A stretch of DNA of 24,000 nt, from NCBI RefSeq assembly GCF_001485475.2, contig NZ_DF977002.1, positions 132,426 through 156,425 of the forward strand, read 5' to 3'. The translations under genes were made by a program, and so were the position numbers. Source of the DNA: Tepidanaerobacter syntrophicus (GTDB taxonomy: Bacteria > Bacillota > Thermosediminibacteria > Thermosediminibacterales > Tepidanaerobacteraceae). Below, piece by piece: positions 1-24,000 of this stretch. Every line of letters starts with the position of its first letter. Within the stretch, counting starts at the first letter, position 1. Below the pieces are notes generated by a model. The model ran no database searches and was not told the DNA's origin. It saw nothing but the letters and a program-made list of their open reading frames with translations.

Positions 1-41
1 TTGGATTATTATATAGCAAAAGAAATGAACAAAAACTAAAT

Positions 42-719
42 CTATTCTTGATGCAGTGTTATAAGATTTTTAATGAGTTTTGCCTTATAAAGAGCCTTAT
101 CTGCCATATTTATCAAATCTGCAGCCTGAACAAGCTCCTGAGCAGAGGCGATTCCGCCTGAGATGGTAATTTTACAGCCGAAATCATACTCCTCTATGAT
201 GCTTCTTATGCGTTCGAAAACTGCTTTTGCTCCGGTTGAATTAGTATCCGGCATAACTATTACAAATTCCTCCCCGCCCCATCTTGCAATAATATCGGTT
301 CTTCGAAGGTTGTCCTGTAATATTTGTGCTATTTCTTTCAATACTTCATCACCAAAAAGATGACCATATCTGTCATTTATAGATTTGAAATTATCTATAT
401 CCAGGATTGCAAGTGATAAAATTTTATCAGCTCTCTGATCTTTTAAATCTCTCGTAAGATCATGTAATATTTCATTCAAATATCTTCTATTCCAAAGTCC
501 CGTCAGCTCATCTTTGTACGCAGAAAAGTATAATTTCGCAAGAAAATATCCCGTGCAAAGCCAAAAAGACGTATGAATAGTTAAATATGCAGGGGCAAAT
601 CGCCTTTCAAATGTATTTTCATTTAGATGCTGAACATATAAAGCCCAAGGCGATATTCCAACACCTATCCACGAAAGAAATATGAAAAATAATTTCAATG
701 AATGCCTCTTTTTAATCAT
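42..719 (-). CDS. Membrane-anchored diguanylate cyclase (GGDEF domain)
   Basis: 225-aa ORF. Two N-terminal hydrophobic helices (LKLFFIFLSWIGVGISPWALYV, TSFWLCTGYFLAKLYF) precede a GGDEF domain: DIDNFKSINDRYGH and RRTD-IIARW-GGEEF. That gives an intact GGEEF active site plus an RxxD I-site five residues upstream. Confidence 0.85.
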   Translation of the reverse strand: MIKKRHSLKLFFIFLSWIGVGISPWALYVQHLNENTFERRFAPAYLTIHTSFWLCTGYFLAKLYFSAYKDELTGLWNRRYLNEILHDLTRDLKDQRADKILSLAILDIDNFKSINDRYGHLFGDEVLKEIAQILQDNLRRTDIIARWGGEEFVIVMPDTNSTGAKAVFERIRSIIEEYDFGCKITISGGIASAQELVQAADLINMADKALYKAKLIKNLITLHQE

Positions 720-742
720 TTACCCACCGCCCCTAACCGCTT

Positions 743-779
743 ATTATACCATTGTACATCAATTGCACGGCATTTGCAA
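743..779 (-). promoter_or_regulatory. Candidate sigma-A promoter for the GGDEF gene
   Basis: Minus strand reads TTGCAA (774-779), 17 nt, TACAAT (751-756), immediately followed by TGgTATAAT (743-751). This lies 20-30 nt upstream of the GGTGGG RBS and ATG 719. Confidence 0.45.
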
Positions 780-870
780 ACGTTTTAGTTATAGCATTTA
801 TATTAAACTTTGCCCGCGATTGCACTTAGAAGACAAACTTCTTGGCGTGCTCGGACTACATCCAAAGCAC

Positions 871-3858
871 CTATGCGCCTCTATTAAGCTTCTCATAGGT
901 CTCGGTCAGCATATATTCCATAAGGGCATTCCTAAACTGTTCATCATCTAAGACGCGAGTGAAAAATGTTCGGTTCTGGTCCATTCTGTCAACTACCTTA
1001 TTTATAAAGACTTTTTCAAAGGCAAGTCTAAAATCATCGATGGTGTTTGTCTTAGCTTTCAGGACTAAGTCTTTATCTGCTGCAAACTCTTCTTTAATCT
1101 GCTCTACAGATAACTGATCTGCTTTTGTAAAGTCAGTGCCAAAGCGTTCATTAAGACGCTCAATAATGCTTGACAAGTATTCTTCTTCGCTTTCGCGCAC
1201 CATTCCTCCTCCATATCTTGGCGGAGAAACCGGCACATTTTCATAATTTTCTCCAAGCGAGATACTTCCTTCGAATGTCTTTTTAGCCGTATAATATTCC
1301 ATAGCAATTTCATCTGCCAGATGAATAGCAGAACCCTTTTCCTTAGGCAGCTTTTTTAGCAGATATGTTAAATACACATACAGCTTATGCAGCTCTATAT
1401 CCTCGAAGGGTGTTATCTGAAGGATAAAAGAATAAAGTCTTATATACTTTGCTGCTTGGCTGCTAAAATCCTCCTTATGTTCTTCGTCTAACTTTTTAAA
1501 TCTTTCTACCGCCGTATCTATAAGGCTGTTTAATACAGCTCTGTCTTTTGAATTCTTTTTTTCCTTAGGTTTAAAATATATATAAGCAAACTTATCCAGT
1601 TCTTCCTTAATATACACTCCGCAGGCATCAAGCATCGTCTGAATATCATAGAGCAAATTCGGCTCTGTCACTTCTTCCACAATAGTAGCCTCATAATAAG
1701 GCTTAAAGGATTCCTGAATATCTTCTGCCTTATTTACAAAGTCAAGTACAAAAGTATCTTCTTTCCCTTGACAGGTTCTGTTTAGCCTAGATAGAGTCTG
1801 AACAGCTTTTACTCCTGATAGCTTTTTATCCACATACATTGTATGCAGAAGCGGCTGGTCAAAACCTGTTTGGTATTTTTCCGCAACCAAAAGCACTTGA
1901 TACTCATCAGTTGCAAAGCGGTCCGGAAGCTCTGATTCTTTAAAGCCGTTCATATCGCTTTCCGTATATTCTATGCCTTCGTCCCTTACTATCCCCGAAA
2001 ATGCTACTAATGTTTTTAGCCCTTTATAGCCCATCTTTTTGATGTATTCATCGAAGGCATGTTTGTAGCGCACTGCATGAAGCCTGGAACTTGTTACAAC
2101 CATAGCCTTCGCTCTTCCCCCTATTTTATGACTGGTCACATTTCTGAAATGCTCCACCATTATTTCAGTTTTTTGGGCAATATTGTGGGGATGAAGGCTT
2201 ACATACCTTGTAAGAGCCTTCGTTGCTTTAGCTTTGTCAAAAGCAGGGTCGTCTTCTATCTTTTTTGCCAATTTAAAATAGGTTTCATAAGTTACATAGT
2301 TTCGAAGCACATCTAAGATAAATCCCTCTTCAATAGCCTGTCTCATTGAATACAAATGGAAGGGGTGAGGCAAACCGTCTTCACCTATAGTTCCAAACAT
2401 TTCCAGTGTTTTAGCTTTGGGGGTTGCAGTAAATGCAAAAAAGCTAATATTGGGCTGCCTTCCTCTCTTCTTTATTGTATTTAAGATTTCTTCTTCAGGA
2501 TCGTATCCTTTGCCCTCTAGTTCTTCGTCCAGTCTTGCTGCTTCTTCAAGACTGCTTGCCGACAGCACTTCTTGTAAAGAAGCCATATTTTCTCCTGTAC
2601 TGCTTGAATGAGCCTCATCTATAATAACAGCATATTTGCGGTTTTCCAGTTCTCCCACTTTTTCAATTATAAAAGGAAATTTTTGCAGTGTAGAAATAAT
2701 AATCCTCGCACCGCTTTTTAGGGCCTCAGCCAGCTGGCCAGAGTCCTTATCTATTTTTTGAACAACTCCGTGTTTATGTTCAAGCTGATAAATGCTTTCC
2801 TGCAGCTGCCTATCTAAAACTCTTCTGTCTGTAATAACGATTACCGAATCAAAAACCGAGTTATCTTCATTATCATGTAAATTAGCAAGGCGATGTGCAA
2901 GCCAAGAAATAGAGTTAGTCTTTCCTGATCCTGCACTGTGCTGCACAAGATAGTTCGTTCCTGCTCTCTTTTCTCTTACATCAGCTTCTAGCTTTCTTAC
3001 TACATCTAATTGATGATATCTTGGAAATATGACTTTTTCTGAAATATAAGTTTTTCCATCTATGTCTTTTTTCTCTTCAGTTTCAATGAATACAAACCTC
3101 TTTAGTATATCCATTAAGCTATCCTTTTGGAGTATCTCCTCCCAAAGATAAGCTGTTTTAAACCCATTAGGATTTTCCGGATTGCCTCTGCCTCCATCTT
3201 TTCCTTTATTAAAAGGTAAAAAGAAGGTCTTATCTCCTGCAAGCCTTGTCGTCATATAAACTTCCGAGGTATCTGCCGCAAAAAATACTATGGCTCTTTT
3301 TTTAAACTGAAAAAGCAGCTCATTAGGATTTCTGTCCTGCTTATACTGCATTATGGCATCTTCATAAGTCTGACCAGTAAAAGGATTTTTAAGTTCCAGC
3401 ACCACAGCAGGAAGACCATTGACACAGATGAGCATATCAATGCTATTTTCGCTTTTTGTGCTATAGCGCACCTGCCTTGTAACAGATATGCGATTCTTTT
3501 TGTAGAGTCTTACCATTTCCTCGTTTAATTTACTGGCAGGCTTAAAATAAGCAAGGTCCAAATATATGCCATAGTCCTTAATTCCATGCCTTAACACATC
3601 GATCATACCCCGATTGTTAAGCTCTCGGTTTAATCTGCTCAGTATCTTAAATCTGTACTGATCTTTATAGATTTCCCTTAATTTTTCCATCTTCTTAGGT
3701 TGAGTGTCCTCTAAAAACTCAAAAAGAATCTTAGCATCAACTGCAAACTCCCTATTGTAGTCGGCAGGATCGCCCTTAACATAACCCGAATTTAAAAGAT
3801 GCTCCTGGATATATTCCTCAAAACCTTTTTCCAAAAGCTCTGCAGGAGTTTTAGCCAA
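871..3858 (-). CDS. hsdR: Type I restriction enzyme R subunit (HsdR)
   Basis: 995 aa. N-terminal PD-(D/E)xK nuclease motif (DMLICVNGLPAVVLELK). SF2 motor motifs QHSAGSGKT (Walker A), VIIDEAHSS (DEAH) and FAFTATP. Long C-terminal helical domain. TTG start (3856-3858) with GAGGTGA RBS at 3864-3870. Confidence 0.95.
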   Translation of the reverse strand: MAKTPAELLEKGFEEYIQEHLLNSGYVKGDPADYNREFAVDAKILFEFLEDTQPKKMEKLREIYKDQYRFKILSRLNRELNNRGMIDVLRHGIKDYGIYLDLAYFKPASKLNEEMVRLYKKNRISVTRQVRYSTKSENSIDMLICVNGLPAVVLELKNPFTGQTYEDAIMQYKQDRNPNELLFQFKKRAIVFFAADTSEVYMTTRLAGDKTFFLPFNKGKDGGRGNPENPNGFKTAYLWEEILQKDSLMDILKRFVFIETEEKKDIDGKTYISEKVIFPRYHQLDVVRKLEADVREKRAGTNYLVQHSAGSGKTNSISWLAHRLANLHDNEDNSVFDSVIVITDRRVLDRQLQESIYQLEHKHGVVQKIDKDSGQLAEALKSGARIIISTLQKFPFIIEKVGELENRKYAVIIDEAHSSSTGENMASLQEVLSASSLEEAARLDEELEGKGYDPEEEILNTIKKRGRQPNISFFAFTATPKAKTLEMFGTIGEDGLPHPFHLYSMRQAIEEGFILDVLRNYVTYETYFKLAKKIEDDPAFDKAKATKALTRYVSLHPHNIAQKTEIMVEHFRNVTSHKIGGRAKAMVVTSSRLHAVRYKHAFDEYIKKMGYKGLKTLVAFSGIVRDEGIEYTESDMNGFKESELPDRFATDEYQVLLVAEKYQTGFDQPLLHTMYVDKKLSGVKAVQTLSRLNRTCQGKEDTFVLDFVNKAEDIQESFKPYYEATIVEEVTEPNLLYDIQTMLDACGVYIKEELDKFAYIYFKPKEKKNSKDRAVLNSLIDTAVERFKKLDEEHKEDFSSQAAKYIRLYSFILQITPFEDIELHKLYVYLTYLLKKLPKEKGSAIHLADEIAMEYYTAKKTFEGSISLGENYENVPVSPPRYGGGMVRESEEEYLSSIIERLNERFGTDFTKADQLSVEQIKEEFAADKDLVLKAKTNTIDDFRLAFEKVFINKVVDRMDQNRTFFTRVLDDEQFRNALMEYMLTETYEKLNRGA

Positions 3859-3877
3859 TTAACTCACCTCAAATAAA

Positions 3878-4786
3878 CTAATTTTCATCATAGCTTTTTG
3901 CTATAAGTTCTTTAGCCTTTTCAAAATCATCCCTATTATTTATCCTAACTTCCAAATTCCCGGTACCATAATGACCAATATTTCTTACATCTCTGGTAAA
4001 ACCTTCTTTTAGTTCCACTTCGTCAGGGTTTATATTTAAATACATAAGTACTGTTCTATTCTTTGGATAAATTTCCACGCAAGCAAAATTTCGTATCTTT
4101 TTAAAGGCAATGTAATATTTTAAAACCTTTTCCTGTATGTCGTCTCCAAGGCTTAATATAAAATCCCTAACTGAATAATACATGTCCTGCAGTTCCTCAT
4201 CGGCTTGTTGAAGATTCTCTGTAACAGTTTTATATACGTTCGATTTGGTTATGCCATCATCGGAAATGTTTGCTGTTTGTGAAGCTGTAGTAACATTAAC
4301 CAGTTCAAATAAAATTAAATCATCCACATATTTTTTATATCTGATAAGTTCTATATTCCTATTAATTTGCTTTACAGCATATTCATCAAACTTTGTAAAG
4401 TCACCTGCAACACATAAAAGTCTCGGCATAGACCATTCTATCTTATCGGCAATATCTTTCCCTAGTTTCTCCATAACAAGTAATTTAAACTCTGCCTTAT
4501 GGTCCATTAGCCAATCAAGATAATATAAACCTTGATTTATTACATTCTCATTTAAAGCCCTCTTATATTCTAATATTACTGGGCAATAGTTCTCATCAAT
4601 GCCCAAAGAGTCAATGCGCCCACCATGAGTTTTCCCTGTAGAATATTCTGAAGCTAAAAAGGTTATGCCAAAAAATGCTTCCATATTATTCTCAATTAAA
4701 GTTTGAATAGACTTTTCGATAGCTACCGAAGTACCTACAAGCTCTTTTACTCCGTTTTTGATGCTAAAAAGTTTTAAATCACCCAT
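3878..4786 (-). CDS. NucS/DUF91-like PD-(D/E)xK nuclease-fold protein with a DUF5655-like C-terminal domain, embedded in the type I R-M operon
   Basis: The ORF track gives 3878-4801. ATG 4786 is preferred because GGGGGT lies 7 nt upstream of it. N-terminal half carries GGRIDSLGIDENYCPVILEYKR...INQGLYYLDW, a D...ExK...Q..Y pattern as in NucS/RecB-fold nucleases. C-terminal YYIAFKK..NFACVEIYPK...IGHYGTGNLEVRI resembles DUF5655. Same strand as hsdS and hsdR, with tight junctions on both sides. Confidence 0.6.
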   Translation of the reverse strand: MGDLKLFSIKNGVKELVGTSVAIEKSIQTLIENNMEAFFGITFLASEYSTGKTHGGRIDSLGIDENYCPVILEYKRALNENVINQGLYYLDWLMDHKAEFKLLVMEKLGKDIADKIEWSMPRLLCVAGDFTKFDEYAVKQINRNIELIRYKKYVDDLILFELVNVTTASQTANISDDGITKSNVYKTVTENLQQADEELQDMYYSVRDFILSLGDDIQEKVLKYYIAFKKIRNFACVEIYPKNRTVLMYLNINPDEVELKEGFTRDVRNIGHYGTGNLEVRINNRDDFEKAKELIAKSYDEN

Positions 4787-4801
4787 ACAATTTACCCCCA
4801 T

Positions 4802-6139
4802 CTAACTAACAGCAGCATAATCTCTTACATCAATTTTGCCCGTCACCGCTTCAAAAATAAGGGCTTGGCGGTATTCTTTGAGTTTCTGGATTTGTTCTTG
4901 GATTTCTGATACTAAACTGTCGATTTCAGCAGTTTTTTGGTCGAGGAAGTTAGCGATGGATATTTGTTCGTCAAGGGGAGGTAATGGTAGCCTCATATTT
5001 GCATATTTTTGACCATTGAAATTGCTGATTGTCGATGTTACTAATGCTATTTTAATTTGACTATAAAAGCTCTCTGACTTTGTAAAATAAAATAAATATC
5101 GGGAATAGTTATATTTATTGGCTCTAAATTTAACTAGATAACTCGCATAAGTGCACTTTCCGTATTTATCCTCATCGAAATAAAGCGAAATTCCCAGCGA
5201 ACCACTTCTAGATACTAAAATATCCCCAGTTTTTAAAATATTTTTTCTTTCCTTTTCTATCGGGATAAAAACGCCTTGCATTTTGCTATCTAAATTTCCT
5301 AATTTGTTTATATCAGTTGCTCTTATTAGTCTTATACCATCTTCCGTATAGCTCTCTGACGGTTCATTTAATCCATAAATTGCAGATTCGATACATGCAT
5401 ATTTCAGCTTTGTGACCTTCCACCCCTCGGGTATATCCCCTATCCACTCAATCCCCGAATCCTTCATCTTTACATTTAGGTTAAGACCTTTTGTTACTGC
5501 TTCGGTTATAACTGCCTGCCGCTTTTCCTGAAGCAGTTCAATCAGTTTTTCTTTATCCGCAATCAGGTCGTCTATTTCCGCAGTTTTTTGGTCGAGGAAG
5601 TTGACAATTTCTCTCTGCTCACTCAATGGCATCAATAAACACTCAAAGTTTTTCAAAGACTCATTATTTATGATTGGTAACGTTGTATAATTGGAAATAT
5701 TTTTTATTACTTCTTGGTTAGCATGCAACCAGTAATATAAATAATCACTGTTCACTTTTTGCTCATCAGCGATTATCCCCGTTATCTGTTGGTTAAAACT
5801 TCCATCAATTCCTAATATAGCTACTTTACCAACAGTAGCTCCAATGCCAACAACTATTATAGTTTTTTTTGGAAACAATCTTGCCTCATTATCAATAATA
5901 GCTATGCTACTAATCTTTCTTTTTGACTCACGTAATACCTTGTCTTCTAAAAAATCTCCTGGTGTAAACCATTGAATTTCTCCATTAAAATAATCCTCAT
6001 TTTTTGTCGTTGGTGTCCTTCCTGTTTGAATTAATTTAACTATACGTTTCAGAGGTTCTACCTTCCACCCCTCAGGTATCTTTCCTATCCACTCGATGCC
6101 GGAATCTTTGTATTTGTCATATCTTTTAAAGTTGCTCAT
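4802..6139 (-). CDS. hsdS: Type I R-M specificity subunit (HsdS), two target-recognition domains
   Basis: 445 aa with internal duplication. DSGIEWIGKIPEGWKVEPLKR matches DSGIEWIGDIPEGWKVTKLKY at the start of each TRD. FLDQKTAEIDDLIADKEKLIELLQEKRQAVITEAVTKG matches FLDQKTAEIDSLVSEIQEQIQKLKEYRQALIFEAVTGK in the two coiled-coil conserved regions. The ATG overlaps the hsdM stop (ATGA at 6136-6139). Confidence 0.93.
   Translation of the reverse strand: MSNFKRYDKYKDSGIEWIGKIPEGWKVEPLKRIVKLIQTGRTPTTKNEDYFNGEIQWFTPGDFLEDKVLRESKRKISSIAIIDNEARLFPKKTIIVVGIGATVGKVAILGIDGSFNQQITGIIADEQKVNSDYLYYWLHANQEVIKNISNYTTLPIINNESLKNFECLLMPLSEQREIVNFLDQKTAEIDDLIADKEKLIELLQEKRQAVITEAVTKGLNLNVKMKDSGIEWIGDIPEGWKVTKLKYACIESAIYGLNEPSESYTEDGIRLIRATDINKLGNLDSKMQGVFIPIEKERKNILKTGDILVSRSGSLGISLYFDEDKYGKCTYASYLVKFRANKYNYSRYLFYFTKSESFYSQIKIALVTSTISNFNGQKYANMRLPLPPLDEQISIANFLDQKTAEIDSLVSEIQEQIQKLKEYRQALIFEAVTGKIDVRDYAAVS
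4919..4951. repeat. hsdS conserved-region direct repeat, copy 1 (partner 5570-5602)
   Basis: 33 nt with 2 mismatches to the partner. The core gcagttttttggtcgaggaagtt (4929-4951) is a perfect 23-nt match to 5580-5602. Confidence 0.9.
5416..5462. repeat. hsdS TRD-leader direct repeat, copy 1 (partner 6061-6107)
   Basis: 39 of 47 nt identical to 6061-6107, by hand alignment. Both copies begin ccttccacccctc. Encodes the DSGIEWIG.IPEGWKV segment. Confidence 0.85.
5570..5602. repeat. hsdS conserved-region direct repeat, copy 2 (partner 4919-4951)
   Basis: See partner entry. Encodes the FLDQKTAEID segment of the central conserved region. Confidence 0.9.
6061..6107. repeat. hsdS TRD-leader direct repeat, copy 2 (partner 5416-5462)
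   Basis: See partner entry. Confidence 0.85.
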
Positions 6140-8154
6140 TCGCCTATCACCTTTTGGAGTTTTTGCTGGATGCTTTTTTCAAGTTGTTTTATTTCTTCTA
6201 AGATTTCCTCGGAAGGTCTTAGTGGTTCATATTTATAAAAATGTCGCGTGAAGGGGATTTCGTATCCTATTTTTGTCTTGGATTCATCTATCCAAGCATC
6301 AGGCGCGTGGGGTTTTACTTCCCGATTAAAGTAATCATGTATGTCTTCTTTTAGGGGCACATTCTCTGTATCTCTTAAATCCGGATCCGGTTCAGGATTT
6401 CCTTTGGCATCCAGACAGACATCCGCTGTTTCATCCTTTTCAGACAGGGCTGAAATAATAGCTTTAAGCAGTGTATTATCAAGCTTTACATCGCTGTTTT
6501 TGAAGGCTTTTTTAAGCTCTTTTGTAAATACATCTCTATTTTTATACATAATATCAGAATTCATAGTTTTCAGTACCGCTATAATCTGCTGCTGCAATTT
6601 CTTGCCTTCTTCTATTTCGCGAAGACCCGCCGCACCTTTTTTCTTAGATTCGGCAAGTTTTTGAAAGGCTCTTTCATTGTAAAGGTTGTTTATCCTCTCC
6701 TCGGTTACTTGAAAGTTTAGTCTTAAAGGTCTTTCTACGACTATCTTCCGGTAGCCAAAGTCTTCGTTGTCAAAAATTTTGCAGTATTCGTTTTCCTTAA
6801 ATTCTCCGTATATCCGCGTAATTTCCTCTATCTGTTCTTCGCTGATTTCATTTCTCTTATTGCCGAGGCTTTTTCTCATCTTCTGGTAAAAGTCTACTGC
6901 ATTTACCAGCTGTATTTTCCCTGTTCTTACAGGACCTTTCATCAAATCATTGTTTTTGCGGTTGGTTACTATCCAAATATAGGTAGAAATGCCTGTATTA
7001 TAAAATAGCTGGTCAGGTAGAGCAATAATTCCTTCCAACATATCATTTTCAATTATCCAGCGCCTTATTTCTGATTCCCCCGAACCTGCATCTCCTGTGA
7101 ACAAGGGCGAACCATTGAATATAATGGCAATACGGCTGCCCTTTTCGTCTTGTTTCATCTTCGATATTAAATGCTGTAGGAACAAAAGAGAACCATCTGA
7201 TATCCTGGGAAGACCTGCACCAAATCTGCCGTTAAATCCTTCTTTTTCATATTCTTCGCGGATAAACTTTTCTGCTTTCTTCCATTCTACCCCAAAAGGG
7301 GGATTCGTCAGCATATATCTAAATGTTTTATCCTTGTGCCCATCTTCTGTAAAACTGTCACCTAAAATAATGTTGTCTGCATCCTGCCCCTTTATGAGCA
7401 TATCAGATTTGCAAATGCTGTAGGACTGCGGATTTATCTCTTGACCGAATAATTCCACCTGTATGCCCGGGTTTAGTTCTTTCAAATATTGCTCGGCAAC
7501 TGAGAGCATACCGCCGGTACCGGCACAACAGTCATAGACAGTTACGACAAGACCCGGAGTTGTCAAACTTTCCTTATCCTCATTTAAAAGTATATTTACC
7601 ATAAGCCTTATAACTTCTCGAGGCGTATAGTGATCGCCGGCTTCAGCGTGTTCGGAAAATCTTCTTATAAGCTCCTCGAATATATAGCCCATCTCTGTAT
7701 TGCTTACCACATCGGGATGTAAATCTATCTTATTAAACTCAGATACAATAAGATAAAGCAGGTTATTATCATTAAGTTTTGTAATCTGCTTGTCAAAATC
7801 AAAATGCTCTATGATTTCTCTGGCATTCTTTGAAAAACCGTTGATATAGTTTCTTAAATTGCTTGCGATGTTATCAGGGTCTGCCAGTAATTTTTCAAAA
7901 TCATATTTGCTTGTATTGTTGAATTTCTGTTTCGATATTTTATTCAAAACAGGGTCCATATTTTGAAGCCCTGTTTTCTTTAAAGCTTCATACTCTTTCA
8001 ATACTTCTTCCTTAGTTTCTGCCAAAACACAATCAAATCTTCTAAGAACAGCCATCGGGAGAATTACGTCTCCATACTGCTCTTTTTTGTAAGGACCTCT
8101 TAAAAGCTCTGCTATGCTCCATATAAAATTAACCTTGTCTTGAAAGTTGGTCAA
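6136..8154 (-). CDS. hsdM: Type I R-M N6-adenine DNA methyltransferase subunit (HsdM)
   Basis: HsdM_N-like start (FQDKVNFIWSIAELLRGPYKKEQYGDVILPMAVLRRFD), SAM motif VYDCCAGTGGML and catalytic LTNPPFG. The start is revised from ATG 8244 to in-frame TTG 8152-8154. AGGAGTG (8161-8167) lies 6 nt upstream of the TTG, and the 30 extra codons overlap the promoter. Confidence 0.9.
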   Translation of the reverse strand: MTNFQDKVNFIWSIAELLRGPYKKEQYGDVILPMAVLRRFDCVLAETKEEVLKEYEALKKTGLQNMDPVLNKISKQKFNNTSKYDFEKLLADPDNIASNLRNYINGFSKNAREIIEHFDFDKQITKLNDNNLLYLIVSEFNKIDLHPDVVSNTEMGYIFEELIRRFSEHAEAGDHYTPREVIRLMVNILLNEDKESLTTPGLVVTVYDCCAGTGGMLSVAEQYLKELNPGIQVELFGQEINPQSYSICKSDMLIKGQDADNIILGDSFTEDGHKDKTFRYMLTNPPFGVEWKKAEKFIREEYEKEGFNGRFGAGLPRISDGSLLFLQHLISKMKQDEKGSRIAIIFNGSPLFTGDAGSGESEIRRWIIENDMLEGIIALPDQLFYNTGISTYIWIVTNRKNNDLMKGPVRTGKIQLVNAVDFYQKMRKSLGNKRNEISEEQIEEITRIYGEFKENEYCKIFDNEDFGYRKIVVERPLRLNFQVTEERINNLYNERAFQKLAESKKKGAAGLREIEEGKKLQQQIIAVLKTMNSDIMYKNRDVFTKELKKAFKNSDVKLDNTLLKAIISALSEKDETADVCLDAKGNPEPDPDLRDTENVPLKEDIHDYFNREVKPHAPDAWIDESKTKIGYEIPFTRHFYKYEPLRPSEEILEEIKQLEKSIQQKLQKVIGE

Positions 8155-8229
8155 ATATATCACTCCTGCTGCATGTATTATAAATTTTTTAAATCTAACT
8201 TTTATCAGATTTAATATCGTATGTACAAA

Positions 8230-8258
8230 ATTATACCAAGCCATATGTTAATATTCTA
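8230..8258 (-). promoter_or_regulatory. Candidate extended -10 promoter of the hsdMS-nuclease-hsdR operon
   Basis: Minus strand reads TAGAAT (8253-8258), 17 nt, TGgTATAAT (8230-8238). It sits about 75 nt upstream of the TTG start and downstream of the permease terminator. Confidence 0.45.
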
Positions 8259-8309
8259 TATTTATTTCGGTTTTCCTTTGTTTCGGGTATCTTGCGGAGA
8301 ATTTTCCAC

Positions 8310-8332
8310 ATAAAAAGCACCCTTTGGGTGCT
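8310..8332 (-). terminator. Rho-independent terminator after the ABC-2 permease gene
   Basis: Minus strand reads AGCACCC-AAA-GGGTGCT followed by TTTTAT. The 7-bp GC-rich stem (8316-8322 / 8326-8332) starts at the TGA stop. Confidence 0.6.
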
Positions 8333-9066
8333 CATAAGATCCACTTTCTTTCTATATTTCTATGGCAGAGGTGAAATAGCAGCAGGACAAAGATCAGCAG
8401 GGCTAGGATATCCAGGAGGATATTGAAAGCAGGGGGCCCTATGATAGCGCCTTTGAGCATGTCGGTTCCATAGGTCAGCGGCAGGCAAAAGGAGATAAGT
8501 CTTAACGGGGCAGGAAGTTGGCTGATTGGTATAAACAGTCCGCATAAAAACAGCATGGGAAACCTGAAGAAGTTGGAAAAGGTCTGTGCCTCGAAAACTT
8601 CCTTTGCCGATACGGCAATAAATAGGCCTATTAAGGCAGAAGTAGCCGCAATGAGAAAAATCGCAGCAAGTACTGCTGCCCAGTTTATTTTGCTCAAATC
8701 TATAAAGAAAGCTGCAAAAACAGCCGGCACAAAGGCATTAACTATCCCGAATATTACTGCGCCGGATAATTTCGCAAGAACCATCATGTTAAGACTTATT
8801 GGAGCAAGGAGCAGTCTGTCAAAGGAGCGTCCTTTTTTCTCAAAGGTAATCGTAACAGCCAGCATCGAGGTTGTTCCAAACAGCACGCTCATTGCCATTA
8901 GTCCCGGCAGCAGTTCTATGATTTCCACATGTTCAGGTGAGCGGAGAAGCTGCATTAGCGTCCAAGAAACAGGAAAGATGATTCCCCAGCTGATGTTAGG
9001 CGGTTTTAAATAATAGTTTCTAACATCTTTTTTTAAAATATTCCAAAATGCAATCCATGTTTTCAT
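8332..9066 (-). CDS. ABC-2 type transporter permease
   Basis: 244 aa, about six hydrophobic helices, typical size and pattern for ABC-2 exporters. One nucleotide separates it from the upstream ATPase gene. Confidence 0.85.
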   Translation of the reverse strand: MKTWIAFWNILKKDVRNYYLKPPNISWGIIFPVSWTLMQLLRSPEHVEIIELLPGLMAMSVLFGTTSMLAVTITFEKKGRSFDRLLLAPISLNMMVLAKLSGAVIFGIVNAFVPAVFAAFFIDLSKINWAAVLAAIFLIAATSALIGLFIAVSAKEVFEAQTFSNFFRFPMLFLCGLFIPISQLPAPLRLISFCLPLTYGTDMLKGAIIGPPAFNILLDILALLIFVLLLFHLCHRNIERKWIL

Positions 9067-9067
9067 T

Positions 9068-10033
9068 TTATTTTCCTACCCTCTCTTTTTCTTTTTTTAG
9101 CATAGGAGCTTCGATTCCTGTTACGCTGACAAATACATCTTCAAGAGATGGCTTTATCTCTATTGCTTCATAAACCGATACTCCCTTACTGTCTAAAATC
9201 CGAAGGATAGGATATAGGGCTATGCGCTCCTTTGAAATAATAATGCAGGAGTTTTCTTCTTGTATTTTGAGCTTGCAGTTCTCTAAGCTGCTTTCGATTT
9301 CATCCTTTATATCTTCAATACTTTTATCGAGCACAAGTTTCATTTTGTGTTCATGCTGCGCATTTTCCAAAAGCTCTTTCACGGTGCCCACTTTTACAAT
9401 CCTTCCATTTGCAATAAAGGCAACCCTGTCGCATACACGCTGAGCCTCTTCAATATAGTGGGTGGTAAGAAATATTGTCTTGCCCTGCTCTTTTAAGCTC
9501 ACTATGAGCCTTCTTATCTGTCGAGCGCTTTCCACATCTATGCCCGTAGTCGGCTCATCTAAAAACAGAATCTTAGGATCGTGTATAATCCCTGCAGCGA
9601 TTGTAAGCTTGCGTCGCATCCCTTTGGAATATGCTTTAAATGGACGTTTTCCCGCACCGACTAAATTAAACTCTTCCAGTAATGCTCGCGCCCTTTTTTC
9701 CCGCTCATTTTTCCCTATTCCATATAAAGAGGCACAAAAACAAAGATTTTCGAAGCCGTCCATCTCATCATATAAATTATTCTCATCAGGAACCACTCCT
9801 ATAATCCCTTGAACCTTTTTAACCTCCCTTACGGCATCAATACCATAAATTACAATATCACCGTCGGTAGGTCTTGCAAGTCCGATCATCATGTTGATAG
9901 TTGTAGTCTTGCCCGCTCCGTTGGGTCCTAGAAAGCCAAATATTTCCCCTTCATCTATCTCAAAGGAAATATCATTTACCGCGCAAACTTCTCCAAACAT
10001 CTTTTTAAGATTCGTGACAGTTATGATTGGCAT
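9068..10033 (-). CDS. ABC transporter ATP-binding protein (DrrA/ABC-2 type)
   Basis: Walker A GPNGAGKTT, signature-like YSKGMRRKL, Walker B ILFLDEPTTGID and H-loop TTHYIEE. Carries a C-terminal extension of about 100 aa, as in ABC-2 ATPases. Confidence 0.93.
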   Translation of the reverse strand: MPIITVTNLKKMFGEVCAVNDISFEIDEGEIFGFLGPNGAGKTTTINMMIGLARPTDGDIVIYGIDAVREVKKVQGIIGVVPDENNLYDEMDGFENLCFCASLYGIGKNEREKRARALLEEFNLVGAGKRPFKAYSKGMRRKLTIAAGIIHDPKILFLDEPTTGIDVESARQIRRLIVSLKEQGKTIFLTTHYIEEAQRVCDRVAFIANGRIVKVGTVKELLENAQHEHKMKLVLDKSIEDIKDEIESSLENCKLKIQEENSCIIISKERIALYPILRILDSKGVSVYEAIEIKPSLEDVFVSVTGIEAPMLKKEKERVGK

Positions 10034-10442
10034 CTTGTTTTCCGCCTTCTTTTTTACTGCTGCCGTGGCAGAAAAACCGAACCTTCTCGGAGCACTCCTG
10101 CCCGGTTTTTTGCATATGGCATTGTTGTTTTTCGTTGTGATTGCAGTCTTCTTTTTCTTTAAAATTGCAGGGCTTGCGCTGGATGTCCGCTAACTCTTCA
10201 ATTTTTGATGCAAGCTTATACAGAACATCTCGATTTACATCATAGTGCATATAATAGCCTCGCCTTTCGCCTTCGAGCAGGCCTGCCTCTTTTAACACTT
10301 TTAAATGCTGAGATACAGCAGCTTCCGAAATCCCCAGTTCATCAGCCAAAGTTCTCACACAGTAATTATGCTCTAATAAAATCTCAATAATTTTAAATCT
10401 CGTATCATCGCCCAAAGCCTTTAGTATAACTAACATATCCAT
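10005..10442 (-). CDS. ArsR/SmtB-family transcriptional regulator with a Cys/His-rich C-terminal tail
   Basis: N-terminal wHTH (LGDDTRFKIIEILLEHNYCVRTLADELGISEAAVSQHLKVLKEAGLL..ERRGYYMHY). The last ~55 aa contain six Cys and six His (DCNHN, QCHMQ, FCHGS, NCHES). RBS GGAAGGTGG lies 6 nt upstream. The 3' end overlaps the ATPase gene by 29 nt. Confidence 0.85.
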   Translation of the reverse strand: MDMLVILKALGDDTRFKIIEILLEHNYCVRTLADELGISEAAVSQHLKVLKEAGLLEGERRGYYMHYDVNRDVLYKLASKIEELADIQRKPCNFKEKEDCNHNEKQQCHMQKTGQECSEKVRFFCHGSSKKEGGKQDANHNCHES

Positions 10443-10463
10443 AAACTGCCACCTTCCAATTTT

Positions 10464-10483
10464 AATTAAATATTTACTTAATT
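10464..10483. promoter_or_regulatory. Imperfect 20-bp palindrome, possible ArsR operator
   Basis: AATTAAATAT|TTACTTAATT has 8 of 10 positions symmetric. It covers the predicted +1 region of the arsR promoter. A second dyad, ATTAAG-n6-CTTAAT (10504-10521), overlaps the -35. AT-rich sequence makes chance palindromes likely. Confidence 0.3.
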
Positions 10484-10485
10484 CA

Positions 10486-10513
10486 ATTGTAGCACGGTTT
10501 TTGATTAAGTCAA
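10486..10513 (-). promoter_or_regulatory. Candidate sigma-A promoter of the arsR-ABC operon
   Basis: Minus strand reads TTGACT (10508-10513), 16 nt including TGc, TACAAT (10486-10491), giving an extended -10 TGcTACAAT. Confidence 0.5.
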
Positions 10514-10672
10514 TGCTTAATTAGTCTATGAGGATTGATTTTTATACTAAATACTAAATTACCACTTACCTGGCAATTTCAGATTTGAAAAATCCAGTAA
10601 ACACATGATAAGTTTAAAATACAGACAGATTTACAACATAAATTACAAATATTTGCTAAGAAGGAGGAAAAT

Positions 10673-10972
10673 ATGACAAAAGAAGAAGTACAGCTCTTGG
10701 CTTTTAAAATCATTGCAAATGCCGGCGAAGCATTAGACTGCTTTTATAATGCTGTTTTGCTGTATAAAGGAAGCAATGAGGACGAGGCTTTGAAAAAACT
10801 AAATCGCGGTAAAGAAATTTTAAATGAGGTGCATAATTTACAAACGGAACTGATACAAGCTGAAGCAAACAATGAAGAAGTGCCATATTCCTTAATAATG
10901 ACACATGCTCAAGACCACTTAAACAGTGCTATAAATTGGGAACGCATGGCAAGTCTATTATTGAAAAATTAA
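10673..10972 (+). CDS. PTS EIIA component, lactose/cellobiose family
   Basis: 99 aa helical protein with the family's MTHAQDHL histidine motif. Perfect RBS AAGGAGG 7 nt upstream. Confidence 0.85.
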   Translation: MTKEEVQLLAFKIIANAGEALDCFYNAVLLYKGSNEDEALKKLNRGKEILNEVHNLQTELIQAEANNEEVPYSLIMTHAQDHLNSAINWERMASLLLKN

Positions 10973-12342
10973 TGGGGGGCTTGATTCACGTGAATAATTT
11001 TTTAGACAAATTCTCTTCTGTAGTAGAAAAGTATCTGTCTCCAATCACCGGAAAGGTTGCTCAAAATAAGTATCTACAAATAATTGCAACTTCATTTATG
11101 ACAATCCTTCCAATAATTTTGATAGGTTCATTTTCTCTAATATTATCAAGGCCTTTTCTTGATTATAATATGCTGGAACCAAACAGTGTTTTATACGGCT
11201 TTTTTAAGGCATGGGCACAGTTTTCTGAGGTATATGGTCCTCATTTGAGTTTCTTATTCGGTATAACATTAGGAAGCCAAGCCTTATACTTGAGTTTAGC
11301 AATAGCTTATAACACAGCGTTAAAAAATGATATGAACACATTTCTTACAATGCTTGTCGCGTTTATATCATTTCTATTGATTAATAGCCAGTATGTGCAG
11401 TGGAATTGGGATACCAGCTATTTTGGAGGAACAGGATTGTTTTCTGCCATTATTACTACGTTTGTTTCAGTAGAGCTGTATCATTGGTTTGTAAAGAAAA
11501 AACTCGGGTATATTAACTTTCCGGATACAGTGCCTGCATCATTGAGGAATTCCCTTGGAAACTTGGTTCCAATAACCCTTATATTTATAATAATGCTGTT
11601 GGGAAGAATACTGCTAGCTGAAGGTTTTAACACTTCTTTCCCTGAAATAATGATGGCAATAGGCAAGCCGCTAAACCTTGCAGTAGATACTATTTGGGGA
11701 ATCTCGCTATCTTCAACGTTTGCACAAATTGGGTGGTGGTTTGGTATTCACAGTAGTGCTATACTATCAGTTGTAATGCCGTCACTTGAGGCAAACACAC
11801 TGGAAAATGCAGCGGCGTATGCTGCGGGTGCATCGTTAAAGCAGCTGCCCAGAATAGTAACTTCACCTTTTTATTTTAATTTTGTTGCAATCGGAGGCGG
11901 AGGCGCTACTTTAGGTTTGGTGTTTTTAATGCTAAGAAGCAAGTCTAAGCAAATACAAACTATAGGCAAGCTTGCTATTGTTCCTGGAATTTTTGGAATA
12001 AACGAGCCGGTTCTCTTTGGTCTACCTATTGTTTTAAACCCTATTTTCCTTATTCCTTTTCTTTTGGCTCAAATTGTAAATATCATTTTATGCTATGTTC
12101 CTATGAGTATGGGATTAATAAATAGGACATTCGTAAATGTAAGTTCTACAGTTCCTGTAGGACTTGGGCAGTTGTTATCAAGTCTTGATTATAAATCACT
12201 GATTTTAACAGTAGTGTGTATTATAGCTGATGTAATAGTGTACTATCCCTTTTTTAAAGTTTATGAAAAACAAAAGCTGCAGGAAGAAGCAAATACGTCA
12301 AATTTAGAAGACGTAGATCTAGAAGAAATAGAAGTTTTATAA
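10972..12342 (+). CDS. PTS EIIC permease, lactose/cellobiose family
   Basis: Polytopic membrane protein with GGGGATLGL and VPGIFGINEPVLFGLPIVLNPIF motifs. ATG 10972 overlaps the EIIA stop (TAATG). GTG 10990 is an alternative start. The 10936 start in the ORF track lies inside EIIA and is unlikely. Confidence 0.9.
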   Translation: MGGLIHVNNFLDKFSSVVEKYLSPITGKVAQNKYLQIIATSFMTILPIILIGSFSLILSRPFLDYNMLEPNSVLYGFFKAWAQFSEVYGPHLSFLFGITLGSQALYLSLAIAYNTALKNDMNTFLTMLVAFISFLLINSQYVQWNWDTSYFGGTGLFSAIITTFVSVELYHWFVKKKLGYINFPDTVPASLRNSLGNLVPITLIFIIMLLGRILLAEGFNTSFPEIMMAIGKPLNLAVDTIWGISLSSTFAQIGWWFGIHSSAILSVVMPSLEANTLENAAAYAAGASLKQLPRIVTSPFYFNFVAIGGGGATLGLVFLMLRSKSKQIQTIGKLAIVPGIFGINEPVLFGLPIVLNPIFLIPFLLAQIVNIILCYVPMSMGLINRTFVNVSSTVPVGLGQLLSSLDYKSLILTVVCIIADVIVYYPFFKVYEKQKLQEEANTSNLEDVDLEEIEVL

Positions 12343-12382
12343 CTTATGCGTGTAACGTTGAAATTTGCAAGGAGGAAAAAAC

Positions 12383-12715
12383 ATGGATGTTTTGTTAGTT
12401 TGTCAGGCAGGTATGAGCACAACAATTATGTGTAAAAAAATACAAGAAGCAGCAGCAAAGATAAACGATCACATAAACATAGTTGCTGCAGGTTTGGAAT
12501 CAATTCCAAAAAGTGCTGAAAATAAGGATATTGTGTTGCTTGCGCCTCAAGTTAAGTATGCAGCCCAAAATATAAGAAAAGAAGTTGACCCGGCTATTCC
12601 AATTATGATAATCAGCCCGGAAGATTATGGGCTAATGAAAGGGGATGCAGTTTACAAAAAGATGAAAAAGGTGCTTGAGTCTAAAGCCGGTGAAAAGGGG
12701 CAAACACAGAAATGA
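12383..12715 (+). CDS. PTS EIIB component, lactose/cellobiose family
   Basis: MDVLLVCQAGMSTT active-site Cys motif. GGAGG at 12371-12375 supports ATG 12383 over TTG 12365. Confidence 0.9.
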   Translation: MDVLLVCQAGMSTTIMCKKIQEAAAKINDHINIVAAGLESIPKSAENKDIVLLAPQVKYAAQNIRKEVDPAIPIMIISPEDYGLMKGDAVYKKMKKVLESKAGEKGQTQK

Positions 12716-14190
12716 AAGTCTTAGCAGGGCATTTTAATTCAGAATCAAATGAACATGCATATCAAAAAATGGGTTTTGAGAATTTTATTTTTAAGTATGG
12801 CGAAGACTCTATAGATGCAATGGGGATAAGAGATATTTTTGAGAACAATAACATAGAAATAATCCCTAGTATTTATGCAAATGGTCATCCAGGCGGTTTA
12901 GTTACAAAAGATGCTTTTGATTTTATTCTGACGCGAATTTTGCATACTTTAAAGAAAAACCTAAGTGAAATTGATGGTATATTTCTTTATCTGCATGGCG
13001 CAAGTAAAGTAGAAGATTTGGAAGGGGATTCCGGAGAGCATAAAATATTAGAAGAAATTAGAAAAATTACCGGTCCGTATCTTCCAATCGCTGTAGTCAT
13101 GGATCCTCACGGCAATCTATCAGAGCAATTTATTGCTAATACAACAATTGTGAGATGCTACAGGCATTCGCCTCATACAGATATACTGGAAACCCACAGA
13201 AAAGTTGCAAAATTATTTGTAGATCTTTTAAAAAATAAAAGGTATCTAACGCCAGTTTATAGAAAGGTCCCTATTATCATTGGCGGCGAGAAATCTGTAT
13301 CAACAGATGAGCCTATGGTATCTATTAATAAATACCTGGATGAAGTGGAAAAGGACGAAAGAATATTATCGGCTTCATTTCATATAGGATACCTTAGGCA
13401 TGATGGGGACAAATTAGGCTGCTCTGTTGTAGTCGTTCCTTGCGATGAAAAACATAAGGAATACGCAAATGAAACTGCTGATAAAATCTATGACTTCGTT
13501 CTTGCGCGGCGATATCAATTTCACTATCATGGAATTGTAGATGAACCTGATAAAGCACTTGAAAGGGCTATTAACCATCAAGGAAGACCGGTATTTCTAA
13601 CCGACTCCGGCGATAATTGCGGAGCAGGGGCAGACGGTTACAGTAATTATGTTTTGCGACAGTGTCTTGATTTAAAAGACTACAACAATAAAACAATTCT
13701 TATAGCTGGAATAGTAGACCAACAAATATATCCTGTCTTATTGAAAAAAGATGTTGGCGAGAAAGTAGAGCTTGATTTGGGAATGGGTTTAGATAAACAA
13801 TCCACAAAGGTTCATATTAAAGGAACGGTTATTTCCAGGGGAGTTGTAGGCAAAGATTACATTAAGCGACCTGATATAGGCTCTGCTATTACTATAAAAT
13901 TAGACAACTACCCAATCAGCGTAATCGTGCTTGGTGAATCTGTAAGTTATACAGAACTGGAGCAATTCAAGTACTCAAATGTAGACATTTTGCAATATGA
14001 TGTAATCGTGGTAAAACAGGGATATATTTCTCCGGATTTTCAGGCAATAAGCCCATTTTGCATAATGTCTCTGACAGATGGACCGACAAACCAGCGAACT
14101 GAAAAATTAGTATTCAAGCGTATTAAACGCCCCATGTTCCCATATGATAATATAGATTATAGGATTGAAGAAAGTAATGTAAATTCGTGA
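12712..14190 (+). CDS. M81 family (MlrC-like) metallopeptidase
   Basis: 492 aa. The pattern LYLHGASKVEDLEGDSGEHKILEEIR...PIAVVMDPHGNLS...CYRHSPHTD...TDSGDNCGAGADG matches my recollection of DUF1485 plus MlrC_C proteins. The start overlaps the EIIB stop (ATGA 12712-12715). Confidence 0.7.
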   Translation: MKVLAGHFNSESNEHAYQKMGFENFIFKYGEDSIDAMGIRDIFENNNIEIIPSIYANGHPGGLVTKDAFDFILTRILHTLKKNLSEIDGIFLYLHGASKVEDLEGDSGEHKILEEIRKITGPYLPIAVVMDPHGNLSEQFIANTTIVRCYRHSPHTDILETHRKVAKLFVDLLKNKRYLTPVYRKVPIIIGGEKSVSTDEPMVSINKYLDEVEKDERILSASFHIGYLRHDGDKLGCSVVVVPCDEKHKEYANETADKIYDFVLARRYQFHYHGIVDEPDKALERAINHQGRPVFLTDSGDNCGAGADGYSNYVLRQCLDLKDYNNKTILIAGIVDQQIYPVLLKKDVGEKVELDLGMGLDKQSTKVHIKGTVISRGVVGKDYIKRPDIGSAITIKLDNYPISVIVLGESVSYTELEQFKYSNVDILQYDVIVVKQGYISPDFQAISPFCIMSLTDGPTNQRTEKLVFKRIKRPMFPYDNIDYRIEESNVNS

Positions 14191-14201
14191 GGAAGATTCA
14201 A

Positions 14202-16070
14202 ATGACTCTTACGGAAAGAGAAAAGAATCTATTGATTCTGTTATTGCAGCATGAAAGGTTGATATGCTCAGTTATTGCAGATCTTTTACAGGTATCTGAA
14301 AAAACTGTCAGAAATGATATTAAGAAAATCAACGCAAATTTTGGCAAGAAGCTTGTTCTTTCGTCTAGGAATGGATATTTTATAAATCCCGAGTACCGCA
14401 GTTTGCTTACAGAAGAGGTTGCAGTCCTTCCTTTTCAAAAAGAGAAAAACTTAAAGGAGATACTTCACTACTTATTTATAAACAATGGCTCTCTTTTTGA
14501 TGATGTAGCAGATAAATTTTATATCTCCTCGTCAACTCTCCAACAGCGGCTAACTGATATAAATGATATGATTAAAAGTTATTCTGTGAAATTTATTAGA
14601 AAAGATGCAAAAATATTTATCGAGGGCAGCGAGAAAGACAGACAACGGCTTCTTGCAATGTTAATCCAAGAGGAAATAAACAACAACTTCGACACAATTA
14701 ATGACCTGGAAAAGTTTTTCCCGAATATTGATGTTACATCCTTCAGGAGAGAAGTCTATCACATCATCGAAGAGGCAAATTACTATGTACCGGAATTTTA
14801 CGAGTCCAATTTATTAATTAATTTACTATCCATATTCACTTTCGACGCTAATTATCAAAATCAAAAATCTTATACCGGCAAATTAAGCAAAGATATAGAA
14901 AAGATTGCTTATAATATTGCTGACAAATTTGGCAGAAAAGACCTTCAAACTCCTATTCAAAACTCGTTGACAGGCGTTATAAAACGAAAAAAACTGTTGG
15001 CTTCTTATGATAATTTAGACGAAAAGTTTGTAAACAAGATTAAAGATATTATTTTGGATGTATTTGAAAGAAATAAGCTTAAAGTTGATTTAAAACAATT
15101 TATAAATGTTTTTTCTCTTCATATATATCAACTAATCTTGCGCTGCAGGCAGGATAAGTACATTCCTCCCCAAGCTATGTTGTCTATAAAAGATAGTTGT
15201 TTTTTTATATATGATATAGCAGTGCAAATTGCTGATAAATTATCTTCTGTCTTTCAAATTGCAATACCTGAATTTGAAATTTCTCTAATCGCGATTCATA
15301 TAGGCTTTGCAATAGAAGAGGCTACAAAACCCAAAGCAGAAAATTTGCATCTAAATATAGCCGTCTTTTTTGAAAATTATACCGTCATCGAAGAGAACTT
15401 TTTAAAAAATATAAACAAGCTAATCCCTCGCCATTCTAATTGCTTCATAGTGCGCAACGCAAAAGAACTATATGAATTAAAAAACTTTGATCTTCTCATC
15501 ACTACAAAAAATATCGATGAGCTTCTTCCATACACTATATGCAAAATAAGCCCTTTTATAAATGAAAACGACATTGCGAAAATAAAAGAGGCAATGAGTA
15601 AAATTATCAAAGAAAAAGAATTCGGCCACTTGACCGAGATGCTCTCTTATTATTTTAGTTCCGATCTCTTCCTCTACACTACTAAGATAAAAAATAGAGA
15701 AGAAGCTTTTAAGGTTATGACAAAAATTATGAAGGAAAAGGGCATAATCGATGAAAGGTTCATAACTTCATTGTATGAAAGAGAGGCGCTTTCATCTACA
15801 GGTTTTATGAATAGCTTTGCCCTCCCTCACTCCTTAGAATACAATGCAGTTTGTTCTAAAATATTCGCATTAGTAAATCCGGAATCCATAAAATGGGGAG
15901 ATGCTCAAGTAAAAATTGTATTTTTGATAGCAATAAGCAGGAAAGATAGGGAAAAAGTAAAACCGCTCTTTGATTTTTTAACTGATATTATGATTGACGA
16001 GCAAAAAATTTATAATTTAAGTAAAGCAATGAACTTTGAAAATTTTATGCAGATCTTGCTGACAAAATAA
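14202..16070 (+). CDS. PRD-domain transcriptional activator (LicR/MtlR-like: HTH, Mga-like HTH, PRD, degenerate EIIB-like, EIIA-2)
   Basis: N-terminal wHTH (LLQVSEKTVRNDIKKIN), PRD histidines (FSLHIYQLILR, LIAIHIGFAIEE) and C-terminal Mtl/Fru-type EIIA with FALPHS. ATG 14202 has GAGGAAG 6 nt upstream. GTG 14187 would overlap the peptidase stop. Confidence 0.85.
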   Translation: MTLTEREKNLLILLLQHERLICSVIADLLQVSEKTVRNDIKKINANFGKKLVLSSRNGYFINPEYRSLLTEEVAVLPFQKEKNLKEILHYLFINNGSLFDDVADKFYISSSTLQQRLTDINDMIKSYSVKFIRKDAKIFIEGSEKDRQRLLAMLIQEEINNNFDTINDLEKFFPNIDVTSFRREVYHIIEEANYYVPEFYESNLLINLLSIFTFDANYQNQKSYTGKLSKDIEKIAYNIADKFGRKDLQTPIQNSLTGVIKRKKLLASYDNLDEKFVNKIKDIILDVFERNKLKVDLKQFINVFSLHIYQLILRCRQDKYIPPQAMLSIKDSCFFIYDIAVQIADKLSSVFQIAIPEFEISLIAIHIGFAIEEATKPKAENLHLNIAVFFENYTVIEENFLKNINKLIPRHSNCFIVRNAKELYELKNFDLLITTKNIDELLPYTICKISPFINENDIAKIKEAMSKIIKEKEFGHLTEMLSYYFSSDLFLYTTKIKNREEAFKVMTKIMKEKGIIDERFITSLYEREALSSTGFMNSFALPHSLEYNAVCSKIFALVNPESIKWGDAQVKIVFLIAISRKDREKVKPLFDFLTDIMIDEQKIYNLSKAMNFENFMQILLTK

Positions 16071-16076
16071 AGGTAC

Positions 16077-16116
16077 AAATAAAAAATAAGGGAATTAAGT
16101 CTTCCCTTATTTTTTA
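16077..16116. terminator. Bidirectional rho-independent terminator shared by the two convergent PTS operons
   Basis: AATAAGGGAA (16085-16094), 7-nt loop, TTCCCTTATT (16102-16111). An A-run lies upstream and a T-run downstream, so a U-tract follows the stem on either strand. It overlaps the last codons of the minus-strand EIIA gene. Confidence 0.6.
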
Positions 16117-16427
16117 TCATCTCCCAGATACTTTTTATGAACTAATAACATCTCATTCGTAATATCTCTTAACAGTTCTGTCGACATCATTTGGTCTTCG
16201 GCATGCATCAATAAAAGAGATAACTCAATTGGCTCTTGGGTTTCCTGCTGCAGCAACTTTGCATGTATTTCATGGGCTTTTAATAGGCTTTCGTCTGCAT
16301 TTTCAATAAGTTTTTCTGCCGCTTTAAAGTCTTCATCCCTGGCAGCTTTTAAAGCTTTAAACAGAAATGATTTCGCATCTCCAACATTACTTATTATTTG
16401 AAAATTTAATAATTCCATACCTTCCAT
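16107..16427 (-). CDS. PTS EIIA component, lactose/cellobiose family
   Basis: 106 aa helical protein with the LLMHAEDQMM histidine motif. Paralog of 10673-10972. Confidence 0.85.
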   Translation of the reverse strand: MEGMELLNFQIISNVGDAKSFLFKALKAARDEDFKAAEKLIENADESLLKAHEIHAKLLQQETQEPIELSLLLMHAEDQMMSTELLRDITNEMLLVHKKYLGDDKK

Positions 16428-16458
16428 ATATCCACCGTCTTTCTATATCTGTTTTAAA

Positions 16459-17424
16459 TTATTCTTTTAATTTTAAAGGAGCTGTTCTTGTCTTCATGTA
16501 ATTATTCATCCATTCTTCTGTAGCAACTTGATAAATCGTTTTATTGTTTTCAACTGAGCACGTATAAACAGTTGGAGGCAATTTTTCGGTAGCTACTACA
16601 AAAGAGAACCCTTCAATATTTGTAGCAGCGCCAAACTCTCCTTTATTGTTGAGGCAAACTACGGATATATCTCCCGCCTTTTGTCTTCTGCTTACAAGCA
16701 GATTAGTAAGTTCGAAGACGGCCTTATCTGCCGCCTCTTGAGGAGTATAGCCCTCCTTCATCAACCTGACTATTTCATAAGAGATACAGCCTTTCATTAT
16801 ATCTTCTCCCAGGCCTGTGGCAGTGGCCCCTCCTATCCTGCTGTCTACATAGAAACCCGAGCCTGATAAAGGAGAATCCCCCACCCTTCCTCTTTTCTTC
16901 ATAAAAAGGCCGCTTGTAGATGTGCCGCTGGCCATAGAATTATCTAAATCAAGAGCAACCATTCCTACAGTGTCGTGGCCGTCGTAGGGGCTCAGTCCTT
17001 TATCTATCGTTTCTTTTAATCTGTTTTTATAATGAATAACGGCTCTTTCGGTAAGCATGTTCATCCTTTCGAATCCATTTTTATGAGCATATTCCTCTGC
17101 GCCGTATCCTACCAAAAATGAATTAAATCTTTCTTCGCTTAACTTTCTGGCTATACTAATGGGATTCTTAAAATCTTTTATCGCCGCAACAGCCCCGATA
17201 GACAGGCTGTCGCCATCCATATATGCTGCATCGAGTTCAACTTCTCCGTTTTCATTGGGCAGACCGCCGTATCCAACAGATTTATAGTAAGGGAAATCTT
17301 CTACCATCTTTATAGCTGTTTCAATGGCATCTCCTGAACTTCCTCCGCCGGAAAGCAGCTTTGCTGATTTTTCAATACCTTCTAAGGCCATTCTCCAGGT
17401 GCCTATAATCGCCCAACTCATACC
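16459..17424 (-). CDS. Ntn-hydrolase of the asparaginase_2 family, glycosylasparaginase-like (N4-(beta-N-acetylglucosaminyl)-L-asparaginase / isoaspartyl peptidase)
   Basis: Autoprocessing and nucleophile motif DGHDTVGMVALD. HDT(I/V)GM is the glycosylasparaginase-type variant. Glycine-rich GSGFYVD and GGATATGLGEDIM are also present. ATG 17424 is preferred because GGAGG lies 7 nt upstream of it. The ORF track start is 17445. Confidence 0.8.
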   Translation of the reverse strand, partial: GMSWAIIGTWRMALEGIEKSAKLLSGGGSSGDAIETAIKMVEDFPYYKSVGYGGLPNENGEVELDAAYMDGDSLSIGAVAAIKDFKNPISIARKLSEERFNSFLVGYGAEEYAHKNGFERMNMLTERAVIHYKNRLKETIDKGLSPYDGHDTVGMVALDLDNSMASGTSTSGLFMKKRGRVGDSPLSGSGFYVDSRIGGATATGLGEDIMKGCISYEIVRLMKEGYTPQEAADKAVFELTNLLVSRRQKAGDISVVCLNNKGEFGAATNIEGFSFVVATEKLPPTVYTCSVENNKTIYQVATEEWMNNYMKTRTAPLKLKE

Positions 17425-17455
17425 ATCGCCTCCGCATCTCTTCATTGTATTTCAC

Positions 17456-18580
17456 CTATTTTGCTAAGTTATATATAGCCTGAGCAAATATCTTGCTGTT
17501 TAATATTATATCCTCTATATCCATATACTCATTTGGATTATGTGAAATTCCTTTCTGTCCAGGGAAAGAAGGTCCGAAAGGCACAATGTTAGGCATTATT
17601 TTTGCATAAGTTCCCCCTGTAGTTGTAACAGGCGTCCCATCTAATTTTGTAACCTCTTCATATGCCTTTTGCAGTGATTTAATCAAAAAAGAATTCTTGT
17701 CGAATTTAACCGGATTATAGTTTAAAAGAAGATTTAATTTTATGTTTTTCGAGAGCTTTGATTTTATTCTTTTTATTATTTCATCGATGCTTACAATCGC
17801 CGGATAGCTTAAGCTAAGATTAAACAGAAATTTGGAATCCTCGATATGAATATTATGGCCTCTCATCTCCATAACGCCAAATTCCTCATCGCTAAAATCA
17901 ATACCCAATCTGTCCCCATTGCTTTTACCGGATAGAATATAATCGTTTAAAAAGCTAAAAAGTTCATCGGCGGCGCTTTTATAGTTTTTGTCATCATAAT
18001 CTATTTCAAATTGGATATTTGCCCTTCCTCTTTCTCCATAGACAACAGGATATTTGCAATCCGGGGTAAAACCCATTATGGGAGGTTTCTCTTTTTTTAA
18101 ATAATATCTAACATCATCAAATCCGCTTTCTTCATCGGTGCCGAATACAATTCTGACTGGTTTACTCAATTTTAGCCGACATTCTTTAATGGCGTATAAA
18201 GCATACAGCGCAGCTAAAATAGGTCCTTTGTTATCTAATACGCCTCTGCCGTATATTTTCCCATCTTCAATGTGTCCGCTAAAAGGAGGAAACTTCCATC
18301 CTTCTCCTGCCGGCACTACATCTAGATGCCCTACAACCCCTATATATTCCTTGCCATCTCCGTACTGAGCATATCCAATGTAATTATCTAGATTATTTGT
18401 TTTAAAGCCTAAATTCTCTGCTATATCCAATGTCACAAATAGAGCTTTTTTTATCTCGTTTCCAAAGGGAGCATTATCCTTTGGTTCATCTTTGATGCTG
18501 GGTATATTGACCACTTCTATTATAGACTTTAATAATTCTTCCTTATGTTCATCAATTTTATTATTTAAATCCTGTTCCAT
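17456..18580 (-). CDS. M20A family dipeptidase, PepV/Sapep-like with a short lid domain
   Basis: GVVGHLDVVPAGEGW, GRGVLDNKGP, FGTDEESG, GFTPDCKYPVVYGERG and C-terminal TTGGTYAK...SHNPNEYM. At 374 aa it is about 90 aa shorter than my recollection of PepV (~470 aa). Confidence 0.85.
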   Translation of the reverse strand: MEQDLNNKIDEHKEELLKSIIEVVNIPSIKDEPKDNAPFGNEIKKALFVTLDIAENLGFKTNNLDNYIGYAQYGDGKEYIGVVGHLDVVPAGEGWKFPPFSGHIEDGKIYGRGVLDNKGPILAALYALYAIKECRLKLSKPVRIVFGTDEESGFDDVRYYLKKEKPPIMGFTPDCKYPVVYGERGRANIQFEIDYDDKNYKSAADELFSFLNDYILSGKSNGDRLGIDFSDEEFGVMEMRGHNIHIEDSKFLFNLSLSYPAIVSIDEIIKRIKSKLSKNIKLNLLLNYNPVKFDKNSFLIKSLQKAYEEVTKLDGTPVTTTGGTYAKIMPNIVPFGPSFPGQKGISHNPNEYMDIEDIILNSKIFAQAIYNLAK

Positions 18581-18608
18581 TTTTAAGTCTCCATCGTAAA
18601 AGTTGAGA

Positions 18609-18639
18609 TATGAGGTAGCCTTTGCAGAGCTACCTCATA
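18609..18639 (-). other. Strong intercistronic RNA hairpin (11-bp perfect stem), function unknown (SECIS-like or stability element)
   Basis: Minus strand reads TATGAGGTAGC-UCUGCAAAG-GCTACCTCATA. The loop can add C-G and U-A pairs, leaving a bulged U and a GCAA tetraloop. No U-tract follows. Confidence 0.8.
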
Positions 18640-18646
18640 AATATCT

Positions 18647-19168
18647 TCAATAGCATATTTTCTTTGCCAGTTCCTCTATGTCCTTTTTATCAAACATTTT
18701 TCGTGCTAATACGCAGATATTATTTAATGATTCACTTAATCCTATGCCTCCCTTTTTGGGCATCTTAACAATATGCAGCGCATCCTTGTATTCTGAAATA
18801 ATATCTTCGTTTTCCTTTGACATAGCGGCTACAACCGGTATATCTGTTTTGTCTTTTAAGTTTTTACCAATAACGGCACACATATATGCATATCCTTTGT
18901 AGTTATACGCAGGTCCGCAGATAACTACATCAGGATTTATTTTTTTCACCATAGCAGTCATTTTTTTAGTTACTACTTCTTCGTTTTCTTTAAAATAATC
19001 ATTGCCGCAATACAAGCAAGCTACGATTTCACCATCTACATTTTTAAGATGAGGCTCGATCATGGGAGCCGAACCTATTGATCCTTTTTTACCTCCCGGA
19101 GGAAGATCCGATCTTTCCTTGCCTCCCATTCCTGCTTGTATTTGGTCAAATATCATCAAAACCTTCAT
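18647..19168 (-). CDS. GrdB N-terminal-domain-like protein (glycine/sarcosine/betaine reductase component B family, short form)
   Basis: 173 aa. IFDQIQAGMGGKE, CGNDYF and ICGPAYNYKGYAYMCAVIG parallel the N-terminal NQFF.GIGGEEKA / CGD.YF / AGPAFNAGRYG pattern that I recall for GrdB. It contains a CLYC (CxxC) motif. It lacks the C-terminal two-thirds of GrdB and ends ...KKICY-TGA. Confidence 0.55.
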   Translation of the reverse strand: MKVLMIFDQIQAGMGGKERSDLPPGGKKGSIGSAPMIEPHLKNVDGEIVACLYCGNDYFKENEEVVTKKMTAMVKKINPDVVICGPAYNYKGYAYMCAVIGKNLKDKTDIPVVAAMSKENEDIISEYKDALHIVKMPKKGGIGLSESLNNICVLARKMFDKKDIEELAKKICY

Positions 19169-19230
19169 ATTAACCTTTTAACCTCCAGTTTACTGCCGTC
19201 GCCGGCAACTGACCTTATCGTATCGCAATC

Positions 19231-20577
19231 TTAAATATCATCTAAAGATAAATCGTCAAACGAAATATCCTCTAACTCATCTTCTTCGCTCTGATTCTCT
19301 TCGTCTTTTAGGTAACTCTTATCGAGTATCTTTATGAACGGGTAATATACGAAGCAGCCTAAAATCAGTAATAGAACTTGGAATGCCGATGCTTTTAAAC
19401 TGCCTGTCGACAAATATCCCGAAAAGCCCAAGGGTGTTGTCCACGGCAGCGAAACACCATTAGTATAAGGCAAAAATCCTGTTTCAAAGGCTATTGCCGA
19501 TAAAATTGTATTCATCAAAGGTACCCCTATAAAAGGTATAATCATTACAGGATTTAGCACGATTGGCAAACCAAATATAATAGGTTCATTAATTCCAAAA
19601 ATACCCGGTACAATCGACAATTTTCCTAATTGTTTAATCCTTTCTGATTTACAAACTGTCACCATAAGAATAACCAAAGAAAGGGTGCTTCCGCCGCCTC
19701 CAAATGTTTGAAAGAGATCAACAAATTGCCCTGTGTATATATGAGGTAATGGCAGTCCCGCTTCAAAAGCTGCTAAGTTTTCCATTGATAAAGTTCTAAA
19801 TATTGGCGAAAAAACTGAATTTGCCACTGCAGGTCCGTTTATTCCAAAGAACCAGAAAACAGAGCATGATACAACATATACAATTTGTGCTCCTAAACTG
19901 TTCCCAACTCCCATTAGCGGAGCTTGCAGCACAGTATATATGAAATTATGCGCAGATTCATATGGAGTAAGCTCAAACCCGATTCTTACCAAGAAAAATA
20001 CAAACATTACTAGAAAACTTGGTATTAAAGCTGCAAATGAATCAAAAACAGCAGGCGGTACTCCATGGGGAAGTTTTATAGTCCAGCCCTTTTTGTATCC
20101 CCAGTTGAATATTCGAACTGATAAAATCGAAACGAGCATTGCCAAAAATATTCCATTTGTTCCTATATAGGAGAAGCCTATAGCCCTTACAAAAGATGGC
20201 CCTTCTACGCCTTCATATGGAATTGCCGTAGGCATTAAGATTATAAAAGATACCAGTGAAACAATTGCTCCTTGTATTTTGTCTGCTCCTATTTCTCTAG
20301 CATAAGCATATCCTATGCCCACTACTGTTAATATTGATATGATATCAAAAGTCGCTCGTGCAACGTTAGAAAAGTATGATTCCCAACCTACTCCAAATAT
20401 TTTTGCCCAAAACTCTGACCAGCCCGGCACTGGAAAGTTTGCAAATAATATAAACATAGAACCGACAATGATTACCGGAGTGGAAATTAGAAATCCATCA
20501 CGTATAGCAACTAAAATCTTGTTTTTGCCCAGCATATCCGCAATAGGCATTAGAGCTTTTTCTAGCTTATTAAGCAT
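19231..20577 (-). CDS. PTS EIIC permease, lactose/cellobiose family
   Basis: 448 aa polytopic protein with GGGGSTLSL and VPGIFGINEPIIFGLPIVLNPVM motifs and an acidic C-terminal tail. Paralog of 10972-12342. RBS GAGGGGAG. Confidence 0.9.
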   Translation of the reverse strand: MLNKLEKALMPIADMLGKNKILVAIRDGFLISTPVIIVGSMFILFANFPVPGWSEFWAKIFGVGWESYFSNVARATFDIISILTVVGIGYAYAREIGADKIQGAIVSLVSFIILMPTAIPYEGVEGPSFVRAIGFSYIGTNGIFLAMLVSILSVRIFNWGYKKGWTIKLPHGVPPAVFDSFAALIPSFLVMFVFFLVRIGFELTPYESAHNFIYTVLQAPLMGVGNSLGAQIVYVVSCSVFWFFGINGPAVANSVFSPIFRTLSMENLAAFEAGLPLPHIYTGQFVDLFQTFGGGGSTLSLVILMVTVCKSERIKQLGKLSIVPGIFGINEPIIFGLPIVLNPVMIIPFIGVPLMNTILSAIAFETGFLPYTNGVSLPWTTPLGFSGYLSTGSLKASAFQVLLLILGCFVYYPFIKILDKSYLKDEENQSEEDELEDISFDDLSLDDI

Positions 20578-20579
20578 TG

Positions 20580-20912
20580 TTATTCTCCCCTCTTTTTATG
20601 ATTTTTCATAAGTAATATTGCTTTCTTTAAAACTCTCTCTCCATCCATCATCCCATAATCAGCGGAATCAATAACTCCAACCGGAACATTATAGTTTTCT
20701 AACCTTTTTTTGGTATCATCGAATAAATGGCTGACTTGAGGACCCAGCAAAATACAATCGGGATTCTTTTCTTCCATAATTTTTTCTAAAGTTTTAATTG
20801 AATGAGCCTTTACTTCTAGGGGTAAATTGTGTTTTTCCCCTATATCTTGCATCCTTTTAGCAAGCATGCTTGTGCTCATTCCTTGATCGCAAAATAGATA
20901 AATCTTTTTCAT
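20580..20912 (-). CDS. PTS EIIB component, lactose/cellobiose family
   Basis: MKKIYLFCDQGMSTS active-site Cys motif. RBS AGAGGTGA. Two nucleotides separate it from EIIC. Confidence 0.9.
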   Translation of the reverse strand: MKKIYLFCDQGMSTSMLAKRMQDIGEKHNLPLEVKAHSIKTLEKIMEEKNPDCILLGPQVSHLFDDTKKRLENYNVPVGVIDSADYGMMDGERVLKKAILLMKNHKKRGE

Positions 20913-20975
20913 TTATATTCACCTCTATCATTGTTTTAATCATATTAATTGCAATTATTGGTGGTCTTTTTGTGC

Positions 20976-21455
20976 TTAAAACTTGGATTTAGTATGTGCA
21001 TAATTGCAAATCAGTCGGGCTATTTCTTTCTTTGTATCAGCATCTAACAACTTCTTTACGGCTTCTACATCTCCTAATGAAGAAAACAGCTGTCCTATCA
21101 TCTTCAATCCTTGCCCCATTTCATCGCCTTCGGGAATAACAAACATAATAATAAGCTTCACTAAATTTCCTTTTTCATCCCAAACAATAGAATCCTTTGT
21201 TTTTAAGACAACTGCCGCTGTTCTAACTACATGTTTGGACCAGCCGTGAGGAATCGCCAAATAATCTCCTGCAAAGGTGAAACCTCTACTTTCTCTTTCG
21301 TATATATCTTTTAAAAAACCTGGTTTATCCGAAACAGCTCCCAGCTCTACCAGTAATTCCGCAAGTTTATCTATGGCTTCTTCCTTGGAACTTACATTAC
21401 AGTCTATAAGAATATTGTCCTCAGTGATTAAACCTTTATTTTTCATATTGCCCAT
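20976..21455 (-). CDS. Stand-alone PTS EIIA-2 (mannitol/fructose/Ntr type) protein
   Basis: 159 aa with the DYLAIPHG phosphohistidine motif and a complete domain length. ATG 21446 is an alternative start (AAGGA 8 nt upstream). It overlaps the regulator stop by 20 nt, or by 11 nt from the alternative start. Confidence 0.85.
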   Translation of the reverse strand: MGNMKNKGLITEDNILIDCNVSSKEEAIDKLAELLVELGAVSDKPGFLKDIYERESRGFTFAGDYLAIPHGWSKHVVRTAAVVLKTKDSIVWDEKGNLVKLIIMFVIPEGDEMGQGLKMIGQLFSSLGDVEAVKKLLDADTKKEIARLICNYAHTKSKF

Positions 21456-23253
21456 CCTTATTCAATCCTTCTCTTATCAAAAGTCTTATAAGATTTGATA
21501 AATAAGTATAATTAGAATAGTTGATGGCAATTATATATCTTTCTGCGCCTTTTTTCTTGATTGAATATCTCTTAACCGAGTTTTCTTTTTCCGCCTTAAG
21601 GTATAAATAGATATTGTCTTTGATACGGATTAGCCCATCTTCAATAAATAAGCTTTTAATCTCCCCTATCTCCTTTGTTTCATCGATAAACTTTAAAGAA
21701 ATGTCTTCACACTCTAAGGAAGAAGATTTTCTCTTATTTTCTAGTATATTCTCTATATAAATTTTTACATTTTCTTTATCTATCTCATTCAAAAAAGCCG
21801 ATACCATTAAATAAGGTTTATTTATATCCAAATCTACTGTGGAAATTATCAAATCTACTTTTTCTAAATCTGCATTGTTAATCGCATTAGATGAAATTAT
21901 CCCTGAAATTTCGATATTGCTGAAGGTCTTTGCCAATCTTGTAGCCAATAATCTGCTGGTGCCATAGCCGCTATGGCATATTACTACTGTTCGTACCTTT
22001 ATGGCACTGGCCATTTTTTCATTTTCGGAAATAAAATAGGATAGAATATATGCCACTTCATGATCGTTTATCATATTTACTCCGTATCTGTTGCAGAGTA
22101 AAAAGCAGCCAACTTTTACTATAAAAAATTCTTCTTTAAATTCTCTTAAGAAATCATCCAATAAAGGATTTGTAATTTGAATATTGTATTTTGCCCTGTT
22201 GAGCATAGGTCTTACATGCAGCAATAATTTATCGTATAAATCAAGGCTTAGATCGTAATTGACATTTAGCATTTGAGATATAATGCTTATTAAATCCTTG
22301 GTAAAATATACATAAGATAAATCAGATTCTTTAATGCATTTTTTATCATCTTCAAAACTTAGTCCGACAGATATTAGATATTTATACACATAAACAATTT
22401 CTTGTTTGTTAATCTTGATATCAAATTTCTTTTCTATTTCCTTGATCAAATATACGGCAGCGTCATACAGTCTTTCGTTTATTGCTAGCGTTGAATTATT
22501 GTAATCTGGATTATCTTCAATATAATTTCCATTGATTATCCTATTAGTCATAATAGCTAAATGGCTCAGCAGATTGGTGTAATAGGGTTCATAGATTACC
22601 AGCTTCAATTCATTTTCTAGGTGGTTTAGCAGCTCTTCGAAAAAGGAGAGAGATTCATCGCTTAAAATAGTATTAATTTCGGCGATATTAAGTTCCTTGT
22701 GTCGAATATTTTGATATTCGGATATATAGCTAGGATTGATTTTGGCATACTCTTGAATAGTCGAAACCAAGGCTTTTCTAATGTTTATTTCGCTGCCAAT
22801 TATTCTGGTTCCCTTCAAGGTTTTTGAAAGCTGCAAGTTGTACCTATCTAATCTTTTTTGAACCTCTTTTAAATCGTTATTAATGGAGGTCCTGCTGACC
22901 ATATATTTATCTGAAAGTTTCTGTATTGTGGTGTACTTGTTTGTATTTATAAGTAGATTTAACAGGATTTCGGTTCTTCTGTCTTCTACAGCCTTATCGC
23001 CGTCAAGAAGTGATATATCATTCAATATTTCGTTTAGTTTATCTAGTTGAGGCAAGGCATAGCATAACTTAATTCCCCTGCCTTGTTTCCTCTCTATTTT
23101 GACACCGATGGGATTTATTATTTCCTCAATATCATCAAGGTCCTTTGATATTGTTTTCACCGATGTCCCAAATATATTAGAAAAATATCTTATTGGCTGA
23201 TAATCATCTTGAATTATTAGTTTTTTTAGTAAATCTACTTGTCGTTTATTCAT
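21436..23253 (-). CDS. PRD-domain transcriptional activator (HTH, Mga-like HTH, PRD1, PRD2, EIIB-Gat-like) lacking an EIIA domain
   Basis: 605 aa. wHTH (FGTSVKTISKDLDDIEE), PRD histidines (LLSHLAIMTNR, LLLHVRPMLNR) and EIIB-like RTVVICHSGYGTS. The last ~95 aa contain no histidine. Confidence 0.85.
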   Translation of the reverse strand: MNKRQVDLLKKLIIQDDYQPIRYFSNIFGTSVKTISKDLDDIEEIINPIGVKIERKQGRGIKLCYALPQLDKLNEILNDISLLDGDKAVEDRRTEILLNLLINTNKYTTIQKLSDKYMVSRTSINNDLKEVQKRLDRYNLQLSKTLKGTRIIGSEINIRKALVSTIQEYAKINPSYISEYQNIRHKELNIAEINTILSDESLSFFEELLNHLENELKLVIYEPYYTNLLSHLAIMTNRIINGNYIEDNPDYNNSTLAINERLYDAAVYLIKEIEKKFDIKINKQEIVYVYKYLISVGLSFEDDKKCIKESDLSYVYFTKDLISIISQMLNVNYDLSLDLYDKLLLHVRPMLNRAKYNIQITNPLLDDFLREFKEEFFIVKVGCFLLCNRYGVNMINDHEVAYILSYFISENEKMASAIKVRTVVICHSGYGTSRLLATRLAKTFSNIEISGIISSNAINNADLEKVDLIISTVDLDINKPYLMVSAFLNEIDKENVKIYIENILENKRKSSSLECEDISLKFIDETKEIGEIKSLFIEDGLIRIKDNIYLYLKAEKENSVKRYSIKKKGAERYIIAINYSNYTYLSNLIRLLIREGLNKDGQYEK

Positions 23254-23403
23254 AATTCAATAATCCTCTCTAATTAAGATTATATATGTATATATTCTTC
23301 GAATCTATTACATATGACTTCCTTAACGATAAGTAAAATATGTTCAGTGAAAACCTAAAACCTAACGAGTTTGGGATTTCTCCTAATAAAATTTATATTA
23401 ACA

Positions 23404-23412
23404 TGTTATAAT
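23404..23412 (+). promoter_or_regulatory. Candidate extended -10 element upstream of queD
   Basis: TGtTATAAT lies 45 nt upstream of the queD ATG. No good -35 was seen. Confidence 0.35.
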
Positions 23413-23456
23413 AGAGTCAAATTATCTCAAGAATACCATAAGCTAGGAGGGAATCA

Positions 23457-23813
23457 ATGATTTTAACAAGAATATTCAAGTTTGATGCAGCTCATAACCT
23501 TGTAGAATATCATGGAAAATGTGAAAGGCTCCATGGACATACTTATAAGCTTGTAGTTAAATTAGAGGGCAAGCCGGGAAAAGAAGATATGATTATGGAT
23601 TTTTCTGAGCTAAAACGCATTGTTGAATCCACAATATTGCAGCAGCTAGACCACTCCTATCTGAATGACTTTATAAAACAACCTTCTGCAGAAAACATCT
23701 CAAGATGGATTTGGGACAGACTATATAATGAATTATCCAGAGAAAACTGCCGACTTTATGAAATCCAGGTTTGGGAAACTGAAAATTGTGGAGTCACATA
23801 CAGGGGTGAATGA
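23457..23813 (+). CDS. queD: 6-carboxy-5,6,7,8-tetrahydropterin synthase (QueD)
   Basis: 118 aa. FDAAHNL...HGKCERLHGHTYKL is the Cys-x3-His-Gly-His zinc/catalytic motif of the PTPS/QueD family. RBS AGGAGGG. Confidence 0.9.
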   Translation: MILTRIFKFDAAHNLVEYHGKCERLHGHTYKLVVKLEGKPGKEDMIMDFSELKRIVESTILQQLDHSYLNDFIKQPSAENISRWIWDRLYNELSRENCRLYEIQVWETENCGVTYRGE

Positions 23814-23814
23814 T

Positions 23815-24000
23815 TTGTTAAAAGATATCCAAAGCCAAGTAGATACTCGAGGCATTTCGCTAAATAGAGTAGGTATCAAAAACATTGATTGGCCTTTGAA
23901 GGTATATGACCAGACAAACGGATTTCAAAATACCGTTGCCAATATCAGCCTATCTGTAGCATTAAAGCATGATATAAAAGGAACTCATATGAGTAGATTT
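23815..24000 (+). CDS. folE2: GTP cyclohydrolase FolE2 (type IB), 5' partial, runs off the window
   Basis: Not in the ORF track because no stop lies within the window. Translation LLKDIQSQVDTRGISLNRVGIKNIDWPLKVYDQTNGFQNTVANISLSVALKHDIKGTHMSRF carries the FolE2 N-terminal pattern, including KGTHMSRF. TTG 23815 has AGGGGTG 6 nt upstream. GTG 23806 is an alternative start. Confidence 0.8.
   Translation, partial: MLKDIQSQVDTRGISLNRVGIKNIDWPLKVYDQTNGFQNTVANISLSVALKHDIKGTHMSRF

What the first reader, a model, noticed from the sequence alone, without database searches (positions are those of the whole stretch)
3878..4801. Nuclease-like gene wedged between hsdS and hsdR, the slot PrrC occupies in EcoprrI
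Seen in the sequence: hsdM and hsdS overlap by ATGA. The hsdS stop (TAG 4802-4804) directly abuts this ORF. The ORF's own stop lies 19 nt from the hsdR TTG start, and that gap holds the hsdR RBS. No terminator occurs anywhere between the genes, so the four genes look like one transcript. The N-terminal half has GGRIDSLGIDENYCPVILEYKR...NQGLYY, an apparently intact D...ExK...Q..Y catalytic pattern of NucS/DUF91 RecB-fold nucleases. The C-terminal ~110 aa look like the uncharacterised DUF5655 module. Established knowledge: type I systems need only HsdR, HsdM and HsdS. In EcoprrI the same slot holds PrrC, a latent anticodon nuclease restrained by the R-M complex and triggered by a phage anti-restriction peptide. 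Inference: this could be an R-M-guarded second-line effector, released when restriction is inhibited, or an accessory nuclease subunit. I know of no characterised function for this architecture.
Basis: partly seen in the sequence, partly recalled or inferred. Interest (0 to 1): 0.7.

Follow-up and report, generated by a model that had tools for sequence, protein, structure and literature searches.

The report
Catalogued candidate defence nuclease inside R-M operon
The gene between hsdS and hsdR is real and encodes a two-domain DNA nuclease, but its family is already listed as an untested phage-defence candidate (PADLOC PDC-S18), and it looks like swappable cargo in a variable slot of the restriction operon, not a PrrC-like partner of it.

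Summary
On the minus strand, hsdM, hsdS, the ORF and hsdR form one tight operon. The ORF encodes a NucS-type PD-(D/E)xK nuclease domain with an intact D..ExK..QxxxY motif, a disordered linker and a DUF5655 domain. One correction: the true start is probably ATG 4786, not 4801.

The family is not new. It matches PADLOC model PDC-S18 at E = 2e-149. PDC-S18 is one of 145 candidates found by "guilt-by-embedding" in type I R-M, BREX and DISARM (Payne et al. 2024). I found no experimental test of it.

Three comparisons argue against a dedicated PrrC-like coupling:
- About 45% of 80 species-level loci have a type I R-M gene within 10 kb, but the position varies, and many copies stand alone.
- Its sequence similarity does not track that of the neighbouring Hsd proteins.
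- In relatives of this same R-M family, the S-R slot is empty or holds other cargo.

The DUF5655 domain folds like YjbR, a "double-wing" putative DNA-binding fold. Other family members replace it with DUF4268 or DUF3489.

Best reading: an autonomous DNA-cutting defence cargo gene, co-transcribed with the R-M system. Its mechanism and trigger are unknown. Interest is moderate to low.

The parts
6136..8244 (-). hsdM, type I R-M methyltransferase subunit (702 aa)
   Evidence: Pfam N6_Mtase 2.6e-58 and HsdM_N 6e-27. PADLOC MTase_I PDLC03029 2.6e-301. Overlaps hsdS by ATGA.
4802..6139 (-). hsdS, specificity subunit (445 aa, two target-recognition domains)
   Evidence: Pfam Methylase_S 2.5e-36 in two stretches. 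PADLOC Specificity_I 1.8e-116.
4795..4799 (-). GGGGG, probable ribosome-binding site for the corrected start ATG 4786
   Evidence: Read directly from the sequence. It lies 8 nt upstream of ATG 4786. Homologues start at the equivalent MGDLKLF.
3878..4786 (-). PDC-S18-family gene (302 aa from the probable start ATG 4786; the longest ORF runs to ATG 4801, 307 aa; stop TAG 3878-3880)
   Evidence: PADLOC PDC-S18 PDLC04946 E = 2.3e-149, covering residues 4-306. 100%-identical protein P0001 and 93%-identical 302-aa homologues. AF2 model with pLDDT 82.9.
4301..4786 (-). N-terminal NucS-type PD-(D/E)xK nuclease domain (residues 1-162, including an invariant N-terminal beta-hairpin MxDxKLF)
   Evidence: Foldseek: EndoMS 5gke E = 3.8e-5, NucS 2vld, SduA 8ps5, FokI cleavage domain. 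58 of 80 family members hit Pfam NucS_C.
4520..4612 (-). Catalytic motif D59 ... E73-x-K75 ... Q85-xxx-Y89 (GGRIDSLGIDENYCPVILEYKR...NQGLYY)
   Evidence: At least 90% conserved in 80 representatives at 35-55% identity. Invariant in closer homologues.
4226..4300 (-). Variable, predicted disordered linker (residues 163-187)
   Evidence: pLDDT below 50 for residues 165-184. Contains indels and is unconserved in the alignments.
3881..4225 (-). C-terminal DUF5655 domain (residues 188-302), YjbR-like alpha/beta 'double-wing' fold; putative DNA-binding or targeting module
   Evidence: Pfam DUF5655 8.7e-13. Domain model pLDDT 95.4. Best PDB match is E. coli YjbR 2fki, prob 1.0, TM 0.59. [quoted passage not shown]
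3864..3870 (-). GAGGTGA, ribosome-binding site of hsdR, inside the 19-nt gap after the PDC-S18 stop
   Evidence: Read directly from the sequence.
871..3858 (-). hsdR, restriction subunit (995 aa, TTG start), with its own intact nuclease motif
   Evidence: Pfam HSDR_N 1e-17, SWI2_SNF2 3.7e-23, ResIII, T1R_D3-like. TIGR00348 hsdR 1.3e-61. The motif IDML...VLELK...MQY is present.
8315..8333 (-). Terminator-like hairpin plus T-run that closes the upstream ABC-transporter unit and marks the 5' boundary of the four-gene operon
   Evidence: 8-bp stem with 5 GC pairs and a T tail.

Best explanation
The ORF is a genuine gene of the PDC-S18 family. It encodes a single-polypeptide DNA endonuclease with three parts: a NucS-type PD-(D/E)xK catalytic domain, a flexible linker and a YjbR-like (DUF5655) domain that most likely binds DNA and selects the target.

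It is an autonomous, horizontally mobile cargo gene. It has landed in the variable hsdS-hsdR slot of this type I R-M operon and is co-transcribed, and probably translationally coupled, with it.

I infer that it works as an independent second layer of DNA-level defence. It would cut a feature of foreign DNA that the m6A-based type I system does not cover. That feature could be a modified base (type IV-like) or a DNA structure or end (NucS/Shedu-like). It does not act as an Hsd subunit, and it is not a latent toxin held in check by the R-M complex.

What is shown and what is inferred:
- Shown: the gene, its domains, the conserved active site, the operon structure, the enrichment near R-M/BREX, and its independence from any particular R-M family.
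- Inferred: DNA as the substrate, the targeting role of DUF5655, the defence function and the trigger.
For: **Family and fold.**
- PADLOC PDC-S18 matches at E = 2.3e-149.
- Foldseek gives NucS/EndoMS prob 1.0, plus SduA, FokI and Card1 nuclease domains.
- The catalytic D/E/K/Q/Y residues are at least 90% conserved across the family. NucS_C hits occur in 58 of 80 members.

**C-terminal domain.**
- The model has pLDDT 95.4, and its best match is YjbR.
[quoted passage not shown] - The same nuclease module, 58-65% identical, occurs with DUF4268 (the PDC-S11-type C-terminus), with DUF3489, with tandem DUF5655 or with an N-terminal HIRAN domain. This is a conserved effector with a swappable targeting module.

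**Genomic context.**
- 36 of 80 species loci have HsdM/HsdS genes within 10 kb. 24 of 80 are directly adjacent to a type I gene, often with 4-nt overlaps.
- The same slot is used in Cupriavidus and Acinetobacter plasmids (30% identity) and in E. coli KL53.
- Other neighbours include BREX-like PglZ, PIN, TIR, Schlafen, NERD, McrBC and BrxL genes.

**Autonomy.**
- Stand-alone copies exist.
- No other conserved partner gene was found.
- There is no co-divergence with HsdM/HsdR.
- The S-R slot of this R-M family is empty or holds other cargo in 24 of 26 loci.
- The window's HsdR keeps its own nuclease motif.

**Prior.** 4 of 8 tested PDC/HEC candidates protected E. coli.
Against: - No experiment exists on any family member.
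- The DNA-binding role of DUF5655 rests on a moderate fold match (TM 0.59, Foldseek E = 0.014) to a protein whose own DNA binding is only modelled.
- The family is unusually conserved for a defence gene, at 55-63% identity across bacterial phyla and methanogens. A conserved housekeeping-type substrate would fit that equally well.
- About a third of well-flanked loci show no defence neighbour that I could recognise. Some neighbours are plainly metabolic.
- Frequent 4-nt overlaps with hsd genes are what one would also expect of a stoichiometric partner.
- My hsdR profile also picks up other SF2 helicases, so 'hsdR-only' loci may not be type I.
Confidence: 0.5

Rival explanations
1. PrrC-like guard. 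The nuclease is kept latent by contact with the type I R-M complex. It is unleashed when a phage anti-restriction protein (Ocr/ArdA/Stp-like) disables that complex, and it then destroys DNA as an abortive-infection back-up.
For: - It holds the same M-S-X-R position as prrC in EcoprrI, and the slot recurs in distant homologues.
- It is tightly coupled to hsdS and hsdR, often by 4-nt overlaps.
- It also associates with BREX-like systems, which Ocr likewise inhibits.
Against: - 36 of 80 loci have no type I gene within 10 kb, and plasmid copies stand alone. By contrast, PrrC is described as almost exclusively embedded.
- Its position in the operon varies.
- Its sequence is 55-62% identical whatever the Hsd family, including families sharing under 15% identity. 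A conserved protein-protein masking interface is therefore hard to picture.
- It has no homology to PrrC.
- No toxicity-controlling partner was found.
Confidence: 0.1
2. Accessory nuclease or processing subunit of methylation-based defence. It would cooperate with the type I (or BREX) complex on DNA. It might, for example, cut or degrade DNA at stalled translocating complexes, or process restriction products.
For: - It is translationally coupled with hsd genes in many loci.
- It associates with several independent families of type I R-M and with PglZ systems.
- The HIRAN fusion suggests action at DNA ends or forks.
Against: - Close relatives of this R-M family lack it entirely or carry unrelated genes in the slot.
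- HsdR here has a complete nuclease motif.
- Stand-alone copies exist.
- Type I R-M needs only HsdR, HsdM and HsdS (established knowledge).
Confidence: 0.1
3. Not a defence gene. It could be a DNA repair or recombination nuclease related to NucS. It could also be a selfish passenger that uses R-M operons and islands as safe, co-transferred landing sites without helping the host.
For: - It is strongly conserved across phyla.
- The NucS-type fold is best known from mismatch and branched-DNA repair.
- Some loci have only metabolic neighbours.
- IS200-like and other mobile genes also occupy the same slot.
Against: - It is not a NucS orthologue. It scores 15.8 bits against the NCBIfam cut-off of 216 and has no NucS N-terminal domain.
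- Its distribution is patchy and driven by horizontal transfer, on plasmids and islands. Only 6 of 5426 E. coli genomes carry it.
- It is enriched beside R-M, BREX and other defence genes.
- It shows the effector-plus-variable-domain modularity typical of defence proteins.
Confidence: 0.15

Closest known systems
PADLOC phage defence candidate PDC-S18 (Payne et al. 2024, bioRxiv 10.1101/2024.01.29.577857)
   Same: The window protein matches the family HMM along its full length at E = 2.3e-149. It is a single gene embedded in a type I R-M operon, which is the criterion by which the family was defined.
   Different: Nothing differs structurally; this is a member. The family itself has no validated function or mechanism in the literature I could search.
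PADLOC candidate PDC-S11 (NucS-like nuclease + DUF4268)
   Same: The N-terminal nuclease module is related. Natural chimeras exist that join an S18-type nuclease to an S11-type DUF4268 C-terminus.
   Different: The C-terminal domain is DUF4268, not DUF5655. The window protein hits S11 models only weakly, and only in its N-terminus (E = 5e-5).
NucS / EndoMS mismatch and branched-DNA endonuclease (PDB 2vld, 5gke)
   Same: The RecB-like PD-(D/E)xK catalytic domain with the D..ExK..QxxxY motif. It is the best structural match.
   Different: S18 has no NucS N-terminal DNA-binding and dimerisation domain. Its nuclease is N-terminal and is followed by DUF5655. The NCBIfam NucS equivalog scores 15.8 against a cut-off of 216. 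S18 sits in defence islands and has a patchy distribution.
PrrC anticodon nuclease of EcoprrI
   Same: The operon position, hsdM-hsdS-X-hsdR, and co-transcription with a type I system.
   Different: The protein is unrelated: PrrC is an ABC-type ATPase plus a tRNA anticodon nuclease. PrrC is almost exclusively embedded in type I R-M, whereas S18 is frequently elsewhere. The predicted substrate of S18 is DNA.
Shedu (SduA, DUF4263 nuclease)
   Same: A single-protein defence nuclease with a NucS-like PD-(D/E)xK domain joined to a variable sensing domain. Foldseek hit to 8ps5 at E = 4e-3.
   Different: The domain order is reversed: in SduA the variable sensing domain is N-terminal (from memory). 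No Shedu HMM hit was found. The C-terminal DUF5655 has no Shedu counterpart.
Type IV (modification-dependent) restriction enzymes linked to type I loci (Mrr, McrBC)
   Same: They combine a nuclease with a separate DNA-reader domain. They need no cognate methyltransferase and are often next to or inside type I R-M loci. The McrB-N reader is structurally related to YjbR, the best match of DUF5655.
   Different: There is no sequence homology. Modified-base dependence is entirely untested. There is no GTPase/AAA+ motor and no Mrr-type domain.

Membership tests
PADLOC PDC-S18 | Significant full-length match to a PDC-S18 HMM | tested here: met
   PDLC04946 E = 2.3e-149, residues 4-306 against profile positions 16-322 of 365. 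PDLC04945 E = 1.1e-63.
PADLOC PDC-S18 | Single-gene cassette found embedded in BREX, DISARM or type I R-M | tested here: met
   It lies between hsdS and hsdR on the same strand, with no other conserved partner.
PADLOC PDC-S18 | Anti-phage activity | not testable with these tools
   No experimental report was found. PDC-S18 was not among the 8 candidates tested in PMC12881386.
NucS/EndoMS | C-terminal RecB-like PD-(D/E)xK nuclease domain with D, ExK and QxxxY | tested here: met
   Foldseek 5gke E = 3.8e-5, prob 1.0. The motif is conserved. Pfam NucS_C hits 58 of 80 members. In S18 the domain is N-terminal, not C-terminal.
NucS/EndoMS | NucS N-terminal DNA-binding/dimerisation domain and orthologue-level similarity | tested here: not met
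   Pfam gives no hit to a NucS N-terminal model at E <= 0.01. NCBIfam NF003270 scores 15.8 bits against a cut-off of 216.
PrrC (R-M-guarded anticodon nuclease) | Homology to PrrC (ABC-ATPase N-domain plus ACNase C-domain) | tested here: not met
   The PADLOC library search lists only PDC-S18, PDC-S11 and a marginal Cmr5 match. I assume, but did not verify, that the library holds a PrrC model. The fold is PD-(D/E)xK plus YjbR-like.
PrrC (R-M-guarded anticodon nuclease) | Obligate embedding in a type I R-M operon | tested here: not met
   24 of 80 loci are adjacent to a type I gene. 36 of 80 have no type I gene within 10 kb, and the position varies.
PrrC (R-M-guarded anticodon nuclease) | Physical masking by the R-M complex and activation by an anti-restriction factor | not testable with these tools
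   No multimer prediction or experiment was available. The lack of co-divergence with HsdM/HsdR argues against it only indirectly.
Shedu (SduA) | DUF4263 nuclease domain recognised by Shedu models | tested here: not met
   No Shedu HMM hit. Only a fold-level match to 8ps5 at E = 4e-3.
Type IV restriction endonuclease | Cleavage depends on modified bases; no cognate methyltransferase needed | not testable with these tools
   Stand-alone copies without a methyltransferase and a YjbR/McrB-N-related fold are compatible with this, but they are not a test.
Type I R-M system (the host operon) | HsdM (N6_Mtase), HsdS (two TRDs) and HsdR (nuclease plus SF2 motor) all present | tested here: met

The most novel reading that the evidence does not exclude
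PDC-S18 is a DNA-targeting counterpart of PrrC that is not tied to one R-M family. It would be a latent endonuclease that monitors the integrity or activity of m6A-based defences (type I R-M, BREX), perhaps through a DNA state they create and not through protein contact. It would cut DNA when those defences are inhibited. A less exotic but still new alternative is that it founds a family of type IV-like restriction enzymes whose reader is a YjbR 'double-wing' domain.
Probability: 0.12. Interest if true: 0.75.

Novelty: new member of a known kind. Interest (0 to 1): 0.38.

Why it matters
If PDC-S18 proves to be an active defence nuclease, it would add a widespread single-gene system to the known immune repertoire. 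It occurs in at least 590 species-level genomes across bacteria and methanogens, on plasmids, and in a few E. coli strains. It would also assign a function to DUF5655.

The modular design, a conserved NucS-type cutter with interchangeable DUF5655, DUF4268 or DUF3489 domains, suggests a general targeting logic that is worth dissecting.

For this window specifically, the result is mostly clarifying. The gene is one of many interchangeable passengers in a cargo hot spot of type I operons. It is not evidence for a new R-M-coupled mechanism.

Tried and rejected
- **Nuclease-dead HsdR complemented by the ORF.** Rejected. HsdR keeps the D..ELK..QY motif.
- **Conserved partner or immunity gene.** All-vs-all clustering of the four genes on either side in 80 loci found only hsdM, hsdS and hsdR as recurrent neighbours. 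ORFs under 80 aa were not examined.
- **Co-evolution with Hsd subunits.** None was found.
- **Recent insertion judged by composition.** The gene's GC is 0.32-0.34, against 0.34-0.40 for the hsd genes. This is not informative.
- **Sequence search of PDB chains.** Searches with the whole-family profile and with the C-domain profile gave only chance-level hits.
- **Supplementary tables of the Payne preprint.** The stored copies are truncated and contain neither 'PDC-S18' nor 'DUF5655'.
- **Literature searches.** 'PDC-S18', 'DUF5655' and DUF91 with type I restriction returned nothing relevant.
- **Phage origin.** Only 31 of 2.9 million viral contigs and 3 phage records carry a relative. Several of those viral contigs also carry type I R-M genes beside the relative. 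Bacillus phage G Gp54 shares the two-domain fold.
- **Apparent alternative C-termini.** Many of those in the 50%-identity representatives look like frameshifted or truncated metagenome calls, so I ignored them.
Full report
**1. The observation**

The minus strand of the window carries four tightly packed ORFs:
- hsdM, 6136-8244
- hsdS, 4802-6139
- the target ORF, 3878-4801
- hsdR, 871-3858

Pfam, PADLOC and NCBIfam confirm a complete type I R-M system:
- HsdM has N6_Mtase plus HsdM_N.
- HsdS has two Methylase_S stretches.
- HsdR has HSDR_N, an SF2 helicase region and T1R_D3.

- hsdM and hsdS overlap by ATGA.
- The hsdS stop, TAG 4802-4804, is followed at once by ATG 4801.
- The ORF's TAG, 3878-3880, lies 19 nt before the hsdR TTG. 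GAGGTGA sits in that gap.

A consensus scan finds no terminator-like site on the minus strand between hsdS and the end of hsdR. The one convincing hairpin, at 8333-8315, closes the upstream ABC-transporter unit. Promoter-like matches are no more frequent than in shuffled sequence. A single four-gene transcript is therefore the simplest reading.

One correction is needed. Homologues are almost all 300-302 aa and begin MGDLKLF or MSDIKLF. The real start is probably ATG 4786, preceded by GGGGG at 4795-4799. The residue numbers below count from that start.

**2. What the protein is**

- **Pfam.** DUF5655 matches at E = 8.7e-13. NucS_C matches only below threshold, at E = 0.004.
- **Family-level support for NucS_C.** Of 80 representatives sharing 35-55% identity, 58 hit NucS_C (best E = 1e-9) and 78 hit DUF5655.
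- **Active site.** E24, Q28, E32, E47, D59, D64, E73, Y74, K75, Q85 and Y89 are at least 90% conserved. The RecB-type D..ExK..QxxxY site is under selection.
- **Whole-protein model.** The AlphaFold model has pLDDT 82.9. It shows a nuclease domain (residues 1-162), a disordered linker (165-184) and an alpha/beta C-domain.
- **Fold search, nuclease domain.** Foldseek against the PDB ranks EndoMS/NucS first (5gke E = 3.8e-5; 2vld). The Shedu nuclease SduA, the FokI cleavage domain, the R2 endonuclease domain and Card1 follow.
- **Fold search, C-domain.** Modelled alone, the C-domain reaches pLDDT 95.4. Its only confident PDB neighbour is E. coli YjbR (2fki, prob 1.0, TM 0.59). DUF1801 and frataxin-like folds follow.
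[quoted passage not shown] It is a structural neighbour of McrB-N, the 5-methylcytosine reader of McrBC. It is also found fused to nucleases in defence neighbourhoods.
- **Sequence searches of PDB chains** found nothing.

**3. It is already catalogued**

The protein matches PADLOC model PDC-S18 along its full length at E = 2.3e-149. PDCs are 145 'phage defence candidates'. They were derived from genes embedded in BREX, DISARM and type I R-M systems by 'guilt-by-embedding'.

I found no experimental work on PDC-S18 or DUF5655. Later surveys say that most PDCs remain unvalidated. One study tested eight PDC/HEC candidates, not including S18, and found that four protected E. coli B.

**4. Distribution and context**

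The family is large. It has at least 8000 clusters at 90% identity and 3261 clusters at 50% identity with E <= 1e-3.

Two peptide patterns alone found relatives in at least 590 species-representative genomes. These span Bacillota, Pseudomonadota, Bacteroidota, Planctomycetota, Chloroflexota, Actinomycetota and methanogenic archaea. Their identity to the window protein is 55-63%. That is a horizontal-transfer pattern with unusually strong conservation.

I built iterated profiles from the window's HsdM, HsdS and HsdR and searched the 80 retrieved loci:
- 24 of 80 loci have the gene directly adjacent to a type I gene, and 13 of those have gaps of 20 nt or less or 4-nt overlaps.
- 36 of 80 have an HsdM or HsdS gene within 10 kb.
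- 36 of 80 show no type I gene at all.
- Of the 47 loci with at least 5 kb on both sides, 17 have a type I gene within 300 bp and 27 have one within 3 kb.

A type I system occupies a fraction of a percent of a genome (general knowledge), so this enrichment is very large.

The position is not fixed. I saw these arrangements:
- M-S-X-R in L002, L004, L041, L066, L074 and L078
- R-S-M-X
- R-M-S-X
- M-S-R-X
- X-M-S-R
- divergent orientations

The M-S-X-R slot recurs in three other settings: a Cupriavidus plasmid, Acinetobacter plasmids whose protein is only 30% identical, and 6 of 5426 complete E. coli genomes (53% identity, inside an integrase/toxin-antitoxin island).

Other copies have different neighbours:
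- Staphylococcus plasmid copies stand alone beside sugar-utilisation genes.
- A 72%-identical variant seen in hundreds of metagenome contigs follows a PglZ/SNF2/methyltransferase (BREX-like) system, next to OLD/Gabija-like genes.

The remaining immediate neighbours are heterogeneous. They include PIN, RhuM, TIR, Schlafen-AlbA_2, NERD, HNH, McrBC, BrxL and other PDCs, and also ordinary metabolic genes. Clustering of neighbours found no recurrent partner other than hsdM, hsdS and hsdR.

One caveat applies. My hsdR profile also detects other SF2 restriction helicases, so loci with only an 'hsdR' hit may not be type I.

**5. Tests of the coupling models**

- **(a) Co-divergence.** Across 33 loci, pairwise identity of the S18 proteins does not correlate with pairwise identity of the neighbouring HsdM (Spearman -0.02) or HsdR (-0.11). 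The protein stays 55-62% identical to the window copy whether the adjacent HsdM is 87% or under 15% identical. The gene has therefore joined unrelated type I families repeatedly. A conserved masking interface with Hsd proteins is unlikely.
- **(b) Dispensability.** I retrieved 40 metagenome loci with relatives of this HsdR at 52-99% identity. The S-R junction is visible in 26 of them.
  - S18 fills the slot in only two, both 99% identical to the window.
  - The slot is empty in 7.
  - In 17 it holds other genes. These are an unannotated protein of about 327 aa (8 loci), a Schlafen-AlbA_2/HATPase_c_4 protein (4 loci), an AAA_21 plus RloB pair, a 214 plus 238 aa pair, a three-ORF set (143, 109 and 370 aa; L141) and an IS200-like gene.
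  - The M-S junction is variable too, holding RhuM, YhcG/DUF1016 or HATPase_c_3.
  - The slot is a cargo hot spot, and S18 is one interchangeable passenger.
- **(c) HsdR nuclease.** The window's HsdR retains its own nuclease motif, so S18 is not supplying a missing activity.

**6. Modularity**

Representatives with 58-65% identity over residues 1-170 carry other C-termini or additions:
- DUF4268, which is the C-terminal module of the sister candidate PDC-S11
- DUF3489
- two tandem DUF5655 domains
- an N-terminal HIRAN domain added to the S18 module

HIRAN is a DNA 3'-end and fork-binding module (from memory).

A conserved cutter with a swappable accessory domain is the usual layout of defence nucleases. 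It supports a targeting or sensing role for DUF5655. Many other apparent C-terminal variants look like frameshifted metagenome calls, and I ignored them.

**7. Most likely mechanism**

I consider an autonomous, single-protein DNA endonuclease the best-supported reading. The NucS-type domain cuts. The YjbR-like domain binds DNA and selects the target. The gene rides in, and is expressed with, the type I operon as an extra defence layer.

Two observations suggest a target that is a fixed chemical or structural feature and not a variable sequence:
- Copies exist without any methyltransferase nearby.
- The reader domain is highly conserved.

Two candidate targets follow:
- a modified base, which would make it type IV-like and would complement m6A-based systems that hypermodified phages evade
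- a DNA end or branched intermediate, as for NucS and Shedu, which the HIRAN fusion hints at

These last steps are inference. Nothing here tests substrate, trigger or phenotype.

**8. Rivals**

- **PrrC-like guard (about 0.10).** Variable position, stand-alone copies and the lack of co-divergence weaken it.
- **Accessory subunit (about 0.10).** Its dispensability within the same R-M family and the intact HsdR nuclease weaken it.
- **Non-defence repair nuclease or selfish passenger (about 0.15).** The strong conservation and some metabolic neighbourhoods keep it alive. The patchy, island- and plasmid-borne distribution and the defence-rich neighbourhoods argue against it.

**9. Comparison with known systems and verdict**

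The protein is a member of PDC-S18 by sequence. It works like a NucS-type nuclease at the catalytic level, but it is not a NucS orthologue: it has no NucS N-domain and scores 15.8 bits against an NCBIfam cut-off of 216. It is unrelated to PrrC. It resembles Shedu only in fold and in design logic.

Novelty: a new member of a known, catalogued but uncharacterised kind. The finding is real and correctly described, but its most interesting interpretation is not supported. Interest is moderate to low, at 0.38. The residual novel reading is a family-agnostic guard or a new type IV-like enzyme with a double-wing reader. It remains testable, most easily with the native E. coli KL53 operon.

Noticed in passing
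L132:6003-6986 (also L133, L142, L143, L145, L148, L151, L154): An unannotated protein of about 327 aa with no Pfam hit is the most frequent occupant of the hsdS-hsdR slot in relatives of this R-M family (HsdR about 54% identical). It is another embedded candidate of unknown function.
   Followed up: partly
L127:6620-7717: In an operon whose HsdR is 69% identical to the window's, a different NucS_C-type nuclease (365 aa, with an unrelated C-terminal region) sits after hsdR instead of S18 between S and R. NucS-like nucleases therefore seem to associate repeatedly with this R-M family.
   Followed up: partly
Proteins P0235, P0242, P0241, P0131, P0125: These are natural chimeras of the S18 nuclease module: with DUF4268 (PDC-S11-type), with DUF3489, with an N-terminal HIRAN domain, or with two tandem DUF5655 domains. 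They point to domain shuffling between the PDC-S18 and PDC-S11 families.
   Followed up: partly
L166:5703-12979 (E. coli KL53 chromosome, NZ_CP030919.1): Six of 5426 complete E. coli genomes carry a 53%-identical homologue (WP_023063267.1) in the same M-S-X-R slot, inside an island with an integrase and CbtA/YeeU toxin-antitoxin genes. This is a convenient native system for experiments.
   Followed up: partly
BFVD entry G3MBC4 (Bacillus phage G Gp54): A jumbo-phage protein shares the whole two-domain fold (Foldseek E = 2e-12 over 281 columns). A few phages therefore encode PDC-S18-like nucleases themselves.
   Followed up: no
L084-L093 (contexts of P0076): A 72%-identical variant is flanked by conserved small ORFs (65 aa upstream, 76-89 aa downstream). 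It sits between a PglZ/BREX-like system and an AAA_21/PHP (OLD/Gabija-like) gene. The role of the small ORFs is unknown.
   Followed up: no
window 18647-19168 (-): A 173-aa ORF matches only the first half of the GRDB (glycine/sarcosine/betaine reductase selenoprotein B) profile, positions 3-164 of 347. The next gene starts 66 nt downstream. It may be a short GrdB-like protein or a truncated gene. It sits among PTS, PRD-regulator and peptidase genes (M81/MlrC, M20, asparaginase).
   Followed up: no
window 4245-4523 (+): A 92-aa TTG ORF lies antisense within the S18 gene. It is probably spurious, since it lies opposite a strongly conserved coding region.
   Followed up: no

What the first reader, a model, noticed from the sequence alone, without database searches (positions are those of the whole stretch)
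10673..23253. Twin convergent Lac/cellobiose-family PTS operons whose only enzymes are peptidases or amidohydrolases
Seen: two paralogous EIIA/EIIB/EIIC(Lac) sets, each with its own PRD activator, converge on one shared terminator. The cargo genes are an M81/MlrC-like peptidase, a PepV-like M20 dipeptidase, a glycosylasparaginase-like Ntn hydrolase and a GrdB-N-like protein. The window contains no 6-phospho-beta-glucosidase or galactosidase, no other glycoside hydrolase, no sugar kinase, and no NagA or NagB. Established: Lac-family PTS operons (cellobiose, chitobiose, lactose) normally carry a phospho-glycosidase. MlrC, PepV and asparaginase_2 enzymes all act on unusual amide bonds: iso-, beta- or gamma-linked peptides, and the GlcNAc-Asn amide. 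Inference: this is a PTS-dependent route for glyco-amino acids, glycopeptides or iso-peptide conjugates. Possible substrates are GlcNAc-Asn from N-glycoprotein breakdown and muropeptide-like fragments. In that route the phosphorylated conjugate would be cleaved at the amide rather than the glycosidic bond. I am not aware of such a pathway being described.
Basis: partly seen in the sequence, partly recalled or inferred. Interest (0 to 1): 0.75.

Follow-up and report, generated by a model that had tools for sequence, protein, structure and literature searches.

The report
GlcNAc-asparagine PTS locus plus M81 module
Two back-to-back sugar-import operons carry amide-cleaving enzymes instead of glycosidases: one matches the Enterococcus system for eating GlcNAc-asparagine left over from glycoproteins, and the other is an undescribed companion built around an M81 metallopeptidase.

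Summary

The functional guess is largely right, but the novelty claim is wrong for the minus-strand operon. That operon (EIIB, EIIC, GrdB-like, short PepV-like M20, glycosylasparaginase, EIIA) has the same gene set as the Enterococcus faecalis ega locus. The ega locus is a Lac/cellobiose-family PTS for GlcNAc-L-Asn (Combret et al. 2023). The operon is kept intact in Tissierellales relatives. It differs from ega in having its own EIIA and a PRD activator with a detached EIIA2, rather than a GntR regulator.

The plus-strand operon (EIIA, EIIC, EIIB, M81, PRD activator) is not described in the searched literature. Its EIIC and M81 form their own lineages and are syntenic in Enterococcus and Erysipelotrichaceae. 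In Holdemanella, Faecalitalea, Longicatena and Bulleidia the closest M81 relatives lie inside ega-like islands with M42, M19, M3 and M20 peptidases and CutC. In Bacillaceae-type genomes they lie next to alpha-L-fucosidase.

My best reading is a two-module route for N-glycoprotein stubs, in which M81 trims glycopeptides to GlcNAc(6-P)-Asn. I class it as a new variant of a known kind, of moderate interest.

The parts
10673..10972 (+). EIIA, lactose/cellobiose type (operon 1)
   Evidence: PF02255 hit at 9.7e-24. The THAQDH histidine motif is present. It is 50-59% identical to the EIIA of M81-linked operons in Enterococcus and Erysipelotrichaceae.
10990..12342 (+). EIIC, Lac family, M81-linked lineage
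   Evidence: It passes the TIGR00410 lacE subfamily model (284 bits, cut-off 236) but falls below all the cellobiose, chitobiose and lactose equivalog cut-offs. It is 56-77% identical to the EIIC that precedes M81 in L017, L026 and L064, and only 31% identical to the other EIIC in the window. The start at 10990 follows the gene calls on identical metagenome contigs.
12383..12715 (+). EIIB, Lac type (operon 1)
   Evidence: PF02302 hit. The active-site Cys lies in LVCQAGMST. Its stop overlaps the M81 start codon by 4 nt.
12712..14190 (+). M81 (MlrC-like) metallopeptidase, cytoplasmic; the only enzyme of operon 1
   Evidence: PF07364 hit at 2.2e-72 and PF07171 hit at 7e-34. The MlrC Zn ligands His150, Asp184, His186 and His208 align with the invariant residues H95, D131, H133 and H155. 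It is not microcystinase: NF041767 scores 75 bits against a cut-off of 999. It sits in a clade of 21 loci, of which 16 carry a Lac-type PTS and 8 carry a glycosylasparaginase.
14202..16070 (+). PRD-containing transcriptional activator with a fused EIIA2 domain (MtlR/LicR type), last gene of operon 1
   Evidence: HTH_11, Mga, PRD and PTS_EIIA_2 domains. An ALPHS histidine is present. Homologues 31-32% identical lie divergently upstream of M81-PTS operons in L026 and L064.
16079..16117 (.). Shared bidirectional intrinsic terminator
   Evidence: A 16-17 bp perfect stem with a 7-nt loop and U-tracts on both strands. Folding energy is -16.7 and -18.7 kcal/mol, z = -5.0 and -5.6. It overlaps the stop codon of the minus-strand EIIA gene.
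16107..16427 (-). EIIA, Lac type (operon 2)
   Evidence: PF02255 hit at 1.8e-29. An MHAEDQ histidine is present. It is 81-89% identical to the gene in the same position in the Tissierellales loci L091 and L092.
16459..17421 (-). [quoted passage not shown]
   Evidence: PF01112 hit at 4.7e-65. The best PDB match is Flavobacterium glycosylasparaginase (219 bits), against 132 bits for isoaspartyl peptidases. The HDT autocleavage site (T151) and W9, T169, R179, D182, T202 and G203 align with the residues I recall as the Flavobacterium enzyme's active site. It is 56-59% identical to the ega-type enzymes of E. raffinosus and L. curvatus. Close relatives are named this way by NCBI.
17456..18580 (-). 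PepV/Sapep-type M20 dipeptidase, short-lid variant
   Evidence: It passes the TIGR01887 Sapep subfamily model (376 bits, cut-off 208). It aligns to PepV 1LFW residues 9-202 and 313-466, so it lacks about 110 lid residues. The alignment-invariant motifs include the GHLDVV, DNKG, DEE, PD and H-N-x-x-E positions that I assign to the PepV metal ligands from memory. It has a 60-aa deletion relative to the Lactobacillales ega dipeptidases, and this deletion is shared with Tissierellales and Erysipelotrichaceae.
18647..19168 (-). GrdB-related protein without selenocysteine (the 'putative oxidoreductase' of ega loci); function unknown
   Evidence: It passes the NF041545 equivalog model (262 bits, cut-off 175). 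The same family sits between the regulator and EIIC in L. curvatus and after EIIC in L019, L023 and L091. E. faecalis ega has a GrdB-related gene.
19231..20577 (-). EIIC, Lac family, ega-type lineage
   Evidence: TIGR00410 scores 412 bits; the protein falls below the cellobiose equivalog cut-off of 434. It is 52-54% identical to the EIIC of the E. raffinosus and L. curvatus glycosylasparaginase loci, 61% to Holdemanella and 78-90% to Tissierellales.
20580..20912 (-). EIIB, Lac type (operon 2)
   Evidence: PF02302 hit at 1.2e-16. The active-site Cys lies in LFCDQGMST.
20976..21455 (-). Stand-alone Fru/Mtl-type EIIA2, probably the detached regulatory domain of the adjacent activator
   Evidence: PF00359 hit at 2.3e-31. 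It is below all transporter equivalog cut-offs. It overlaps the regulator gene by 20 nt. The same split (a regulator of 598-602 aa plus an EIIA2 of 153 aa) is conserved in L091 and L092, so it is not a frameshift artefact. An IPHG histidine is present.
21436..23253 (-). PRD-containing activator (HTH, Mga, two PRDs, EIIB-like domain), first gene of operon 2
   Evidence: Pfam domains as listed. It is 67-69% identical to the regulator that heads the same operon in L091 and L092. A Cys lies in ICHSGYGTS.

Best explanation
The two operons form a two-module, PTS-dependent salvage route for the GlcNAc-asparagine stubs left after N-glycoproteins are broken down.

**Module 2 (minus strand)** is an ega-type system.
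- The Lac-family EIIA/EIIB/EIIC imports GlcNAc-L-Asn and phosphorylates it, presumably on the sugar O6. This is inferred from the known chemistry of the PTS.
- The cytoplasmic glycosylasparaginase cleaves the beta-aspartyl-glucosylamine amide. The products are L-aspartate and GlcNAc-6-P (through the 1-amino sugar) plus ammonia.
- This explains why no glycosidase or sugar kinase is needed. NagA and NagB would be supplied from elsewhere in the genome.
[quoted passage not shown] The short-lid PepV-type dipeptidase probably removes a residue still attached to the glycosylated Asn.
- The role of the GrdB-like protein is unknown.

**Module 1 (plus strand)** is a second, distantly related Lac-family PTS.
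- I propose that it imports a slightly larger or different conjugate of the same kind, namely a GlcNAc-Asn di- or tripeptide.
- M81 would cut the peptide bond next to the bulky glycosylated residue. This parallels MlrC, which releases the bulky N-terminal Adda residue. The product would feed module 2.

**Regulation.** Each module is switched on by its own PRD-type activator. By analogy with MtlR and LicR, the activity of these regulators is set by phosphorylation from HPr and from the cognate EII components. In module 2 the EIIA2 regulatory domain is a separate polypeptide.

**Shown versus inferred.** Shown here: gene content, family membership, conserved catalytic and phosphorylation residues, and conserved synteny. 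Shown elsewhere: PTS-dependent GlcNAc-Asn use by the Enterococcus locus. Inferred: the substrate of module 1, the site of phosphorylation, the order of the steps and the regulatory logic.
For: **Module 2**
- It has the same component set as the E. faecalis ega locus: dipeptidase, EgaG, Lac/Cel EIIB and EIIC, and a GrdB-related gene. That PTS is reported to transport GlcNAc-L-Asn.
- The E. raffinosus locus with the same order, GntR / Sapep / glycosylasparaginase / EIIB / EIIC / EIIA, is 42-56% identical protein by protein.
- L. curvatus carries glycosylasparaginase, GntR, GrdB-family protein, EIIC and Sapep together.
- The active site is of the glycosylasparaginase type.
- The whole operon is conserved in Tissierellales at 67-90% identity.

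**Module 1**
- The order EIIA / EIIC / EIIB / M81 recurs in Enterococcus (L007-L009, L016, L017, L053) and in Erysipelotrichaceae, Anaerorhabdus and Breznakia (L026, L063, L064, L073). The EIIC in these loci is orthologous, at 56-77% identity.
- The nearest M81 relatives, at 55-60% identity, lie inside ega-like islands. The Holdemanella example reads REG / RDD / EIIC / GrdB-like / M42 / M42 / M81 / (M19, M3) / EIIA / EIIB / glycosylasparaginase / M20 / CutC / M3.
- In Oceanobacillus, Virgibacillus and Alkalibacterium the M81 gene is next to alpha-L-fucosidase, with an Opp or sugar ABC importer, a ROK kinase and CutC. This mirrors the non-PTS L. casei alf-2 route for fucosyl-GlcNAc-Asn.
- Clade statistics for the 21 loci: 16 have a Lac-type PTS, 8 a glycosylasparaginase, 9 an M20 and 8 a CutC.
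- The Zn ligands of M81 are conserved. MlrC cleaves after a bulky N-terminal residue.
- Becerra et al. state that glycosylasparaginase needs free alpha groups, and they propose PepV trimming of glycopeptides.
Against: - No experiment bears on this organism, and no substrate is known for any Firmicute M81 enzyme.
- The E. faecalis proteins themselves could not be retrieved, so orthology to the characterised locus rests on E. raffinosus and on published descriptions.
- In the closest Tissierellales relatives the ega-type operon stands without an M81 operon. The two modules are therefore separable.
- Most M81 paralogues outside the window's clade sit with Glc-family PTS genes and GH1 phospho-beta-glucosidases. 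M81 may therefore act on other sugar conjugates.
- PepV was dispensable for growth on the free glyco-amino acid in L. casei.
- Whether the glycosylasparaginase accepts the 6-phosphorylated substrate was not verifiable from the texts I could reach.
Confidence: 0.6

Rival explanations
1. Module 2 is an ega-type GlcNAc-Asn system, but module 1 is functionally independent. It would import some other sugar-amide conjugate, for example a glycated or glucosylated amino acid or peptide, a muropeptide-like fragment or an N-acyl amino sugar. M81 would act as a phospho-conjugate amidohydrolase. The two operons would be neighbours by chance.
For: - M81 paralogues are widely attached to a different PTS family, in operons of the form BglG or RpiR / EIIBC-Glc / M81 / M24-like / GH1 / EIIA-Glc. 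This holds for 39 of 78 loci, which shows that M81 is not tied to N-glycan genes in general.
- Tissierellales relatives keep operon 2 without operon 1.
- In the Enterococcus loci (L007-L009, L016, L017, L053) the M81-PTS operon has no glycosylasparaginase within 10 kb.
- The two PTS sets are only 30-33% identical.
Against: - The window's M81 clusters with the ega-island and fucosidase-linked M81s, not with the Glc-PTS-linked ones.
- Eight independent genomes place this M81 clade in one island with glycosylasparaginase, M20 and GrdB-like genes.
- E. raffinosus carries both modules, at separate sites and seen in different strains' records.
- There is no MurQ, MupG or amidase signature in the window.
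Confidence: 0.27
2. Both operons are ordinary cellobiose or chitobiose PTS operons. Their phospho-glycosidase would be encoded elsewhere, and the peptidase and amidohydrolase genes would be unrelated passengers.
For: Both EIIC proteins match the Lac/cellobiose subfamily model TIGR00410. EIIC-2 comes close to the cellobiose equivalog cut-off, with 412 bits against 434. E. faecalis CelA1 serves both the cellobiose and the GlcNAc-Asn transporters, which shows that the components cross-talk.
Against: - Neither EIIC reaches any equivalog cut-off for a specific sugar.
- Each EIIC lineage is co-inherited with its enzyme across orders.
- Gene overlaps and spacing indicate co-transcription.
- The homologous Enterococcus PTS is reported as the GlcNAc-L-Asn transporter.
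Confidence: 0.05
3. The locus salvages isoaspartyl or beta-aspartyl peptides. The Asparaginase_2 protein would act as an isoaspartyl peptidase, with PepV and M81 as dipeptidases for unusual linkages.
For: Asparaginase_2 includes the isoaspartyl peptidases, and the NF007589 beta-aspartyl-peptidase model gives a partial hit of 127 bits. From general knowledge, PepV-type enzymes accept unusual dipeptides.
Against: - The NF007589 score is far below its cut-off of 567.
- The protein is much closer to glycosylasparaginase than to isoaspartyl peptidases, at 219 versus 132 bits.
- A PTS phosphorylates a hydroxyl group on a sugar, and plain peptides are not known PTS substrates.
- Close relatives are annotated as glycosylasparaginase.
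Confidence: 0.03

Closest known systems
Enterococcus faecalis ega locus (enterococcal glycosylasparaginase locus; Combret et al. 2023/2024, Res Microbiol 175:104169)
   Same: - It has a Lac/cellobiose-family EIIB and EIIC, the glycosylasparaginase EgaG, an M20 dipeptidase and a GrdB-related 'putative oxidoreductase' in one locus.
- It carries out PTS-dependent use of GlcNAc-L-Asn and has no glycosidase.
- Window operon 2 has every one of these parts. It is 42-56% identical to the E. raffinosus version, which has the same gene order.
   Different: - The regulator is a PRD-type activator with a detached EIIA2, rather than a GntR repressor of the LSA1692 subfamily.
- Operon 2 has its own Lac-type EIIA, whereas E. 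faecalis borrows CelA1.
- All the genes appear to form one transcription unit, rather than two promoters.
- The dipeptidase lacks 60 aa of the lid.
- A second PTS operon with M81 sits tail to tail. I found no description of ega that mentions such an operon.
Lacticaseibacillus casei/paracasei alf-2 cluster (Becerra et al. 2020, PMC6960285)
   Same: The glycosylasparaginase AsnA2 and a PepV-type M20 peptidase are genetically linked for catabolism of the N-glycan core glyco-amino acid. PepV is proposed to trim glycopeptides down to GlcNAc-Asn.
   Different: alf-2 uses an MFS permease (AlfH), the alpha-L-fucosidase AlfC, the ROK kinase SugK and AsdA, with a GntR regulator. It has no PTS, so a kinase is required. 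None of those genes is in the window.
Ega-like 'glycopeptide islands' of Erysipelotrichaceae (Holdemanella, Faecalitalea, Longicatena, Bulleidia; unpublished as far as I could find)
   Same: These islands hold the same M81 clade (55-60% identity) together with an ega-type EIIC, a GrdB-like protein, the short-lid M20, a glycosylasparaginase and a PRD activator.
   Different: There everything lies in one island served by a single EIIC. The island also carries extra peptidases (two M42, M19, two M3) and CutC. In the window the M81 gene has its own complete PTS and its own regulator.
Microcystinase MlrC (M81 type enzyme; PDB 7YLQ)
   Same: It has the same two-domain architecture (DUF1485 + MlrC_C) and the same Zn ligands. 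It is a cytoplasmic metallopeptidase that cuts next to a bulky non-standard residue.
   Different: The match is remote (phmmer E = 1.6e-15, 60 bits). The window protein is far below the MlrC naming cut-off. There are no mlrA, mlrB or mlrD neighbours, and the transporter partner is a PTS rather than a PTR2 peptide permease.
PRD-containing activators of the MtlR/LicR/ManR type
   Same: Both regulators have HTH and Mga DNA-binding domains, PRDs and EIIB-like or EIIA2 domains, and they sit beside the PTS genes they presumably control.
   Different: Regulator 2 has its EIIA2 domain as a separate gene, and this split is conserved in relatives. Only one PRD of regulator 1 passes Pfam thresholds. The phosphorylation logic is untested.

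Membership tests
ega-type GlcNAc-Asn PTS locus | Cytoplasmic glycosylasparaginase (EgaG/AsnA2) with an aspartylglucosaminidase-type active site | tested here: met
   PF01112. The score is 219 bits against Flavobacterium glycosylasparaginase and 132 bits against isoaspartyl peptidases. The HDT site and W9, T169, R179, D182, T202 and G203 are conserved. No signal peptide is visible in the sequence.
ega-type GlcNAc-Asn PTS locus | Lac/cellobiose-family EIIB and EIIC in the same locus, orthologous to the Enterococcus ones | tested here: met
   Pfam and NCBIfam hits. EIIC-2 is 52% and EIIB-2 45% identical to the E. raffinosus locus. EIIC-1 does not match that locus better. The E. faecalis proteins themselves were not retrieved.
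ega-type GlcNAc-Asn PTS locus | Adjacent M20 (Sapep/PepV) dipeptidase | tested here: met
   TIGR01887 scores 376 bits against a cut-off of 208. The protein is 42% identical to the E. raffinosus dipeptidase. It is a short-lid variant.
ega-type GlcNAc-Asn PTS locus | GrdB-related 'putative oxidoreductase' gene | tested here: met
   The NF041545 equivalog scores 262 bits against a cut-off of 175. The E. faecalis description cites the GrdB paper. The protein is 41% identical to the L. curvatus copy.
ega-type GlcNAc-Asn PTS locus | GntR-family regulator (EgaR; LSA1692 subfamily) | tested here: not met
   No GntR gene lies in 10673-23253. Two PRD-type activators are present instead. E. raffinosus and L. 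curvatus have GntR.
ega-type GlcNAc-Asn PTS locus | PTS-dependent growth on GlcNAc-L-Asn | not testable with these tools
   Needs culture or heterologous expression.
Sugar-specific Lac-family PTS operons (cellobiose, chitobiose, lactose) | EIIC reaches the equivalog score for a named sugar | tested here: not met
   For EIIC-1, the scores are 284, 216 and 136 bits against cut-offs of 434, 614 and 760. For EIIC-2, they are 412, 216 and 203 bits against the same cut-offs.
Sugar-specific Lac-family PTS operons (cellobiose, chitobiose, lactose) | Phospho-glycosidase (GH1, GH4 or GH170) in the operon | tested here: not met
   No glycoside hydrolase domain occurs in any ORF of 80 aa or more in the window.
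Peptidase family M81 (MlrC) | DUF1485 N-domain plus MlrC_C domain, with the Zn-binding His/Asp/His/His residues | tested here: met
   PF07364 and PF07171. H95, D131, H133 and H155 align with MlrC His150, Asp184, His186 and His208.
Peptidase family M81 (MlrC) | Microcystinase proper (NCBIfam exception model, mlr cluster context) | tested here: not met
   NF041767 scores 75 bits against a cut-off of 999. The neighbours are PTS genes.
PRD-containing PTS-controlled activators (MtlR/LicR type) | HTH/Mga DNA-binding part, PRD(s), EIIB-like and EIIA2 domains with phosphorylatable residues | tested here: met
   Domains as listed. Cys and His motifs are present. The EIIA2 of regulator 2 is a separate ORF, and this is conserved. 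Phosphorylation control was not tested.
L. casei alf-2 fucosyl-GlcNAc-Asn cluster | AlfH permease, AlfC alpha-L-fucosidase, SugK kinase and AsdA | tested here: not met
   None of these families is in the window. Only the AsnA2/PepV pair is shared.
Isoaspartyl peptidase / plant-type asparaginase (IaaA) | Equivalog-level match to beta-aspartyl-peptidase | tested here: not met
   NF007589 scores 127 bits against a cut-off of 567. It ranks below glycosylasparaginase in the PDB search.

The most novel reading that the evidence does not exclude
The M81 'peptidases' of Firmicutes may be a family of PTS cargo enzymes, that is, amidohydrolases that work on sugar-phosphorylated glycopeptides or other sugar-amide conjugates.

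The window's operon 1 is the minimal form: a complete Lac-family PTS, its own PRD activator, and M81 as the sole enzyme. If this is right, PTS transporters take up short glycopeptides and not only the single glyco-amino acid GlcNAc-Asn. It would also give a rationale for the peptidase genes (M81, M42, M24-like, M19, M3) that recur in PTS operons. From my own knowledge, these include the long-unexplained frvX, ypdE/ypdF and sgcX genes of E. coli.
Probability: 0.35. Interest if true: 0.7.

Novelty: new variant of a known kind. Interest (0 to 1): 0.5.

Why it matters
**Ecology.** GlcNAc-Asn and short N-glycopeptides are what remains after host or dietary glycoproteins have been stripped by endoglycosidases and proteases. 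A dedicated import route gives anaerobes carbon, nitrogen and an energy-cheap phosphorylated sugar. In E. faecalis the homologous locus matters during infection.

**What the window adds.** The system extends well beyond Lactobacillales, into Tissierellales-like and Erysipelotrichaceae genomes, and it can run under PRD-type regulation. It can also be paired with a second PTS whose only enzyme is an M81 metallopeptidase.

**What follows if the M81 idea holds.** If M81 trims phosphorylated glycopeptides, the PTS substrate range would widen to glycopeptides. A physiological role would be assigned to a large peptidase family whose only studied member is microcystinase. The result would also offer a testable explanation for peptidase genes in PTS operons.

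Tried and rejected
- **Direct comparison with E. faecalis EgaG.** The Combret 2023 paper is not held. A protein search seeded with the E. raffinosus enzyme listed many Enterococcus species, but E. faecalis was not in the top 120. The protein searches were then exhausted, so I relied on published descriptions and on the E. raffinosus and L. curvatus loci.
- **Structure of the GrdB-like protein.** AlphaFold on the single sequence gave pLDDT 52, which is unusable, so no fold search was run. A PDB sequence search found nothing.
- **Catabolite-responsive element.** One 1-mismatch hit lies inside the regulator gene, no more than chance would give. Rejected.
- **Shared operator-like repeats in the two promoter regions.** Only AT-rich chance repeats were found.
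- **Structured RNA leaders and tRNAs.** None found.
- **M81 on Firmicute plasmids.** Only proteobacterial hits under 30% identity.
- **Literature link between M81/DUF1485 and PTS, or between CutC and N-glycan catabolism.** None found in the library.
- **Split regulator/EIIA2 as a frameshift artefact.** Rejected, because the split is conserved in L091 and L092.
- **Short M20 as a pseudogene.** Rejected, because the same length recurs in Tissierellales and Erysipelotrichaceae and the invariant motifs I take to be the catalytic residues are intact.
- **Sigma-54 promoter upstream of operon 1 (TGGCA at 10570).** Rejected by eye, because there is no -12 GC element and no sigma-54-type activator.

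Full report
**1. What is in the sequence**

The interval 10673-23253 holds thirteen tightly packed genes in two convergent units (ORFs; Pfam; NCBIfam).

Unit 1, on the plus strand:
- EIIA-Lac, 10673-10972
- EIIC, 10990-12342
- EIIB-Lac, 12383-12715
- an M81/MlrC-like metallopeptidase, 12712-14190, which overlaps EIIB by 4 nt
- an HTH/Mga/PRD/EIIA2 regulator, 14202-16070

Unit 2, on the minus strand:
- an HTH/Mga/PRD/PRD/EIIB-like regulator, 23253-21436
- a stand-alone Fru/Mtl-type EIIA2, 21455-20976
- EIIB-Lac, 20912-20580
- EIIC, 20577-19231
- a GrdB-related protein without selenocysteine, 19168-18647
- a PepV/Sapep-type M20 dipeptidase, 18580-17456
- an Asparaginase_2 protein, 17421-16459
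- EIIA-Lac, 16427-16107

The start codons for EIIC-1, EIIB-1, regulator 1 and the asparaginase follow the gene calls on identical metagenome contigs.

The units meet at a perfect 16-17 bp hairpin, 16079-16117, with U-tracts on both strands. Its folding energy is -16.7 and -18.7 kcal/mol, z = -5.0 and -5.6. The phosphorylation-site His and Cys residues of all the EIIA, EIIB and regulator domains are present.

The rest of the window is a GGDEF protein, a type I restriction-modification system, an ArsR regulator with an ABC-2 exporter, and QueD. It has no glycoside hydrolase, sugar kinase, NagA or NagB.

The two PTS sets are old paralogues, 30-33% identical, and not a recent duplication. The two regulators do not detectably match each other.

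**2. Unit 2 is an ega-type GlcNAc-Asn system**

The Asparaginase_2 protein is much closer to Flavobacterium glycosylasparaginase (219 bits) than to isoaspartyl peptidases or plant-type asparaginases (132 bits or less). It keeps the HDT autoprocessing site. It also keeps the Trp, Thr, Arg, Asp, Thr and Gly residues that I recall as lining the active site of that enzyme (residue roles are from established knowledge of the Flavobacterium enzyme). Its close relatives, at 82-85% identity, are in Tissierellales, and NCBI names them N(4)-(beta-N-acetylglucosaminyl)-L-asparaginase.

The literature search showed that a PTS route for this substrate is already published. Combret et al. (Res Microbiol 175:104169, PMID 37977353) described the E. 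faecalis 'ega' locus. I could not open that paper, but two open papers describe it.
- PMC11549559 says the locus encodes EgaG (a glycosylasparaginase), the EIIB and EIIC of a lactose/cellobiose PTS, a gene for a putative oxidoreductase, a GntR regulator and a dipeptidase. For the oxidoreductase it cites the GrdB paper of Wagner et al. 1999.
- PMC11976118 calls it 'the GlcNAc-L-Asn PTS' and says it uses the shared EIIA CelA1.

Unit 2 contains every non-regulatory part of that list.
- An E. raffinosus megaplasmid carries GntR (LSA1692 subfamily) / Sapep dipeptidase / glycosylasparaginase / EIIB / EIIC / EIIA. The window proteins are 42-56% identical to these, and EIIC-2, not EIIC-1, is the match.
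- L. curvatus carries glycosylasparaginase / GntR / GrdB-family protein / EIIC / Sapep.
- Becerra et al. (PMC6960285) had already noted the AsnA2-PepV linkage. They pointed out that glycosylasparaginases need free alpha-amino and alpha-carboxyl groups, and they proposed that PepV trims glycopeptides.

In two Tissierellales-type loci (L091, L092) the whole of unit 2 is conserved at 67-90% identity, including the regulator/EIIA2 split and the 374-376-aa dipeptidase.

The absence of a glycosidase and a kinase is therefore expected. The aglycone bond is an amide, and the PTS delivers the sugar already phosphorylated.

**3. How unit 2 differs from ega**

- The regulator is a PRD-type activator, not a GntR protein.
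- The regulator's EIIA2 domain is a separate, overlapping gene. This is conserved in relatives, so it is not an artefact.
- The operon has its own Lac-type EIIA.
- The dipeptidase lacks PepV residues of about 203-312. Relative to the Lactobacillales ega dipeptidases it lacks 60 aa, while the alignment-invariant motifs are retained; I assign these to the PepV metal ligands from memory. The same short lid occurs in Erysipelotrichaceae. A smaller lid could make room for a glycosylated side chain, but that is speculation.

**4. Unit 1 and the M81 enzyme**

The M81 protein has both family domains and aligns with the Zn ligands reported for MlrC. His150, Asp184, His186 and His208 align with the invariant residues H95, D131, H133 and H155. 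It is only remotely related to microcystinase (75 bits against a naming cut-off of 999).

A scan of one genome per GTDB species with an M81 alignment returned 78 loci. I annotated these with window proteins, clustering and Pfam. Three patterns emerged.

(a) The order EIIA / EIIC / EIIB / M81 recurs, usually with a divergent PRD activator.
- It is found in Enterococcus devriesei, E. raffinosus, E. canis and a multi-species Enterococcus protein.
- It is also found in uncultured Erysipelotrichaceae, Anaerorhabdus and Breznakia.
- Some loci carry DUF1177 or an MFS transporter plus CutC as extras.
- The EIIC in these loci is 56-77% identical to EIIC-1, so this is a co-inherited EIIC/M81 lineage.

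(b) The nearest M81 relatives from cultured or named genomes that carry a PTS lie inside ega-like islands.
- These are Holdemanella, Faecalitalea, Longicatena, Bulleidia and an Erysipelotrichaceae isolate, at 55-60% identity.
- In Holdemanella the order is PRD regulator / RDD / ega-type EIIC / GrdB-like / M42 / M42 / M81 / (M19 and M3 on the other strand) / EIIA / EIIB / glycosylasparaginase / short M20 / CutC / M3.

(c) The very closest M81 sequences are in Virgibacillus and Oceanobacillus (65-70%), with Alkalibacterium at 56%.
- There the gene sits beside alpha-L-fucosidase, with Opp-type or sugar ABC importers and a sulfatase.
- One locus has an L-asparaginase II gene, and one has ROK / M17 / CutC.
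- This looks like a non-PTS counterpart of the L. casei fucosyl-GlcNAc-Asn route.

In a neighbour-joining tree the window protein falls in a 21-locus clade made of exactly these three contexts. Of the 21, 16 have a Lac-type PTS, 8 a glycosylasparaginase, 9 an M20 and 8 a CutC. The tree is crude, but the identity ranking agrees with it.

**5. Mechanism proposed**

Unit 2 takes up GlcNAc-Asn and phosphorylates it. The glycosylasparaginase releases aspartate and, through the unstable 1-amino sugar, GlcNAc-6-P and ammonia. The M20 enzyme removes a residual neighbouring amino acid.

Unit 1 takes up a related conjugate, most plausibly a GlcNAc-Asn di- or tripeptide. M81 hydrolyses the peptide bond beside the bulky glycosylated residue. 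MlrC is the precedent, because it releases the bulky N-terminal Adda residue. The product then enters unit 2's pathway.

By analogy with MtlR and LicR, each PRD activator senses its own transporter's phosphorylation state. All of the enzymes lack obvious signal peptides, which fits processing after uptake.

I put about 0.85 on the unit 2 assignment, about 0.45 on the specific unit 1 substrate, and 0.6 on the combined statement.

**6. Rivals**

- **Independent module (0.27).** Unit 1 may serve an unrelated sugar-amide conjugate. Outside the window's clade, M81 paralogues (up to six in tandem) sit in operons of the form BglG or RpiR / EIIBC (Glc family) / M81 / M24-like / GH1 / EIIA-Glc / HAD. 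This is so in 39 of 78 loci. Tissierellales relatives also have unit 2 alone.
- **Plain cellobiose or chitobiose transport (0.05).** Lineage-specific co-inheritance of each EIIC with its enzyme argues against this.
- **Isoaspartyl-peptide salvage (0.03).** The score gap between glycosylasparaginase and isoaspartyl peptidase matches argues against this.

**7. Novelty and verdict**

I found no paper that links M81/DUF1485 to a PTS. The conserved M81-PTS synteny, and its embedding in multi-peptidase ega-like islands, is the new element.

Taken together I rate the locus a new variant of a known kind, with interest 0.5. Its best hits point to Tissierellales.

**8. Limits**

- The E. faecalis sequences were not retrieved.
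- The GrdB-like fold could not be modelled.
- No regulatory sites were identified.
- All functional statements for this organism are inferences.

Noticed in passing
L025-L088 (e.g. L057:7000-17200, L065, L072, L034, L044): M81 paralogues, from one to six in tandem, sit in operons of the form BglG or RpiR / EIIBC (Glc/Bgl family) / M81 / M24-like 464-aa protein / GH1 / EIIA-Glc / Cof-type HAD phosphatase / AEC or AbrB-family membrane protein. This holds for 39 of 78 loci. PTS genes lie within 7 kb of M81 in 56 of 78 loci. It is unexplained what PTS substrate would need both a metallopeptidase-like enzyme and a phospho-beta-glucosidase.
   Followed up: partly
L019:3226-19699 (Holdemanella); similar in L014, L015, L018, L020, L022, L023, L013: These ega-like islands carry up to seven peptidase genes (two M42, M81, M19, two M3, M20) around one Lac-family PTS and a glycosylasparaginase. 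This suggests glycopeptide catabolism rather than glyco-amino-acid catabolism alone.
   Followed up: partly
L019:17060-17803, L026:12578-13336, L091:11359-12105, L010:12906-13631: A CutC-family gene recurs at the 3' end of ega-like and M81 operons in four different orders. I found no literature that links CutC to N-glycan catabolism.
   Followed up: partly
L018:5194-6288: A MupG-type (6-phospho-N-acetylmuramidase, GH170-like) gene lies between the glycosylasparaginase and EIIB in a Longicatena ega-like island. It may be a 6-phospho-chitobiosyl-Asn hydrolase. The window has no counterpart.
   Followed up: no
window 20976-21455 and 21436-23253; L091:3651-5922; L092:4787-7056: The PRD activator of the ega-type operon has its EIIA2 domain as a separate gene. 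In the window the two genes overlap by 20 nt, and the split is conserved across Tissierellales-type loci.
   Followed up: partly
window 17456-18580; alignment A3: The ega-associated PepV/Sapep dipeptidase has a 60-aa lid deletion in Tissierellales and Erysipelotrichaceae relative to the Lactobacillales versions. Relative to PepV it lacks about 110 aa. The invariant motifs that I take to be the catalytic residues are kept.
   Followed up: partly
L016:8330-9676 and L017:8421-9676: In E. devriesei DSM 22802 and E. raffinosus N17 the M81-linked EIIC is split into two ORFs. In other Enterococcus assemblies (L007-L009) it is intact at 448 aa. This may be pseudogenisation or an assembly error.
   Followed up: no
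L019:5203-5787, L060:13492-14889, L091:5932-6507: Small RDD-family membrane proteins are interleaved with the PTS genes of ega-like operons in relatives. The window has none.
   Followed up: no
L063, L064 and L073, between EIIB and M81 (e.g. L064:8335-10000): A DUF1177 protein and a 230-244-aa protein with no Pfam match are inserted between EIIB and M81 in Anaerorhabdus, Breznakia and Erysipelotrichaceae versions of operon 1.
   Followed up: no
window 871-8244: This is a type I restriction-modification system (HsdR, HsdS, HsdM) with a DUF5655 gene between hsdR and hsdS. On an otherwise matching metagenome contig the HsdS, HsdM and DUF5655 products have different lengths: 431 vs 445 aa, 672 vs 702 aa, and 302 vs 307 aa. 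This indicates strain-level variation in the restriction-modification system.
   Followed up: no
window 42-719, 8332-10442, 23457-23813: The flanking genes are unrelated to the finding. They are a GGDEF diguanylate cyclase, an ArsR-family regulator with an ABC-2 exporter pair, and a QueD/PTPS homologue.
   Followed up: yes

Follow-up and report, generated by a model that had tools for sequence, protein, structure and literature searches.

A split-regulator operon of Tepidanaerobacter syntrophicus probably orthologous to the enterococcal ega locus for GlcNAc-Asn use

The window analyzed here, a stretch of 24,000 nucleotides of Tepidanaerobacter syntrophicus DNA, contains an operon of eight genes running from 23253 to 16107 on the minus strand. 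With a probability of about three in four we regard this operon as orthologous to the enterococcal ega locus and as serving the use of GlcNAc-β-Asn, a glyco-amino acid left over from glycoproteins, and probably of very short glycopeptides too. The type of pathway has already been described for ega of Enterococcus; the T. syntrophicus operon is set apart by its regulator, its own EIIA and its intact GrdB-like gene.

Families were assigned by Pfam and NCBIfam profile matches, and every gene named in a first-pass annotation of this DNA was found on the minus strand where it had been placed. The annotation had listed intergenic gaps of 63, 2, 62, 66, 31 and 31 nt. Five of these values were reproduced, and the measured series is 63, 2, 62, 66, 10 and 31 nt; the fifth gap, between the M20 peptidase and the Ntn hydrolase genes, amounts to 10 nt from the first ATG of the hydrolase gene and to 34 nt from Met9. 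Similarly the 3′ end at about 16.1 kb was confirmed, but the 5′ start had to be moved upstream: the gene of a PRD regulator (21436–23253) overlaps the EIIA_2 gene (20976–21455) by 20 nt and belongs to the PTS operon. At the 3′ end a strong bidirectional intrinsic terminator (16077–16115, both strands) with U-tracts on each strand overlaps the stop codon of the last gene, which encodes an EIIA, and is shared with a convergent plus-strand PTS operon. The minus-strand fold has an energy of −15.2 kcal/mol (z = −5.0), the plus-strand fold one of −13.8 kcal/mol (z = −3.8). It had been proposed that no U-tract terminator occurs before 16.1 kb, and indeed the minus-strand matches are found only inside the EIIC gene and at chance level (five terminator-like matches on both strands together versus 4.5 expected).

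A GrdB-like gene is carried by 245 species genomes, and for the analysis of synteny we used the best 80 of these loci, all from different species of Firmicutes. In this set EIIC lies directly 5′ of the GrdB-like gene in 78 of 80 loci, and within the DNA retrieved 71 of the 80 contain the Ntn hydrolase and 72 the M20 peptidase. This association is far beyond chance, and the module of EIIB, EIIC and GrdB-like protein together with Ntn hydrolase and M20 peptidase recurs in most of the best 80 genomes. The Enterococcus and Vagococcus loci have the order GntR-M20 ... Ntn-EIIB-EIIC-GrdB-like, which is the published ega layout. Among the related cassettes one (L030) carries a GH4 and a YdjC gene, and two others (L081, L082) carry two M42 aminopeptidases each.

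These Enterococcus and Vagococcus species with the published ega order, and not the E. faecalis proteins themselves, were the basis of the orthology comparison; the window proteins are 52–63% identical to those of the Enterococcus-genus ega-type loci, the M20 peptidase being the exception with 41%. The EIIB (20580–20912, minus strand; 110 aa; PF02302, 61.6 bits) is of the Lac/Cel/chitobiose type, has its active-site cysteine within LFCDQGMSTS and shares 52% identity with the Enterococcus ega-type EIIB and 33% with its paralogue within the window. For the EIIC of the Lac/Cel family (19231–20577, minus strand; 448 aa; TIGR00410, 411.9 bits, cutoff 236) the corresponding values are 63% and 31%, the latter with the other EIIC of the window. 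This EIIC is the proposed GlcNAc-Asn permease and by sequence appears to be an orthologue of EgaC. The Lac/Cel-type EIIA (16107–16427, minus strand; 106 aa; PF02255, 102 bits) is the cognate EIIA of the operon's transporter, and a Lac-type EIIA is found inside the cassette in 56 of the best 80 loci.

Downstream of EIIC follows the gene of the GrdB-N-terminal-like protein (18647–19168, minus strand; 173 aa; NF041545 'GrdB_like_no_Se', 261.7 bits, cutoff 175). The protein is devoid of selenocysteine and spans positions 3–164 of the 347 positions of the GRDB profile. An AF2 model (pLDDT 97.8) has a flavodoxin-like α/β fold, for which no significant neighbour was found in the PDB. Judged by its conservation this EgaD-like protein appears to be a conserved partner of the EIIC subfamily of the operon. 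In the gap between the GrdB-like and the M20 genes a hairpin (18609–18639, minus strand) of −20.7 kcal/mol (z = −4.6) lacking a U-tract is predicted. A hairpin of −10 kcal/mol or lower within 60 nt 3′ of the GrdB-like stop codon was found in 72 of 81 sequences, with differing stem sequences, and the window hairpin gave no match in Rfam. It is likely a leaky terminator or a 3′ stabiliser closing the transport module.

The Ntn hydrolase (16459–17421, minus strand; Asparaginase_2, PF01112, 220 bits) is of the glycosylasparaginase type and similar to EgaG and AsnA2. It comprises 320 aa when started at Met9 (17421) and 328 aa from an upstream ATG at 17445; the former agrees with the homologues, which have 319–320 aa, and is also the start chosen in three of the four public gene calls. 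The nucleophile context HDTVGM noted earlier is located at residues 157–162, with H-D-T as the autoproteolytic and nucleophile site. This context had been described as the one of glycosylasparaginases, in contrast to the GTVGAV of plant-type asparaginases and IaaA. The best solved relative is the Elizabethkingia glycosylasparaginase with 219 bits (E = 7e-64), compared to at most 132 bits for isoaspartyl peptidases and asparaginases and about 71 bits for Taspase. The NCBI name of its homologues is N(4)-(beta-N-acetylglucosaminyl)-L-asparaginase. The equivalents of W11, T152, G172, R180, D183 and T203/G204 are invariant; the residues whose mutation abolishes the activity of the Elizabethkingia meningoseptica enzyme EmAGA (PMC13204146) are all kept. 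With EmAGA (1ayy, 2gaw, 1p4k) the window enzyme has the fold family and the H-D-T site in common at about 42% identity. Unlike EmAGA it is cytoplasmic, has an Arg after the sugar-stacking Trp (TWRMA versus TWNFG in EmAGA) and FMKK in place of AYKM, and is extended at the C-terminus by about 38 aa, as are the Enterococcus-genus proteins. These sequence features may be related to a 6-phosphorylated substrate.

The second hydrolase (17456–18580, minus strand; 374 aa) is a Peptidase_M20 of the PepV/Sapep subfamily (Sapep TIGR01887, 375.7 bits, cutoff 208) that stays below both PepV equivalog cutoffs. The PepV hallmark had been given as GFTPD..P....ERG. The motif is present and reads GFTPDCKYPVVYGERG, however with three and not two residues from D to P. 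A lid about 90 aa shorter than in PepV had also been claimed, and in the alignment with PepV (1lfw) about 88 residues are absent: residues 9–199 correspond to PepV 9–202 and residues 222–374 to PepV 313–466, with the metal ligands kept across both blocks. PepV 203–312 is lacking and thus N217 and H269 as well, and R350 of PepV is aligned with a Ser. A PepV-like dipeptidase activity is therefore not assured. With PepV of L. delbrueckii and Sapep of S. aureus (3ki9) the protein has the catalytic domain, the metal ligands and the GFTPD...P....ERG region in common; unlike these, it resembles in overall size and collinearity DapE (7uoi) and other two-domain M20 enzymes. Collinear proteins of the 374-aa form are encoded in about 60 loci; the Enterococcus and Vagococcus form has about 430 aa. 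By homology the protein is probably the counterpart of EgaP and PepV. That it trims residual amino acids is a hypothesis, here as in the literature, where a pepV mutant of L. casei grew normally on 6′FN-Asn (PMC6960285).

The first-pass suggestion that a GlcNAc-Asn-like conjugate is taken up and phosphorylated by the PTS and then cleaved at the amide to aspartate and a phospho-amino-sugar is supported by homology and synteny with ega. Substrate, phosphorylation, reaction order, peptidase role and regulatory logic are what we infer. Uptake of the conjugate by EIIA(Lac), EIIB and EIIC would go along with phosphorylation of its sugar at C6, with the GrdB-like protein as the conserved partner of the EIIC subfamily. 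The cytoplasmic glycosylasparaginase, self-activated by Asp|Thr cleavage, would hydrolyse the N4-amide to L-aspartate and 6-phospho-GlcNAc-glycosylamine, and the glycosylamine would lose ammonia and enter the GlcNAc-6-P pathway. A flanking amino acid would probably be removed by the short-lid M20 peptidase, leaving the Asn with the free α-amino and α-carboxyl groups which the amidase needs. Aspartate as a product fits the cassettes of C. disporicum, which additionally carry an aspartase-like lyase and a fumarase.

T. syntrophicus is a syntroph of thermophilic anaerobic digesters and is not host-associated, so that the natural source of glycosyl-Asn could differ. Possibly the same machinery handles another substrate, namely Glc-Asn, GalNAc-Asn, chitobiosyl-Asn or a short glycopeptide from archaeal, bacterial or eukaryotic digester glycoproteins, and the operon is then a specificity variant of ega. 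Besides the thermophilic digester habitat, this would be consistent with the EIIC being just 63% identical to the enterococcal one and with the residue following the sugar-stacking Trp and several more being unlike those of the Elizabethkingia enzyme; the GH4 and YdjC genes or the paired M42 aminopeptidases of related cassettes suggest larger or variant substrates. However, the core gene set is identical to that of ega, and TWRMA, FMKK and the C-terminal extension are common to the Enterococcus-genus proteins and do not set the hydrolase apart from the ega type. We judge a different substrate to be unlikely.

Considerably less probable is a PTS for a chitobiose- or cellobiose-type β-linked disaccharide of GlcNAc or glucose, with the Ntn hydrolase and the M20 peptidase as an unrelated pair for the salvage of isoaspartyl peptides or asparagine. 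Against the cellobiose EIIC model (cutoff 434) the EIIC scores 411.9 bits and so narrowly misses it; it stays below both the cellobiose and the chitobiose equivalog cutoffs of NCBIfam. In two loci (L051, L059) a MupG/GH170-type 6-phospho-glycosidase follows the EIIC-GrdB-like module and replaces the amidase, so the substrate range of the EIIC subfamily is not fixed. The sole named NCBIfam match of the Ntn hydrolase is beta-aspartyl-peptidase, yet it scores 127 bits where the cutoff is 567, and the protein is far nearer to glycosylasparaginase. Moreover, there is no glycosidase among the operon genes, both hydrolases accompany EIIC in about 70 of the best 80 genomes, and GlcNAc-Asn use has been shown for the orthologous enterococcal system.

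The PRD-containing regulator of the MtlR/LicR type (21436–23253, minus strand; 605 aa) has HTH, Mga, two PRD and EIIB-like domains (Pfam HTH_11, Mga, PRD as two stretches, and PTS_IIB). An EIIA domain was not found in it by Pfam. The stand-alone EIIA_2 of the Mtl/Fru/Ntr type encoded next (20976–21455, minus strand; 159 aa; PF00359, 109 bits) has the phospho-His motif AIPHG. Regulator orthologues of 59–79% identity take the equivalent position in L001–L003 and L008. The split of regulator and EIIA_2 recurs in six other genomes (L001, L002, L003, L008, L025, L027) and is also kept in four independent T. syntrophicus-type assemblies; in the cassette regulators of L050, L030, L072 and L059 (629–647 aa) the EIIA_2 domain is fused, as is an EIIA(Mtl)-like domain in the regulator of the neighbouring operon in the window. 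Given the fused form of other lineages and the recurrence of the split, the 159-aa protein probably represents the C-terminal regulatory domain detached from the PRD regulator and not a second transporter EIIA. Of the two EIIA types reported for the operon both proteins are present, but the Mtl/Fru type is probably the split-off regulator domain. Lac-type EIIA proteins serve Lac-type EIIB proteins, and a permease fed by two EIIA classes with the Mtl/Fru type as a true second phosphoryl donor is highly improbable in spite of the separate polypeptide, its intact AIPHG histidine motif and its predicted co-transcription with the PTS genes, because the operon already encodes the Lac-type EIIA for its EIIB, the regulator overlapping the EIIA_2 gene lacks exactly this domain, and other cassette lineages and the neighbouring operon have it fused to the regulator.

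Upstream of the regulator gene we found a candidate promoter with an activator-binding site (23279–23343, minus strand). A 42-nt element at 23302–23343, ACATATTTTACTTATCGTTAAGGAAGTCATATGTAATAGATT, is followed by a spacer of 17 nt and TATAAT at 23279–23284, with the ATG of the regulator 25 nt further downstream. In L001, L002, L003 and L008 a nearly invariant copy of the element stands 5′ of the orthologous split regulator, between flanks that cannot be aligned. The element occurs once in the window (0 chance matches expected), and its core is confined to the split-regulator type in the 87 loci scanned. It is the most likely site at which the PRD regulator with its separate EIIA(Mtl)-like polypeptide would control expression of the operon.

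PRD activators of the MtlR/LicR/CelR type have the same set of HTH, Mga, PRD, PRD, EIIB-like and EIIA(Mtl)-like domains, and like them the T. syntrophicus regulator adjoins a Lac/Cel-family PTS operon. Unlike in these activators, an overlapping gene of its own encodes the EIIA(Mtl)-like domain as a polypeptide of 159 aa, and this split is kept in several genera.

In lactobacilli PepV is genetically linked with glycosylasparaginase genes (PMC6960285). The alf-2 cluster of Lacticaseibacillus casei/paracasei (alfHC, asdA, alfR2, pepV, asnA2, sugK) serves the catabolism of an N-glycan core glyco-amino acid, and glycopeptide trimming has been proposed for its PepV (PMC6960285). As in the window, genes of a glycosylasparaginase and a PepV-like M20 protein are paired. 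Unlike the window operon, alf-2 relies on uptake by an MFS permease and on phosphorylation of GlcNAc by the kinase SugK after cleavage, and has a fucosidase, an aspartate decarboxylase, a GntR regulator and no GrdB-like gene.

The closest known system is the ega locus of E. faecalis (egaRP/egaGBCD1D2; Combret et al. 2023, Res Microbiol 175:104169), for which PTS uptake of GlcNAc-Asn and cleavage by a glycosylasparaginase have been shown, as described in PMC11549559 and PMC11976118. Its parts are the glycosylasparaginase EgaG, a dipeptidase, EIIB and EIIC of the Lac/Cel type and a GrdB-related gene. The window operon has the same five parts, including the GrdB-related gene directly 3′ of EIIC and the M20 dipeptidase. 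The ega locus has the GntR repressor EgaR and the window operon a split PRD-type regulator. The GlcNAc-L-Asn PTS of E. faecalis works with a Cel-type EIIA, CelA1, borrowed from the cel locus and acting in trans (PMC11976118), whereas the window operon encodes its EIIA(Lac) itself. The order also differs from that described for ega, with PTS, GrdB-like, M20, Ntn and EIIA genes in a single transcription unit, and the M20 protein is about 60 aa shorter than the Enterococcus-genus ega-type protein. Finally, the GrdB-like gene, which is a pseudogene in E. faecalis OG1RF, is intact in the window, whose host is, unlike E. faecalis, a thermophilic, non-host-associated anaerobe.

Eight tightly packed genes on the minus strand of the window span 23253-16107. 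According to their Pfam and NCBIfam matches they encode, in this order, a PRD-type regulator (605 aa), an Mtl/Fru-type EIIA (EIIA_2, 159 aa) whose gene overlaps the stop of the regulator gene by 20 nt, an EIIB (20580-20912) and an EIIC (19231-20577), both of the Lac/Cel type, a protein of 173 aa that corresponds to the N-terminal half of GrdB (18647-19168), an M20 peptidase of 374 aa (17456-18580), an Asparaginase_2 Ntn hydrolase and a Lac-type EIIA. In the first-pass annotation the gene gaps had been given as 63, 2, 62, 66, 31 and 31 nt. Five of these values are right; the fifth gap, between the M20 and the Ntn hydrolase gene, measures 10 nt and becomes 34 nt when the Ntn hydrolase starts at Met9 (16459-17421) and not at the upstream ATG (17445). 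We prefer the start at Met9 since it fits the homologues of 319-320 aa and three of the four public gene calls. A terminator scan of the window found no convincing terminator within the operon, in line with the earlier statement that none occurs before 16.1 kb. A bidirectional terminator lies at 16077-16115, with folding energies of -15.2 kcal/mol on the minus strand and -13.8 kcal/mol on the plus strand, and is common to the operon studied here and to the convergent plus-strand operon. It was overlooked by the simple scan and recognised by reading and folding the sequence.

The Ntn hydrolase matches PF01112 at 220 bits. Compared with all solved structures it is closest to the entries of the Elizabethkingia meningoseptica glycosylasparaginase (EmAGA; 219 bits, E = 7e-64, residues 13-288), the next relatives being human ASRGL1-type isoaspartyl peptidase/asparaginases (132 bits), the EcAIII precursor of E. 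coli (125 bits) and Taspase (71 bits). By these sequence scores the enzyme is nearer to the characterised glycosylasparaginases than to IaaA/EcAIII, ASRGL1, plant asparaginases or Taspase, and the difference between 219 and at most 132 bits bears out its initial classification as glycosylasparaginase-type and not as a plain asparaginase or isoaspartyl type. The HDTVGM motif on which this classification had been based is present at residues 157-162 and coincides in the alignment with H150-D151-T152 of EmAGA, that is, with the autoproteolytic site with the threonine as N-terminal nucleophile. In an alignment of the window protein with proteins of Elizabethkingia, Clostridium, Tissierellales, Enterococcus, Vagococcus and Pediococcus, no variation was seen at the equivalents of W11, H150-D151-T152, G172, R180, D183 and T203-G204; compared with EmAGA, T169 is replaced by Ser, and E48, T64 and Q254 are not conserved. 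It has been shown that EmAGA is disabled by mutating W11, T152, G172, R180, D183 or G204, and that the E48A and T64A variants keep 54% and 40% of the activity, respectively (PMC13204146). Public databases name close homologues of the window protein N(4)-(beta-N-acetylglucosaminyl)-L-asparaginase. The Firmicutes proteins differ from the Elizabethkingia enzyme in carrying TWRMA instead of TWNFG and FMKK instead of AYKM, and in a C-terminal extension of ~38 aa which the Elizabethkingia enzyme lacks. We suggest that these three features may help to accommodate a 6-phosphate.

The M20 peptidase had been likened to PepV with a lid domain shortened by about 90 aa. The PepV hallmark is present as GFTPDCKYPVVYGERG, with one residue more between D and P than in the motif as first written down. 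Judged by sequence alignment alone, the lid is indeed shortened: residues 9-199 correspond to residues 9-202 and residues 222-374 to residues 313-466 of the L. delbrueckii PepV (1lfw), and ~88 lid residues of PepV have no counterpart in this two-block alignment. The binuclear metal ligands and the catalytic Glu of PepV are kept: residues H85, D116, E150/E151, D174 and H347 align to H87, D119, E153/E154, D177 and H439 of PepV (1lfw). The segment 203-312 of PepV, with N217 and H269, is absent, and R350 of PepV aligns to Ser. Thus, in contrast to PepV, where a full lid of ~200 aa supplies N217, H269 and R350, the window enzyme is without a full-size lid. Its sequence runs collinear with that of M20 enzymes of two domains, for example DapE (7uoi), and the 374-aa short-lid form is kept in ~60 of the homologous loci. 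With 375.7 bits against a cutoff of 208 the protein exceeds the threshold of TIGR01887, the subfamily of the S. aureus relative Sapep, and it stays under the PepV equivalog cutoffs of NF005591 (381 versus 435) and TIGR01886 (266 versus 632). That this enzyme might trim Asn(GlcNAc) dipeptides is a reasonable proposal. In L. casei the glycosylasparaginase AsnA2 is linked to a PepV-like gene, and the authors proposed that PepV trims glycopeptides, since the alpha-amino and alpha-carboxyl groups have to be free for glycosylasparaginases to act; the L. casei pepV mutant showed normal growth on 6'FN-Asn (PMC6960285).

The GrdB-like gene begins 62 nt 3' of the EIIC gene. Its product, 100% identical to a protein named from Tepidanaerobacter syntrophicus, scores 261.7 bits against NF041545 (cutoff 175) and covers only positions 3-164 of the 347 positions of the GRDB profile. 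GrdB selenoprotein B has ~430 aa, a selenocysteine and grdA/E/C/D genes as neighbours; the window protein has none of these features, and no grd genes are found in the window. The gene ends with a TGA codon (18647-18649) which shares its frame with the M20 open reading frame (18580) 69 nt downstream; a second TGA follows three codons past the stop and a SECIS-looking hairpin begins 8 nt downstream. Read-through of the TGA as selenocysteine was considered and rejected, as the homologues stop at TAA (63), TAG (10) or TGA (7), and the GrdB-like protein is not a selenoprotein. The predicted model is a flavodoxin-like alpha/beta domain (pLDDT 97.8) with the conserved residues D8, Q9, Q11, G13, G15, K17, C54, C84 (nearly invariant), G85, P86 and K139 in its loops. 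A structural comparison of the model with the PDB gave no significant neighbour, the protein has no solved sequence relative, and a literature search found nothing relevant on the function of the small GrdB-like protein.

Directly 3' of the GrdB-like gene a hairpin of -20.7 kcal/mol is found at 18609-18639 (minus strand). We compared the 60 nt that follow the stop codon of the GrdB-like gene in the window and in L001-L080, homologous loci from other genomes which each have a GrdB-like gene, and observed a counterpart hairpin in 72 of the 81 sequences. The stems differ in sequence, many being of the form GGTAGNCT...AGNCTACC, some are followed by a U-tract, and no Rfam family matches the hairpins. 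Because this conserved hairpin closes the GrdB-like gene, the EIIB-EIIC-GrdB-like module seems to form a unit of its own.

When one genome per species was scanned with the GrdB-like alignment, 245 genomes proved to have a relative. The best 80 of these 245 loci were examined by searching them with the window proteins, whereby the Ntn hydrolase was counted at an identity of at least 50%. Among these best 80 loci the EIIC gene lies directly upstream of the GrdB-like gene in 78, the M20 peptidase is present in 72, EIIB and the Ntn hydrolase in 71 each and the Lac-type EIIA in 56; nine loci lack the Ntn hydrolase, and five of these are truncated contigs. L051 and L059 have a MupG/GH170-type 6-phospho-glycosidase (10453-11664 and 10571-11671, respectively) after an EIIA-EIIB-EIIC-GrdB-like module, in place of the amidase and the M20 peptidase. 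In L032 the module is followed by two M42 aminopeptidases (10627-12731), a pair which also occurs in the cassettes of Candidatus E. murrayae (L081) and Clostridium disporicum (L082), and in Romboutsia timonensis (L030) the module stands with GH4 plus YdjC (5846-7904). The stable transport module, consisting of EIIB, EIIC, the GrdB-like gene and the hairpin, pairs with exchangeable enzyme modules.

Since the module also precedes MupG-type or M42 enzymes, the GrdB-like protein goes with the permease and not with the asparagine chemistry. It is probably not essential, because its gene is a pseudogene in E. faecalis OG1RF, a strain reported to use GlcNAc-Asn. We give somewhat less than even odds, roughly 0.4, to the reading that the GrdB-like protein, which occurs in at least 245 species, is an obligatory, uncharacterised component of a whole Lac/Cel-type PTS permease subfamily for beta-GlcNAc conjugates. 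In this reading it might serve as a PTS accessory factor of a new kind, or act enzymatically on the phosphorylated GlcNAc moiety, and would not be an "oxidoreductase".

Some cassettes contain further genes. In C. disporicum a class I fumarase of two subunits and a Lyase_1 protein (aspartase/fumarase C-like) are encoded at 14360-17627, and a sigma-54/PRD (LevR-like) regulator gene lies between the peptidase genes and the Ntn hydrolase gene. The lyase and the fumarase would fit aspartate as a product which is channelled to fumarate and malate. A gene for an RDD-family membrane protein is located just upstream of EIIB in many cassettes, for instance in L001 (7641-8222), in C. sartagoforme L050 (7233-7826), in L059 (7274-7891) and in L082 (7582-8181). 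The window has no such gene; its EIIA_2 and EIIB genes are only 63 nt apart.

The regulator of the operon is composed of HTH, Mga, two PRD and an EIIB-like domain and is without the EIIA_2 domain that ends the MtlR/LicR-type regulators. The MtlR/LicR domain set is complete, but it is spread over two polypeptides of 605 and 159 aa. EIIA_2 is fused to the regulator of the neighbouring plus-strand operon and likewise to the cassette regulators (629-647 aa) of C. sartagoforme, Romboutsia timonensis, L072 and L059. A split form, with one protein of 564-606 aa and one of 139-158 aa, is found again in L001, L002, L003, L008, L025 and L027. The overlap of the regulator and EIIA_2 genes might be taken for a frameshift or a sequencing error. 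We rejected this explanation, as the split, together with the same gene order, is found in four independent T. syntrophicus-type assemblies (one NCBI contig and three metagenome contigs) and recurs in six other genomes. Because the regulator lacks the domain, which is fused in the neighbouring regulator and in other cassettes, and because the split is recurrent, the best reading of the Mtl/Fru-type EIIA is that of a C-terminal domain which has been detached from the PRD regulator. The Lac-type EIIA is the transporter's own EIIA and matches the Lac-type EIIB and EIIC. Thus the first-pass annotation was right in seeing genes for two EIIA types, but the pattern of split and fusion argues against the Mtl/Fru-type protein as a transporter EIIA. 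Such an Mtl-type "EIIA" is likely to be misread as a transporter component in annotation, and it is corrected here to a regulator domain. Next to the GrdB-like protein, a PRD regulator that is split and has its EIIA(Mtl) module free would be a novelty of lesser weight.

Upstream of the regulator gene we found a 42-nt element (23302-23343). In an alignment of the window with four other split-regulator genomes (L001, L002, L003 and L008) the element is almost invariant, and the flanking DNA does not align. It occurs once in the window, and its core was seen only in those split-regulator loci. The element holds an imperfect dyad (ACATAT...ACTT / AAGT...ATATGT). On its 3' side come, after a spacer of 17 nt, a TATAAT box and then a ribosome-binding site; element, spacer and box together occupy 23279-23343 on the minus strand. 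We regard the element as a site to which the PRD regulator may bind and which would overlap a weak -35 box. The operon would be autoregulated and would start at about 23.3 kb. The operon bounds had originally been set at 16107-21455; the 3' end agrees with the terminator at 16077-16115, but the 5' end has to be moved, given the overlapping regulator gene and the candidate promoter at about 23.3 kb, outside that range.

Convergent with the ega-like operon is a second PTS operon of the Lac/Cel family (10673-16070, plus strand). It encodes an EIIA (10673-10972), an EIIC (10936-12342), an EIIB (12365-12715), an M81 metallopeptidase (MlrC-like, DUF1485 plus MlrC_C; 12712-14190) and the PRD regulator with fused EIIA_2 (14187-16070). 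A PTS with an M81 peptidase and without a glycosidase suggests another pathway for a sugar-peptide conjugate; our literature search found no report of such a combination, and this operon may be more novel than the ega-like operon. The minus strand further carries a type I restriction-modification system (871-8244) with hsdR (871-3858), a DUF5655 gene (3878-4801), hsdS (4802-6139) and hsdM (6136-8244), an ArsR-family regulator with an ABC-2 exporter pair (8332-10442) and a GGDEF diguanylate cyclase (42-719). A QueD/PTPS gene on the plus strand (23457-23813) heads a folate/pterin gene group in the genome.

The ega (enterococcal glycosylasparaginase) locus of E. faecalis was defined by Combret et al. 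2023. As described in PMC11549559, OG1RF_10935 is EgaG, an N4-(beta-GlcNAc)-L-asparaginase, followed by EIIB and EIIC of a lactose/cellobiose PTS and, after EIIC, by a pseudogene of a putative oxidoreductase, for which the reference given is Wagner et al. 1999 on GrdB; OG1RF_10933 and 10934 are a GntR regulator and a dipeptidase with their own promoter. The GlcNAc-L-Asn PTS is served by the Cel-type EIIA CelA1 (PMC11976118). Orthology was measured on other Enterococcus and Vagococcus species with the published gene order, as stand-ins for E. faecalis OG1RF_10933-10939. This order, GntR-M20 ... Ntn-EIIB-EIIC-GrdB-like, is found in Enterococcus phoeniculicola, Candidatus E. murrayae and Vagococcus fluvialis. 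Among the best 120 matches listed to the Enterococcus Ntn homologue E. faecalis proteins are absent; those listed come from other enterococci and from vagococci. The window EIIC and EIIB are 63% and 52% identical to those of Candidatus E. murrayae, compared with 31% and 33% for the paralogues in the window. The respective values are 56% for the Ntn hydrolase, 55% for the GrdB-like protein and 41% for the M20 peptidase, which has 433 aa in Candidatus E. murrayae. EgaG, as studied by Combret and colleagues, reportedly forms aspartate and 6-P-N-acetyl-glucosaminylamine.

This orthology to an experimentally studied system supports the idea, put forward from inspection of the sequence, of PTS uptake of a GlcNAc-Asn-like compound followed by amide cleavage, and by homology and gene order the window locus is assigned to the known ega-type system and not to a new one. 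The GlcNAc-Asn PTS pathway, so far described as a virulence-associated trait by which a pathogen scavenges host glycoproteins, is widespread in Firmicutes, and its cassette reaches a thermophilic syntroph of anaerobic digesters. With such a distribution, glyco-amino acids may serve quite generally as a nutrient where anaerobic habitats are rich in protein.

To sum up the comparison, the ega locus and the window have in common a glycosylasparaginase-type Ntn hydrolase, a Lac/Cel-type EIIB and EIIC, a GrdB-related gene after EIIC and an M20 peptidase. The two differ in their regulation: E. faecalis uses the GntR repressor EgaR, and a GntR gene is also located upstream of the M20 gene in Candidatus E. 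murrayae, whereas the window has no GntR gene and carries the split PRD regulator. Furthermore, the ega system relies on the Cel-type EIIA CelA1 encoded elsewhere and is organised in two transcription units, while in the window the EIIA is encoded in the operon, which forms a single tightly packed unit. Finally, the GrdB-related gene of the ega locus is a pseudogene in OG1RF, whereas the copy in the window is intact.
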